A stretch of 64,000 bases of DNA, from the IMG/VR virus record IMGVR_UViG_3300029288_000001, positions 96,001 through 160,000 of that record; one strand, written 5' to 3'. This DNA is from a virus. Lineage: Duplodnaviria > Caudoviricetes. The position numbers were made by a program, and so were the translations under genes. This document shows, piece after piece, positions 1 through 64,000 of this stretch. The notes under the pieces were generated by a model. The model worked only from the letters and a program-made list of their open reading frames with translations. It ran no database searches and was not told where the DNA came from. How positions within the stretch are numbered: position 1 is the stretch's first letter; the number at the start of each line of letters is the position of its first letter.

Positions 1-11724: not shown

Positions 11725-12432
11725 TTATTTCCTAAGTTTTTTAATTAAGAGCGCGATGATAAGACCCACGATAACCACAACGACCACGAATCCAACGATC
11801 AATGCGCTTCCTATTGCAGTAGCTAAACCAGATATATCGTTATCGTCGTCCTCTTCTTTGACATCTTCGCATACATCATATACTATCGATGGTATCATGT
11901 TTAAATCGCTAGAGCTTTCCCTCGTATAAATAAATATAGTTTCGCTCTTATCGTCTATAGGAGAAACAAATAGAACTAAACCTAATGTGTCGTTCACGAT
12001 GTAATTGGACACATCTAACTCAAACGCACCATCCCCTGTAAGTAAGACCTTTCCAATAGTTTGCCATTTATCGGGCGCATTCATATAAGTAATTCCCGAC
12101 TCAGTCCATGTCGTAGGGGCAATCGCAATTGACAAGTTCACGGTGGCGCTTCCCTTAAATAATTCAAACGAGAACTTTGCCTCAGTCCAATCGTCTGGCG
12201 CGTCGGACACATCGAACTTGAACCACGCTTCATAGTCGTTAGAAAATCCTCCACAATATACATTATAGTCCGTTGCGCCAAAATTAGTTGTAGGGTCGCT
12301 ACTATCTATATAGGCATCCGCAGTACAATCGCTTGATTTACATACCTCTTTCCCCCGTACCATTGTGGTCGAGCTACTTATCGCAACAATAAATACCGTT
12401 GCTACTATTAACAATATATTCCTTTTTTTCAT
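11725..12432 (-). CDS. Membrane-anchored DNRLRE (CBM96-like) domain surface protein
   Basis: Signal peptide MKKRNILLIVATVFIVAIS; ADAYIDSSDPTTNFG, AWFKFDVS, WTESGITYMNAP; C-terminal TM helix plus basic tail. Confidence 0.8.
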   Translation of the reverse strand: MKKRNILLIVATVFIVAISSSTTMVRGKEVCKSSDCTADAYIDSSDPTTNFGATDYNVYCGGFSNDYEAWFKFDVSDAPDDWTEAKFSFELFKGSATVNLSIAIAPTTWTESGITYMNAPDKWQTIGKVLLTGDGAFELDVSNYIVNDTLGLVLFVSPIDDKSETIFIYTRESSSDLNMIPSIVYDVCEDVKEEDDDNDISGLATAIGSALIVGFVVVVVIVGLIIALLIKKLRK

Positions 12433-12457
12433 AATTTTCTTACCATATTTTTTTATT

Positions 12458-12490
12458 GCCTCCCGCCAGGGTAAGCCAGCAAAGGGAGAC
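12458..12490 (-). ncRNA. tRNA minihelix-like element (t-element) 1
   Basis: GTCTCCC TTT GCTGG CTTACC CTGGC GGGAGGC. Confidence 0.55.
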
Positions 12491-12920
12491 ATAGTTTAAG
12501 ATAAGAAAAAAAAAAGAGTTAAAATTAAGAATTAATAATAATCGAGTATTTCGGGAATAACCTTCTCGTATTTAATACCTTTCTGGTCAAAAACCTCGTA
12601 TAGTTTGTCTGGTTCTCCTTGGTAATCGATGTCGTTCTCTCGCATTTCGTTTATTATGGCGTTAATCTCGATTTCGGTTAAGTCACACACAAACATACTA
12701 TCCGATAAATTTGTATCTCCCATATCTAGCGCGTAGTATTTCATACTATTTTCCTCCTTTTTTTTACACTTTAAACGGACAACACACGCTACACGGTAAG
12801 TCGTCGCAGTCGTGCTGGCGCATGTCGTTGTCCGATATTCCAAATTTCTTTCTATGCGTTTCGCAGATCTGATCGTCTATGCGTTGTAGATACCCTACGG
12901 GGTCGCTGTTCCAGCTCATA

Positions 12921-14888
12921 TTACGCTACTACCGAGTTATGTTTAAGTAGGTTTATGATCGTATCTTTTTCTAGCTTTTCCAACGATAAGTCTATGTCGC
13001 ACCCTTCGCTAGTATCCACGAGAATGGCACCTGCGTTCTGTAATACTTCTGCTAAAGTTATTTGGTTCTCGCACGAGTGGATAAGAGATTTCGTCGCGTT
13101 TTTAACATATTCCGTGTTTTTCAAGGCTCTCGCGTTTCCCATTTCAAACGAGGTTATATAAAATCTACAGCGATCCTCTTCTTGAACTATTAATCCAAGA
13201 ATCTTTTGTTTTACATTTATGCTACACCCGATCTCCGCGATCATATTGTTGGGATTTACTACGAAGTTTCTGCTTTCTTCTAGAACCTTCTGTTTCGACA
13301 CGAACAGTTTAAACGGAACTTCTATTTTGTTATAATCGCTAAAATTGAAGTAGTTTAATCCGAGCGCGAAGCTACACGGAGAACCAGACTTGATAAAAAA
13401 CGCTTCTGAAGCCCCGTTCTTTCCAGAAGCGTCGGTCATGTCACCAGAGAATAATACTTTCCTATCGGAACTTCTATAGAAGGCGTTCCATCCTATTTTA
13501 ACGCCGTCAAGGGACTGTAACGATAAATCGAGGTCAATTCTGTTTCTGCTTACATTGTTCCAATTAACTCCTACTGTTATACCTGTGGGAGCTTCTACAT
13601 ACGACATCGAAGGTAGGTTTCCGACCATCTGTTTCTCGGTAGCGGGAACCGTATATACGATATTATTTGGAATATAGATCTTCTTACCGTTCACATTCGT
13701 TTTAATGTCCGAAGCTATGGAATCTAACACCATTTTGAGAGCGCTGTCGTATGCCGCAGAAACGAAAAAAGCGAAGTTCTTCGCGTAATCGGTCGCGTAA
13801 GCTTTACCGTTTCTTATCTTGTAGAGCATAGAAGTTGGTTTCATTAGTCTATATCGTAACGCTTGAGCTAATCTAACTTTTCTAAACACATTCGCCGTGG
13901 GTAGAGCGCGTTCTAGGACTGCCTGCCATGGTTTACCGTTTTTTACGAGGCTTGTTATAGTATCTAATGGAGATATGGGAGCGTTAACATTGTGGAGTTT
14001 CGCGAGTTTTCTAAGTCTATTTATGAGATGCCTGATTCTAGGGTCGGGATTTGTCTTAAACGCTAAGAAAAGCGGTTTAAATCGGTAGAAAATAGACGAG
14101 AGCACTATGAGTCTTTGTTTTCTAAGAGTATATTCTTGTTGTATATACTTACACATTAAAGGATAAAGGTCTACGGGAGAAATCTTTAACGCTTCTATCG
14201 TTTCCTTGTCTTTGATCAAGAGCGTTTTTCCAATTCGTTTATACACGCACATTCTAAGAAACTCTACGGGATCGGAAGGAACTAATCCAAGCTGATCGCT
14301 TACGATGATTTTAACTTCTCTGTTCTTTATGGATTCCACATTTTCTTTGGTTAACACGCCAAAAGTATTAGAAACCGTAATCACATCGTCAATGGTCTGT
14401 TTACTGAGCGCGATTCCCGAGGCTAATAACTCGAGCATCTTCTTCGCGATCTCGTCTTTCGTGTATCCCTTTATTAAGGTTAAACTGATCTCCTTTACAT
14501 CTACCTTTGGTATGTCTAACGCTTCTACGGGAATGTAAACATTGTTCTGATCGTATATTCCGAGCGACTCGTAACCGTAAGTGGTGATATAATGAAATAT
14601 TTGTTCTACCACCAATTGAAACAAGCTCGCCGTTGCCACCTTATTCCACGACTTGTGGAAGGTCGCGTTCATCTGTTCTTTAGTTAATCCTAGGGTGCTA
14701 GACACATCTTTTATTATAGAGCGCAGTTCTCCGATTGTATAATTACCATACACATCAGGAGAGAATACGAAACCGCGTTCTATGGTTTCTTCTAAAATCT
14801 CCTCGTTGATACTTGCCTTCTTTCCATCGATGTGTTTATCGATCGGAACTGCTTTAAACAATCTAATTAACGATTCCATATTCATCAC
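12921..14888 (-). CDS. ROT/TROVE-like helical repeat protein with C-terminal TerD-like domain
   Basis: NATFHKSWNKV...EQIFHYITTYG N-terminus; C-terminal RIDLDLSL...IGWNAFYR...LFSGDMTDA...GASE is TerD-like; matches the Prok-RING_4-associated architecture without the RING. Confidence 0.7.
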   Translation of the reverse strand: MMNMESLIRLFKAVPIDKHIDGKKASINEEILEETIERGFVFSPDVYGNYTIGELRSIIKDVSSTLGLTKEQMNATFHKSWNKVATASLFQLVVEQIFHYITTYGYESLGIYDQNNVYIPVEALDIPKVDVKEISLTLIKGYTKDEIAKKMLELLASGIALSKQTIDDVITVSNTFGVLTKENVESIKNREVKIIVSDQLGLVPSDPVEFLRMCVYKRIGKTLLIKDKETIEALKISPVDLYPLMCKYIQQEYTLRKQRLIVLSSIFYRFKPLFLAFKTNPDPRIRHLINRLRKLAKLHNVNAPISPLDTITSLVKNGKPWQAVLERALPTANVFRKVRLAQALRYRLMKPTSMLYKIRNGKAYATDYAKNFAFFVSAAYDSALKMVLDSIASDIKTNVNGKKIYIPNNIVYTVPATEKQMVGNLPSMSYVEAPTGITVGVNWNNVSRNRIDLDLSLQSLDGVKIGWNAFYRSSDRKVLFSGDMTDASGKNGASEAFFIKSGSPCSFALGLNYFNFSDYNKIEVPFKLFVSKQKVLEESRNFVVNPNNMIAEIGCSINVKQKILGLIVQEEDRCRFYITSFEMGNARALKNTEYVKNATKSLIHSCENQITLAEVLQNAGAILVDTSEGCDIDLSLEKLEKDTIINLLKHNSVVA

Positions 14889-14900
14889 ATTAAATTAAGA

Positions 14901-15010
14901 GGGCGGGAAGTAGGTTTTTGATTTGTCAGTCAAGTGTTAGGAACTTCCTATGCCCATTTGTGGCGGAGAGTAGATTCTCGTCTTGGGATTGGTAGGAACT
15001 CTCTTTGCCA
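14901..15010 (-). ncRNA. Two tandem covarying stem-loop units directly upstream of the TROVE-like/TerD gene
   Basis: TGGC AAA GAGAGT TCCTA-N19-CT ACTCTC C GCCA and GGGC ATA GGAAGT TCCTA-N24-CT ACTTCC C GCCC. Confidence 0.7.
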
Positions 15011-15014
15011 CTAT

Positions 15015-15060
15015 ACTTATTCGAGGATTCGAACCCCTACATCCCAATGAAAAAATAAGT
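15015..15060 (-). ncRNA. Degenerate tRNA-like element
   Basis: ACTTATT...AGGGG TTCGAAT CCTCG AATAAGT: 7-bp stem plus canonical T-loop, no D or anticodon arm. Confidence 0.45.
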
Positions 15061-15088
15061 GGTTTACACATTATAATTTACTCCTTTT

Positions 15089-15262
15089 TTATTTAAATAA
15101 CTTTTTCTTCAAAAACAAAATTTTTATGCCTTCTACAGGGCAACTCTCTTTGGAACATTTGGCTTTTGGATTGCCTCTATGATTGCATGTTCCGCTGAAC
15201 AAATTATGGTACGGACAATCCGCTATTTCTAACCCAAAGTATTCCGTTTTTTCCTTAACCAT
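15089..15262 (-). CDS. 57-aa Cys-rich peptide (paralog 1)
   Basis: MVKEKTEYFGLEIADCPYHNLFSGTCNHRGNPKAKCSKESCPVEGIKILFLKKKLFK, translated by hand; paralog at 22329-22502. Confidence 0.7.
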   Translation of the reverse strand: MVKEKTEYFGLEIADCPYHNLFSGTCNHRGNPKAKCSKESCPVEGIKILFLKKKLFK

Positions 15263-15682
15263 GATCTATTCCTTCTTTTCTCTCTTTTAATATGCTTTTC
15301 TTATTGTTTTTATCTTTAATAATATTTTAATTCATTCGTGCTATATAAATATTTTTTATTTTTACATTAATAGACTATTTGTCGTTATCTCTTGTCATTT
15401 TGGCTACGATCTCATCAAACCGCACTCCAGAGAGATACCCTTCTATATAATCGTCGGTAAAATTCGAGAATTCCGTCCATAGCATATCTCCTATACGCTC
15501 TAACAAATCCTCGTATTCTTCGATCGATAACGCTCTTATCTTCTTCTTTAAATCTTCGCTTTTTTCATCGATCATTTCAATTAATTCGTCTTTTTCAATC
15601 GTTATTTTTATACTCGTATTAAATTACCTCAAAATGATTATATTATCGTAAAAAATTTAAAAAAAATAGTTTTATTATATAT

Positions 15683-16000
15683 TTACTCCTCTTCTTTTTT
15701 ATTTATTATCTTAACGCAGTTCAATAACATATCCGTGAACTTCTTTCCGATCTTACTGATCTCAAGATATAGGTATTGGTTGTTAAGCTCGTTCTCGGAA
15801 TAGGAAGTGTAGACCATTCCATAATGCAATAATTCCGTAAGGTAGATCTCTAACTCAGTTTGTCTATATTTAAACTGATTCATTATCTCGTAAAACGATT
15901 TCTTTCCTTCCTTCAATAGATATAATAGAATGTGTTGGTTCTCTTCGGAATCTAACGATTTTAACATTAATCTTACTATCAACGGGAATTCGTAGCTCAT
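15683..16000 (-). CDS. Winged-helix (ArsR-like) protein
   Basis: LKSLDSEENQHILLYLLKEGKKSFYEI...LTELLHYGMV...EISKIG. Confidence 0.6.
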   Translation of the reverse strand: MSYEFPLIVRLMLKSLDSEENQHILLYLLKEGKKSFYEIMNQFKYRQTELEIYLTELLHYGMVYTSYSENELNNQYLYLEISKIGKKFTDMLLNCVKIINKKEEE

Positions 16001-18472
16001 TTCCGATCGTCCTCTTTCTTCTTTTCCTTTTCCTCGTCAGGCGCGCGTATTATTATCGTCCTTTTCTTGGATGGAATTAAGTCCATGATCTCCTGTAGAG
16101 TTGGTTTTGGTTTCTTTCCTAAATATTCTTTGATCAATGCATTCCAGTGCGCGAACTCGTGCGTCCATACGGGTCTTCCGAGCACCTTTTCCACGGCTTC
16201 GTGGAAGTCTCCAAAGTCCATACATAACCTCTTTTGAAACAGTTGGAATTTCACGATCTCCTCGGCAGTTTTTGATTTCCACCATTCCGTTTTCGCGAGT
16301 GCGATCGCTTCTTCTTCCGTCAATTGTTTTAGATCGTTCATAATTTATCCTCCTTCTTGGGTTCAATATCTTTAATTCTAAAATGTATAAATTTATTTCT
16401 TTTAGCAATTTCTATCCATTCTCGCGCCTCGGGATGATTCATGGTTCGAGCGTGCATGATTCTTTCTTCGCCATCTACTTCGCAGTATATTTCCATGTAT
16501 TTAGTGGGATCTCCATAAGGAATATCTTCATATTTTTCCTGTTTTAATTCGAAAAACTTCTCGAACTCTTTTATATCGGTGTCGTTATCGTTCAAAGGAT
16601 TCTCGTCCTCCCACTCGCCTATTTCCTCCTCTTGAGCTTGAATGCGGAAGAAATGAAGATATTTAGAACATTGATCAAGTAGTGTTTTGGTCTCTTCTGC
16701 GCCTGCATCGTCGAAATCTACGAGATACGCGGTAATTTTGATTAATTTAACCATAATTTATCCTCCTTTCTCTCTCTTTGGACATCGTTCTCCTACGATA
16801 TCCTTGTAATTTATGTTCTCCTTACACGATAGATCGTAATCCATGTTCATAATATAGTTCTTACACCCTTCGCAGTCGGGGTGCCAGTCTATACCATCAT
16901 CCTCGTAGTAAGGGTATTGGGCTAATCTTAATAACTCTTGGTTCTTTTGTAATTCTGGATATTTTACGAGAAGACCGTGTAAACAATTTCTACACGAATT
17001 AAAGCCTTCTAAGAATTGTTCGGTTCTCACGGTTTATTCTCCTCCTTGATCTCGTATTTTTTAAGTTGTTCTCGCACCATACCGATGTCTTGTCTAATGG
17101 ACTCATCCCAATCGTAGAAGTCTCCTACGGTTTCTAAGCGTAGTTCTTTACACGATAGGCTACCGTTATATATGTTCATAGCGTTATAAAGAGACTTAAC
17201 TGCTTCCTCGATGGCTATCAGCGATTGTCTTGCCTCGGTAGCTAACTGCCCGTGGAGTTGATCCAACGCTTCTTTAAGTTTAGGATCGGTCATTTCTATT
17301 CGTCCTCCTTTTCTTTTAACTTCGCTTCTAACTTCTCGAATAGATCGTAGAGTTCTAATATATCGTGTCCATCAATTTGGTGAATAGCGTTCACGGCGAT
17401 CTGGGGTATACCGTTATAGGTAATGCTCATTAAACAAATACTATCTAATTTCTTCTTGAACTTTACTAATTCGTCCGCGTATAAAACTTCCTTCTTTTCT
17501 TCCTTGGAATGGTTTTCTAATTGTTCTATCAGCCTCTTTATGGTTTTAATATCTTTGGGTTTATCGTAGATCTCTTGGAGAGTGCGGTAGAAGAACTCGT
17601 CGCATTCCTTTCGCGTGGACCGATTCCACACGTCGTCTAAGCTTACATCTTCTTCGAATTCGAATTTGGGCATTTTACATTCCCTCCTTGTCTAAGCCAT
17701 ATTTCTTCACGGTAGCTACGAATAGGTTTAACCCTTCTTGACTGTCGATGTGATAACTATGAATATATAACTCGCCTTTAAGTTTTCCGCTTTTTATTGC
17801 TTCGCGTATATCTATCATGTTAATAAAAGGAAGGTTGTTCTCTTTTATATATTTTCTAATAAGCTCCTTGTCGGGGGTTGCCCATTCTTCTGGAGGAGGA
17901 CATCCACAATGCCCTACTACTCTTACATCGCATTGTCCTATGGGATCGGCGTAGAGTTCCTTCGCGATCGCTAGCGGTATACGACAATCAACCATCCAAT
18001 AATACCACGCGCGTTCGAAGTTCATCTTACCTAGACATCCTTTTGTATTATATGGCACTTCTCCGCTCCCTCTCTCGTAGACGATCGGTATTCCTGCCTC
18101 GGTAAGTTCCTTCTCTATGTATTGATCACAATACTTTCTCCCTGCCATGTTGGGAAAGTTCGTTTTCTTCATTAAATTACTTGGAAACATGTTTTACCTC
18201 CTTTATTGTATTATTCTCTACTTTTATTGGAACTTCTCTTCGATGTTCGTAGCACCACATTAATGCATTGATAGATCCTCGTAGGAATCGTAGCAACTCC
18301 GCCAGACTCTCCGATTGTTTTGGATCGATAAAGAACCCATCGTTGTCGCTCGTCTGTTTAAGCGCAGTAAGTATAGCCTCTCCTACAGATTTTGAAGTTT
18401 TCACGAATGTTTCCACAAAATTAATCATCTGATCTTTAGTAATGTTGGTGACGATCTCGTTATAATCCATAT
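15997..18472 (-). CDS. Cluster of hypothetical proteins
   Basis: ORFs 15997-16341 (FQLFQKRLCMDF..VLGRPVWTHEF, phage-like), 16338-16754, 16758-17030, 17027-17293, 17296-17673, 17675-18190 (FERAWYYW..VRVVGHCGCPPP), 18177-18472. Confidence 0.6.
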
Positions 18473-18504
18473 TATACTTTTCCTCTTTTTGTTTTTTTAT
18501 ATAC

Positions 18505-18537
18505 GCCTCCCGCTGGTTAACACCAACAATAGGGGGC
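18505..18537 (-). ncRNA. tRNA minihelix-like element 2
   Basis: GCCCCCT ATT GTTGG TGTTAA CCAGC GGGAGGC. Confidence 0.55.
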
Positions 18538-18782
18538 ACGGTTTATTATTAAAAAATTAAAAAAAATTATTTAGTTAGTTTTTCTTTTAAATCGTTAGCT
18601 CAATGTCTTTTCCAAGATCGGCGTTGGTTAGATCCTTAAACGGAGAGTCTTTAAACTCGGATTTGTTGAAAATTTTATACCCTGCGATTTCAAAACTAAC
18701 GCGCCTCGTTCTCTTTCCGTCGCTATATATATCGTCGCGTATGCTGGTAAGTTTTCCTTTCATTATCTACACCTTTTTCCTT

Positions 18783-19103
18783 TTAAGCTTTCGTGTTTCT
18801 TATACCGTCTATAAGGCGAGAAACATCGTAGGATTGGAGTTTTTGTTCTAAGATCGTTATGCTTTTCTTCATAACATTTAATTGGGTTAGAAATAAAGAA
18901 ACATCGATCGCACCCGCGTTATCGTTAATATTTCCTATGTGCGAAAAGATCGCTTCTCGTAGGAATTCCGACATCTTCGCGTTACCTTTTATTGTCTCGA
19001 TCATCTTCTTCTCCTCTGCGGTTAATCTTACTCCAACCTGTACTTCTTTATTCGTTCTCACCTTATCGCCTCCGTTAGTAATCCAGACGTCGCATGATAC
19101 CAA
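18783..19103 (-). CDS. Ribbon-helix-helix DNA-binding protein
   Basis: VQVGVRLTAEEKKMIE...KMSEFLREAI. Confidence 0.7.
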   Translation of the reverse strand: MVSCDVWITNGGDKVRTNKEVQVGVRLTAEEKKMIETIKGNAKMSEFLREAIFSHIGNINDNAGAIDVSLFLTQLNVMKKSITILEQKLQSYDVSRLIDGIRNTKA

Positions 19104-19105
19104 TA

Positions 19106-19708
19106 TTAATCTATCGTTCGTGATATTTTATTTTCCAGATCATATTTTCGATGGCAAGAACGATGTGCCCATTGGAAGTCATTAATATCGTCTTTATACT
19201 CGCCCGATATATTTGATAGTTCTAATTCAGTCTTTCCATAAAAATCTTTAATATCGTTACATATTTCGCATCTCTGTGGCTTGGGCTTATTTATCGTCAT
19301 TCTATAATGCAGTCCTCCATATTTCACATTAGGCTTCCAATTTGGGTTTGACTCTCCTTTTCGTTTGCCTTTGCCTGATTTACTAAGGTTCTTTTTATGT
19401 TCCTCTGAAAATACTATCCCTTTTCTTCCTTCGCTTATGTTTTTCCTAGCTTGTTCAGATCGCTTCTTTCCAGTGTTTGATCGTCTCATTTTTTCAATTG
19501 TTTCGATTGGTATTTTCTTTCCTAGATTAATTTGCCTTAATTTCTCTTTTGTTTCTTCCGTGTGTTTCTTTCCAGTTGCATTGTTCCTTGCTTTTGTTCG
19601 ATGGTTCTCTTGAAATTCTTTATACTCTGGTAAATCGTGCCATCTACGATGGGCACACATTGCTCTTCTGGAATCAAATTCCTTATTACAAATATCACAG
19701 ACTACCAT
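19106..19708 (-). CDS. Free-standing homing endonuclease (C2H2 finger + NUMOD3 + HNH-like)
   Basis: CDICNKEFDSRRAMCAHRRWH; GKKHTEETKEK/GKKRSEQARKN NUMOD3 repeats; CEIC...RSCHRKYD. Confidence 0.8.
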   Translation of the reverse strand: MVVCDICNKEFDSRRAMCAHRRWHDLPEYKEFQENHRTKARNNATGKKHTEETKEKLRQINLGKKIPIETIEKMRRSNTGKKRSEQARKNISEGRKGIVFSEEHKKNLSKSGKGKRKGESNPNWKPNVKYGGLHYRMTINKPKPQRCEICNDIKDFYGKTELELSNISGEYKDDINDFQWAHRSCHRKYDLENKISRTID

Positions 19709-19709
19709 A

Positions 19710-20006
19710 TTAATACTCTAGTTTTCGGATTATACGATAAGTTTTAAACTCTCTTACTGGCTCGTCGTTCTCGTCTAAATGCTCGATGGGAATCTTGATC
19801 ATATTCTTGTCTTCTTCCTCTTCCTTCTGTCCTTGATCGGTGGATGGCTTCTTCATGTGTTTGATCATTTTAAGTTCCTTGATCAAATACTCCCTCGTTG
19901 CGGCGCGGATTAACTCGCTTCGCGAAGGATATAAACCGTTCTCGCCGATCAATTTCTCGATTGCTTCGATATAGCTTTCTGGCACATTCACAGTCACGAT
20001 CTTCAT
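19710..20006 (-). CDS. CopG/RHH transcriptional regulator (Lokiarchaeia-type)
   Basis: MKIVTVNVPESYIEAIEKLIGENGLYPSRSELIRAATREYL. Confidence 0.85.
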   Translation of the reverse strand: MKIVTVNVPESYIEAIEKLIGENGLYPSRSELIRAATREYLIKELKMIKHMKKPSTDQGQKEEEEDKNMIKIPIEHLDENDEPVREFKTYRIIRKLEY

Positions 20007-20007
20007 T

Positions 20008-20379
20008 CTACAATCCTCCTTTTGGAATTGGTGGTTTAATCTGGGACTTCGTGGTCACGGGTTTCTGCTTCGTAGTCGTAGTACTTTTCTCTTTGGGCAC
20101 GAAATTGATTCCTCCTTCCTTTACAGCGTTCTTATCGTCTCTCTTAATATCCACGATCTTTTTTGGTATCCAAGGGTCTTTCATCGCGTTCGCGTTCGAT
20201 CTTACGTAGAGCTTGAACTTTTCTTCGTCCAAGTCTTGATACATCTTCAATTCGTTGGATAGAAAATCCCTTAACGCTAACCGTATTGCCTCGGATCTCG
20301 ACGGAATAATATCGTAATCTCCCAGAATCTTGATCGCATCGAGGTATTTTTCAGGTAAATTAATAGTTATTATTTTCAT
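20008..20379 (-). CDS. CopG/RHH transcriptional regulator (paralog)
   Basis: MKIITINLPEKYLDAIKILGDYDIIPSRSEAIRLALRDFL. Confidence 0.85.
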   Translation of the reverse strand: MKIITINLPEKYLDAIKILGDYDIIPSRSEAIRLALRDFLSNELKMYQDLDEEKFKLYVRSNANAMKDPWIPKKIVDIKRDDKNAVKEGGINFVPKEKSTTTTKQKPVTTKSQIKPPIPKGGL

Positions 20380-22096
20380 TAGTGTTTTTCCCTCCTTATT
20401 TCTTCCTTAATTTCCCGTTCTTCTTTCTTCTTCGCGAGGTATTCCACGAAACAGTTCACGCTACAGAAATCGCTATCTCCGTCTAGAAGTACATCAATAG
20501 GATAAGAACGATCGCTCTTTCTTCGTCCCATTGTGAGAATAATTTTACCTTCGGCGTGAAGCCAGCCTATCTCGGAGTAGTAGTCTTCCGTTTCTTTTCC
20601 ACAATTCTCGCATTTATACCGTTCTATTTTCATGGTTTCTGTCTCTCCTGTGCCTCTTTTATGGTTTTTTCTCGTTCTATGGTTAAGTTTTCGATGATGT
20701 GGACATCGAAGTTCATCTGACCAGATTCGTCTCTCAACATAAGATACGCTTTCTCTATAGCTTCGTCTTCGTTGTCGGCTTCAACTTCCTCTTCCGCTAC
20801 AAATCGTATTAAATAATCGGTCATTATTTCTCTCCCTCTTGGGTTATTTTTTCGAATTGGCATAAAAACGCTTTTCTCAACCGCTTTAAGTTCTTAACCT
20901 TCTTAGTCAACCTTCGTTCTAGCGAGTCTTTCACCAAATAAAGAGCATCAATACCTCGTTTCGCTTCGTTCTCGATCCATTCTACGCTTTCTTTTAAAGT
21001 AAAGTATTCTTGTCCCGAATGGAGCGTATCCGCCCATAAAATATCATAGAGGTTAGATATATCGAATTTTTCTCTTATATTCTCTACTGTACCAATGAAG
21101 TCCTTTATCTTGGCTGGATATTCTAAACACGCCCATTTTCCGATCTCGTTCAGTCCTTTCGCGTCAGGTTCTCCAATAACGAAATACCTCACGATCGAAA
21201 TCTCGTAGGGTATGTTACGATAGGTTCGCGACTCTCGGTACACTTCTATGTTTCCATCCCGTCCATTGTAATTCTCTTTCCCCCGTTTTACTCGCGCCTC
21301 TTCTATTTTCGCTAAGAACTCTCCTTCGCTCATTTCTCCTTTAACTTTATTGTCGTCTACGAATTCCATTACTTCAACGCCTCTTGTTCTTCTTGGTGTG
21401 CTTTAAGAGCCATTTTATTTGAAATGGTCACTTTAAAATCGATTAGATCGGGCTGGTGGGTTAGGATCGCTCTCGCCTTCTTATGGGCTTCTACATCGTC
21501 CTCCGCGTCTACTTCTTCGTAGGCTAAGTATTCTACTACAAATCTGGGCATTATTTCAACCTCTCTTTGTTCTCTGAGCATTCTCCACACGTATCCTCGT
21601 CTGGTATTACTCCGTGCGTTTTACAAAAAACCTCGCCACAACGAGGGCATTCTATAAGATGGTAATCCTTGCAATTGGGTTGATATTCGTTCGCCATATT
21701 ACTTCAGCACCTTCAAATCTTTCTTTAGCTCGTAAAGAACGGTTTTTTGAAAACTATCGATCACGCCCAATTTCGTTTGTAGATCGATTTTAGAATCAAA
21801 AACCACGCTTAAGGTCGCTTTCCACATTTTTTTATAGTCTTTTTTCTTCATTAGTCGTTCCACGCTCGCTCTATTCTTTCTTCTTCTGGCGTCCTTCTCG
21901 TTATGGCGTCGGTTAGATCGCTCTCGGCTCTTTTATACACTTCTTTAAGTGCGCTAACTTCGTTCTGGTCTTCTGAAAAGTTTTTACTATCTTCGTAGTC
22001 AATCCTACTATCGATATAGTTCTTTATTACCTTAGCCAAGTTCCGTAGCTCTTCCACGAGATCGTTCTTGTTTATGGTGTCGTCTTCTTCGTTCAT
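20379..22096 (-). CDS. Hypothetical proteins, including two DpnD/PcfM-like paralogs (20630-20863, 21369-21590)
   Basis: Shared EEVEADNEDEAIEKA / EEVDAEDDVEAHKKA motif; also 20379-20633, 20824-21369, 21851-22096. Confidence 0.55.
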
Positions 22097-22241
22097 TTTT
22101 AATCGTCTCTCTTTTGTTTTTCTTTGTTAATTTTTCAATAAATAATAAGTTAATAATAATAAAAACTTAATAATATAAAAAGCTTTTCTTACAGCTCTAT
22201 ACAGAGACATTCTATTAACCGTCTCGCGGTATCCGCAGGTA

Positions 22242-22317
22242 TGGTCAAGGAGGAGAGGGTCGAACTCTCACCTAGGGCTCCACAAACCCCAATGCTTGCC
22301 AACTACACTACTCCTTG
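22242..22317 (-). tRNA. tRNA-His(GTG), encoded CCA, atypical identity elements
   Basis: CAAGGAG/CTCCTTG acceptor, GGGGT-TTGTGGA-GCCCT anticodon arm, GAGAG-TTCGACC-CTCTC T-arm, A-CCA. Confidence 0.8.
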
Positions 22318-22328
22318 GATTCTAATTA

Positions 22329-22502
22329 TTATTTAAATAATTTTCTTTTCAAAAACAAATTTTTTATACCTTCTACTGGGCAATTCTCTTTGGAACATCC
22401 GTTTGGATTGCCTTTATGATTGCATGTTCCACTGAACAAATTATGGTATGGACAATCCGCTATCTCTAACCCAAAATATTCCGTTTTTTCTTTTTTCGCC
22501 AT
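22329..22502 (-). CDS. 57-aa Cys-rich peptide (paralog 2)
   Basis: MAKKEKTEYFGLEIADCPYHNLFSGTCNHKGNPNGCSKENCPVEGIKNLFLKRKLFK. Confidence 0.7.
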   Translation of the reverse strand: MAKKEKTEYFGLEIADCPYHNLFSGTCNHKGNPNGCSKENCPVEGIKNLFLKRKLFK

Positions 22503-22523
22503 TTTATTTATTCTCCTTTAGTT

Positions 22524-25444
22524 CTAATCGTAGTCCAATTCGGAAATCCCTAGTTTCTTCAGCTCTTCGTAGACCTCTTCGTACCATTCTCGTCTTTCCC
22601 GTAGCTCTTCAATTTCTTTTTTGTTTGTTTCTATGAATTTGTCCATAGTTATAATATTAGACTGGGCTTGTTTTAAATTACCCATCCAGATAATATTCAG
22701 CGCGTTACCTAGTCCGCCATTTTCAAACTGTTTTTTAAGTTGGTCTGGCGCGTTCGAATATAGCTTCACATTATCTACCGTGCCTCGTCTTATCCTATTA
22801 TAATCGGTATTATCTTTTAGATCCTTCTCTATTTGTTCCGTAGCGGATTCTATGCCGTTTTTATAATACCACATTAACTCTCGCACATATCGTTCGTGTT
22901 CGATCGTAACAATACGCTTTACGAACTCTTCCGCTGATTCTTCTATTTCTTCCATTTTAACTTACCTCCTTTATTCTTTAAGGTGCTTCCTGCGGGACTT
23001 AAACCCACATAGAAAGCATGATAGATTAAATATAATAATAAAAAACAATTATTTAGTTTTTAGTTTTTGTTCGCGATACCATTTACCCGCCATTTCGCTA
23101 AAATGGTTCGCTTTCTTCGCGTTCTCGCAGTTTTCTTCCTTGTTTTCTATAAACCCTTCGAAATTATGCCTCTTACATAGCCAACAAAACATCGTTTTTG
23201 GTAGATAAAAGTCCTCGTAATAAATACAGTCCATACATTTTGGTGAACATTTTATGGTCGGATGCTTACCGCACTCACACGAAAGCGTGAATTCTGGTGC
23301 TTCTTCCACATAAATATGTCCACATACTTCGCAAACCTTATATTCGTGCGATCCAAAAAGCTTTATATTCTCTTTACAACATTCCTTCGTTTTATTTTTC
23401 ACCTTCTTTATTAAACCTCTTTTCTAATATAACGCCTAGCTCGTCTTCCAATCTATCGGCGATCTCTTTTAGTTTAACCTTTACTTGCTCGAACGGAACC
23501 TTTACCCGTATCTTATACATTTCCTCGGTGTATATATAGTTATGAAATTCTCGGAAACCATATTTTAGTTTCTTGTCTTTTCTCTTCTTAGTTTTTTTAT
23601 GGGTTCTCCCAATCGTAAGAACGGTGTGAATCTTCGTGGTCTGGTCGTCTATCTTCTTAATATCGATCATTTTTTCGTAATTAAAAGAAGGATTTATATT
23701 CATCTTACCGATCGTTAATCTGGTTTCGTCCAAACTACGGTCGTCCGTTCCCAATCTTCCCATTCCAGCGTCAAAATATTTTCTCATTGTATAAAACTCC
23801 TTTTTTATTTATCGTTCGATATTAGAATAATTGGTGGTTTTTTGGTATCGGTGAGTTTCCGTCTCATCGGTGGGAGAATGAGATCCTCCCCACACCACCT
23901 AAGTTTTGACTCGAAGCCGTCTCAAAACTAGGAAAAAGACGATATTAGAAAAAAATAAAATAAAAAAAAATTAAGATTTGTCGATAATCCACGTATATTC
24001 TAAGTCCTTGCCTTCTAATAGAACTTGCGGTTTATAGCCCAGCTCATAGAGGATCTCCTTAGAAACCTTCTCTCCTGCCATGTGCGAGGTGGGAACATCT
24101 ATCAATTTCACTACGATCACCGTGCCTTTAAAACTATACCCTGCTAGGTATTTTATGTTACTCATTGCCATAGGTTATTCCTCTAACACATCTAATATTT
24201 CTTTCAATTTAGTTAATACATCGCCTTGATCTAGGTCTTTCGTGCCTATCTTCCCGTAGAGGTCGTTTACCAGTTCGGTAGCCTTTTGTTTCTTCTTCTC
24301 GTTCTCGTTGTAGCACTTCTCACAATACACCGAATCGTCCGTAGTCCACGCGCCGTTCACGAAGCATTTCACTATAAAATAATCGTCTCCATCCGTGATA
24401 GGATCGCCACAGATGTCGCAATCGAATAATTGGGTCATTACAACATCCCTCCGATCGTTTTGACTAGCTGGTCTTCGGAGACCTTTCCGAGAATGAAGTC
24501 GTTCAAGCTCTGGTATAACATCAGATCGTCTTCGGGCAACATTTCTATAATCCGCGCGTAGTCTACCGTTTCGATATACTTTTTCTTAGCTATTTCTTCC
24601 ATTTCCTCTTTCATTTCTACTACTCGATCGAAAATATCCATAGTTCTATTCCTCCAACGGTGGTAATTCCACCTCAATTGATTTTAAATAATTCCTTAGT
24701 TTCATAACCCTACCTATCCTCTCCCTCTTCTCCTGCTTATCGTTACGGAAGCCGTAACGAGTAGACGCAAAGAACGTCCATATCCTGAAATCGTTGATCG
24801 CATAGGATGTTAGAATAGCATTACAAAAACAACAAATCACATCTTTTCCTTCTTTTATACCGAAGAAGCCACAGATAGGACAGGTTCCTTCGTCGTCATC
24901 ATCCCAGTCGTCCTCGTCCTCGTCCTCATCGTCGAAATCATCATCATCGTCAAATCCATGCTTGTCGTCCTCGTCCCAGTCGTCATCCTCGTCCTCTTCG
25001 ATAGGTTCTTCTTTCTTTTCTTCTACCATTCTTATACCTCCTTATACTCGCTACATAAATATCCAATTAAATTCCAGAAAGCGTTAAACTTACGATCGCT
25101 TTCGCATTGAAAAATCGTAACGGATAACGCTAAAGAATCCCATACTTTATTGAAAGCCTCGCGATACTTACAGATCTTAAAATATCCGCAAGTAAAACAC
25201 GATCTATCTTTTACTTTTTCCATTTTTATTCCTCCTTTTTAAGTTCTTGAACAGGAAATTTTATGGATACTTCTATTTTATCTATTAATTTGTCTGAGGA
25301 CATACAGGTTACGGAAATGTCTTTAATTGTTCCTTCTCGTATCTTCTTCATAATTACATCGTTCACGATCTTTTCGATGTTTTCCTTTGTTTTATACGCT
25401 AATAACTCTAATTTGTTTTGTTTTTGTTTTGTCATCTTTTCCAT
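22524..25444 (-). CDS. Cluster of hypothetical proteins including a very acidic zinc-finger protein (24646-25029)
   Basis: ORFs 22524-22955, 23049-23390, 23392-23787, 23971-24171, 24175-24438, 24438-24677, 24646-25029, 25032-25223, 25226-25444. Confidence 0.6.
22985..23017 (-). ncRNA. tRNA minihelix-like element 3
   Basis: GCTTTCT AT GTGGG TTTAAGT CCCGC AGGAAGC followed by ACC. Confidence 0.65.
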
Positions 25445-25472
25445 TTTTATTACCTTTTTTATTTTTTATATT

Positions 25473-25506
25473 GCCTCCCGTCGGACTTAAACCAACAATA
25501 GGGGGC
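25473..25506 (-). ncRNA. tRNA minihelix-like element 4
   Basis: GCCCCCT ATT GTTGG TTTAAGT CCGAC GGGAGGC A. Confidence 0.65.
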
Positions 25507-25830
25507 TTGTTAGTTAGATTAAATAAAAAAATGATTTAGAGTTAAGATTATCACCAGCTATCGTGGATGACCACATCGCACTTGGGACAAGCGTAGAGCT
25601 TCATGTCTTCCGAGATCTTCTTGAACTCTTCTTCGTGTTCGTATTCTAAAGTCATTTTTTCGCCGTTCCATTCTCTAGATTTATGACCGCACACGGGACA
25701 TTTCATTTCTTTTTCGCCACCTTCTTTCTAGTGCATTTACTAACATCGATCAACTCAAAAGATACTTGATACCCTTTACAATACCTTCCTTTCAATTGGT
25801 GCATACAATCCTTACATTTTTCGTTCATAG

Positions 25831-28043
25831 TTATAGATTCCTCCTGAAATATTCTAAATCTTCTACTGGAATCGCGATCCGCCCGTGATCAGGACATCTT
25901 CCCGAATGAGGGCACACCGCGTTGGTTTCTTCGCATACTTCGTGGTGGTGCGGTTCCGTATGAAACGACTCTAGAACTCTTCCACACCAGCATTTTGGTT
26001 TCTGTCTCTCCATATTTATTCTACATCCCCGCGTTGTTTAATGGTAAGGGCTATTTGTTTGATTTGTTCGGGATCGTATTGTTCGAACCATTCGCCTTCA
26101 TCGTTCTGCGATTCGCCTCTATCCTCTAAATTATCGAGGAAAGCATCCTTAGAGCCACAGATGTCCTTCTCAATAAGACAGAACGGAGCGCACGGATCGC
26201 CACTGACAGATACGGGTAATGTAGAGTATCCTGGACATTTGTTAGGTAGCATATGAACCTCCATTTTCTTGTAGCGTAAATTAGCGTCTCGACAAAAAAC
26301 ACACTTTCCCATCGCATCAAAGGACATATTTTCGTAGTCTTTCCACTTAGTTTCCCACGATTTCTGGTATAGTTCGCGTCTTCTCTTTACATAACATTCT
26401 GGACATAATTCCATGTTCTCTACGGAGTGGTTCTTACCACATTCATCGCATATTCTATGCGTATCCACGAAGAACAGCTCTCCTTTGTATTCCTTGTTCA
26501 TTATCATTTATTTTACCTCCAATGTGTAATAATACGGTTCTCGGCAGTGGTATTCAACCGCCTTGTTAAGAGCCGCTTGCAACGCTTGTCTATACTTATC
26601 TACATAATCTGGTAACGAGTCCAACACTTCCTCCGCAGAGGCGTCCGCCATCGTGCCGAGGTTCCAGACCGTAAACTTCTTGACCTCTCCGTTAGTACCG
26701 TTTATAGAATAGCTATATATAACGACTGTAAAATCCTGACGGTGGTGGTCTACTACGATCTCGATAATAGGTTTCGAAGTCGCGAATACAGCGTGGACTC
26801 CTTGCGAAAGAGAGCCTCTCCTCGGAGTCCTATACGGTTTCAATGGTTCTCCGTTATCTCCACATATAATCGTAGCGGAACCGGTGTTAGTCGCGCCCCC
26901 GCCTCGTTCTTCCGCGAGAAGACGGAAATAATACTCGAATCCTTCGAGACAATCCACTTCTACCTTGATCGTGGACTCGTCAATCTCAAATGGCGCACTT
27001 ACACAATGCCCTTTGAGCGTCTGCCAAAACCTATCGGTTCTACCGACTGGGAAAGGGGGCATTTTTTCCCCTTTTACGACAATTTGTTTTGTTACCACAA
27101 TATCAACCTCGTTTTCTTATTTTTTATGAAGCCTCCTACTAGGGTAAGCTAGTATAAGGGGGCATGGTTTTTTAAATAAATAAAGGAAAAAACAAGAGTT
27201 AAGATTTCTTTTCTGGTTCTTCCACTATCAATGCTCTTTCAAAACATTTCGCACATACTAAGAATCTTTCGTCCTTTCTAATCTCCTCTTCTAAATGCTT
27301 GGGAACTTCGCGTTCGAAACAGCCTCTTAAACATCTTACTTTCATATTTTACCTCGTTAGTTTATTAAAACATAAAAAAAATTAATTAATTCTTTCTGGT
27401 TTCCTTTTATACTTCTCTTCCACGATCTTAAAACATCCTTCTAGCGAATTGGCTGTGTCCATGTCTCCTTTATACCATAGCGGATACGAAATGACTTCGA
27501 CCATCCGTTTATTATTTAATTTATTTATTATATAATACTGAGCGTCTACCGTCCATAGTCTCATTCCGTGATGAAAGCTTATTTCCAACACATAAACCTT
27601 TCCTTCGCATTCGAACTCTTCCGATACTAATCGTGGATACTCTGCCTTCTCCCACGCTCTGTTTTCGATCTTCAATATTTCCGTTATAATCGCCTTCAAT
27701 TTTGGTATAATACTTTCTTACTATGGAATACCTCGTGATCGATGTCGTAGATGAAATCCTTCTCGAACTCGTAATACTCGTCTTCTTTCATTAAATATAC
27801 CGTGTCGTAGAAACAATCGTCTCGGATAACATTATACCCTCCCGAGAACACTTGTTCCCCGCTATGTCCTGCGGTGATAAACCATCTTCCTTCGCTGTCC
27901 TTTTTAATCATACCGTATTTCTCGATGCCCCTTATCTTTTCGAAGTCCATTCCCGAATCGAACATGAACTTAAAGGAAACGGAACTATCTCTAGAATAGA
28001 TGTCCGTAGCCGTTATAATAACCACTCGTTTCTTATTTTCCAT
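25831..28043 (-). CDS. Hypothetical proteins
   Basis: ORFs 25831-26013, 26016-26507, 26508-27098, 27382-27699, 27696-28043. Confidence 0.6.
27131..27163 (-). ncRNA. tRNA minihelix-like element 5
   Basis: GCCCCCT TAT ACTAG CTTACC CTAGT AGGAGGC. Confidence 0.6.
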
Positions 28044-28044
28044 T

Positions 28045-28656
28045 TTAGATCACCTTTTTATCTTCCTCTATACCATTGTAATTGGAGCTAACATCCTTTA
28101 CCACAACCCCACCTTCAACCTTATATGTCCCTTTGAAGCCCATTCCAGCTTCGTAGTATTTCATTTTGAATTTCAATATTGGAAACTTATTGGACATTTC
28201 CAATATTATCTCGCAGGGAGGACTCCACGCGCTAAGGAAATTGAAATACAGCTCGTCTCCGTGATCCTCGAACTCAACCTCGTCTCCGATGTTCCATTTC
28301 GTTCCCCAATTAGAAAAACACCAATCGTAGCCTCCTAGATTGAATCCGTCCATTGCGTAGCGATACCTAGGTTCTTTCCTTTTCGTATCGTACATCGGTA
28401 GACCGTAAGGAAACAAAAACTCGGTCATTTCTTGGTGTCTAAGAGCTTCAAACCGCCTCTTCTTTGCGGGTCGTTGCCAGAACTTGTCAAACGCCTCGTT
28501 CCATTTCTTCGATCTCTCATCTAAGTCATTGTATATTTGTGGATAAGGTTTGTATTTGTTAAAGTCTATTTCGTCTTGTCCGTTGTAGTTTAAAAAAGCC
28601 TCTAAGTCTTGGCGTTCTCCTACCACACTTAGATTACACTCGCACCAATTTGGCGT
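28045..28656 (-). CDS. DUF1281/YubB ferredoxin-like domain protein, ACG start
   Basis: (M)PNWCECNL N-terminus from ACG at 28656; YDWCFSNWGTKWN, FLSAWSPP, YYEAGMGFKG. Confidence 0.85.
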   Translation of the reverse strand, partial: TPNWCECNLSVVGERQDLEAFLNYNGQDEIDFNKYKPYPQIYNDLDERSKKWNEAFDKFWQRPAKKRRFEALRHQEMTEFLFPYGLPMYDTKRKEPRYRYAMDGFNLGGYDWCFSNWGTKWNIGDEVEFEDHGDELYFNFLSAWSPPCEIILEMSNKFPILKFKMKYYEAGMGFKGTYKVEGGVVVKDVSSNYNGIEEDKKVI

Positions 28657-28657
28657 T

Positions 28658-29699
28658 TTATTTCTCCTCCTTATCTTTTATTACTGTCCATCTCTTAAAA
28701 TCGAACTTCCCCTTCGAAGCACAGCTCTGGTGGGCGTAGTAGGAATTCGCTAACTCGTTCCCAGCCCATTCGTGTATTTGGATAAAATCGTCTTCGTCCT
28801 CTTCTATTTCCGCTTCACACACTTCGCATATTCGATCTCCCATTTAGAACACCCCACCTAATCTCTTTTCTTTCAATATTTCGTATAACTCCGCGATCAA
28901 CTGATCCGCGTGATCGTGTTCTTCTTGGCTTCTAAACCCTTTCTTAATTCCTTCGGCTATTGGTCTTAACCAATCTAATATCTTGTCGTGCTGTTCGTTA
29001 GTGTCCATGTATTCGTTGCATATTCCCGCGAGATATATAACATCCACATGTCCTATGTGCTTAGACATATCAGAAAACATCTTACACACATCTTTATGGA
29101 TACATTGACTACAAAGACATCTCTTTTCCACCATTTTACACGCCACCTTCCTCGAAATATATCTTCTTTAGATTGGCAATATCATCTGGTAGAGGTGTAT
29201 CACTATAATCATTACTACTATCGTGGGTTTCCAAATTACAGATAACTTTCCATAACTTATCTAAATTCTCTGGTCTCATTCCCATTTTTATTACCTCTTT
29301 ATTTTTGAACGGTGTTTTTGATTTAAACAAGGTTTAACCTAGACGCAACACCAAACCTTGAGAACTAATATTAGAAAAAAATTAAAAGTCCAAGATATGA
29401 GCTAATCGTTTCTTCATTTCCTCTTCCGACATATACGAACAATCGTCTTCTGGTCGATCTAAGAGAGTATCCACGAACAAGAACGCGCGGTGTGGCGATA
29501 CTTTTATTACTTGTTTTATCTTTTCGTGATCGGTGTCCACGATCTCGCAGTAGAGCCAATTACTTCGGAAGCGAATGTAGAGCTTATACCATATAACGAT
29601 ACCGTTAGAGAACTCTTCCTTAGCCTCCGCATCCCACTGGGACGGATACGATACGCCTTTATTTTCCAGCTTCGTTATTTTTAATTTATAATTAATCAT
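28658..29699 (-). CDS. Small hypothetical proteins
   Basis: ORFs 28658-28843, 28844-29146, 29136-29330, 29382-29699. Confidence 0.55.
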
Positions 29700-29730
29700 T
29701 TTATCTTTACCATTTTTATTTTAATTGATC

Positions 29731-29765
29731 GCTCCCAGCAGGACTTAAACCCGCGTGAAAGGAGC
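29731..29765 (-). ncRNA. tRNA minihelix-like element 6
   Basis: GCTCCTT TCAC GCGGG TTTAAGT CCTGC TGGGAGC. Confidence 0.6.
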
Positions 29766-29830
29766 ATACTAGTAAGTAAAATAAAAAAAAAAAGAATTAG
29801 ATTTTACGGTTGAAACCGCTAAATATCTTC

Positions 29831-31093
29831 CTATAATTGTTCTAAATCCCCTATGGGAACGACTTTCCGTTTGCTCGGACTCGAACTCCTCTCTGTTTTT
29901 GAGCGAGCGACTTCAATGAAATCCTCAGGGTTCTCCTTGGGTTGGATCGATTGCTCGAACTGTTCTGGCTTGTCGATGATTCTCTGGGCGATCTCGTTGT
30001 AGGCTTCCCTCTCCACTAATGTTTGCGCCTCTTTAGAGGCTTTCATATTCGCGCACGCGATTCCAAAGACATTTTTGGGATACCCTTGCGTCTCTATGAT
30101 CTCGATTAGCTTATCCGTCTTTTCTTGGCTGATGTTAAGAGAAGCCCGTAAGTCGTATTGTTCAAAATCCTTAAGCTCTAACCACTGTTCGGTCGCTAAT
30201 CGTTGGAATCGAGCGTCAAACTCCTTCGTCTTTCCCAGCACCTGATTGATTACATATTTGATCTTGCGATCGAGAGAGGCTTTCCCTCCTATGTGGGGGA
30301 TGTTCGCCATCGTTTGTCGCGTGGTTCCGATCACGCCAATCTTCAAGCTCGGAATGTAGATCACCGAACCAATTCGAAGCGAACTAAATTTGAACTCGGA
30401 GTTAATAAGATATACTCCGCACACGGTAAGATCGGACTCTGAATTAATGTCCTTCCTGCGGACATAATCGATCTCTGAGTGGAGCGCGTCAGCGTGGGCT
30501 TCTAAGAAATCAAGCTCGATTTTAAGCTCCTCGAAAGACTTCTTCACATCAGTAAAGGCTTCGAAGTCGCTAATATGGGTAAAGAACTCCGTTGTGAACG
30601 CGCGAAAAGAACCTTCTTTAGTAAAGCTGTCATAAACCTCGTGGGCTATGATTGGCTTTGTTCTGGTATTTTCCGTCCTTCTAAATCGCCACACATCCTT
30701 CACGATTTGATTATATCGTTCTATATTGTCGTGTCGGTCTACCTTCACTTTTACTTCTTTACCATCAACCACCTGAACCGCGTATGGGTTCAAGAGTTGA
30801 TCGATCGCAACGGAAGATTGGATCAGTTTGGTAGTGTCGCCTATCCCTAAGAAACTATTAAGATGGGACACAGCGAAGTATGGTGCGGGTTTGGTGCGTT
30901 TCGATTCGTTTTCCAGCTCAACGGTTAAAGGATACACGTCAAGACTGGCATCGTAGCTAAAGTACGGAGGTTTAAGACATTTCTTCCTCAGCACTATTCT
31001 ATCCTCGAGGTCTTTTAAAATATCAGCCTCCGAAGGATAGTGGTTGGTGCGCTCCATTAAAGGAGCGACTTGGGCAAATATATTATTAGCCAT
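29831..31093 (-). CDS. DUF932-like protein
   Basis: FRAFTTEFFTHISDFE...CGVYLINSEFKFSSLRIGSVIY resembles the DUF932 core; disordered tail ending DLEQL. Confidence 0.5.
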   Translation of the reverse strand: MANNIFAQVAPLMERTNHYPSEADILKDLEDRIVLRKKCLKPPYFSYDASLDVYPLTVELENESKRTKPAPYFAVSHLNSFLGIGDTTKLIQSSVAIDQLLNPYAVQVVDGKEVKVKVDRHDNIERYNQIVKDVWRFRRTENTRTKPIIAHEVYDSFTKEGSFRAFTTEFFTHISDFEAFTDVKKSFEELKIELDFLEAHADALHSEIDYVRRKDINSESDLTVCGVYLINSEFKFSSLRIGSVIYIPSLKIGVIGTTRQTMANIPHIGGKASLDRKIKYVINQVLGKTKEFDARFQRLATEQWLELKDFEQYDLRASLNISQEKTDKLIEIIETQGYPKNVFGIACANMKASKEAQTLVEREAYNEIAQRIIDKPEQFEQSIQPKENPEDFIEVARSKTERSSSPSKRKVVPIGDLEQL

Positions 31094-31150
31094 AACTTTT
31101 ATCCTCTTTTGTTTTCATTATTTTTTTTAACTATTAGTAATAGATTATTA

Positions 31151-31200
31151 ATTTCTATATAAATATATCTTTTATTGTAATTTGTCGTTAATTGTCGTTT
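31151..31200 (-). promoter_or_regulatory. Promoter with phased AACGACAA boxes
   Basis: TTGTCGTT at 31182 and 31192; minus-strand TTTATATAG downstream. Confidence 0.55.
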
Positions 31201-31819
31201 TAAACGATAAAATATAAAAAAAAGAGTTTTTAATATTTCTTTTCATCTATTATTTCAATGGTTATTTTAAAAGGTTTCGCGCTTTCCTTGTTGTGATCTT
31301 CCACGAAATCGATCACCTTGTCGGCTTTGTCTTCTTCGTTGTGTTCTATTTCAACGACTCGAAGCGGGGGAAATTCTCCTAAATAATCTGGTAATTTATA
31401 GTCCTTATACCCAGTAATAATTCCTTTAAATGTAATCTTTTTGGTTCCACTCATATTCTTGCCTTCATTCTTTTAACGGTTCTAAGTCCGAAGCGTCAGC
31501 GTGGATCTCTTTCTTCACGGTGCGAATCTGGATGTCTTTCAAGAACGATGTCCACTCGCCTATCTTCTTGTTCGCTAGCGTATCCATCTTGTTTATGTTC
31601 TCGAACACATCGCCTTCCGCCAGCTTCTCTAACATAGGTAGAACATCGCGGTAATTATCCTTCCGTAAGGAAATGTATAATACGGGCTTCTCGTTTTCGT
31701 CTCGTATTTCGATACCCATTTCGAAGTCTTGGGGGGCGATTGATATTATAGGATATGCCGCTCGCACGAAGTCTTTAAGTTGAGGGGCGGTTTCCCGCGT
31801 GAATATTCCTACGAGCATA

Positions 31820-31966
31820 TTACTTGCACACCCCGTTAAATCCGCATACGCCCTTGTGGGCATCCCCTAGCTTACTCATTAACTCCTCTAACTCGGGTGC
31901 TTCGCCTTCTGAAAATAACACGACCTTGTCCCCGTCTTCGCTAATCCAAAACTCGATCTCTTCCAT
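31820..31966 (-). CDS. 48-aa DUF2997-like peptide
   Basis: MEEIEFWISEDGDKVVLFSEGEAPELEELMSKLGDAHKGVCGFNGVCK, translated by hand. Confidence 0.5.
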   Translation of the reverse strand: MEEIEFWISEDGDKVVLFSEGEAPELEELMSKLGDAHKGVCGFNGVCK

Positions 31967-31975
31967 ATCGATTAT

Positions 31976-32167
31976 CTACCTCTTTATCGCGTTGTTTTGC
32001 GTGGTCGTTTGGTAGAACTCGGGCTTCTTATCAGTCTTTACTGCGGTGCCAAGCTTTTGGATTATCGCTTCGGTCTCTTTGATACACGCCGAGCCTTTAT
32101 GTCCTTCCGTTTCAACGCTTATTACATCGCCCGTTTCTTCGTTAAAATTAACAATTATCTTTGGTAT
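31976..32167 (-). CDS. DUF2997 family protein, ATA start
   Basis: (M)PKIIVNFNEETGDVISVETEGHKGSACIKETEAIIQKLG..KKPEFYQ; GAGGTGG RBS; no NTG codon in frame; follows the DUF1257 gene. Confidence 0.8.
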   Translation of the reverse strand: MPKIIVNFNEETGDVISVETEGHKGSACIKETEAIIQKLGTAVKTDKKPEFYQTTTQNNAIKR

Positions 32168-32178
32168 AGTTTACCACC

Positions 32179-32553
32179 TCAATATTTTATCATTACAAGT
32201 TGTTTCTTTCCGTTCGATTGGAGCATATAGCCCTTCTTCTTCGCCTCGGTGATAATGAGCGTATTGTTATATTCCCGCTTAAACTGCGCGATTAACTCTC
32301 TCGAGTTCCGCACTATGAACGGGTCGCACACAATATCGTAAGTGCCAGCTTCGTTCTTCACGAAACCAATATCGTAATTACCACCTACCTTCGATTTTAC
32401 CGCAATATTGACCATTTGGGTTTGACCTCCGTAGCCTCGAATGGTAGTGTTGTAAGCTACCTCCATCTTCAAATTCGCAAGAGCTTTGTTAATATATTCC
32501 AGACTCTTGAGCATACATTTTACGGTAGTCATGTGGCTCATATTATTCGTCAT
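32179..32553 (-). CDS. DUF1257 (Ycf35-like) protein
   Basis: MSHMTTVK...IRGYGG...YDIGFVKN..GTYDIVCD. Confidence 0.85.
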   Translation of the reverse strand: MTNNMSHMTTVKCMLKSLEYINKALANLKMEVAYNTTIRGYGGQTQMVNIAVKSKVGGNYDIGFVKNEAGTYDIVCDPFIVRNSRELIAQFKREYNNTLIITEAKKKGYMLQSNGKKQLVMIKY

Positions 32554-34216
32554 CCCCCTCTACATTGATTTTTCTTCCTTTTTTGGGCATTTCGACGTTA
32601 AAATAATCCTTTGTCTCTTCTATCTTGGAACTCGCGAACCGCGCTTTTTCCGTAGCATATTTGCGATTGAAGTCGATCTTATCCTTTGCCGTCACGCTTA
32701 ACGGTCGGAACTCTCGCAAGGATTTAACGAGGTCTTCTTGTTCAAGCTCGTTCCTGCCATCCGCGTAGTACCTTCGTATAGCTTCGCAGATCCGTTTCTC
32801 TACTTCTGAGCCGGAGAACTCCTTGCCCTTCTCTGAGCTATATTTTACCAGCTCTTCAATATCGAACTTCTTAGGATCGCATTTATACTTCCGCAATTGA
32901 ATGTTCCAAATCTCTCTCAGCTCGTTGGCGTTTGGGAGATCGACAAACCAGATGTCGTCAAACCGTCTAAAAAGCTCGGGAAATTTCCTCTCGATTAGCT
33001 GGATGTCGTTCGCGGTTGCCGCCCAGTAGATCGGGTCGGGACATTCTTGCATAAAAGTGAGCTGTTCTCCGAGAAGTCTTTTAGAAGTTCCTCCGTCCAG
33101 CTCTCCTCCTTCGCCCATCGCCTTGTCGATCTCATCCACGAGCACGACTACGGGAGATATAGCTCGTATGGTCTTGAACGCGATTCGTTGGTTGCTTTCG
33201 GATTCCCCTACGATCCCTCCGAGGAGAGCGGCATAGTTAAGCCTCAACAAAGGAAGCCCTACCTCCGTCGCGATCACCTTCGCGGAGAGCGATTTACCAC
33301 ATCCCGTCTGACCGAAAATAAGAACTCCCTTCGGAGGGGGAATGTCGTGCTTCCGCGCATCAATACTGAACGCGCGTTTCATCCGTAGAATGCTCGTTTT
33401 AAGAAGATCGAGACCTCCAAGCGATTGTATGCTTAAACTCGATGTGTCGTAGAACTCTAACGCTTGGTGTGCCATTTTCTTGATCTCCTCTTCTTTCGCC
33501 TTGATAATGAACGAAGGATTGAACCCTTGAAAGGAGATGTAGCTCTCCATCAATTTGGTTCGCATTATCTCCTCGGGAAGACCAGATAACGACCGTATTA
33601 CGGCTTCTCTCTCTCCGTTCTTGAGCGTGACCACGAGATTACCTCTTTTGAGATTGGCGATCACACCATCAACTATAAACTCGGTCTCGGCGGTGTCAGG
33701 AAACGGATAGTCTACTACTGAAATATCGCTTCTCAAACTCGGAGGCACGACTAAATTTGGAGCTATCAAAATCGCGCTCGAACCAGACCGCCTCAGAAAG
33801 AACGCGAGTTCCCTCAAGGCGCGTTGAACTTGGTTGTCGTTCTGGAGAATCTGATCTAAATCGTTAAAGAAAAATATACAACGGTCTTCCGTCTTGATCG
33901 TCCGCACCTTCTCCATAGCATTGGTAGCGGTTAAAGTGTTCTCATCAAACTTATTGAAGCTCGAAGCTAACGCCATCTCCCAAGTCGTGATCTTGTCTTC
34001 TTTTATTATTTCACGTAATCCCCGCGTTTGGCTCCAGACAAAATACCTGCGGGGTTCAAACCCGTCTTCCTTGTCCAGAACTTCAAATCCTTTTATAACA
34101 TTAGTCATAACCCGCACTTCCTCGGGACTAATAATAAAGTTCAATGGAACTTTAGCTCGAACGCGAGTCCTGACCATTTTTACAGTAGGATTAATAAACT
34201 CGTTATTTGTTGCCAT
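32543..34216 (-). CDS. Ycf46-like AAA+ ATPase
   Basis: PPPKGVLIFGQTGCGKSL (Walker A), VVLVDEIDK (Walker B), ATAND...PELFRRFD; degenerate N-terminal AAA domain. Confidence 0.92.
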   Translation of the reverse strand: MATNNEFINPTVKMVRTRVRAKVPLNFIISPEEVRVMTNVIKGFEVLDKEDGFEPRRYFVWSQTRGLREIIKEDKITTWEMALASSFNKFDENTLTATNAMEKVRTIKTEDRCIFFFNDLDQILQNDNQVQRALRELAFFLRRSGSSAILIAPNLVVPPSLRSDISVVDYPFPDTAETEFIVDGVIANLKRGNLVVTLKNGEREAVIRSLSGLPEEIMRTKLMESYISFQGFNPSFIIKAKEEEIKKMAHQALEFYDTSSLSIQSLGGLDLLKTSILRMKRAFSIDARKHDIPPPKGVLIFGQTGCGKSLSAKVIATEVGLPLLRLNYAALLGGIVGESESNQRIAFKTIRAISPVVVLVDEIDKAMGEGGELDGGTSKRLLGEQLTFMQECPDPIYWAATANDIQLIERKFPELFRRFDDIWFVDLPNANELREIWNIQLRKYKCDPKKFDIEELVKYSSEKGKEFSGSEVEKRICEAIRRYYADGRNELEQEDLVKSLREFRPLSVTAKDKIDFNRKYATEKARFASSKIEETKDYFNVEMPKKGRKINVEGDDE

Positions 34217-34220
34217 ATAT

Positions 34221-34400
34221 TTTATTACCTCTTTTGTTTTTTAAATTTTGTCCACTACGATTTGTAATGGCTCTTGCCGGAACGGATCGGATAGGGTGAG
34301 GTGCCAGATTGTTAAACAAAAGAGGTAAAACAAAAATGGTCTTGCGGGGTATCGGATACCGTTCTTTCGGCTTCATAATTAGTTTTTTAAACCTCTTTTG
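34221..34400 (-). promoter_or_regulatory. Structured leader with anti-RBS upstream of the AAA ATPase operon
   Basis: Minus-strand TTACCTCTTTTGTTT (about 34314-34328) is complementary to the AAA RBS AAACAAAAGAGGTAA (about 34225-34239). Confidence 0.45.
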
Positions 34401-34990
34401 ATTTTAATTTAAACAATAGTATAATACTAATAAAAAAAATAGTTTATTAAATTTTTGTTTTTTATTCCTATATTGGATACTTCCTCGCGGGAGTAATGAC
34501 CACGCATTTTTCGTGATACCACTCTCGCTCCGTATTGGGATAAATTACTTCCACCGCGTCGTTAGCGTCTAGTTCCTCTTCACACGCATCGCACACGACC
34601 TTTTCAGACATTGGATTTCCCATATTAATCTATATCCTCCACATCTTCGTCGGTAATCTCAAAGACCGTGTTTAACTGCTCAAGGGCTTTATTCAATCTC
34701 TCTCTCGCAAAGTCTATACCCTCGTTTCCCATATCTTCGAGATCGGCTAGGGCGTTGGAAATATTGCCCCATATCTCTAAGATATTATCTCGATTTGCGC
34801 TCTCGAAGTCCATTAGAACGCATCCTCCGAAGTGTTATTCTCGCATTCGTCATTGTTGCAGTGGACACAATCGTTGTTGCAGAAGTTATCGCATTCTCCA
34901 CAATTATTATTGCACACATCATTTCTTCCAAAATTAAAACAAAAACATTCTATTCCATCCATAACATTTTACCTCTTTATTTTTTTATGT

Positions 34991-35024
34991 GCCTTCCGCA
35001 GGACTCGAACCCGCACAGGAAGGC
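34991..35024 (-). ncRNA. tRNA minihelix-like element 7 (canonical T-loop)
   Basis: GCCTTCC TGT GCGGG TTCGAGT CCTGC GGAAGGC A. Confidence 0.7.
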
Positions 35025-35218
35025 ATAATAGAAAAAAAGGTAGTTATTGTTTGGTGTTAGACTCTTTTCCGAATTTGACTCCCGCGAGAAAGTTATTCGC
35101 AACGACCACCGCCTTGTCCTCGTTCTTATTCGCTAAGGCAATGGTGTGTAGTAAAGTTTCTTTATCCTTAATTCTTTCTTTTATTTGTTGGAATTTCGGT
35201 ATCTCTACCATAGTTCTC

Positions 35219-35464
35219 TTACGCCTCCTTTAATTGATTTACCTTCCCTAAGAACTCTTCGCGGGAAAGTCGTATCTTCTTGTCCGCGCACACCTCGTTA
35301 AGGTGCTTTCCCGTAGTCTTACTCCAATCGTTCTTGCACACTAAAAGATCGCTCTTAGTCCTGACCGCGATCAAAATATCGTAGCTGTAATAAAAAGTTA
35401 TACCGCTCACCTCGATCGTAGAGAAATGAGGTGCTAGTTGTTTATAAGTGGGAATTACTACCAT
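35219..35464 (-). CDS. Conserved phage hypothetical protein
   Basis: TFYYSYDILIA...WSKTTGKHLN motif typical of small phage early proteins. Confidence 0.6.
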   Translation of the reverse strand: MVVIPTYKQLAPHFSTIEVSGITFYYSYDILIAVRTKSDLLVCKNDWSKTTGKHLNEVCADKKIRLSREEFLGKVNQLKEA

Positions 35465-35497
35465 ATAGTTTTATTACCTCCTTTGTTTGTTGTATTA

Positions 35498-35568
35498 TGC
35501 CCCTTGGAGGAGTTGCACCCCCGTCTCCGCGGTGAGAACGCGGTATCCTTCTTCTAGACTAAAGAGGC
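35498..35568 (-). tRNA. tRNA-Glu(CTC), degenerate D-loop
   Basis: GCCTCTT/AAGGGGC acceptor; CCGCG-TTCTCAC-CGCGG; GGGGG-TGCAACT-CCTCC. Confidence 0.75.
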
Positions 35569-35591
35569 GGTATTATTAGAAAGAAAAAAAA

Positions 35592-37260
35592 TTAGAGGGT
35601 TTTATCGTATAGCGAAAAAAACAAATGCCAAAACGATTCCCTCATTATTTCACGATTCCCGCGTGGACATTCCTTGCCCTTGCACCTCGTATTCGTCTTG
35701 TCGCACTTCCCTTTTACCTTGTGCGAACATAAACAGATCGGGCGAAACACGGGTATTCCATCAATATCTACATAGCTTGTTTCCATATTTTCTCTACCCA
35801 CTTAAAATAATGGTTCGTTGAATCGGTTAAAATCGTGAGTTTTTATTTCTCTTTGTTGGAAATTAAAATGAAGCTGTCCTATTTTGCTGGAAAATTTATG
35901 AGTTCTAGAACATTCCGTGCAATAATATTCTCCTTTTCTCATTTCATATTACCTCTTTTATTTTTATTGCGTGGCTTCCTCTTCTCGGTATAAACAGGAG
36001 GGGAAGCAACTTAATAAAAAGAAAAAAATGGTTAAATAAATAGTTTCAATAATTCCGTAATTTCAGTAGGCTTAAAATCGGGATATACATCAACCTCGTC
36101 TTCCTTGATCTTAAACGCTTGGTTTAGTCCGACCACGATCGCTTCTAAATGCTTACGCAATCCTTCTCTACGCGCGATAAGTTCGGAATCTTTTAATTCG
36201 TAGAGATCAATACATACCTCGCAGATACGATTCCACGCGGTTAATACCGCGATCCTTTCTTTCGTTAAACCTTTGCTTAACCGACTTAATAGATCGTAAA
36301 GCGTGTGTCGGTTACGTTCGTGGATTTGTCTTTTTGATTTCTTATAACATTCAGAACACATTACAAGACCGCTTCCGAACTTCTTTCCTCCTACGGATTC
36401 TGCATCGTTCATATCGACCATTCGGTCACATTTATAACACCATACTTTTTCAACCATATCATTACCTCATTTTGTCGTTATTATTGCTATTAGAACTAAA
36501 AGATAAAAGATTATTTAAGATTATGCTTTCTACTTATACGCACCGCTCCTATAAGGGACGGAATCGCTAAATACGGCTCACTTTAGCGGCTTACTTCGTC
36601 TCAAACGATCCACGCGCACGATCTCGTTGTATCGCTCTTCTAAATCTGCCATTTCAGCGTCAGTCGTTAGCTCACCATTAAGCATTGCTTCGGTTTCAGT
36701 CGTAAGCCTAGTGTAGCAGAGATAACATAGTTTTAAATCTTGCTTGGAAATATCTATATCTGAGCCTTTCTGTTTGCGCTTCGTTTTCTTTATCTGTCGA
36801 TCTAGGTACTCAGCCCACTTAGCGTCTATGGTATTCTTACAAATATCACAACGCTCTTCTTGCTGTTTTCCCAGCCCTTTTTTATAGTTCATAATTGCTC
36901 TAAGTCCTCTACCCTTATCTCTTTGCGCGGTTGTCTCTTCCTTTTCGAAGACGCCTTCTTTTTCGTGCCACAATCGTCGCACAAGATATATGCGTCCGGT
37001 TGCAACCACCGGTTCGCAAACCCTCTTAGCGTAGAAGGGCTATATTTCGGATGTCTCCGTCTATAACTTTTTTTAAATCCTATTTCGCTCCCGCATTTAC
37101 AACACTTACGGCGCAGAGAAAAGGATACCTCGATTATTTCCTCCATTGGCTTCGACCACGAGATTTCAAACCCGCGCGTGAAGTATTCTAACTTCACTAT
37201 TTCGATCGGAGTGGCAATCCGATTATTCTCTTCCTTTTTTTCTTCTATTTGAAACGTCAT
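35592..37260 (-). CDS. Hypothetical proteins
   Basis: ORFs 35592-35801, 36032-36457, 36578-about 36892, 36889-37260 (zinc finger, ends DLEQL). Confidence 0.55.
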
Positions 37261-37420
37261 AAATAAACCTCTTTTGTTCTATTACTCTTTATATAATTAT
37301 TAACTGCTTAATATAACTCTAAAACACGATTAGACTTTTAAGCTTTATGCTTTTCTACTTATACGCACACCGTTTAATAGAGGGAAATGGATAAATACTC
37401 CGTAGATTTAATTTGTCGAT

Positions 37421-38044
37421 TCATACCTTTTTATAAATGTCTAAACTATCGTGAACTCCGAAATACTGCGGAATCCTGACATTTTCTAACCATTCGAAAC
37501 GATCGTCAAGGTATTCGAAGAACTCATCCGTAGCACAACAACCACACTTTCCTTCTCCGACTACTGCGAAATACTCCCCTTGAAACAATTTTAAACAATC
37601 CGTGCCCAGATCGCTCTCGTATGGCACCCAGCACAGAAACAGCGTTCTATGTTGGTTCTCGGGCAAGAGCAACTGTTCAACCGATCCCACTTTCACTTCG
37701 AACCACTTGCGATCGTTTCCTTTACATTGGTTTTCGTAAGGCTTAGAATCGAACGCTACGCAGTCCACCCCTACCTTACTCAACAGATAACACCAATACC
37801 CCGTTCCTGCGCCTATTTCAATCAACCCGTTCTTCGCGTAGTTCTCGATCGTGCGAATCGCCTTCGCGTTCGGGATTGCCCAGCTATACTTCTTTATCAA
37901 ATTCTCCCGTAGATAGAACAACCCAGTGGTTAGCTCTAACTCGTACCAAGAAAAATCGTAAGAACCTCTTTTCAATAAAATACTCTTGAACTGCTCTGGT
38001 ACATCCTGCCAATACTCTATATCGTCATCTATCGTAGTATTCAA
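37421..38044 (-). CDS. Class I SAM-dependent methyltransferase-like protein
   Basis: YSWAIP, LIEIGAGTGYW (motif I), VAFD, LFLCWVPY. Confidence 0.85.
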   Translation of the reverse strand: MNTTIDDDIEYWQDVPEQFKSILLKRGSYDFSWYELELTTGLFYLRENLIKKYSWAIPNAKAIRTIENYAKNGLIEIGAGTGYWCYLLSKVGVDCVAFDSKPYENQCKGNDRKWFEVKVGSVEQLLLPENQHRTLFLCWVPYESDLGTDCLKLFQGEYFAVVGEGKCGCCATDEFFEYLDDRFEWLENVRIPQYFGVHDSLDIYKKV

Positions 38045-38072
38045 TCATCCTCCTGATTGTGTCGGTTTTTCT

Positions 38073-38576
38073 CTACAATTGTTCTAAACATTCTACATCT
38101 AACTCCTGCTGGTGCGCCCTTACATAATAACAAAATCGCTCGTAATACGATCGTATCTTATAAAAATTCGGAAACTGAGACTCTAACGCTTTAAACCTAT
38201 ACTTATGGTTCGGCTCTTCTAAATGACAGATCTCGTGCCAAATCACCATATCCACACATTCTTCGATCGCATACCTCATCTGGCTACACATCACAATTCT
38301 AAGACCTTTCCAATAACACCTTCCATAATAGCTCAATTTCACCTTATCCCCCCATTCGATCGTAACTAAGGATAGTCTCTTTTTACCCTCTATCGAAAAA
38401 TACCTATCGATCGTATCCTTCATTACCTCCTTCACCACCTCTAACCTACCCCTCAGATACTCCGTGCATCCCATACCCTTCTCCACCCCCTCCGTTCTCA
38501 CCTCTATACCCTCAAACCTTACCGATACTTCCCCCTCCCTCCTTATCCTCATTACCCCCCTCTCCGCTATTTTCAT
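38073..38576 (-). CDS. YgjP/SprT-like zincin metalloprotease
   Basis: YYGRC...VIWHEICHLEEPNHKYRF. Confidence 0.8.
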   Translation of the reverse strand: MKIAERGVMRIRREGEVSVRFEGIEVRTEGVEKGMGCTEYLRGRLEVVKEVMKDTIDRYFSIEGKKRLSLVTIEWGDKVKLSYYGRCYWKGLRIVMCSQMRYAIEECVDMVIWHEICHLEEPNHKYRFKALESQFPNFYKIRSYYERFCYYVRAHQQELDVECLEQL

Positions 38577-38653
38577 ACTTAACCCTCTTTTGTCCTTTAC
38601 TTTTTACCCACCTTACTCTTACTTACTCTTTACTCGCTCGCACGATAAAACCA

Positions 38654-39918
38654 CTTTCCTACTTATACGCATCCCAACACCATACCCCTAATCGCTAAAT
38701 AGGCAGTATTCTTGGTGGATCTGATGATTTCGGTTATTAAGCAGTTAGCAGTAAAGTTATAGTATATCGAATAACTCGTTATTTTAAGATAAGCTAGGGT
38801 TTTACGCTTACAACTAACACATAATAACATAGAAAAAAATCGATAAAAACGCGCGAAAAAGGGCTTTAAATTGATTTGAGTTTTAAACGCGAGATAAGAC
38901 ATAGAATAAGAGTTTAAATCGTATAATGCTTTAAAATTAATCGAATTACAGCAAAAAATAGAACCGTAAAACGATAAAAAGAGTTAAAAAGAGTAGTATA
39001 AAATCAAAAAAAAAGAAAAGTTGAGCTACGATTACAGCTCTTCGAGTTGTTCGGGCGTAGCAGTGGATTTAGCTTTCGCGGGTGCTTTCGCGTTAGGGTG
39101 CGCGATCTTGAATGCATCAGAATGCTCTTTGCTGACTAGGTTCAATTGAGTGAAGAACCCTCGAACGTCGGCTTCAACTTCGGGCGCGATTTTGGGAAGG
39201 TCTATTTTAAGAATAGAGCATAACCCTTTTGCAGTCTCAAGGATTGTCTCGTAGGAATCGTAATTGCGCGATCCGATCCCGCAAGTCAGTTTAGAAGCTT
39301 TCGTAGTCTCTGGGTACGATCGTAATACGACCTTTTGTCCGCTTAACGCTACTGGGTGCGATGATTCTTTCTCTGCTAGGTAATTCGTTAAGAACGTAGT
39401 CATTACGCGATGTCTTACTTCTGTTTTCGTAGGCTTTTTGACTTCCTCTGCTTTACCCTCAATAACGGGTGTTTTTACCATATCGTTTTTCACCTCTGAG
39501 GTGTTTTCCTGCTTAACTTCTTCCGCTTTGGGTGTTTCAGAAGTTAAGACTTTTTCTTCAGTCTCGAATTTCGCTTTTATGAACGCGAAACCCTCTTTAG
39601 TCAATACAATGTTATCCTTCCCTTCCTTACGAAAGAAAGGCTTCGTGTTTCCCGCTTCTTTAAACGCGGTGTTTAACGCTTCGCGTTCGCTAGGAATTAA
39701 AGCGTTAAATTTAGTCATAATCTCTTCTTTTTGCATAACAGTTTTTTACCTCGATCGTTTTTTTCGTTTAAACACAATTTTTATTGATGTAGGATTAGAA
39801 TTTACCCGCGTATTTAACCTTTTTTATCGGGCTTTTCGCACGAACTTGATCTCCGACCAAGACCACCGCCTATTTAGCGATTAGGGGTATGGTGTTGGGA
39901 TGCGTATAAGTAGGAAAG
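38654..39918. repeat. Perfect 51-bp inverted repeat (38654-38704 / 39868-39918) at the transcription divergence region
   Basis: CTTTCCTACTTATACGCATCCCAACACCATACCCCTAATCGCTAAATAGGC and its exact reverse complement; partial copies at 36530, 37355, 40040. Confidence 0.9.
39032..39736 (-). CDS. Hypothetical protein enclosed by the inverted repeat
   Basis: 234-aa ORF with GAGGT RBS, ends EQLEEL. Confidence 0.7.
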   Translation of the reverse strand: MQKEEIMTKFNALIPSEREALNTAFKEAGNTKPFFRKEGKDNIVLTKEGFAFIKAKFETEEKVLTSETPKAEEVKQENTSEVKNDMVKTPVIEGKAEEVKKPTKTEVRHRVMTTFLTNYLAEKESSHPVALSGQKVVLRSYPETTKASKLTCGIGSRNYDSYETILETAKGLCSILKIDLPKIAPEVEADVRGFFTQLNLVSKEHSDAFKIAHPNAKAPAKAKSTATPEQLEEL

Positions 39919-40201
39919 GAGTTTTGAAAAAAAAGAGAGCGGAAAAAAAAGGGTGGAAAAAAAAGAGAAAATAGGGAGGGGTAAAAACATAAGGGTGGGA
40001 GGGAGGGGTATTTAGTAAAGGGGGTATAGTAGGGACTGGTGCGTATAAGTCTAATTTAGTCGTGAGTCTAGAGTAGGAATAGGGGTTGTATTAAAGAGAT
40101 ATTAAAGAGGTAATAAAAATGTTTATAAGACTAGAATGTATTATAAAGAGTATTAAAAGAAGTAATAAAGGAGAATAGAACAAATAATAAAGGGAATATA
40201 A

Positions 40202-40426
40202 ATGGAAGAAAAGAGCGAGAATAAGGACAAGGGAAAGAAAGATAAGAAGACGACATTGATTCAGGTGGATAAGGGAGTCGCGAGTAAGTTAGCGTCGATG
40301 AGACCGTTGCCGAGGGCGACCTACAACGACGTGATCGTAAGGTTGATAGACGAGGTGGTAAAGTCGCGAAAGAGAATAAAGGAACTGACGGACGAAATCA
40401 ACGATCTAAAGAAAGAAAAAAAATAG
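40202..40426 (+). CDS. RHH-like DNA-binding protein with coiled coil
   Basis: TTLIQVDKGVASKL...ATYNDVIVRLID. Confidence 0.65.
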   Translation: MEEKSENKDKGKKDKKTTLIQVDKGVASKLASMRPLPRATYNDVIVRLIDEVVKSRKRIKELTDEINDLKKEKK

Positions 40427-40441
40427 GAGACGATCTAATCA

Positions 40442-40843
40442 ATGGGTATAGAAATCGTTGTTTTTCTGGTATTGTTAATCGCGTGGATGTATGGGTGTTA
40501 TCTTCTATCGAAAAGTCCAAGCTCGAACCGTCCGTATCCCTATTACGGACCGACGCAATACCGACAATATTATATTCCCCCTCCGTTAACGCCGATCCCC
40601 GACCGAGGGGTATACAAAGACGGTAAAGGATATTTACGGTACAGAAATAGCGATCGTCTGGTCCACCGAGATGTAGCGTATAGAGAGATTTACTTACCGA
40701 ATCGTAGGTATTACTCGCTACCGTTTGGACAATATCACGTTCACCACAAGGATCGCAACAAACTTAACAACGATCCCAACAATTTATTAATCGTAACGGA
40801 ACAGGACCATTTAGCGCTCCACGGACGGAAGGACTGGAACTAA
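40442..40843 (+). CDS. HNH (HNH_3-type) protein with N-terminal TM helix
   Basis: GYLR...LVHRDVA...HVHHKDRNKLNNDPNNL...H; hydrophobic N-terminus. Confidence 0.8.
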   Translation: MGIEIVVFLVLLIAWMYGCYLLSKSPSSNRPYPYYGPTQYRQYYIPPPLTPIPDRGVYKDGKGYLRYRNSDRLVHRDVAYREIYLPNRRYYSLPFGQYHVHHKDRNKLNNDPNNLLIVTEQDHLALHGRKDWN

Positions 40844-40930
40844 AAAAAGATTTTTACGATCGTTATTATCGTTTTAATACTATTCTTTAAATGTAAAACA
40901 CGTTTTTTACCCTAGTAGAGACGAGTATAT

Positions 40931-43900
40931 ATGAACGAAAAGAAAGAAGAAAATAGTTTTGAAGACGCTTGTAGAGCCGCCTACAGAGCCAAACAAGAGA
41001 AAGAGCGCGTAGAAAAAGAGCAGGAACGCGAGGATCGGATAAAATGCACTCAAAAGAACTTCGTTGAGAAGATCATGAACCCTAATAAAGGCATTTTTTA
41101 CGAGCTTGTATTTAACATCTGGAAGGTGAAAGGATACGCGCACGCGCTTTATAATCACAATCATGTAGAAAAGATATGCGATCTTAATAACTACGAGGTT
41201 AAGAAGGAAGTTTTATGCGTTCGCGCGTCTCCAGAATTGGCTATCGGAATGGACGAAGACGACATTATTTTATTCGTGCGGAAGTGCGAGTCGTGTAAGG
41301 AGTTTTATGTGATGGAAACATGTTACATTACTAATTTACCTCTCTCTCTTATTGGCGAGATCTTAGACGATCATAAAGAAGACCATCGTTGTTTGTCCTG
41401 TAATAGTAGGGACGAGATAAAAGACATATTAGATAACGAAACGTGAGGTATATTATATGACAGAAGAAAAGAAAACGATCGCGAACAGCAACCGTAATTT
41501 TGTGTTATTACAAGTAATTGTAGGGTTTCTCGTAATAGGAGGGATCGATCTATGCCTCCTCGTGTATCTCGAAGGGGATTATCTCGTGCCCGCGCTCTTT
41601 ACTCTCTGCGCAGCGCCTGTCCCACCAATCGTAGCGTATTATGGCGTGCGCTCGTCGAGTTGGCTCGCCGCTAATGGCGTCTGCCCAGAGTGCCGCGCAC
41701 CTGGATTAGAAGCGTTCTCGGTTCAAGGATATACTGGTGTGACCGTGTATAAATGTAATAAATGCGGAATGGAAGGCAAAATGATCGTGCCCGCGCTACT
41801 TGGTCGAGTAAGAGAATAAAAGGTGAAAAATAACGAGCACGCACGGAGTATTTGTTTTAAAATTAGAGGATAAGATTATAGGATTCCACATGTGTCACGA
41901 CGGGTATAATGTGGTAGACTTTTACGAGTTAAACAAAGGAATAAAGGATCCCAAAGAACTTTTCTGGAAGGCGTTTTACTTCTTCGCCGAAGAGGAATAT
42001 TCGGACTGCCCTGGTATAAACATTTACTCCGAAAAGTTCGATCTCGAAGCGGACTATTCCTCCATTACTTCCTACACGATTTATTTCGACGGGAAAGAAT
42101 GGTCTGGAGATATAAACAAATAATTTTACGATCGTTATTATTGCTTTAGTAATCGGTTTTATAAGGTCTCTAACCCATACGATCTATATGACCGAAGAAA
42201 CCGTGTCTGCCGCGATTCGTAAGATCTACGAGTTTTGCAACGCCTTAAACGGACGCATGGACAATGTAGTGGAAATGATCCGCGTCATAAATATGAAGCT
42301 GACCACGATCGAACAATTTCTAGCGAGACAGTTCGCGCCAAAGACCTTCAAGGACTTCGTTAATACGGAGTAAAATATTATGGACGAGAATACCGATATT
42401 AAATGGACCGATCTTACGATCGAGAGTATGGACGACTTAAAAAAACAACTGAAGAACATGGGCGATCCCATCTTGGAGAAGTTAGTGCTGGACGAACTCG
42501 CTCGTGGGAACCCTTACAGCTTGATCGGACGGCTGCTCTACACCGTCAGCGAATGCCTGTATTTTGCCGACAAGTTCGGTCTTACGGAAGACCTGCTACA
42601 GTCCATGAAGGACAGCGAGTTACTCTAACGAACGAGGAGGTATTTCATGGTATCCGCGTGTAAGATATATTATACCGACAAAACTACGGGAACGATCACG
42701 GACTGCAAGTCCTACGAGATCGTAGACGAGACGGCGGCGTTATTTCATTGTTTCAACTACCATCAGGGTCGGTGGACCGAGATCGTGCCTCTAGAAGAAG
42801 TGTCTCGGATTACCTGGGAGAGGCAGAATAAAACTTTATGGGAACGCAAGGTAACTGTGCGGTCGGAATTTAATAAAACGCGGGGAAGGAAGGAATGATC
42901 GATTGTAAGAAATGTTGGAATTACGAGGTATACGAGGACTTTTTTTCGGGGAACGATCTTTGGAGATGTAACAAATATACATGCCGTTTTATGTCGCGAA
43001 AGCACCGCCTGAGAGCGCGTCGGAGAAAGTTTAGACGGTTTATGAAAGAGAATGGAGTCGTATAAACAATGGGTAGAACTTACTACGGTAAAAACGGTAA
43101 AGACTTCGACACAAATATAGAAGGGGGAAGGTTTCTCGACCAAATTACCTTTGGATTGTTCAAGAAAATAGGTTGTTATCCAAAAACGGACGAGGATTGC
43201 AAGATAGTCGCGCGAATTCTACGGAATAGAGTCAATTTAAACCAATATTGGAGTCCTTTCTTTCTCGAATACGGCGTGGAGAACGAAGGCGAAGGCGCTA
43301 TAAAATGGATGAAGGAAGCGGTCGAGTTCTTCGAGAATTGTGGGGGGTGTATGGAAGAGGAAGAGTGGTACGAGAAGTTTGGAGGAGGAGAACCGTGAGT
43401 TTTTCGATCGAGAAAATAGACATGAGAAATTTGGTAGCGATCGTAGGGTTCGACGACGGTAAATCGTGGGCGTATCACAACAAGGTATTATACGAGAACA
43501 ACCGCGACTTCATAAAATCGAACGCGGTATTTTTAAGTCATGTATCGCATGTAATTATAGATAAGGAGTTGGAGTGGTAAGTATGGTAGAACCGATCGAA
43601 ATAAAAAAATATAGAACGGTAATAGACTACGAGGCGAAGGTGTTACACTTTCCAATCAAAGAGTGTTTTAAAGACTTTCCGAAGTCGGACGAGATCACGC
43701 GCGAGTATATACGGCTAACCGAGGCGCTAAGACCGGAGTATTTCGAGTCCGTGGTAATCAAGAGCGTAGAACGCGTAGAGGAGGGAAAACAAACACATGA
43801 ATAGTTTAAAAGAAATATACGAGAAAAGTAAGGCTGGGTTAATAGAAGAGTTGAAAAAACGCGGGTTCCAGCGAGACGAGCGAATGGGATTATTCGCGAA

Positions 43901-46326
43901 TTGGTGGTTTAAGGACGGCATCGAAGTCTACATAAGCCGCGACTACGACGTCCACGGAATCGACCCCGATCTGAGCGATCGCGAGAACGAATATAACAAC
44001 CGTTACAACGCGCTCGAATACGACCTACTGATCGCGTGGGTGGATAGAACCTTACAACGGAAAAAAGAGGTAAAATAAATGAACAAAATGGAATTAATAT
44101 CGTGGTTGGAAGAACAAGGGTTTAAACCCTACGATCATAGCGATGGGATCGTGCGGTTGTGGAAGGGAGATCTATGTGTTTCTATCTTTAAAGATGGAAA
44201 AGCGCGAGCGTGCGATCTTGGATACGAACTCCCTTCTTTAACGGTAATCTATTGTAACGAATGGGAATACGAGCAGATCGAACGGTGGGTAAACCGGATA
44301 ACATATTACCGATCCCAAAATCAAGAAAAATCGGAGGGAAAATAACACGCATTACATGCTTGGACATTACTTCCCAACGGAGGAAGAGCAGCGGAAAAGG
44401 AACGAGTTCGAAAAAGCGTGTAAGGCGCATCGTAACACGAACCTTCCGTTTAACTACGACGGGAAGACTTTTAAATACTTCGAGCATACCCCACTGATGT
44501 TCCACCCGTTCCGTTTCAAGATACACCTTAAATCGCACGAGTCGATTAGTTTTATCCGCGAGAACGGTCAATGGGAAGAGTATCTAAGGAGCGAAACGTG
44601 GAAGGTGCGAAATTTAATAAAACTATACTGGACTATTAAGAAAAAGGTAAGAGGGAAAAATAAACGACCGAGTTAAACTATTTCGAGAGAAAAATCGAGG
44701 AGATCAAATGCACGATATCCACTTTAGAACGCGACATAAAGGACTACGAGGTAGAAGGTATTTACTTCGAAAGGATTAAGAAAGTTATTCCCGATGTAGT
44801 CGTGGAAGTTACGAAATACCACAAGGAGTGGTTCGAAGCCGAGTCCGTGAACAAGGACTGGGAAGAGCTCTATTTCAAGGAAGGAAGCACCTGCGGAGGG
44901 TATAGTTCTACGCCGATCAAAGTGGGCGGAATAAGAAAAATAGAAGGAAGGTGGGTCCACAGCACGAAAGACCTCGTGATCGCGTGGGAATGTCGTTACG
45001 GAGGGTGCGACGGAGAGTTCGGTATAAAAGAACACTGGGAAGGTTACGAACCGAAGAAAAGTTGGGAAGAACTGGTCAAGGAAGCGTTTGGAGAACGGGC
45101 GGTTCCGATCGTGCGTCAGAAACTAGACGAGCACCCGTATAAGATCGTAGAAGACTACGACGAGGAGGACGAATAGAATGGACGAAAAAGAGCGTGAGTT
45201 CTTAGAGATCGATAACGATCGCATGCCGATATGTAACGATCCTGGAACGCCAAAGCTTATGACCATTAAAAAAAGAATCTCCCGCTTAGAGGACGAGCTA
45301 GCGCGGTTAGAAGACGCAACGCTCGTTATGAACAACAATCTATTAGCGGTGTCGAAAACGCTCGTTCGTATGGGAAAAGCGTTCGAGAAATGCGTATGTC
45401 CCGACTGCGCCGACAAGCCACGGTGTTTACATTTTATACATAAATTTAAAAGGGATTAATAAAATGGATGTAATAGACTTAAACGAGATCGATAAGTTAA
45501 AGAAATGGTTTAAGCGAGGATTTAGAGCGGGAAACGCGTATTGGCATTTCATGAGCCAAGAAAAAGCGGACCGCGTTAGCGAGAACGAGTTTGTGGCAAT
45601 TATTGCCAATCTAAGAAAAATAAAGGAGGACGAGTAATACGACAGACCCGATCACGACAGACCATAAGGAACCGATCGTGGTAAAGAAGGAGTGGACTAC
45701 TGCGCGTAGTTATTCCGAGGAGCATCCGTTCCTAGGATACGCGATCTGCATGGAGTGCGGACAAGGCATTCCCGTGCATAAGGATATGTGGTGGTCGATC
45801 TTCTGTAGCGACAAATGCCACGACAGGTTCTTTAATAAAGCGTATAGAGAGAGCGATAAGAAATGACCGATTGTTTGTTCTCGCGCTACGACCTCGACGG
45901 GTTAGACGGCGATCAAAAAACCTACACTTACGGACAGTTGTTAAACAAATGTAAATGTCCCAATTGCCAGAAAGAAAAAGAGATATTAAAGAAAATAAAA
46001 GAGGAAAAGAAAAAATGAACCAAGAAGAGAGAGAGAAAAGAAAAGAAGAGTTTTTTACCCATTTAAACGATCGAATAAAAAAGAACTTTTTGAAGGTGGA
46101 TAAGATTACCGTGATCAATACCAGCGAGCCCTTCCAGACCCACGAAGAGAAAGAGCTCGTTAACAACGGCTACATTTCGATAGACGAAGGTGGTCTTAGC
46201 ATCATTAGCGTGGATAATGAGAATCCGTTCGATTTATCGATCTGTCCTTCCTATAAGGACGAGCACGAGATAGAGATCGTGATTAAATCCACATTTAAGA
46301 AGTCCAAGAACGAAGATGATAAGTAA
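40931..46326 (+). CDS. Plus-strand cluster of about 18 small hypothetical proteins
   Basis: Coupled ORFs, e.g. 40931-41446, 41457-41819 (2 TM + Zn ribbon), 41833-42123, 42188-42373, 42380-42628, 42647-42898, 43069-43398, 43574-43804, 43797-44078, 44079-44345, 44347-44676, 44664-45176, 45178-45459, 45639-45866, 46015-46326. Confidence 0.6.
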
Positions 46327-46936
46327 TACGATCGACCAGATAGTAAAGATCTACGAAATTATTAAGGAGATCGTCTTACAAGACGGTCACGGAAACGAGA
46401 TCGAGTGGTGTAAAAACATCTATTTAAACGCGCTCTCGGAAGAGAACTTCTACCGCGAGTATTCGTGGGTGGTGATCAACTCGGGAATGAAATACCAAGT
46501 CGCGAAGAGAATATACGACGCGTTCTGGAAAGATAATACCGTTAACTTCGACGCGGTAAGACATCCCAATAAAAATAAAGCGCTCCGGCAGGTCTATTCA
46601 AGATTGGATCAGATCTTCTACTTCTTAAAATCGAGTTATAATCCTTTAAAATACCTCGAAACATTACCGCAGATCGGACCCGTTACCAAATACCACTTAG
46701 CACGAAACATAGGAATCGACTGCGCGAAGCCAGACCGTCATCTGGTAAGAATTGCGAGTTTCTTTGGCTACGAGGACGTCCAGAAGTTCTGTCAAGAGAT
46801 CGCGGACAAGACTGGAGACCGAATCGGCGTGGTGGACATCGTGTGGTGGAGGTTCGCAGAGTCCTATCCCAATTATTTAGATCAGATTACCTACGCGAAA
46901 GAAAGGAGGAAAAATCGTGAAGAAAAAGAGCGATAA
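46316..46936 (+). CDS. HhH-GPD superfamily DNA glycosylase-like protein
   Basis: LETLPQIGPVTKYHLARNIGIDCAKPDRHLVR. Confidence 0.75.
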   Translation: MISNTIDQIVKIYEIIKEIVLQDGHGNEIEWCKNIYLNALSEENFYREYSWVVINSGMKYQVAKRIYDAFWKDNTVNFDAVRHPNKNKALRQVYSRLDQIFYFLKSSYNPLKYLETLPQIGPVTKYHLARNIGIDCAKPDRHLVRIASFFGYEDVQKFCQEIADKTGDRIGVVDIVWWRFAESYPNYLDQITYAKERRKNREEKER

Positions 46937-47272
46937 ACCAATGACAGAAGAAGAATTTCAACAAAGTCTAATTAACATGGTCAATAAAGGCACGCTTTAT
47001 TACGAAATGAAGAACGGCGAACCAGCCTTTCAATTAACGGAAGAAGGAATAAAAGAATACGAGAGATATAAATATTACGAGAAACATATAAAACCTCTAG
47101 GAGGATTGAAACATCTCATAGGAAAGAAATGCCCAATATGTAGTAGAGTCTCCACAGAAACTAACGATGGTATCTACGACGAAAAGACCGACGAGGTAAT
47201 CTGTTATGGTTGTTGGTTTGAATACAAAAAGAAAAAAGGGTATACAAAAAACTACGATTTTGAGGAAAGACT

Positions 47273-47827
47273 ATGATCGATAAGAAAAAAGAGCGATGGT
47301 TGTTTTGTTGCACCTCGGGCATGATCCGCAGTCCCACGGCGGCAAGAATGTTTGAGAACGAAGATTGCGACACGATGTTTATAGGCTTAGAGTACAACGG
47401 TATATGGAAGGTAAAAGAACAGTTAGATGGACATATATCGTGGGCGACCAAGATCTTCGTGATGGAAGACGAGCAGGAAACTTTTCTTTTATCGTTATTT
47501 CCCGATCTCGAAATCTTTAATTTAAATGTTCTCGATACATACGAGTGCGACTCTCCCGCGTTGAAGGAAATCCTCCAAGAGAGAATGCGTAACTGCGGCG
47601 TAGAGGAAAAATATCCAAAGGAGATGTTGGAAGAAGCTATGAAAGGAAAGAGCGCTCCGTATGTGCCTTTAAAGGTGTTGGAATCGAAGCGCGATCTCTG
47701 CGACTGGACAGACCGAATGGACGCGCTCGTGATTCCCTTGTTAAGATTTCCTAGCCCTACTTACGCCGCTTATATGAATTTAATGCGCGAACTAGAGAAA
47801 TTCTTATTAAAAAGAGATCTTATTTAA
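47273..47827 (+). CDS. Low-molecular-weight protein tyrosine phosphatase-like protein
   Basis: LFCCTSGMIRSPTAA (CX5RS P-loop), WATKIFVME. Confidence 0.8.
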   Translation: MIDKKKERWLFCCTSGMIRSPTAARMFENEDCDTMFIGLEYNGIWKVKEQLDGHISWATKIFVMEDEQETFLLSLFPDLEIFNLNVLDTYECDSPALKEILQERMRNCGVEEKYPKEMLEEAMKGKSAPYVPLKVLESKRDLCDWTDRMDALVIPLLRFPSPTYAAYMNLMRELEKFLLKRDLI

Positions 47828-48515
47828 GAAAAAAACATCGTATTAGATCGTTAATAAACACGCATAAAAACAACTTTATTTTATTATTAGTTATGACTAA
47901 TACAACTAAAGAAGATTTAAAATTAAAAGAAATAAAAGAGTTTCTTGTCGTAGTAGATAAATACAAAAAAACATTAGAGAACTACGATCTCGCGGGATTA
48001 GAAGAGTTAGAGAAGAAATTGCAGATCTTAGAATCTATGCGGTGGAGTTTAAATAAACCTATCCATAGAGTCTTGGGAGGCGTGGGATTAGATGAGGACG
48101 ACGAACTACCAATTCCTATACCCGAGCCTGCGATCAGTAAGGTAGACCGCATAGTTGCGAATCTAATCAACCCCAACAGCATACGGCGCCTCGCCGAAGG
48201 ATTAACGGGCGTTGCCGATAACCTAGACAAGAAAAAAGAGCCTAAACAATGAGCGAGTACGAAAACCTAAAAAACGAGTTCGAGCGGAAGGTAAAGGAGC
48301 TCCAAGAGAAATGTCCACATACTACTACGAAGTGGTATATGCACATGTGGGCGCCAGGGCATTTTAGCGGCGAGGATATATTAGTGTGCGAGAACTGCGA
48401 TAAGCACCTTGGAAAACGCCCTACCCAACGAACGAATTAATTACCTTTTTTTTAGTATATAAAGACAATTGTTATCAATGAATCCAGATTCATTTCTATT
48501 TTTATAGTTCAACTA

Positions 48516-48587
48516 TGGGAATGGAGGGATTTGAACCCTCGACCTCTCGGTCCCAAACCGAGAATCCTACTTCTGGACGACATTCCC
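48516..48587 (-). tRNA. tRNA-Pro(TGG)
   Basis: GGGAATG/CATTCCC; CTCGG-TTTGGGA-CCGAG; GAGGG-TTCAAAT-CCCTC. Confidence 0.85.
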
Positions 48588-48598
48588 GTTGAACTAAG

Positions 48599-48672
48599 TT
48601 GAGGTAGAGGGAGTTGAACCCTCGCTGACCGCGTTATAAGCACGGCGCTCTACCAAACTGAGCTACACCTCA
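48599..48672 (-). tRNA. tRNA-Ile(TAT)
   Basis: TGAGGTG/TACCTCA; GCTCAGTTTGGTAGAGC D-arm; CCGTG-CTTATAA-CGCGG. Confidence 0.88.
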
Positions 48673-48680
48673 GTATTAAG

Positions 48681-48820
48681 CGCGGCGGGGAGGATTTGAA
48701 CCTCCGTGCCATTACGGCAAACTCGATTTCGGTTCTCGGAGCGAGAATAGCAATCTCGGATTCAATTGTCGGGAATTGACAATTCCAGTCGAGCTGAATA
48801 CCAGACTATCGTACCGCCGC
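48681..48820 (-). tRNA. tRNA-Ser(GGA) with about 55-nt intron at 37/38
   Basis: GCGGCGG/CCGCCGC-G; CTCGA CT GGA A [55 nt] A TCGAG; long variable arm TGCCGTAATGGCA. Confidence 0.8.
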
Positions 48821-48838
48821 ATTTTATCCTTGAAGTCA

Positions 48839-48908
48839 AGCCAGCGAGGAGAATTGAACTCCCGTGTAGAGGTCTGCAGCCTCCTGCTTACCGCTAAGCT
48901 ACGCCGGC
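48839..48908 (-). tRNA. tRNA-Cys(GCA)
   Basis: GCCGGCG/CGCTGGC-T; GGAGG-CTGCAGA-CCTCT. Confidence 0.88.
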
Positions 48909-48918
48909 ATAGTAGTAG

Positions 48919-49502
48919 TGCAGAGAGCAGGATTCGAACCTGCGGGTAGGACCTTGCCAACTAGATTTCTAACGGAACGCTTTGAGTTTCGCTTTCTTAG
49001 TTTCGCGTAAATATCGAATAGCAGAAAATAAAATCATAGGATTTTCGTATGCTCTCCCAATCATTTGATTACAACTATTACATAATAATCCTCTGAATCT
49101 TTTTGTTCTATGATCGTGATCGACATGGAAGTTTCCTTTTCCTTTAGGTGTTTTTGTTCCACAAATTGCACATCTACGGTTTTGTCCATCCAAAATTTTT
49201 TCAAATTGTTCGATTGTCATACCATAGCATTTTTTCAAATTATTTTTTCTATCTTTTTCTTTTTGATGATTCATAGGATTTTTTCTATAGTTTCTTTGAT
49301 ATTTTGAATGACACGATTTACAATCTCGTTGATAACCATCTTTTTCCCCTTTGTTCTTATGAAACTCCGAAATGCTTTTCATTTCTCCACATACGATACA
49401 TTTTTTTTCATTCATAATAATTCCTATTCAATATTTATTTCGCTCTTAACCATCCAGGTAAAGGATTTAAGTCTAGCGCGTTGACCGCTCCGCCATCTCT
49501 GC
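48919..49502 (-). tRNA. tRNA-Leu(TAA) split by a 499-nt protein-coding intron (about 48967-49465)
   Basis: 5' exon GCAGAGATGGCGGAGCGGTCAACGCGCTAGACTTAAA; 3' exon ATCTAG..long variable arm..GCAGGTTCGAATCCTGCTCTCTGCA. Confidence 0.88.
48969..49415 (-). CDS. Intron-encoded endonuclease VII-like (His-Me finger) homing endonuclease
   Basis: CIVCG..CKSC N-terminal finger; QNRRCAICG...VDHDHRTKRFRGLLCNSCN. Confidence 0.9.
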   Translation of the reverse strand: MNEKKCIVCGEMKSISEFHKNKGEKDGYQRDCKSCHSKYQRNYRKNPMNHQKEKDRKNNLKKCYGMTIEQFEKILDGQNRRCAICGTKTPKGKGNFHVDHDHRTKRFRGLLCNSCNQMIGRAYENPMILFSAIRYLRETKKAKLKAFR

Positions 49503-49689
49503 GTGGTATAATTAATAGGATAAAAATAAGAAGTAGTCTCTTAACCAATGCAACGCCATTACGGCAATGGCGACGAACAACTACTTATTGAGAGAGACAG
49601 CATGATTACACGATCAAATTATAATATATAATAATTGATTAGTTTCTATTTAAACTTTTTTATCAATCGTTTTATAAGAAAGAATCGGT

Positions 49690-49716
49690 GGGGCTCAGCC
49701 ATAGCTTCATTGCCCC
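49690..49716 (-). ncRNA. Canonical kink-turn hairpin
   Basis: GGGGC AAU GA AGC UAUG GCU GA GCCCC: C-stem, 3-nt bulge, tandem G-A pairs, NC stem. Confidence 0.65.
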
Positions 49717-49737
49717 TTTCAAAATAGGTTAATGTGA

Positions 49738-50068
49738 TGGTGCCAGGAGATGGATTTTAACCACCAATCTCCGCGATGCGCTTTTCGCGGGGTCTTATCT
49801 TCGTCGCCAAAGCCTTTGTACTTCGGGCGTTAAACGATCCCAGCGTCAAGAATGGTCGGAGGGAACAGTCGATGAATCCGTTAACAGCTCTGTGTCTGCG
49901 TATCGCGACGAGCAGAGCCACACAAAACCCTTACTCGCCCAATCATTCTGAGAGCGTCTCCTCCGTTGATGGGCGTAGCAGAAGCGTAAGCCGTGGGCGC
50001 AACTCCACAGACTCGGCGCAATACCTTTCAGCCACAAGAGCCGTTAAGTCCTTACGCCATTTCCATTA
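49738..50068 (-). ncRNA. Large structured RNA ending in an aberrant tRNA-like domain with encoded CCA
   Basis: GC-rich intergenic region; acceptor GCTGGGA/TCCTGGC-A-CCA, T-arm GGTGG-TTAAAAT-CCATC; upstream helices TTAACGGCTC/GAGCTGTTAA, GCGTAAG/CTTACGC, CGCCCA/TGGGCG. Confidence 0.6.
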
Positions 50069-50187
50069 GTCAACGATAGACGCTTCGTAACAGAAATGCT
50101 ACTCGGTAATTACCTAGTATATAGTAAGATCGTAGGAATATTTAAATATTGTTGTTAAAAAAAGAATAAAAATTAGAAAAAAAGGTC

Positions 50188-50340
50188 TTATAGAACGCTC
50201 CACATAGGCTGCGGGTTCTGAATTACCACCGCACCGCACATAGGACACCGCACATCGGAAGATAGAACCAGAAACATGTAGTCTTCCTGATTACCGCAGA
50301 AGGTTCCGCATTTCGGGCAATAGATCGGGGTTCCGTTCAT
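50188..50340 (-). CDS. 50-aa zinc-ribbon protein
   Basis: MNGTPIYCPKCGTFCG...VRCPMCGAVV. Confidence 0.6.
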   Translation of the reverse strand: MNGTPIYCPKCGTFCGNQEDYMFLVLSSDVRCPMCGAVVIQNPQPMWSVL

Positions 50341-50390
50341 AATCTATAGATCGGTTTTTTTCTATTTAAAGATTGTTATTATAGATAAAA

Positions 50391-50600
50391 TAAGATGCCG
50401 TTGTTCTACCAGCTTAAACTATACCCATTGATCGCGTGATATCTGGGTGATCAAGCCTGGACGGTGCGCGATTCAATCCAATACTACGATCCCACGCTTG
50501 TTATAGAGCGATCAACTCCATGGGGCGCAAGATCTAGCTCGTATCGTGCCAATTAAGGGGGTAGTTGGGTCTCGAACCCACTCCTCGCGGCTAATCATTA
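50391..50600 (-). ncRNA. Circularly permuted tRNA-like RNA (YrlA-like topology)
   Basis: Order 5'-3': GCCG stem, T-arm GTGGG-TTCGAGA-CCCA, TACCC, about 130-nt insert, GGGTA, D-arm GTTTAAGCTGGTAGAAC, CGGC, then T-rich tract; TTTATAAA about 25-30 nt upstream. Confidence 0.7.
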
Positions 50601-50689
50601 GTAGATTCCTCTCTTTATAAATCTTCTTGTTAACCTTTTTATAATTGATTAACCCATTATACGGTGTAGATTAGAAAAAATAAATAAAA

Positions 50690-51452
50690 GTGATCAATAA
50701 AATGGAAATGGAAACGAAACCTGTATTTATAGAGTTTGCCGTGTTGTTTTGGACGGAGGAATGGAGCCAGAAGTGCCCGACCTGTAAGGGGGACATCAAG
50801 TACCACGACTGGTATGTGGAGGAATGGAATGACGACCGCGAAAGCGGCGAAGGAAGCGACGACTATTGTATTAAATGCGGATTAGAGTTAATCAAAAAAT
50901 CCTCGGAAGAACAGACCTTCGAGAGCCGCCCCCATATTATAAGCGAGAAAGTGGAGAAAGTCCAGAAAGCCGCCAAGGAAGCGATGGAAAAGATCTTGGA
51001 AAAAGGTAGAACCTTAGAAGGCTCGCTCGCGAACAGCGTAGGCGGCATATCCGACGAAGAGAGACCGCTCGTGTTGTTGATGGCACTAATGAACAATAAG
51101 AGCTCGCCAGAGCGGTTATCTAAGTTGTTCGAAGCGACTAAAAACATGAAAATAGACGTAGAAACGCTCGGAGAAGAGTTTGAAAAAGCGTTCTCTCAAG
51201 AATAAGAAAAGTAGGTGATTAAATTTGGAAAACGAGAAGGAAGCGAAGAAAATACTAAAACAATGTGGACTCACGCCAGACAACATCCAGCGGTTCGCGG
51301 AAGACATGGCAGCGAAAGCGTGCTCCACGGCGAGCGATGGTGCGTGGGCGCAATGTAAGGTCAATCCCAAGGAGTGTTATTCCGCGGTGTTGGAGGACGT
51401 GAAGCAGCGTATAGACCGCGAGCTAAAAGAAGTTAAAAAACTAATTAAATAA
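50690..51452 (+). CDS. Hypothetical proteins (50690-51205 zinc finger; 51225-51452)
   Basis: ORFs after an AT-rich divergent promoter. Confidence 0.6.
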
Positions 51453-51521
51453 TACTCTTTTTTTTAGAATTTCTATTTTACCCTTACTTTTTTATAGTCT
51501 AACGATCTATTATATAGTTAT

Positions 51522-53005
51522 ATGGAACAACCGACATCGTGGCATAAAATATTCGACGCCGATACGCGCGAAGCAAAGGAAGAAGCGCAGCAGTCGCAGC
51601 ATCCATATATAGATCGTATAAGAACTAACTGCGTTCCTTTACTTGCACCAGACGACGATAAAGCTAAAAGAGAACTCACGCGCAAAGAACGGGAAGATAA
51701 GTTCGATCAATGCGTTGGAAAAGAGAAGAGAAAAATAGCGATCTCCTATGGAAAGAAAGAAAGTAGCGCGTGGACCACATGCCACGATAAGGTCATGTTT
51801 ATTATGGACGAAAAGCATAGAACTAAGAGCCTCATGGATGTCTACGCTCAAGAAGTTAAGAATAAGGAATTCAACCAAGAGTTCTACGATCTATTACGAA
51901 CCGAAGCGTCAAAGGTTGAGCCTATGTCCGAATACCTCAGAAAGCAACAAACACTCACTCCCTTACCAAAGAAACCAGCGCCCAAGAAGGCACCAGAGAA
52001 ACTCTCCACGGAGGACTTCATAGAGGTAGCTCGCCCAAGCGTCAAACAAGAGCCAGTGGTGCTGAAGAAGCCCAAGAGTATACCAAAGAAAGTTCCAAAG
52101 TCGTTCGAGCAGAAACTACTAACGCCAGCAGAAGCCAAAGAAAGAATTAAGAAAATGAAGCGTAAAAGAGGTATAGATCTATGATAGTAGTCCAAGAATA
52201 TTTAGATAGAATAGATAACGAATGTTACCATCATTTACTATCGAGCGAGGACATTACTAAGAAGATGCTCACATGGAACGACCGCGTTAAGTCGTTCGAC
52301 CAGTGCGTGATCGCTGAGAAAGAAAAGATAGAACCCAACTATGTTCAGAAAGCAGATACTGTGTGGGAACAATGTAACGTTAATATCAGTACTATATTAG
52401 ACGATAAAAACAAATTCATGTCTATAATTGATCGGTATGCCGAAAATCTAAAAGGAAGGGAACTTGTCTACGAAATACCGTTTACTCCTCTTCCAGAAAG
52501 ACCTCCAATTCCTATTCTTCCTACTAGAAGATTCTTCACAAGAGAGGCTGCAGAAAGTGCCATAACAAGATATGTAGACCCTGCAGAGAGAAACCGTTAT
52601 TTAATGAGCCAGAAAGTGCTTGAAGCACAAGAACTAGAATTACTAAAGAAACGAGCTCTCCAAATACCAGAAGTTCAAGAAGAGGTACAACAAGTATTAC
52701 GAGAGTCATTTGGTGAAGTAAAAAAAGACATACAGTCGGATAAACCAGTGATAAGCGAACACTTAAAAGAGCCGCTTTATTGGAAGGACATCGGAGCACG
52801 TATGAGAGAACGCCTTGAGGAACAGAATCTGAGAACGATAACAGAGAATGAAAGAGTTATAGCTACGGAGGCTTTTGCAGCCTTAATAAAATATGTGAAA
52901 AAAGAACAATCTGGGAAGGAATTAAACGCCTTAGATAAATTTATGAAACAAAAGGCATTAGATAAACTAAGCCAGATACGATCTAATGAGGAAGGATATG
53001 ACTAA
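51522..53005 (+). CDS. Two paralogous hypothetical proteins (51522-52184, 52181-53005)
   Basis: Shared Y(I/L)DRI...C...FDQCV..EK.KI...W..C...I.D.K domain. Confidence 0.7.
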
Positions 53006-53822
53006 AAGTAGAACGCGATCTAAAACATGGTCTTTGGAACGGTTAAATGTTATGAAGACCACACACGAGCAAAAATTAGAAGAAGCCGAAGAGACTCTAA
53101 GGAAACTTCAAAACGAAGTAGCTAAGTATAATATAAAAGATCCAAACGATATAGACTATAAACTTGGAACTAAGCAATACCCCGAAGGTTTCTTAGAAGC
53201 GGATAGAAAAGTAAGAGACGCGAGGAGGCAAGTATTGCACTCCATTTCGTTGGTCAAGGGTATAGAAAAAGACATATTTAGAAAACTACAAGACGAAGCG
53301 TATCAAGAAAGAATATCGAAAGCTAGAGAAGAGCTCGCGACGCGTAGTAAGAAAGTAACGGGACCAGAAGCCCACGATCTAATGGCGTATAAACCAACTC
53401 TCGTTCTAATGAAGAAAAAGATCGCAGAGAGCGGTCTTCAAATCAACTTCCCAAGAGCCTCCGAAGCGTTAAACAAAATAGAAGCGTTTTATGGAGGGGC
53501 AAGGACTCCATCCGCGTTAATATCTGCCGCTATTTTCTTGTCCGATCCGTTGATCTCTCCAGAGAATACTCTTGCCTTGTCAGGCACTTCTTTTCCAACA
53601 ATGAGGCGTACCGTTGATGAGTTATTGGAGAGCGGCGCGTTCGAAGAGCCCGATAAGGATAAGGAGAGCGATTCCGATGAACGGTTAGCCGTAGTAGAAT
53701 GTCGCGCGTTCTGGAAAACATGTGGCGCGTTAACGAAAGACTTGGTGGAGGAAGACCTTCCCAAGGACGCAGAAAGGGTAGAGAAATGCGCGAGAGTATG
53801 TAAAATAAATCTAATAAAATAA
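52986..53822 (+). CDS. Coiled-coil protein with TFIIB/TFB-like cyclin repeat
   Basis: ASEALNKIE..YGGARTPSALISAAIFLS..ISPENTLALSGTSFPTMRRTVDELL resembles the TFB cyclin repeat (GRxPxxxxAAxxY...TxR). Confidence 0.55.
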   Translation: MRKDMTKSRTRSKTWSLERLNVMKTTHEQKLEEAEETLRKLQNEVAKYNIKDPNDIDYKLGTKQYPEGFLEADRKVRDARRQVLHSISLVKGIEKDIFRKLQDEAYQERISKAREELATRSKKVTGPEAHDLMAYKPTLVLMKKKIAESGLQINFPRASEALNKIEAFYGGARTPSALISAAIFLSDPLISPENTLALSGTSFPTMRRTVDELLESGAFEEPDKDKESDSDERLAVVECRAFWKTCGALTKDLVEEDLPKDAERVEKCARVCKINLIK

Positions 53823-53869
53823 TAGAAAAGGTATCTTATAGTTATAAAAATAAAAGAGAAGAAAATATA

Positions 53870-54934
53870 ATGTTGCAAAAAGATGTGCAATATTGGTTTA
53901 ATGGACTAAGCGTAGAGCAGAGAATGAAGTTAGAAGCAGAATACGATCAATATATAGGTAAAGGTAATAAAGGTGATCACCTTCAAATAATCACTCAAAC
54001 TGGTCCAGCATCAAAATCATACCGCCTTTCTAAGAAAGGAATAGCATTTCTAAACGATAAATGGGATTCGAATAAAAAAATACAGTTGCCATCAATATCG
54101 TTACAGGGTCAGAATTGGATATGCCCATATTGTAGGGGGGAACTAAAAAACCACGCGGATTTATGGGATCATATGAAACAATGTTTAAAAAATCCTGCTA
54201 ATATTCATGCTACTCCTACAGTGCCCAATATTACTCTTCCCGCAACCCCTCCTTCAATACCACCACTTCCTACGCCGTCTACGACCTACACGCCTCCAGC
54301 GAAGAAAGGACCAGTAAAGAAACCATCGACTATAGTTACTAATTCAAATAGTAAGATTCCTACTTCTAAATCGAGTCCTGTAGGAGCGGATGAACAACTA
54401 AATGGGCACGATCTCCAATGCGTGCTTAGAGTTACCTACGACAAGGTTAAAAATCTATACAAAACTCCCAAATGGGAGTGCCAGATCGATGTTGACGATA
54501 CAGATCTTACAAACAAAAAAGTCCAGTTGGAGATGCGCTTCCCAGACGCGGATGGTATAGACTTCAGAGAAGGTATTCCCTACGAGAGAATACACACAGA
54601 AGGGTTCTACCTCGAAGTCGAAGGCGACTTGCAGTGTGGAATGTGTCAAATAATGGAGAACGAAGATATATGCAGAGATGTTCTCACGGACAATACATTA
54701 GTTTGCCGTCCCATTCCCAAGGAGGAAGCAAAAGCGTATACTCCAAAAGGATCGTGGTCGGCGGGAGAGATCAAGGCGTTCGAGGATTGTAAGGAAGTGC
54801 GCGAACGGTATAGAACGCAGCCGTTTTCGAAGAAGATCTTTGACGAAATGGACGACAAGTGCAGGCGCGTGAGTAGCACGGCAATGCAAGAATGGGAAAA
54901 ATCCTTAAAAAAGGAGGAAAAGAAGAATGGATAG
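53870..54934 (+). CDS. Multi-domain protein with zinc finger and Pro-rich linker
   Basis: WICPYCRGELKNHADLWDHMKQCLKNP; P/T/S-rich middle. Confidence 0.65.
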   Translation: MLQKDVQYWFNGLSVEQRMKLEAEYDQYIGKGNKGDHLQIITQTGPASKSYRLSKKGIAFLNDKWDSNKKIQLPSISLQGQNWICPYCRGELKNHADLWDHMKQCLKNPANIHATPTVPNITLPATPPSIPPLPTPSTTYTPPAKKGPVKKPSTIVTNSNSKIPTSKSSPVGADEQLNGHDLQCVLRVTYDKVKNLYKTPKWECQIDVDDTDLTNKKVQLEMRFPDADGIDFREGIPYERIHTEGFYLEVEGDLQCGMCQIMENEDICRDVLTDNTLVCRPIPKEEAKAYTPKGSWSAGEIKAFEDCKEVRERYRTQPFSKKIFDEMDDKCRRVSSTAMQEWEKSLKKEEKKNG

Positions 54935-55048
54935 AGATCTATTGAAGAAACTCGGTATCGGTCTGGCGACCTTTAATATTATTGTCAGTGCCATAACGAT
55001 CGGAATTAACTACCACGATCTTAAAAAAGATAAAACTAGTGAGCAGAC

Positions 55049-55777
55049 ATACCAAAAAAGGAAGAAGTAGACGAAGAGGAACGAGAAGCATATCGGAGAT
55101 ATGTAGACTATAACTATCCCCAAGAGACATACGAGGGGGGTATCACAAGATACTCCGACGAAAAAAAACGGCAAGATAAGCTCATTAAGGATTGTTCTAA
55201 ATATAAAACGAATAAAACTACGAAGCAGATCGAATCTAACGAAGCGGACAAGAAAGAATACATAAAACAAACGAGCGACGCGCTAGACGCGTGTGACGCA
55301 CTACTAGGTGATGTGGAAGCCGTGGCGCGGTCGGAATATAATAAAATACATTCACAATTGTTAAAAGCGTCGTATATTAAACCAGAAGCAGAGTTCAACG
55401 CACTTGGTAAACACGAAGGCGGATATCAATATCTCGTAGATAAGGCGTGTAATAAGGTATTAAAAGACAAGAAAAACGAATTATACCATCAATGTAAGAT
55501 ATATTCAAACACGATGGACTACGCTAAAAGAGCTTGCAATGTATTGGGAGATATAGGTATGGACAAGAACATCTGGGGTGTATATAACTGGGATTGGGAC
55601 GCATCTAGTCGCCACATACATTTATATCATTCGTCCATTGAAATAGTATATAACGAAGTGTATGGCGTATGTCAAGTTGGTCTAGGATTTAAACTACCTT
55701 ACAAATATCCCCACCAGGCATTATCGGACGAAGAACGGGAAGAGAAATTTAACGAACTTCTTGACAAAATAAAATAA
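55049..55777 (+). CDS. Hypothetical protein, probable ATA start
   Basis: Frame is open 88 codons upstream of the called GTG (55313), to ATA CCA just after an in-frame TGA. Confidence 0.6.
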   Translation: MPKKEEVDEEEREAYRRYVDYNYPQETYEGGITRYSDEKKRQDKLIKDCSKYKTNKTTKQIESNEADKKEYIKQTSDALDACDALLGDVEAVARSEYNKIHSQLLKASYIKPEAEFNALGKHEGGYQYLVDKACNKVLKDKKNELYHQCKIYSNTMDYAKRACNVLGDIGMDKNIWGVYNWDWDASSRHIHLYHSSIEIVYNEVYGVCQVGLGFKLPYKYPHQALSDEEREEKFNELLDKIK

Positions 55778-55880
55778 AAAAGATAAGGAGAGAGAAAAGA
55801 AATGACCGAGAAGAAATATCCGCATAAGATCAAGATTTCGCCGTTTATGAAAGAGCAACTATTATCGTTGGTAAAATCTA

Positions 55881-57968
55881 CTAAAACCGCCCCATAGGAA
55901 TTGAATTAACCGCAGTGGTGTTCGTAGGAAGTCTCTTCCACACTGAATAAGAGAGCTGTTTGTTTCTAATGTAGTTTTTAAGGCATTCTTGTTGGTAGTA
56001 ACTACTATATCGACCAAGGACAAAACATTTTCCATTATAATGCTTCCACTCGTTGCTCCCACCAATTTGGTCCATTAATTGGTTCTCTTCTTTAAACGAC
56101 ATTTTTCTCATTTGACCCAAGGTCGAGAACCTAAGCATTTTCGCCCAACGCTCCTGCTCCTCAATGCCCATTTCGTCCCATCTACGCTTTCGTTCCTCTT
56201 GGTCGGGTTGTATATTTTTTATTGGAACTTCGGACCCCTCAGGATACCAATAGTTTCCTTTATTATCTAATACAGTAACTACGACCGAGTCGTTAAGCTC
56301 CTTTAAATACACTCCTTCGTAGAGCGCGGCTTTCTCTAAGAAGTCGTTGTCTCCTCTCTCGCGATGTTTAGCGTTTATAAATTCTAATTCCCAGAAATCG
56401 TGCTCCGAGCCAGTGCCACCCCATCCATGACCTGGTCTACGCCCTCGTTTCGCAATGTCGTTTTCGCGCAATATATTCTTGATGTTTCTTTCAATGGGTT
56501 GCTTAATCGTTCTTATGTCTGAAGGAGTTACATAGTCCGTGTATTCAAATCCTCCAAAGTATTTGTCGTAGCGTTCTCTAACCCACGGTCTTCTCAAGAT
56601 CGTCGCTAAATCTCTCTCCTTCTTTATTGTTGTGTATAATGTTCTTGTGGTTTTTTCTAAAGCGTCGAATTTCTTCAACGTTAAATCTAAAAGATCGTCT
56701 CTCGATACCTCTCCTTTACCTTCGAAAAACCCAGTTCGAATACTAGCTTCGCGTAGTATCTCTGGATCTTCCAGCGTTTCCAGTAGATCGTTTACATGGT
56801 AATTCTTCTTTAATCCTAGTTGTTTATAATAGTCCATTAAATCCCGTAGATTGGGATACACTCTAACCTGTATTCCTGCCCGCGTTTCTACTTTTTCCAT
56901 GGACTCAACCATGCGATCTATTTGGTCAGAATCTAGTAATTGAAGAATGCTTTTTCCCGTTATATCTTTAATATGGCTCCAAAAAGCAAACGAGTCTTTA
57001 GTCATTGTCATTTCACCAAACATCGCGGTCCATTTCTCAATGGCGTTACTTAACTCGTCCTGCCTGCCCTCTTTTATATAATCTTCCACATAATTATAAA
57101 AATGCTTGTTTACTTCCTTCGGTGCTGCCTTGATTACATGTCGGCTTAGTTGAGCGTATAACTGGGGATCGTGCCCTGCTGTCGGACCGAATCCACTCTG
57201 AGCCCAGTCTTCAAAATCGTGTATAGAATGGTCAAATAAGGTCGTTCTCGGAATGTAGTCCAGCTTGCTTGCTATGGACTCGAAGCTCGAGTATTCTCCC
57301 TTTATATATTCGTTTAACTCTACTGTATTCATCCCTTTGGTCTCTAGCTCTCTTCGTTCCGATTCTTCTTCCAAGGCTTCCACGGACATCCTAGGCTGGG
57401 TGATCCACATACATGTCTCTCGTCCGATCTCGTTCTTGTTGTTATCGAGCACGGCGGCATACCCTACCTGTCCACGATCGCCTGGAGTTCTATTCACACC
57501 CACGCGTATCACGAACTGCTGGGTTCCCTTTTTGTCCTTGAAGGATATGTCCTTTTGTAATGGAAAGTCAAGACATAGGTTCTCGATCGCACGCACTCCC
57601 GAACCAGTGGGTTGATAATGGTCCACATTCTCTTTCTGCGAGGCTTCGGTATGCAAGACGAGACCATTATTCAACGCGATCTGGCACATTTCATTCTTTC
57701 GCTTGAGAAGATCGCGGTGCGTGTCCTCATCTATCCTACTAGCCATACTCGTGGCGGTATTGATGTTGGAAACGGCAGATGCACACGATGTGAGTTTATT
57801 GTAGAGTTCTGTCGTACTACTTCGTTCTATATACGAATCGTATGCGTCTCGGCTCGGGTGCTCGTAGCCTACCTCGTAAGGGTCTACTCCACGAACGATC
57901 TCGCATTGTTTTATCTGGTCTTCCGCATCCTTTATGGCTCTATTTACTTCTTGTTCTGACGAATTTAT
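55881..57968 (-). CDS. Large hypothetical protein, probable ATA start
   Basis: The 621-aa ORF extends 74 codons to an ATA overlapping the TAA of an upstream 48-aa ORF. Confidence 0.65.
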   Translation of the reverse strand: MNSSEQEVNRAIKDAEDQIKQCEIVRGVDPYEVGYEHPSRDAYDSYIERSSTTELYNKLTSCASAVSNINTATSMASRIDEDTHRDLLKRKNEMCQIALNNGLVLHTEASQKENVDHYQPTGSGVRAIENLCLDFPLQKDISFKDKKGTQQFVIRVGVNRTPGDRGQVGYAAVLDNNKNEIGRETCMWITQPRMSVEALEEESERRELETKGMNTVELNEYIKGEYSSFESIASKLDYIPRTTLFDHSIHDFEDWAQSGFGPTAGHDPQLYAQLSRHVIKAAPKEVNKHFYNYVEDYIKEGRQDELSNAIEKWTAMFGEMTMTKDSFAFWSHIKDITGKSILQLLDSDQIDRMVESMEKVETRAGIQVRVYPNLRDLMDYYKQLGLKKNYHVNDLLETLEDPEILREASIRTGFFEGKGEVSRDDLLDLTLKKFDALEKTTRTLYTTIKKERDLATILRRPWVRERYDKYFGGFEYTDYVTPSDIRTIKQPIERNIKNILRENDIAKRGRRPGHGWGGTGSEHDFWELEFINAKHRERGDNDFLEKAALYEGVYLKELNDSVVVTVLDNKGNYWYPEGSEVPIKNIQPDQEERKRRWDEMGIEEQERWAKMLRFSTLGQMRKMSFKEENQLMDQIGGSNEWKHYNGKCFVLGRYSSYYQQECLKNYIRNKQLSYSVWKRLPTNTTAVNSIPMGRF

Positions 57969-58220
57969 AATACATCCTCTCCTCTTTCTCTTCGAGGACG
58001 GTCTTCCCCAGCGGCAGCACGCACTTTCATAGAGCTTTTATACCGCTTGAGCCTCTTGTCTTTCTGCGCGAGGAACTTTTCCGTAAAGTCGTCAGACGGT
58101 GGTTCTTCCATAGATCCTTATATACCTTTTATAGTTAAATAATTAGCGATCGCATTTTTTCATAGACTAAGTTTATAAAGTTTTTTAGCGTATTATACCT
58201 TTATTATAAGTTAAAATAAA

Positions 58221-59006
58221 TTGAATTATTTATTTAATCGTTTATATATGCCTCGTAAAATAAAAAATGAGTCGCAGCGGTTTACCTCGCGTATAGGTAG
58301 CGCGATTACACAAGCAAGACATAGATATTTAGATCAATATTGGGATACAACCGAGTTTTCTAGGGATTCTCCTTTATGGATAGTTCACCAAGCTGCATAT
58401 TATATACACGATTGTGATCTTTACTTAAAAACGAATAAAATTGGTGCGTTCCTAAAATGCTCCGACGATAGGATCTCGAAGATGGTTCACGATTTCGACC
58501 TTGTTGTAGATCGGAACTTCGACCAATGCGTGGAAAGCAGATCCGTAGACGAATGCGTGGACGAAGTAAAGAAATCGTGGAAGGAACGAGACAAAGCAGT
58601 AAATAACATGAGTTGGTGGAAAGACTCATTAAAGCGCAAATATTTTGACTATCAACAAATGGCGCAAGAGGATCGGAAGAAGCAAGAAGCATGGGATCTA
58701 GAACTTAAAAAACAAGCGGAGAAGAGAAGGTTAGAAGCGTCCCGCGACGAGCTACGAAAAACGCGAGCGGAAAGAAAAGGTATTAACTACGAGAACCTCA
58801 AGAAATCGTTAGAAGAAAAGAAAAAGCACTACGAAGCTTCACTGGCGCGAAAGAAGAAAGACGAAGCAAGTAGAAAACAAATACAAGCCACATTCCAAAA
58901 AGAAACTAAAAAGATCTATGGCGAGCGCATACTAGCAGAGGAAAGACGCTATAACATATATGGTAGAAAGAAATTCTTTCCAATCGAAGAAGAGGAGGAA
59001 GAATAA
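58221..59006 (+). CDS. Charged coiled-coil hypothetical protein
   Basis: K/E/R-rich C-terminal half. Confidence 0.65.
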   Translation: MNYLFNRLYMPRKIKNESQRFTSRIGSAITQARHRYLDQYWDTTEFSRDSPLWIVHQAAYYIHDCDLYLKTNKIGAFLKCSDDRISKMVHDFDLVVDRNFDQCVESRSVDECVDEVKKSWKERDKAVNNMSWWKDSLKRKYFDYQQMAQEDRKKQEAWDLELKKQAEKRRLEASRDELRKTRAERKGINYENLKKSLEEKKKHYEASLARKKKDEASRKQIQATFQKETKKIYGERILAEERRYNIYGRKKFFPIEEEEEE

Positions 59007-59478
59007 CATGTCCGACGACGAAGACTTTTGTGGTTGGGTAGATAATAAATGGAAGGAGTTCACTAAGGCAATACGACCTCTATTAGATCGCCATAGCGTT
59101 GGACTTCACGATTTTGCCATAAACTGTGATAAGAGCACTAATAAACAAATAATGAGAATTAATACCATTCGATGCGTGCCTCCCTCGAGTACATTGGCGG
59201 AAGCGTGGGCTACACCAAGGTTGGAATCAGCTCGTAAATGGATCACGCCACAAACAGCACAATCAACGGCATATTACTCGTGCGCCGATGGTCGAGCACG
59301 CTCAATAGGAGATATGCCATCGATATATAGAACCTTATCGTTAACTGATAAAGACGAAGATGTTAAATATAAAATAGGCGATGGAAATCACCGAATTATT
59401 GTAGCGAAGGAAAAAGGTATTCCTTGTATATTAGCCCAGACAGAAGAAAATTACGAAATAAGTGAAAGTGATCTCTAA
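58960..59478 (+). CDS. ParB/Srx-like domain protein
   Basis: YKIGDGNHRIIVAKEKGIPCI. Confidence 0.65.
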   Translation: MVERNSFQSKKRRKNNMSDDEDFCGWVDNKWKEFTKAIRPLLDRHSVGLHDFAINCDKSTNKQIMRINTIRCVPPSSTLAEAWATPRLESARKWITPQTAQSTAYYSCADGRARSIGDMPSIYRTLSLTDKDEDVKYKIGDGNHRIIVAKEKGIPCILAQTEENYEISESDL

Positions 59479-59987
59479 TGGACAAAGACGATCTAAAAGA
59501 ACTCATAAAGAATGCAAAGAAAACATTTGGATTAACAAATAGCTGTAGCCGAGCTGGGTATATCCTTCCCGATGGTTCTATGATTGACTTTGGCGATCCT
59601 TACGATAAGAATAGAGACGAACGGACATTTGAGCACTGGATGATTGGAAAAGCGCTCAAAGAAGACTATCCCACAACGGCAGAGGAAATGAACGACTTAA
59701 ATCTAGCAATAGGAGAATTCGTAGAACGCACGAACTCCATAAGAGCTATTGGGGGTGGAACCGTCTACGGCGTGGACTTGCCCTACGAGGAAGTAACGAG
59801 AGAGCAATGGAACCGCGTAGAAGATTGCTCGTGCCATCCACGAATAAAAGGATTGATCGTTGATTATTGGGGATTGGGGAACGAAGAGTATATTCACGAT
59901 CCCAACTGCTCTAACCGTATAACAGAGGCGAAGAAACTTTACGCAAGAAGACCAAAAATGAAAGATATTAAGAAAAGTGAGGGTTAA
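59478..59987 (+). CDS. Hypothetical protein (phage polyvalent-protein-like domain)
   Basis: FGLT...AGYILPDGSMIDF...R..EH motif. Confidence 0.5.
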   Translation: MDKDDLKELIKNAKKTFGLTNSCSRAGYILPDGSMIDFGDPYDKNRDERTFEHWMIGKALKEDYPTTAEEMNDLNLAIGEFVERTNSIRAIGGGTVYGVDLPYEEVTREQWNRVEDCSCHPRIKGLIVDYWGLGNEEYIHDPNCSNRITEAKKLYARRPKMKDIKKSEG

Positions 59988-60460
59988 TGAATAGCGACGA
60001 TCTAAAAGAACTTACCAACAAGGTTCAAGGCTTTATCGAGAAGAAAGGATGCGTGGTGCCGATCTCCGTGAAGGTAAAACCATTTCCCAAGAAGAACGAG
60101 AAGATCCTAGCTCTTTATAGGTCTATGTCCCAGTTTAAAGCGAAACCTATTTTCTGGATAAACGAGAACCTTCCCAAGCTCATGGAAGAATACGATGTAG
60201 AACCTTACCGCTACAATGATGTCGTGGAGGATAATATGATTCACGAATATGCCCATTCTATTGCCGAGTGGGCTAAGAAACGCGATCCTGACTTAGCCGA
60301 TGCGCTCCAATCTACCTTTATAGACGAAGAGGAGTTCGCGGAAGGGTTCATAGACTACGTGAAAGACAGGACCGTGAAATACACTACCAGTTCCTACGAT
60401 CGCGTAATGGACAAGTATTGTAAGAGTAGATTTCCAGAACAAGAACAAGAAGAGGAGTGA
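59987..60460 (+). CDS. HExxH metallopeptidase-like protein
   Basis: MIHEYAHSIAE...EEEFAE. Confidence 0.7.
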   Translation: MNSDDLKELTNKVQGFIEKKGCVVPISVKVKPFPKKNEKILALYRSMSQFKAKPIFWINENLPKLMEEYDVEPYRYNDVVEDNMIHEYAHSIAEWAKKRDPDLADALQSTFIDEEEFAEGFIDYVKDRTVKYTTSSYDRVMDKYCKSRFPEQEQEEE

Positions 60461-60467
60461 GACAAGC

Positions 60468-61226
60468 ACGAGCGAAAAGAAGCGACCCAACGAAGACATG
60501 CCTCAGATTTCCCAATACGGAGGGGCGTGTGGACTTACCAGCTTGTTAATGGCGTTAAAGCCCGAGGCTCGGGGTTTCGCTCCTTTACTAAACGAAGTCG
60601 CAAGACGGAAGAAGATCGTGAAGCCCACGACAGATAAAGGCAAGAACTGGCAACAATCCTTAGAAGTGCTCTTAACGGAAATTCCCAAGAAGAAACCCTT
60701 GCAAGAGATCGTGCGCGAAGACTACGGCGACGACTTTACCGACGGGATGCTTCCGTTACTGGAATACGACATAGAAGAAACGAGTAAGCACCACCGCACG
60801 CGCGATAACGCGTGGTTAATGGACCGAGTTAACGTGTGGAAAAAGAATAGCGAACTCTCCATGCTCGCGTCCTTGTTTGGATGTAAGATTAAACCTTATA
60901 CTCCTACGCCAGACGGCACGGGAAGCGTTTCGTTTAATTGGAAAGAACTACCAAACATCATAGAAGAAAAAAAGAAGTTCCTTGGCGATCGCGTTAACTA
61001 CGAAGACCCGGTAGTGTGCAACACAGGAGGACATTGGATCGCGATCAAGGAATTAGATAAGGACAAGATAAAATATCATAATACTGGGGGGTATGGCGTA
61101 TACACGCGCGATCTATCGGACTTTTCCGAGGACCAGCGGTTCTACGCGTTTAAATGCTCGCCAGAGAAATGGAAGCGTAACCAACGGATCATCCGTAAGG
61201 CGCTCTTCCCGCCCAAGAAACGGTAA
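60468..61226 (+). CDS. Papain-like (C39-type) cysteine peptidase
   Basis: SQYGGACGLTSLLM (Q..C), GHWIAI (H), YHN. Confidence 0.7.
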   Translation, partial: TSEKKRPNEDMPQISQYGGACGLTSLLMALKPEARGFAPLLNEVARRKKIVKPTTDKGKNWQQSLEVLLTEIPKKKPLQEIVREDYGDDFTDGMLPLLEYDIEETSKHHRTRDNAWLMDRVNVWKKNSELSMLASLFGCKIKPYTPTPDGTGSVSFNWKELPNIIEEKKKFLGDRVNYEDPVVCNTGGHWIAIKELDKDKIKYHNTGGYGVYTRDLSDFSEDQRFYAFKCSPEKWKRNQRIIRKALFPPKKR

Positions 61227-63548
61227 TTATGTTTTCTTTTGAAACGGAACTCTGTTTATCTGCTTGGCGATCTCGGCTAACGCTCGCGTAGCTTTATTGA
61301 TAGACTGCGTTTTATTAAAATCTATAATATTCTTAATTTCTCCTAATCCTCCCATTTCTTGAATCCTATCTCCCACTATCTGTTCTAATCGATCGTAGTT
61401 TATGATAATCGAATATGGATAATTAATATCGAAAGTGTGGGTTGTTTCGTCGTTGTCTACGAATATTTGTTGGATCTCCGTTTCCGTGATGAGCGGTCTT
61501 CCTTCTAATCCTTCTGGAACATCGTCTATGGTTCCTCTAAGTTCTTCGTCCATTATTTTGGCGGTATCTTTTAGATTGTCTGGCTCTAGCTCGTAGGTGT
61601 AATTCGCGTAATAAGTATTTTTATCCACGATCACATTATCTAACATTAGTTTTTCTCCCTCGTGTAATACATCTACATATTTAGCGATCGTATCAACTGG
61701 TATTTTAAGTTCTTTTATAATAAGTGCAAAAATGTTGTAACTTCCTTCTAGAAGTGACGAGGGATTCTGTAATAGATCTTTTTCGATGGTAATCCAATTC
61801 TCTATTAAATCTGCATCGTCAAATTCATTATCGACTATACTCTTGACATATGGCGTTAATAAATTCCATAGCGTAGCTAAGTCGTAATCTGCGAGAAATT
61901 TTATCCGACTTATCTGATCGTCGGTAAAAAACTTATGGTGCTCCATTTGTTGGACTTCCTTTTCGTTAAATGAACTTTCAATAAAATCTATGGTATGCTC
62001 GTCGGAGATAGGTTCGTAGAGCTTCTTATCGGGAGTAGATAAATTGTTATAATTAAACACGTAAGATGGGAAATAAATCTTGTATTGAAGAATGGAATCT
62101 ATGGCGGACTGAGAGAAGTGCATTCTATGGCGCATGGGCATATAGCTCGATTTCTGGACGAAATAGGGAGGAGGAGTCATAGGCGATTCCGTGGAAACCA
62201 CTTTCGCAATGTCGTTGAGCTTTTTAACTTCCGTTTCGTAGTATTCGTATTCTATTTCGCCTTTATTGAGGAGCTCGGTAAGATCCTCGATGCGCTTCTC
62301 TATGGCGGCTTCCGTGTAGAAATACTCGATCTGGTTGTGCCAGCACGGAAGGTCTCCACTTCGCGTCCAGTCGTATTGCGCGGGAAGGTCTTCTAAGGTT
62401 TTAAGGAGTTCCTCGGGCTTGTATTTCGTAAAGAGCGCGTGCCAGATGTCGTTTAAGGTAGTTATTGATACATTATCTAAATTTCCCGTTATTGCCTTTG
62501 CCTCGTCGCTTGGAGTAGCTATATTTATAATGCGCTTAACGATATATTCTCTCGTTTCTTTTGGAACATATTTCCATAGCTCCTGGAAGGTCATCGAGTT
62601 CGCGTGCTCCATGATTCTTGGCGCTAAATGAGCCATTTCTATTAGATTCTTTTTCTCGATCTTAATGGTCTGTTTGTTCGTGAAATCGGCTTCGGTGCAG
62701 TATCTATACTTCCCTGGTTCTACGAACGGATTATAATCTAACGGATCGCACTTCTTCTGGTTGAAGTCGTTATGGCTTGTTCCTACATAAAGATCGGAGT
62801 AATGTCGATTGGGATAGAGTTTATCGAGTTCTTTCCAATCGGTATTTTTGTTTAAATCATCTTGTATGAATGATATAACACTTTTATCGTCTATTTTATA
62901 TAAAGGTACTCGAACATTTAGTACCGATGGATCAACATTTGGTATTTTATCTAATATCTTTTGTTTTTTCTTGAAATCCATGTCGTCCCATAGTTTTCCA
63001 TAGTCGTGCGTCTCCGTGTATTCTATGTTTTCTTGGAATATTAACCTCTCCGCTTGTTCGATGTAATCGGCTTGTTTCTTGGGCTGCATGGGAGTATCGT
63101 TTATGATGTCGTAGTATTGGTTCTCGATTCCATACATTGCCAACGAACAATACCCGAACGGTTCTTTTTGTTTATCCTTGATATACCTCTCCGCGTCTGC
63201 GCCGTAGTCTAGAATAGTAGACTCTCGCACGGGCACTACGAACTTCTTTTTATCTATTTCCACTTCGGTAGGCGCAGTAGATCCTTCTTCTGGTTTCCTT
63301 GGAGACACATCGTGCTTGAACGCGGTTTCGTTAAGTATTCTCTGCCGGAGATCTTTTCTTTCCTCGGCGCTTAGCTCGGTCTTCATGTTCTTGTGGCACT
63401 CGTAGGCGAGATCGCGGCACGCTCTGGTGCGTTCGATGGATAACGATGGATCGTAGAGGCACTTCTTAATCAGATCGTAGGACGGTTGTTTATGGGCTCC
63501 CTCAAGCTCTAACTCTTCCGTTGATGGGGGTAATTCTTCTTCTACCAT
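61227..63548 (-). CDS. Large hypothetical protein (773 aa)
   Basis: Long ORF; stop abuts the stop of the convergent peptidase gene. Confidence 0.75.
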   Translation of the reverse strand: MVEEELPPSTEELELEGAHKQPSYDLIKKCLYDPSLSIERTRACRDLAYECHKNMKTELSAEERKDLRQRILNETAFKHDVSPRKPEEGSTAPTEVEIDKKKFVVPVRESTILDYGADAERYIKDKQKEPFGYCSLAMYGIENQYYDIINDTPMQPKKQADYIEQAERLIFQENIEYTETHDYGKLWDDMDFKKKQKILDKIPNVDPSVLNVRVPLYKIDDKSVISFIQDDLNKNTDWKELDKLYPNRHYSDLYVGTSHNDFNQKKCDPLDYNPFVEPGKYRYCTEADFTNKQTIKIEKKNLIEMAHLAPRIMEHANSMTFQELWKYVPKETREYIVKRIINIATPSDEAKAITGNLDNVSITTLNDIWHALFTKYKPEELLKTLEDLPAQYDWTRSGDLPCWHNQIEYFYTEAAIEKRIEDLTELLNKGEIEYEYYETEVKKLNDIAKVVSTESPMTPPPYFVQKSSYMPMRHRMHFSQSAIDSILQYKIYFPSYVFNYNNLSTPDKKLYEPISDEHTIDFIESSFNEKEVQQMEHHKFFTDDQISRIKFLADYDLATLWNLLTPYVKSIVDNEFDDADLIENWITIEKDLLQNPSSLLEGSYNIFALIIKELKIPVDTIAKYVDVLHEGEKLMLDNVIVDKNTYYANYTYELEPDNLKDTAKIMDEELRGTIDDVPEGLEGRPLITETEIQQIFVDNDETTHTFDINYPYSIIINYDRLEQIVGDRIQEMGGLGEIKNIIDFNKTQSINKATRALAEIAKQINRVPFQKKT

Positions 63549-63550
63549 TT

Positions 63551-63862
63551 TTAGTTATCCTCTTTTAGTACTGATTTATGACATACTATATTAGCAACGG
63601 TATTTTTATCCCTTGAATGAGGGTTAATATCGCATTCGACATTCTCCTTAAAAACAATTAAAATATCTGGTGGTTCTATAGAACCAAATTCAATATGATC
63701 ATAAACTAAGCCTGATGTTTTGGGATAATTAATAATGGGTGGAATAGTAATGGTAGGTTTATAGGTTTCAATAATACAATTATAATAATTATCCTTAATC
63801 ATTTTACATTTAATTTTCCTAATATTTTTAATGTTTTTATATTCAACTTCTTCTTCGGTCAT
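63551..63862 (-). CDS. Hypothetical protein
   Basis: 103-aa AT-rich ORF coupled to 63548. Confidence 0.55.
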   Translation of the reverse strand: MTEEEVEYKNIKNIRKIKCKMIKDNYYNCIIETYKPTITIPPIINYPKTSGLVYDHIEFGSIEPPDILIVFKENVECDINPHSRDKNTVANIVCHKSVLKEDN

Positions 63863-64000
63863 TTCTTTTCGTTCTCTGCCATATTACTTCTTACCTCATG
63901 AATCTCTGAAAGGTATCTACCTTTTCCTTTAACCCATCTCTCTCCTTCTGTAATTTATCGACCATTGCTTCTAACGATTCTTTTTCAATATTCTTTTCAT

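Follow-up and report, generated by a model that had tools for sequence, protein, structure and literature searches.

The locus raises the question of what a set of short, tRNA-like hairpins dispersed between genes might be, and whether these hairpins act as RNA or as DNA. The window, i.e. the whole stretch of 64,000 nucleotides that was analysed, is part of the 225 kb genome (224,826 bp) of a jumbo virus, which is probably an archaeal virus. The original prediction had described seven elements made of an acceptor-like stem, a short linker and a T-arm. All their start coordinates were found correct on re-reading, and exactly seven hairpin elements of 33-35 nt are present, each on the minus (coding) strand (Table 1). 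In every element, a 7-bp outer stem is joined to a 5-bp inner stem through a linker of 2-4 nt that is confined to the 5' side, and a loop of 6-7 nt closes the hairpin; the two helices are stacked as in the acceptor and T-arm of a tRNA, with an unbroken 3' strand. This stem and loop parse was verified letter for letter against the window sequence. The 5' strand of the outer stem is pyrimidine-rich (e.g. GCCCCCT) and the 3' strand purine-rich (e.g. GGGAGGC); its defects are a C.A mismatch in three copies and a U.U in e6. The loops are TTTAAGT in three elements, CTTACC in two, and TTCGAGT and TGTTAA in one each. The assignment of the inner hairpin to a T-arm was thus borne out for the 5-bp stem but only in part for the loop, which is T-loop-like in four of the seven copies; the other three loops (CTTACC twice and TGTTAA), all of 6 nt, are not.

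Table 1. Positions in the window of the minihelix elements and associated features, with scores of covariance model R1
Feature	Position	Strand	Description	R1 (bits)
e1 minihelix	12458..12490	-	GTCTCCC / TTT / GCTGG-CTTACC-CTGGC / GGGAGGC, discriminator A	38.1
e2 minihelix	18505..18537	-	loop TGTTAA; C.A mismatch at stem position 4	37.6
e3 minihelix	22985..23017	-	2-nt linker; T-loop-like TTTAAGT	36.2
e4 minihelix	25473..25506	-	T-loop-like TTTAAGT; closest to the copy of the related virus	45.1
e5 minihelix	27131..27163	-	loop CTTACC; inner stem ACTAG/CTAGT	37.4
e6 minihelix	29731..29765	-	outer stem irregular; T-loop-like TTTAAGT	34.5
e7 minihelix	34991..35024	-	stems perfect; T-arm GGTTCGAGTCC, an exact tRNA T-arm motif	42.1
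Possible degenerate member	35974..36007	-	12 stem positions including two C.A mismatches; without linker; same slot	
tRNA-Glu(CUC)	35498..35568	-	same module: oligo-T, about 15 nt, tRNA, A-rich spacer, Shine-Dalgarno, ATG; CCA not encoded	
Oligo-T run (T10), example	12506..12515	-	after the upstream stop codon, before e1	
Other oligo-T runs	18551-18566, 23040-23045, 25525-25531, 27187-27192, 29783-29793, 35032-35038	-		
Example spacer after e1	12433..12457	-	A-rich box (ATAAAAAA type), Shine-Dalgarno of GAGGTAA type, start codon; T run of at most 2	

The bare shape (7 bp, linker, 5 bp) readily arises by chance, loose matches numbering 115 and 151 on the two strands, and significance comes from the sequence family and its covariation rather than from the shape. 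A strict IUPAC pattern of the family matched 2 sites for 0.00 expected. With the covariance model R1, the seven elements scored between 34 and 45 bits, the next-best hit in the window reaching 15 bits (E-value of 0.43), and a search over the whole 224,826-bp virus genome returned these seven only. The possible degenerate member at 35974..36007 gives the better fold on the plus strand, where it obtained only 12.6 bits. No other hairpin family was found in the virus genome and no Rfam family matches the elements; among the RNA family database entries and the papers that we could find, none describes this family.

We then considered the stems. Across the seven elements, 80 of the 84 paired cells hold a pair and 8 of the 12 pairs have changed on both sides, a result that none of 5000 partner shuffles reached. 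When a copy from a related virus was added, 92.6% of the cells were paired as compared with 84.7 +/- 2.0 in the shuffles (0/500), and 7 pairs showed double changes as compared with 3.3; these eight copies being paralogous and from one virus lineage, the shuffle tests overstate independence. Slid controls gave 47-58% pairing. The T-stem is 100% paired, with compensatory change in 4 of its 5 pairs, and the loops TTTAAGT and CTTACC are constant across copies whose stems differ and covary. The covariation announced by the original prediction is therefore present and exceeds that of shuffles, and the elements are a real family of sequence and structure maintained by compensatory change. The two strands also differ: G-U and non-standard cells number 12 and 4 on the minus strand but 3 and 13 on the plus strand, the inner stem contains 7 G-U and no A.C, and the R1 score falls from 34-45 bits on the minus strand to 10-11 bits on the plus strand. 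These observations support selection acting at the RNA level, on the coding strand.

Several features relate this RNA to tRNA. The G1-C72 pair is found in all seven copies, the G-C pair closing the loop is invariant and the discriminator is a purine in six. The T-arm motif GGTTCRANYCC is exact in e7 and carries one mismatch in e3, e4 and e6; a TTCGAGT or TTTAAGT loop is found in four copies and in that of the relative. The virus genome itself provides a point of comparison, a tRNA-Glu gene one block away which, as had been noticed, lies in the same kind of slot and shares the module. In alignment A5, the elements correspond to this tRNA-Glu minus its D and anticodon arms, with homologous flanks. 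The module is thus homologous throughout, with a true tRNA-Glu in one of its units, and the best reading of the elements is that they are tRNA-derived, the acceptor stem and T-arm being kept and the D and anticodon arms missing. Compared with tRNA genes (RF00005 and the virus's own tRNA-Glu), they have in common the 7-bp acceptor on a 5-bp T-stem, the G1-C72 pair, the T-arm motif and the flanking module, but they lack the D arm, the anticodon arm and any decoding capacity. Consistently, none of the elements was scored by the Rfam tRNA model RF00005, either at the gathering score or at E<=10, and ARAGORN called no tRNA at any of them. The lack of an anticodon arm makes implausible the proposal that they serve as decoys against anticodon nucleases.

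The alignment to tRNA-Glu with an internal deletion, the heterogeneous loops and the mismatches in some stems could be expected of decayed tRNA pseudogenes or functionless chance hairpins. We give next to no credence to this explanation: the deletion boundaries are common to the seven copies, pairing survives two-sided changes, the distance to the next gene is fixed, a copy is kept in a relative with only 77% protein identity nearby, and the sequence pattern is expected 0.00 times.

The order of features is the same around all elements: stop codon, oligo-T, about 15 nt, element, A-rich box, Shine-Dalgarno and ATG. Oligo-T runs of 6-11 T lie 7-23 nt ahead of each element, and the next start codon is 25-34 nt away in 7/7 cases. 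An oligo-T just past a stop codon is the usual archaeal terminator signal. Between the element, or the tRNA, and the next start codon there is no T run, so that element or tRNA and downstream gene would share one RNA. With a terminator signal ahead and no T run after, each element appears, from this arrangement, to head a gene block as its leader. The location on the coding strand, after a U-tract and just before the ribosome binding site, holds for all seven copies. The idea that the elements punctuate long polycistrons from within does not hold, an oligo-T terminator signal preceding each of them. In all copies the blocks bordered by the elements are made of small ORFan genes; no homologues were found for a 420-aa neighbour protein and a 57-aa ORF. 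As regards annotation, gene callers read through the elements, and in the related virus a called ORF crosses one.

Other known signals were compared with the elements and rejected. On either reading the sequence after the element is A-rich, and none of 10 terminator-like sites coincides with an element, which excludes an intrinsic terminator; the plus-strand terminator, set beforehand as the refuting case, is excluded likewise, since an A run and not a T run follows on that strand and the terminator scan matches none. Bacterial promoters and intrinsic terminators were not enriched, with no sigma-70 promoter enrichment. The archaeal bulge-helix-bulge motif has a 4-bp helix flanked by 3-nt bulges, one on each strand, whereas the elements have a single bulge of 2-4 nt, then a 5-bp helix and a loop. 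By inspection, no tandem G.A pairs follow the bulge as in a K-turn. The pyrimidine-rich upstream flank is not a specific anti-Shine-Dalgarno partner, the mean energies of cognate and non-cognate duplexes being -9.61 and -9.72 kcal/mol and 1154 of 2000 permutations doing at least as well; pairing between the upstream and downstream flanks is just that of a U-run with an A-run.

Where the RNA begins bears on how the elements may act. G1 is preceded by T in 6/7 copies, a pyrimidine/purine start-site pattern, and in most copies a T/A-rich box lies at about -28 to -18; the T-rich box, at 7-23 nt from G1, is a little nearer than would be expected of an archaeal TATA box. This promoter geometry leaves two options, an RNA starting at G1 or read-through of the oligo-T. 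It is possible, if rather unlikely, that the operon RNA starts at G1 with a protective or regulatory hairpin, the GC-rich stem, paired throughout, blocking 5'-end-dependent decay or tuning translation; the hairpin would then remain uncut by tRNA enzymes and its tRNA likeness would reflect ancestry. The T before G1 and the T/A-rich box agree with such a start, as do the fixed distance of 25-34 nt to the start codon, the loss of the T-loop consensus in three loops and the presence of a degenerate plain hairpin (35974-36007) in the same slot. Yet the conservation of TTTAAGT and of CTTACC, each over differing stems, argues for recognition of the loop and not mere stability, the element of the relative sits deep in a leader and not at a plausible RNA start, and the true tRNA in the same slot needs excision to work.

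On the 3' side, ATAAAAA or TATAAAAA is found 1-4 nt past the element in 6/7 copies. Together with the fairly conserved sequence of the outer arms, this could suggest a DNA site for a dimeric regulator by a promoter, the arm GGGAGGC being BRE-like and followed by an A-rich, TATA-like box such as TATAAAAA. We hold this to be extremely unlikely. The A-rich box ends 17-24 nt before the start codon, and a start site located about 23 nt on would fall at or inside the ORF, omitting the Shine-Dalgarno present in all these genes; A-rich boxes just ahead of the Shine-Dalgarno are moreover general in this genome. For the same two reasons, a too short spacing and the generality of the boxes, the A-rich box was rejected as the promoter of the downstream gene. 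The inner stem also covaries freely, with its G-U pairs and absence of A.C, unlike a protein-bound DNA palindrome.

An eighth copy was found in a 2.4-kb contig of a related virus (L012:150-184), on the coding strand and with an R1 score of 39.8 bits. It lies 44 nt upstream of the start of an AAA ATPase gene, a different gene from those following the copies of our virus, in which the homologous site is devoid of the element. Its 5' strand, GCCTCCC, removes the C.A mismatch of e4, and this relative shares only 77% protein identity near the element. We infer that the module behaves as a cassette gained or lost between relatives. Other searches yielded no further copy. Among viral contigs, AAA ATPase and MCM queries detected no related loci, and the element patterns only two unrelated tRNA-like matches. 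In metagenome contigs, the ATPase query recovered only element-free relatives at 24-34% and the element pattern had no matches, while in genome contigs this pattern had one chance match, the 3' part of an actinobacterial tRNA. For the flanking proteins, no near-identical relatives were retrieved except in a second assembly of the same virus, and the other look-ups gave only L012.

This one case of an element present in the relative and absent here, and the position of all copies at the borders of small ORFan gene blocks, raise the alternative that the repeat works mainly at the DNA level, providing a recombination point between cassettes of small genes or forming a mobile unit, either a PeSL-like shuffling cassette or a small REP- or MITE-like selfish palindrome. 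There are precedents for it: PeSLs are composite promoter/terminator motifs mediating indels (PMC2839356, PMC4122927), and a TATA-like box with an inverted repeat precedes ORFs in the archaeal virus HGTV-1 (PMC3950731). However, recombination repeats are expected to keep identity and not to accumulate compensatory changes with strand-biased G-U. No target-site duplication was seen at the junctions, and Y1 transposase (PF01797) and TnpB (PF07282) are absent from the virus genome, a host-encoded enzyme being conceivable. A role mainly as DNA thus seems quite unlikely to us, and shuffling is in any case compatible with an RNA role. A brief inspection of the HGTV-1 genome, over its first 50 kb, showed ordinary haloarchaeal promoters, with no minihelix and no R1 match. 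Like the viral elements, PeSLs of T4-type phages and the HGTV-1 motif are repeated short stem-loops bordering small variable gene cassettes, and their presence varies between close relatives (PMC2839356, PMC4122927, PMC3950731). PeSLs are nevertheless bacterial sigma-70 early promoters and terminators without tRNA likeness, whereas the viral hairpin is the top half of a tRNA kept by covariation.

The explanation that we prefer, tentatively and with a probability of roughly 45%, is that of a tRNA-derived, t-element-like module placed at operon heads and cut or tailed by tRNA enzymes. The minihelices would be transcribed on the coding strand as leaders of successive small-gene operons and recognised, in the fashion of t-elements, by the tRNA end-processing enzymes of the host. 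tRNase Z would cut after the discriminator, and RNase P before G1 provided that the RNA has a 5' leader. Cleavage would yield a downstream message with a defined A-rich leader of 24-33 nt carrying the Shine-Dalgarno, and a free mini-RNA of 33-35 nt. This mini-RNA could then be tailed by a class II CCA-adding-type enzyme that the virus encodes, an HD-domain protein of the tRNA nucleotidyltransferase type (499 aa, 164590-166089 in the virus genome); no element encodes CCA. An RNase Z-like metallo-beta-lactamase, RtcB, a tRNA splicing endonuclease and a class I nucleotidyltransferase are absent from the virus genome. Two counterpoints may be noted: removal of a 5' structure might destabilise the message instead of helping it, and the CCA-adding enzyme may serve just the eight tRNAs of the virus. 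Cleavage of t-elements by RNase P and tRNase Z is documented (PMC1920247, PMC4326828), and hairpin model substrates are cut by archaeal RNase P (PMC3035440).

The released minihelices, once CCA-tailed by the viral class II nucleotidyltransferase, might even act in trans as mini-tRNAs, which we consider very unlikely. They could sequester or deceive host enzymes whose target is the acceptor end, CCA tail or T-loop of tRNAs (e.g. tRNA-directed defence toxins); alternatively, host tRNA-processing enzymes could be held at viral messages.

Several known systems may be compared. tRNA-like folds within longer RNAs, as in the mascRNA-type modules of MALAT1 and MEN-beta or the TMER tRNA-like leaders of murine gammaherpesvirus 68, make ends via RNase P or tRNase Z, and CCA can be added to the small product. 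Those modules mimic the full cloverleaf and act in eukaryotic nuclei, while the viral elements are half that size and lie in a prokaryote-type operon leader. The t-elements are tRNA-like processing signals known from plant mitochondria and, in Haloferax volcanii, from a site ahead of the 5S rRNA (PMC1920247, PMC4326828). The analogy with t-elements drawn by the original prediction is fitting, both being acceptor-like stem and T-arm folds that form no functional tRNA and adjoin the ends of mRNAs or rRNAs; a tRNA and a t-element can replace one another in such slots, as here. The viral elements differ in being only 33-35 nt long without D or anticodon arm, in forming a multi-copy paralogous family and in heading operons after an oligo-T; three copies lack a T-loop, and cleavage is here a prediction from sequence.

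Were tRNA enzymes to cut the elements, a tRNA gene would have been whittled down to the minimal substrate of RNase P, tRNase Z and the CCA-adding enzyme and reused as a portable operon leader, the tRNA surviving in one slot marking its origin. Archaeal viruses would then join plant mitochondria and one haloarchaeal rRNA operon among the known cases of message processing of the t-element type, and the family would offer a compact test model for the substrates of archaeal tRNA-end enzymes, with eight natural variants of 33-35 nt bearing compensatory changes. Should the minihelices be released and act in trans, they would make up a family of half-tRNAs that the virus encodes and that have their own function.

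The virus record (224,826 bp, with direct terminal repeats and rated complete), of which the window covers bases 96001-160000, carries a 33-35-nt unit on the minus strand at each of the seven sites originally predicted. Parsing of these elements (e1 to e7) recovered the architecture ascribed to them: a 7-bp outer stem, a linker of 2-4 nt, a 5-bp inner stem and the expected loops, either of 7 nt (TTTAAGT in three copies, TTCGAGT in one) or of 6 nt (CTTACC in two, TGTTAA in one). The linker is confined to the 5' side, and the G-C pair that closes the inner stem is invariant. The 5' strand of the outer stem is pyrimidine-rich (GCCCCCT in three copies, then GTCTCCC, GCCTTCC, GCTTTCT and GCTCCTT) and its 3' strand is rich in purines (GGGAGGC or a variant). 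On the 3' side, the two stems abut without a gap, and the whole has the topology of an acceptor stem and T-arm stacked as in a tRNA. This half of the tRNA is the part recognised by RNase P, tRNase Z and CCA-adding enzymes. The discriminator position, i.e. the base 3' of the stem, is A, G, A, A, T, G and A in the seven copies in turn, and CCA is encoded in none of them (0/7). Weak spots are a C.A mismatch in e2, e4 and e5, all at one shared outer-stem position, and a U.U in e6. The 6-nt CUUACC loop of e1 (12470-12475) and e5 exactly complements the GGUAAG ribosome-site motif; a GGUAAG Shine-Dalgarno lies at about 12439-12444, 13 nt past e1, and in e5 a 5-nt loop match overlaps the GTG start. 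On these two cases, a pseudoknot between loop and ribosome site is possible.

Shape alone carries little meaning, because a loose scan of the genome for the bare shape returned 115 sites on one strand and 151 on the other. The seven elements are a sequence family. A strict IUPAC pattern matched 2 of them against 0.00 expected, and a covariance model built from all seven (R1) scored them at 34-45 bits, the runner-up in the window reaching 15 bits (E 0.43, filters off). Scanning the genome and its relatives with R1, as the original prediction had proposed, gave no further genomic match at E 10 and one copy in a relative. R1 being trained on e1-e7, its matching them is by construction, and the independent test is this eighth copy (39.8 bits, E 2e-6, 235 kb searched). 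It lies on the Logan contig L012 (SRR12486999; 2,464 bp), which encodes an AAA ATPase with 77% identity to that of the window. The 5' strand of this copy, GCCTCCC, is perfectly paired. No Rfam family matched the elements, even at E 10.

The claimed covariation of the stems also held, with paired cells above shuffles and double changes on both sides. The copies being paralogues, the shuffle counts are not probabilities: in a structure-aware parse of e1-e7, standard pairs fill 80/84 cells (68 Watson-Crick and 12 G-U) and no partner shuffle out of 5000 reached this value (mean 71.3, sd 1.9), while pair counting on the eight-copy alignment gave 92.6% paired vs 84.7 +/- 2.0 shuffled (0/500) and 7 double-change pairs vs 3.3 +/- 1.1 (0/500). 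Both sides are altered in 8 of the 12 pairs of the parse. In the eight-copy alignment, the inner helix is 100% paired, with 4 of its 5 pairs compensatory, and slid controls are 47-58% paired. Read on the plus strand, the elements show 13 non-standard cells vs 4 on the minus strand, where the inner stem holds 7 G-U and no A.C; therefore the structure is one of the coding strand, as RNA or as a single strand. We consider that the family is very probably a real, selected RNA structure of tRNA origin, and it is most improbable that the elements are remnants without function.

The elements lie in a dense array of small genes on the minus strand, most of them lacking a known family, and each element occupies one of the few larger intergenic gaps. 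All seven are, as anticipated, on the coding strand, after a T run and just before the next ribosome site. The upstream stop codon is followed by a run of 6-11 T, by an AT-rich stretch of 7-23 nt that ends in AT in most copies, and by the element; then come an A-rich box (ATAAAAAA type), a Shine-Dalgarno (GAGGTAA type) and the start codon, 25-34 nt past the element, with no T run longer than 2 between element and gene. Since an oligo-T run is the usual archaeal terminator, the elements are probably the leader of the downstream block and not part of the upstream message. The genome encodes an MCM helicase of archaeal/eukaryotic type and eight tRNAs, two with predicted introns; bacterial promoters and intrinsic terminators are not enriched in it. 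A T/A-rich box precedes the element, roughly at -28 to -18 from its first base G1 in most copies but only at -14 to -8 in e7. That the element is a regulator site next to a promoter appears very unlikely. The A-rich box on the 3' side was rejected as a promoter, being too near the start codon for a gene keeping its Shine-Dalgarno; such boxes precede ribosome sites throughout the genome.

Coordinates of the elements and associated features (window positions unless prefixed)
Feature	Position	Strand	Remark
e1	12458-12490	-	
e2	18505-18537	-	
e3	22985-23017	-	
e4	25473-25506	-	
e5	27131-27163	-	
e6	29731-29765	-	
e7	34991-35024	-	
tRNA-Glu(CUC) gene	35498-35568	-	
Degenerate hairpin	35974-36007		slot preceding tRNA-Glu; two C.A mismatches on coding strand
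Larger structured RNA	23860-23975	-	two oligo-T runs precede it in the 183-nt gap 23788-23970
Dispersed motif TTAACGACAATWAACGACA	6934-6952, 11635-11663, 31183-31201	-	second intergenic motif
T-arm motif GGTTCGAATCC	15025-15035	-	exact tRNA motif; within 44-codon ORF; weak 4-bp stem around
ATPase-leader helix	34314-34328 with 34225-34239	-	
ATPase-leader helix, relative	L012:82-96 with about 205-219		
tRNA nucleotidyltransferase-type gene	L008:4590-6089 = G000 164590-166089	+	outside window; L008 is part of G000, the whole virus genome

Whole-gap alignment showed that e1-e7, the tRNA-Glu locus and the degenerate hairpin share one homologous module, confirming that tRNA-Glu shares the slot of the elements; in this alignment the minihelix is tRNA-Glu minus its D and anticodon arms. 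Because of its mismatches, the degenerate hairpin is more stable when folded as plus-strand sequence (-18.9 kcal/mol), a strand preference reversed relative to that of e1-e7. Over ~24 kb, the heads of consecutive gene blocks hold seven minihelices, one true tRNA, one plain hairpin of 12 positions and a larger structured RNA; a few gaps are without any structure. The larger RNA, in the same slot type, is an 82-nt three-way structure (-30.6 kcal/mol, z -2.5) comprising a closing stem, a long hairpin and a bulged hairpin (11 bp, 7-nt loop) itself minihelix-like; neither R1 nor the tRNA finders detected it. The motif TTAACGACAATWAACGACA had 4 matches at <=2 mismatches vs 0.01 expected, each downstream of an oligo-T run in an AT-rich gap, which makes it a candidate iteron or protein-binding site. 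GGTTCGAATCC is chance or a tRNA remnant.

The L012 element is on the coding strand, 44 nt upstream of the ATPase start. Its flanks align well with window 34190-34400, where an unrelated 31-nt stretch replaces the 63 nt holding the element. This presence/absence difference between relatives shows that the conserved unit is the 35-nt core, not the flanks. A shuffling cassette acting mainly as DNA, either selfish or resembling promoter/terminator stem-loop (PeSL) cassettes, would be compatible with an RNA role; Y1 transposase and TnpB are absent from the virus, and we regard this explanation as rather unlikely. The same virus occurs in an independent Logan/ENA assembly (223,295 bp) with near-identical flanking proteins (same 90%-identity clusters). 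A predicted 15-bp long-range helix over the Shine-Dalgarno is present in the ATPase leader of this virus and of the L012 relative (z about -3.8 in each), UUACCUCUUUUGUUU pairing with AAACAAAAGAGGUAA of the Shine-Dalgarno region; the minihelix of the relative lies within this helix. The helix sequence is conserved and not covarying, so it is a candidate translational control element. For the window copies, the idea that the upstream flank pairs specifically with the ribosome site downstream was rejected, cognate and non-cognate duplexes being equal in quality.

Class II CCA-adding enzymes are of bacterial/eukaryotic type, archaea normally having class I. The virus, whose other features look archaeal, encodes a 499-aa protein of class II tRNA nucleotidyltransferase type, with a PolyA_pol head, a tRNA nucleotidyltransferase domain 2 and a weak HD match below Pfam's cut-off; it aligns full-length to CCA-adding models but under equivalog cut-offs. 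No RNase Z-like metallo-beta-lactamase, RtcB, splicing endonuclease or class I nucleotidyltransferase was found in the virus. Hairpin model substrates are cut by archaeal RNase P (PMC3035440). The closest known systems include the t-elements found in plant mitochondria and in the 5S rRNA leader of Haloferax (PMC1920247, PMC4326828), the PeSL cassettes of T4-type phages (PMC2839356, PMC4122927) and the TATA-plus-inverted-repeat motif preceding ORFs of the archaeal virus HGTV-1 (PMC3950731); our literature search found no minihelix family described for bacterial or archaeal viruses.

Our preferred reading, with a probability of about 0.45, is a tRNA-derived, t-element-like leader module with predicted cutting by tRNA enzymes. 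An uncut protective hairpin at the 5' end is a less likely alternative. The proposed decoys against anticodon nucleases are implausible, as the elements have no anticodon arm, and a trans-acting role of the minihelices at the acceptor or CCA end is unlikely. In the t-element-like module, the minihelix would stand at or near the 5' end of the operon RNA, host tRNase Z would cut 3' of the discriminator, and RNase P would cut at G1 if a leader is present. Cutting would yield a message with a 24-33-nt A-rich leader and a mini-RNA able to receive CCA. That a true tRNA-Glu fills this slot elsewhere points both to where the module came from and to a need for such cuts there.
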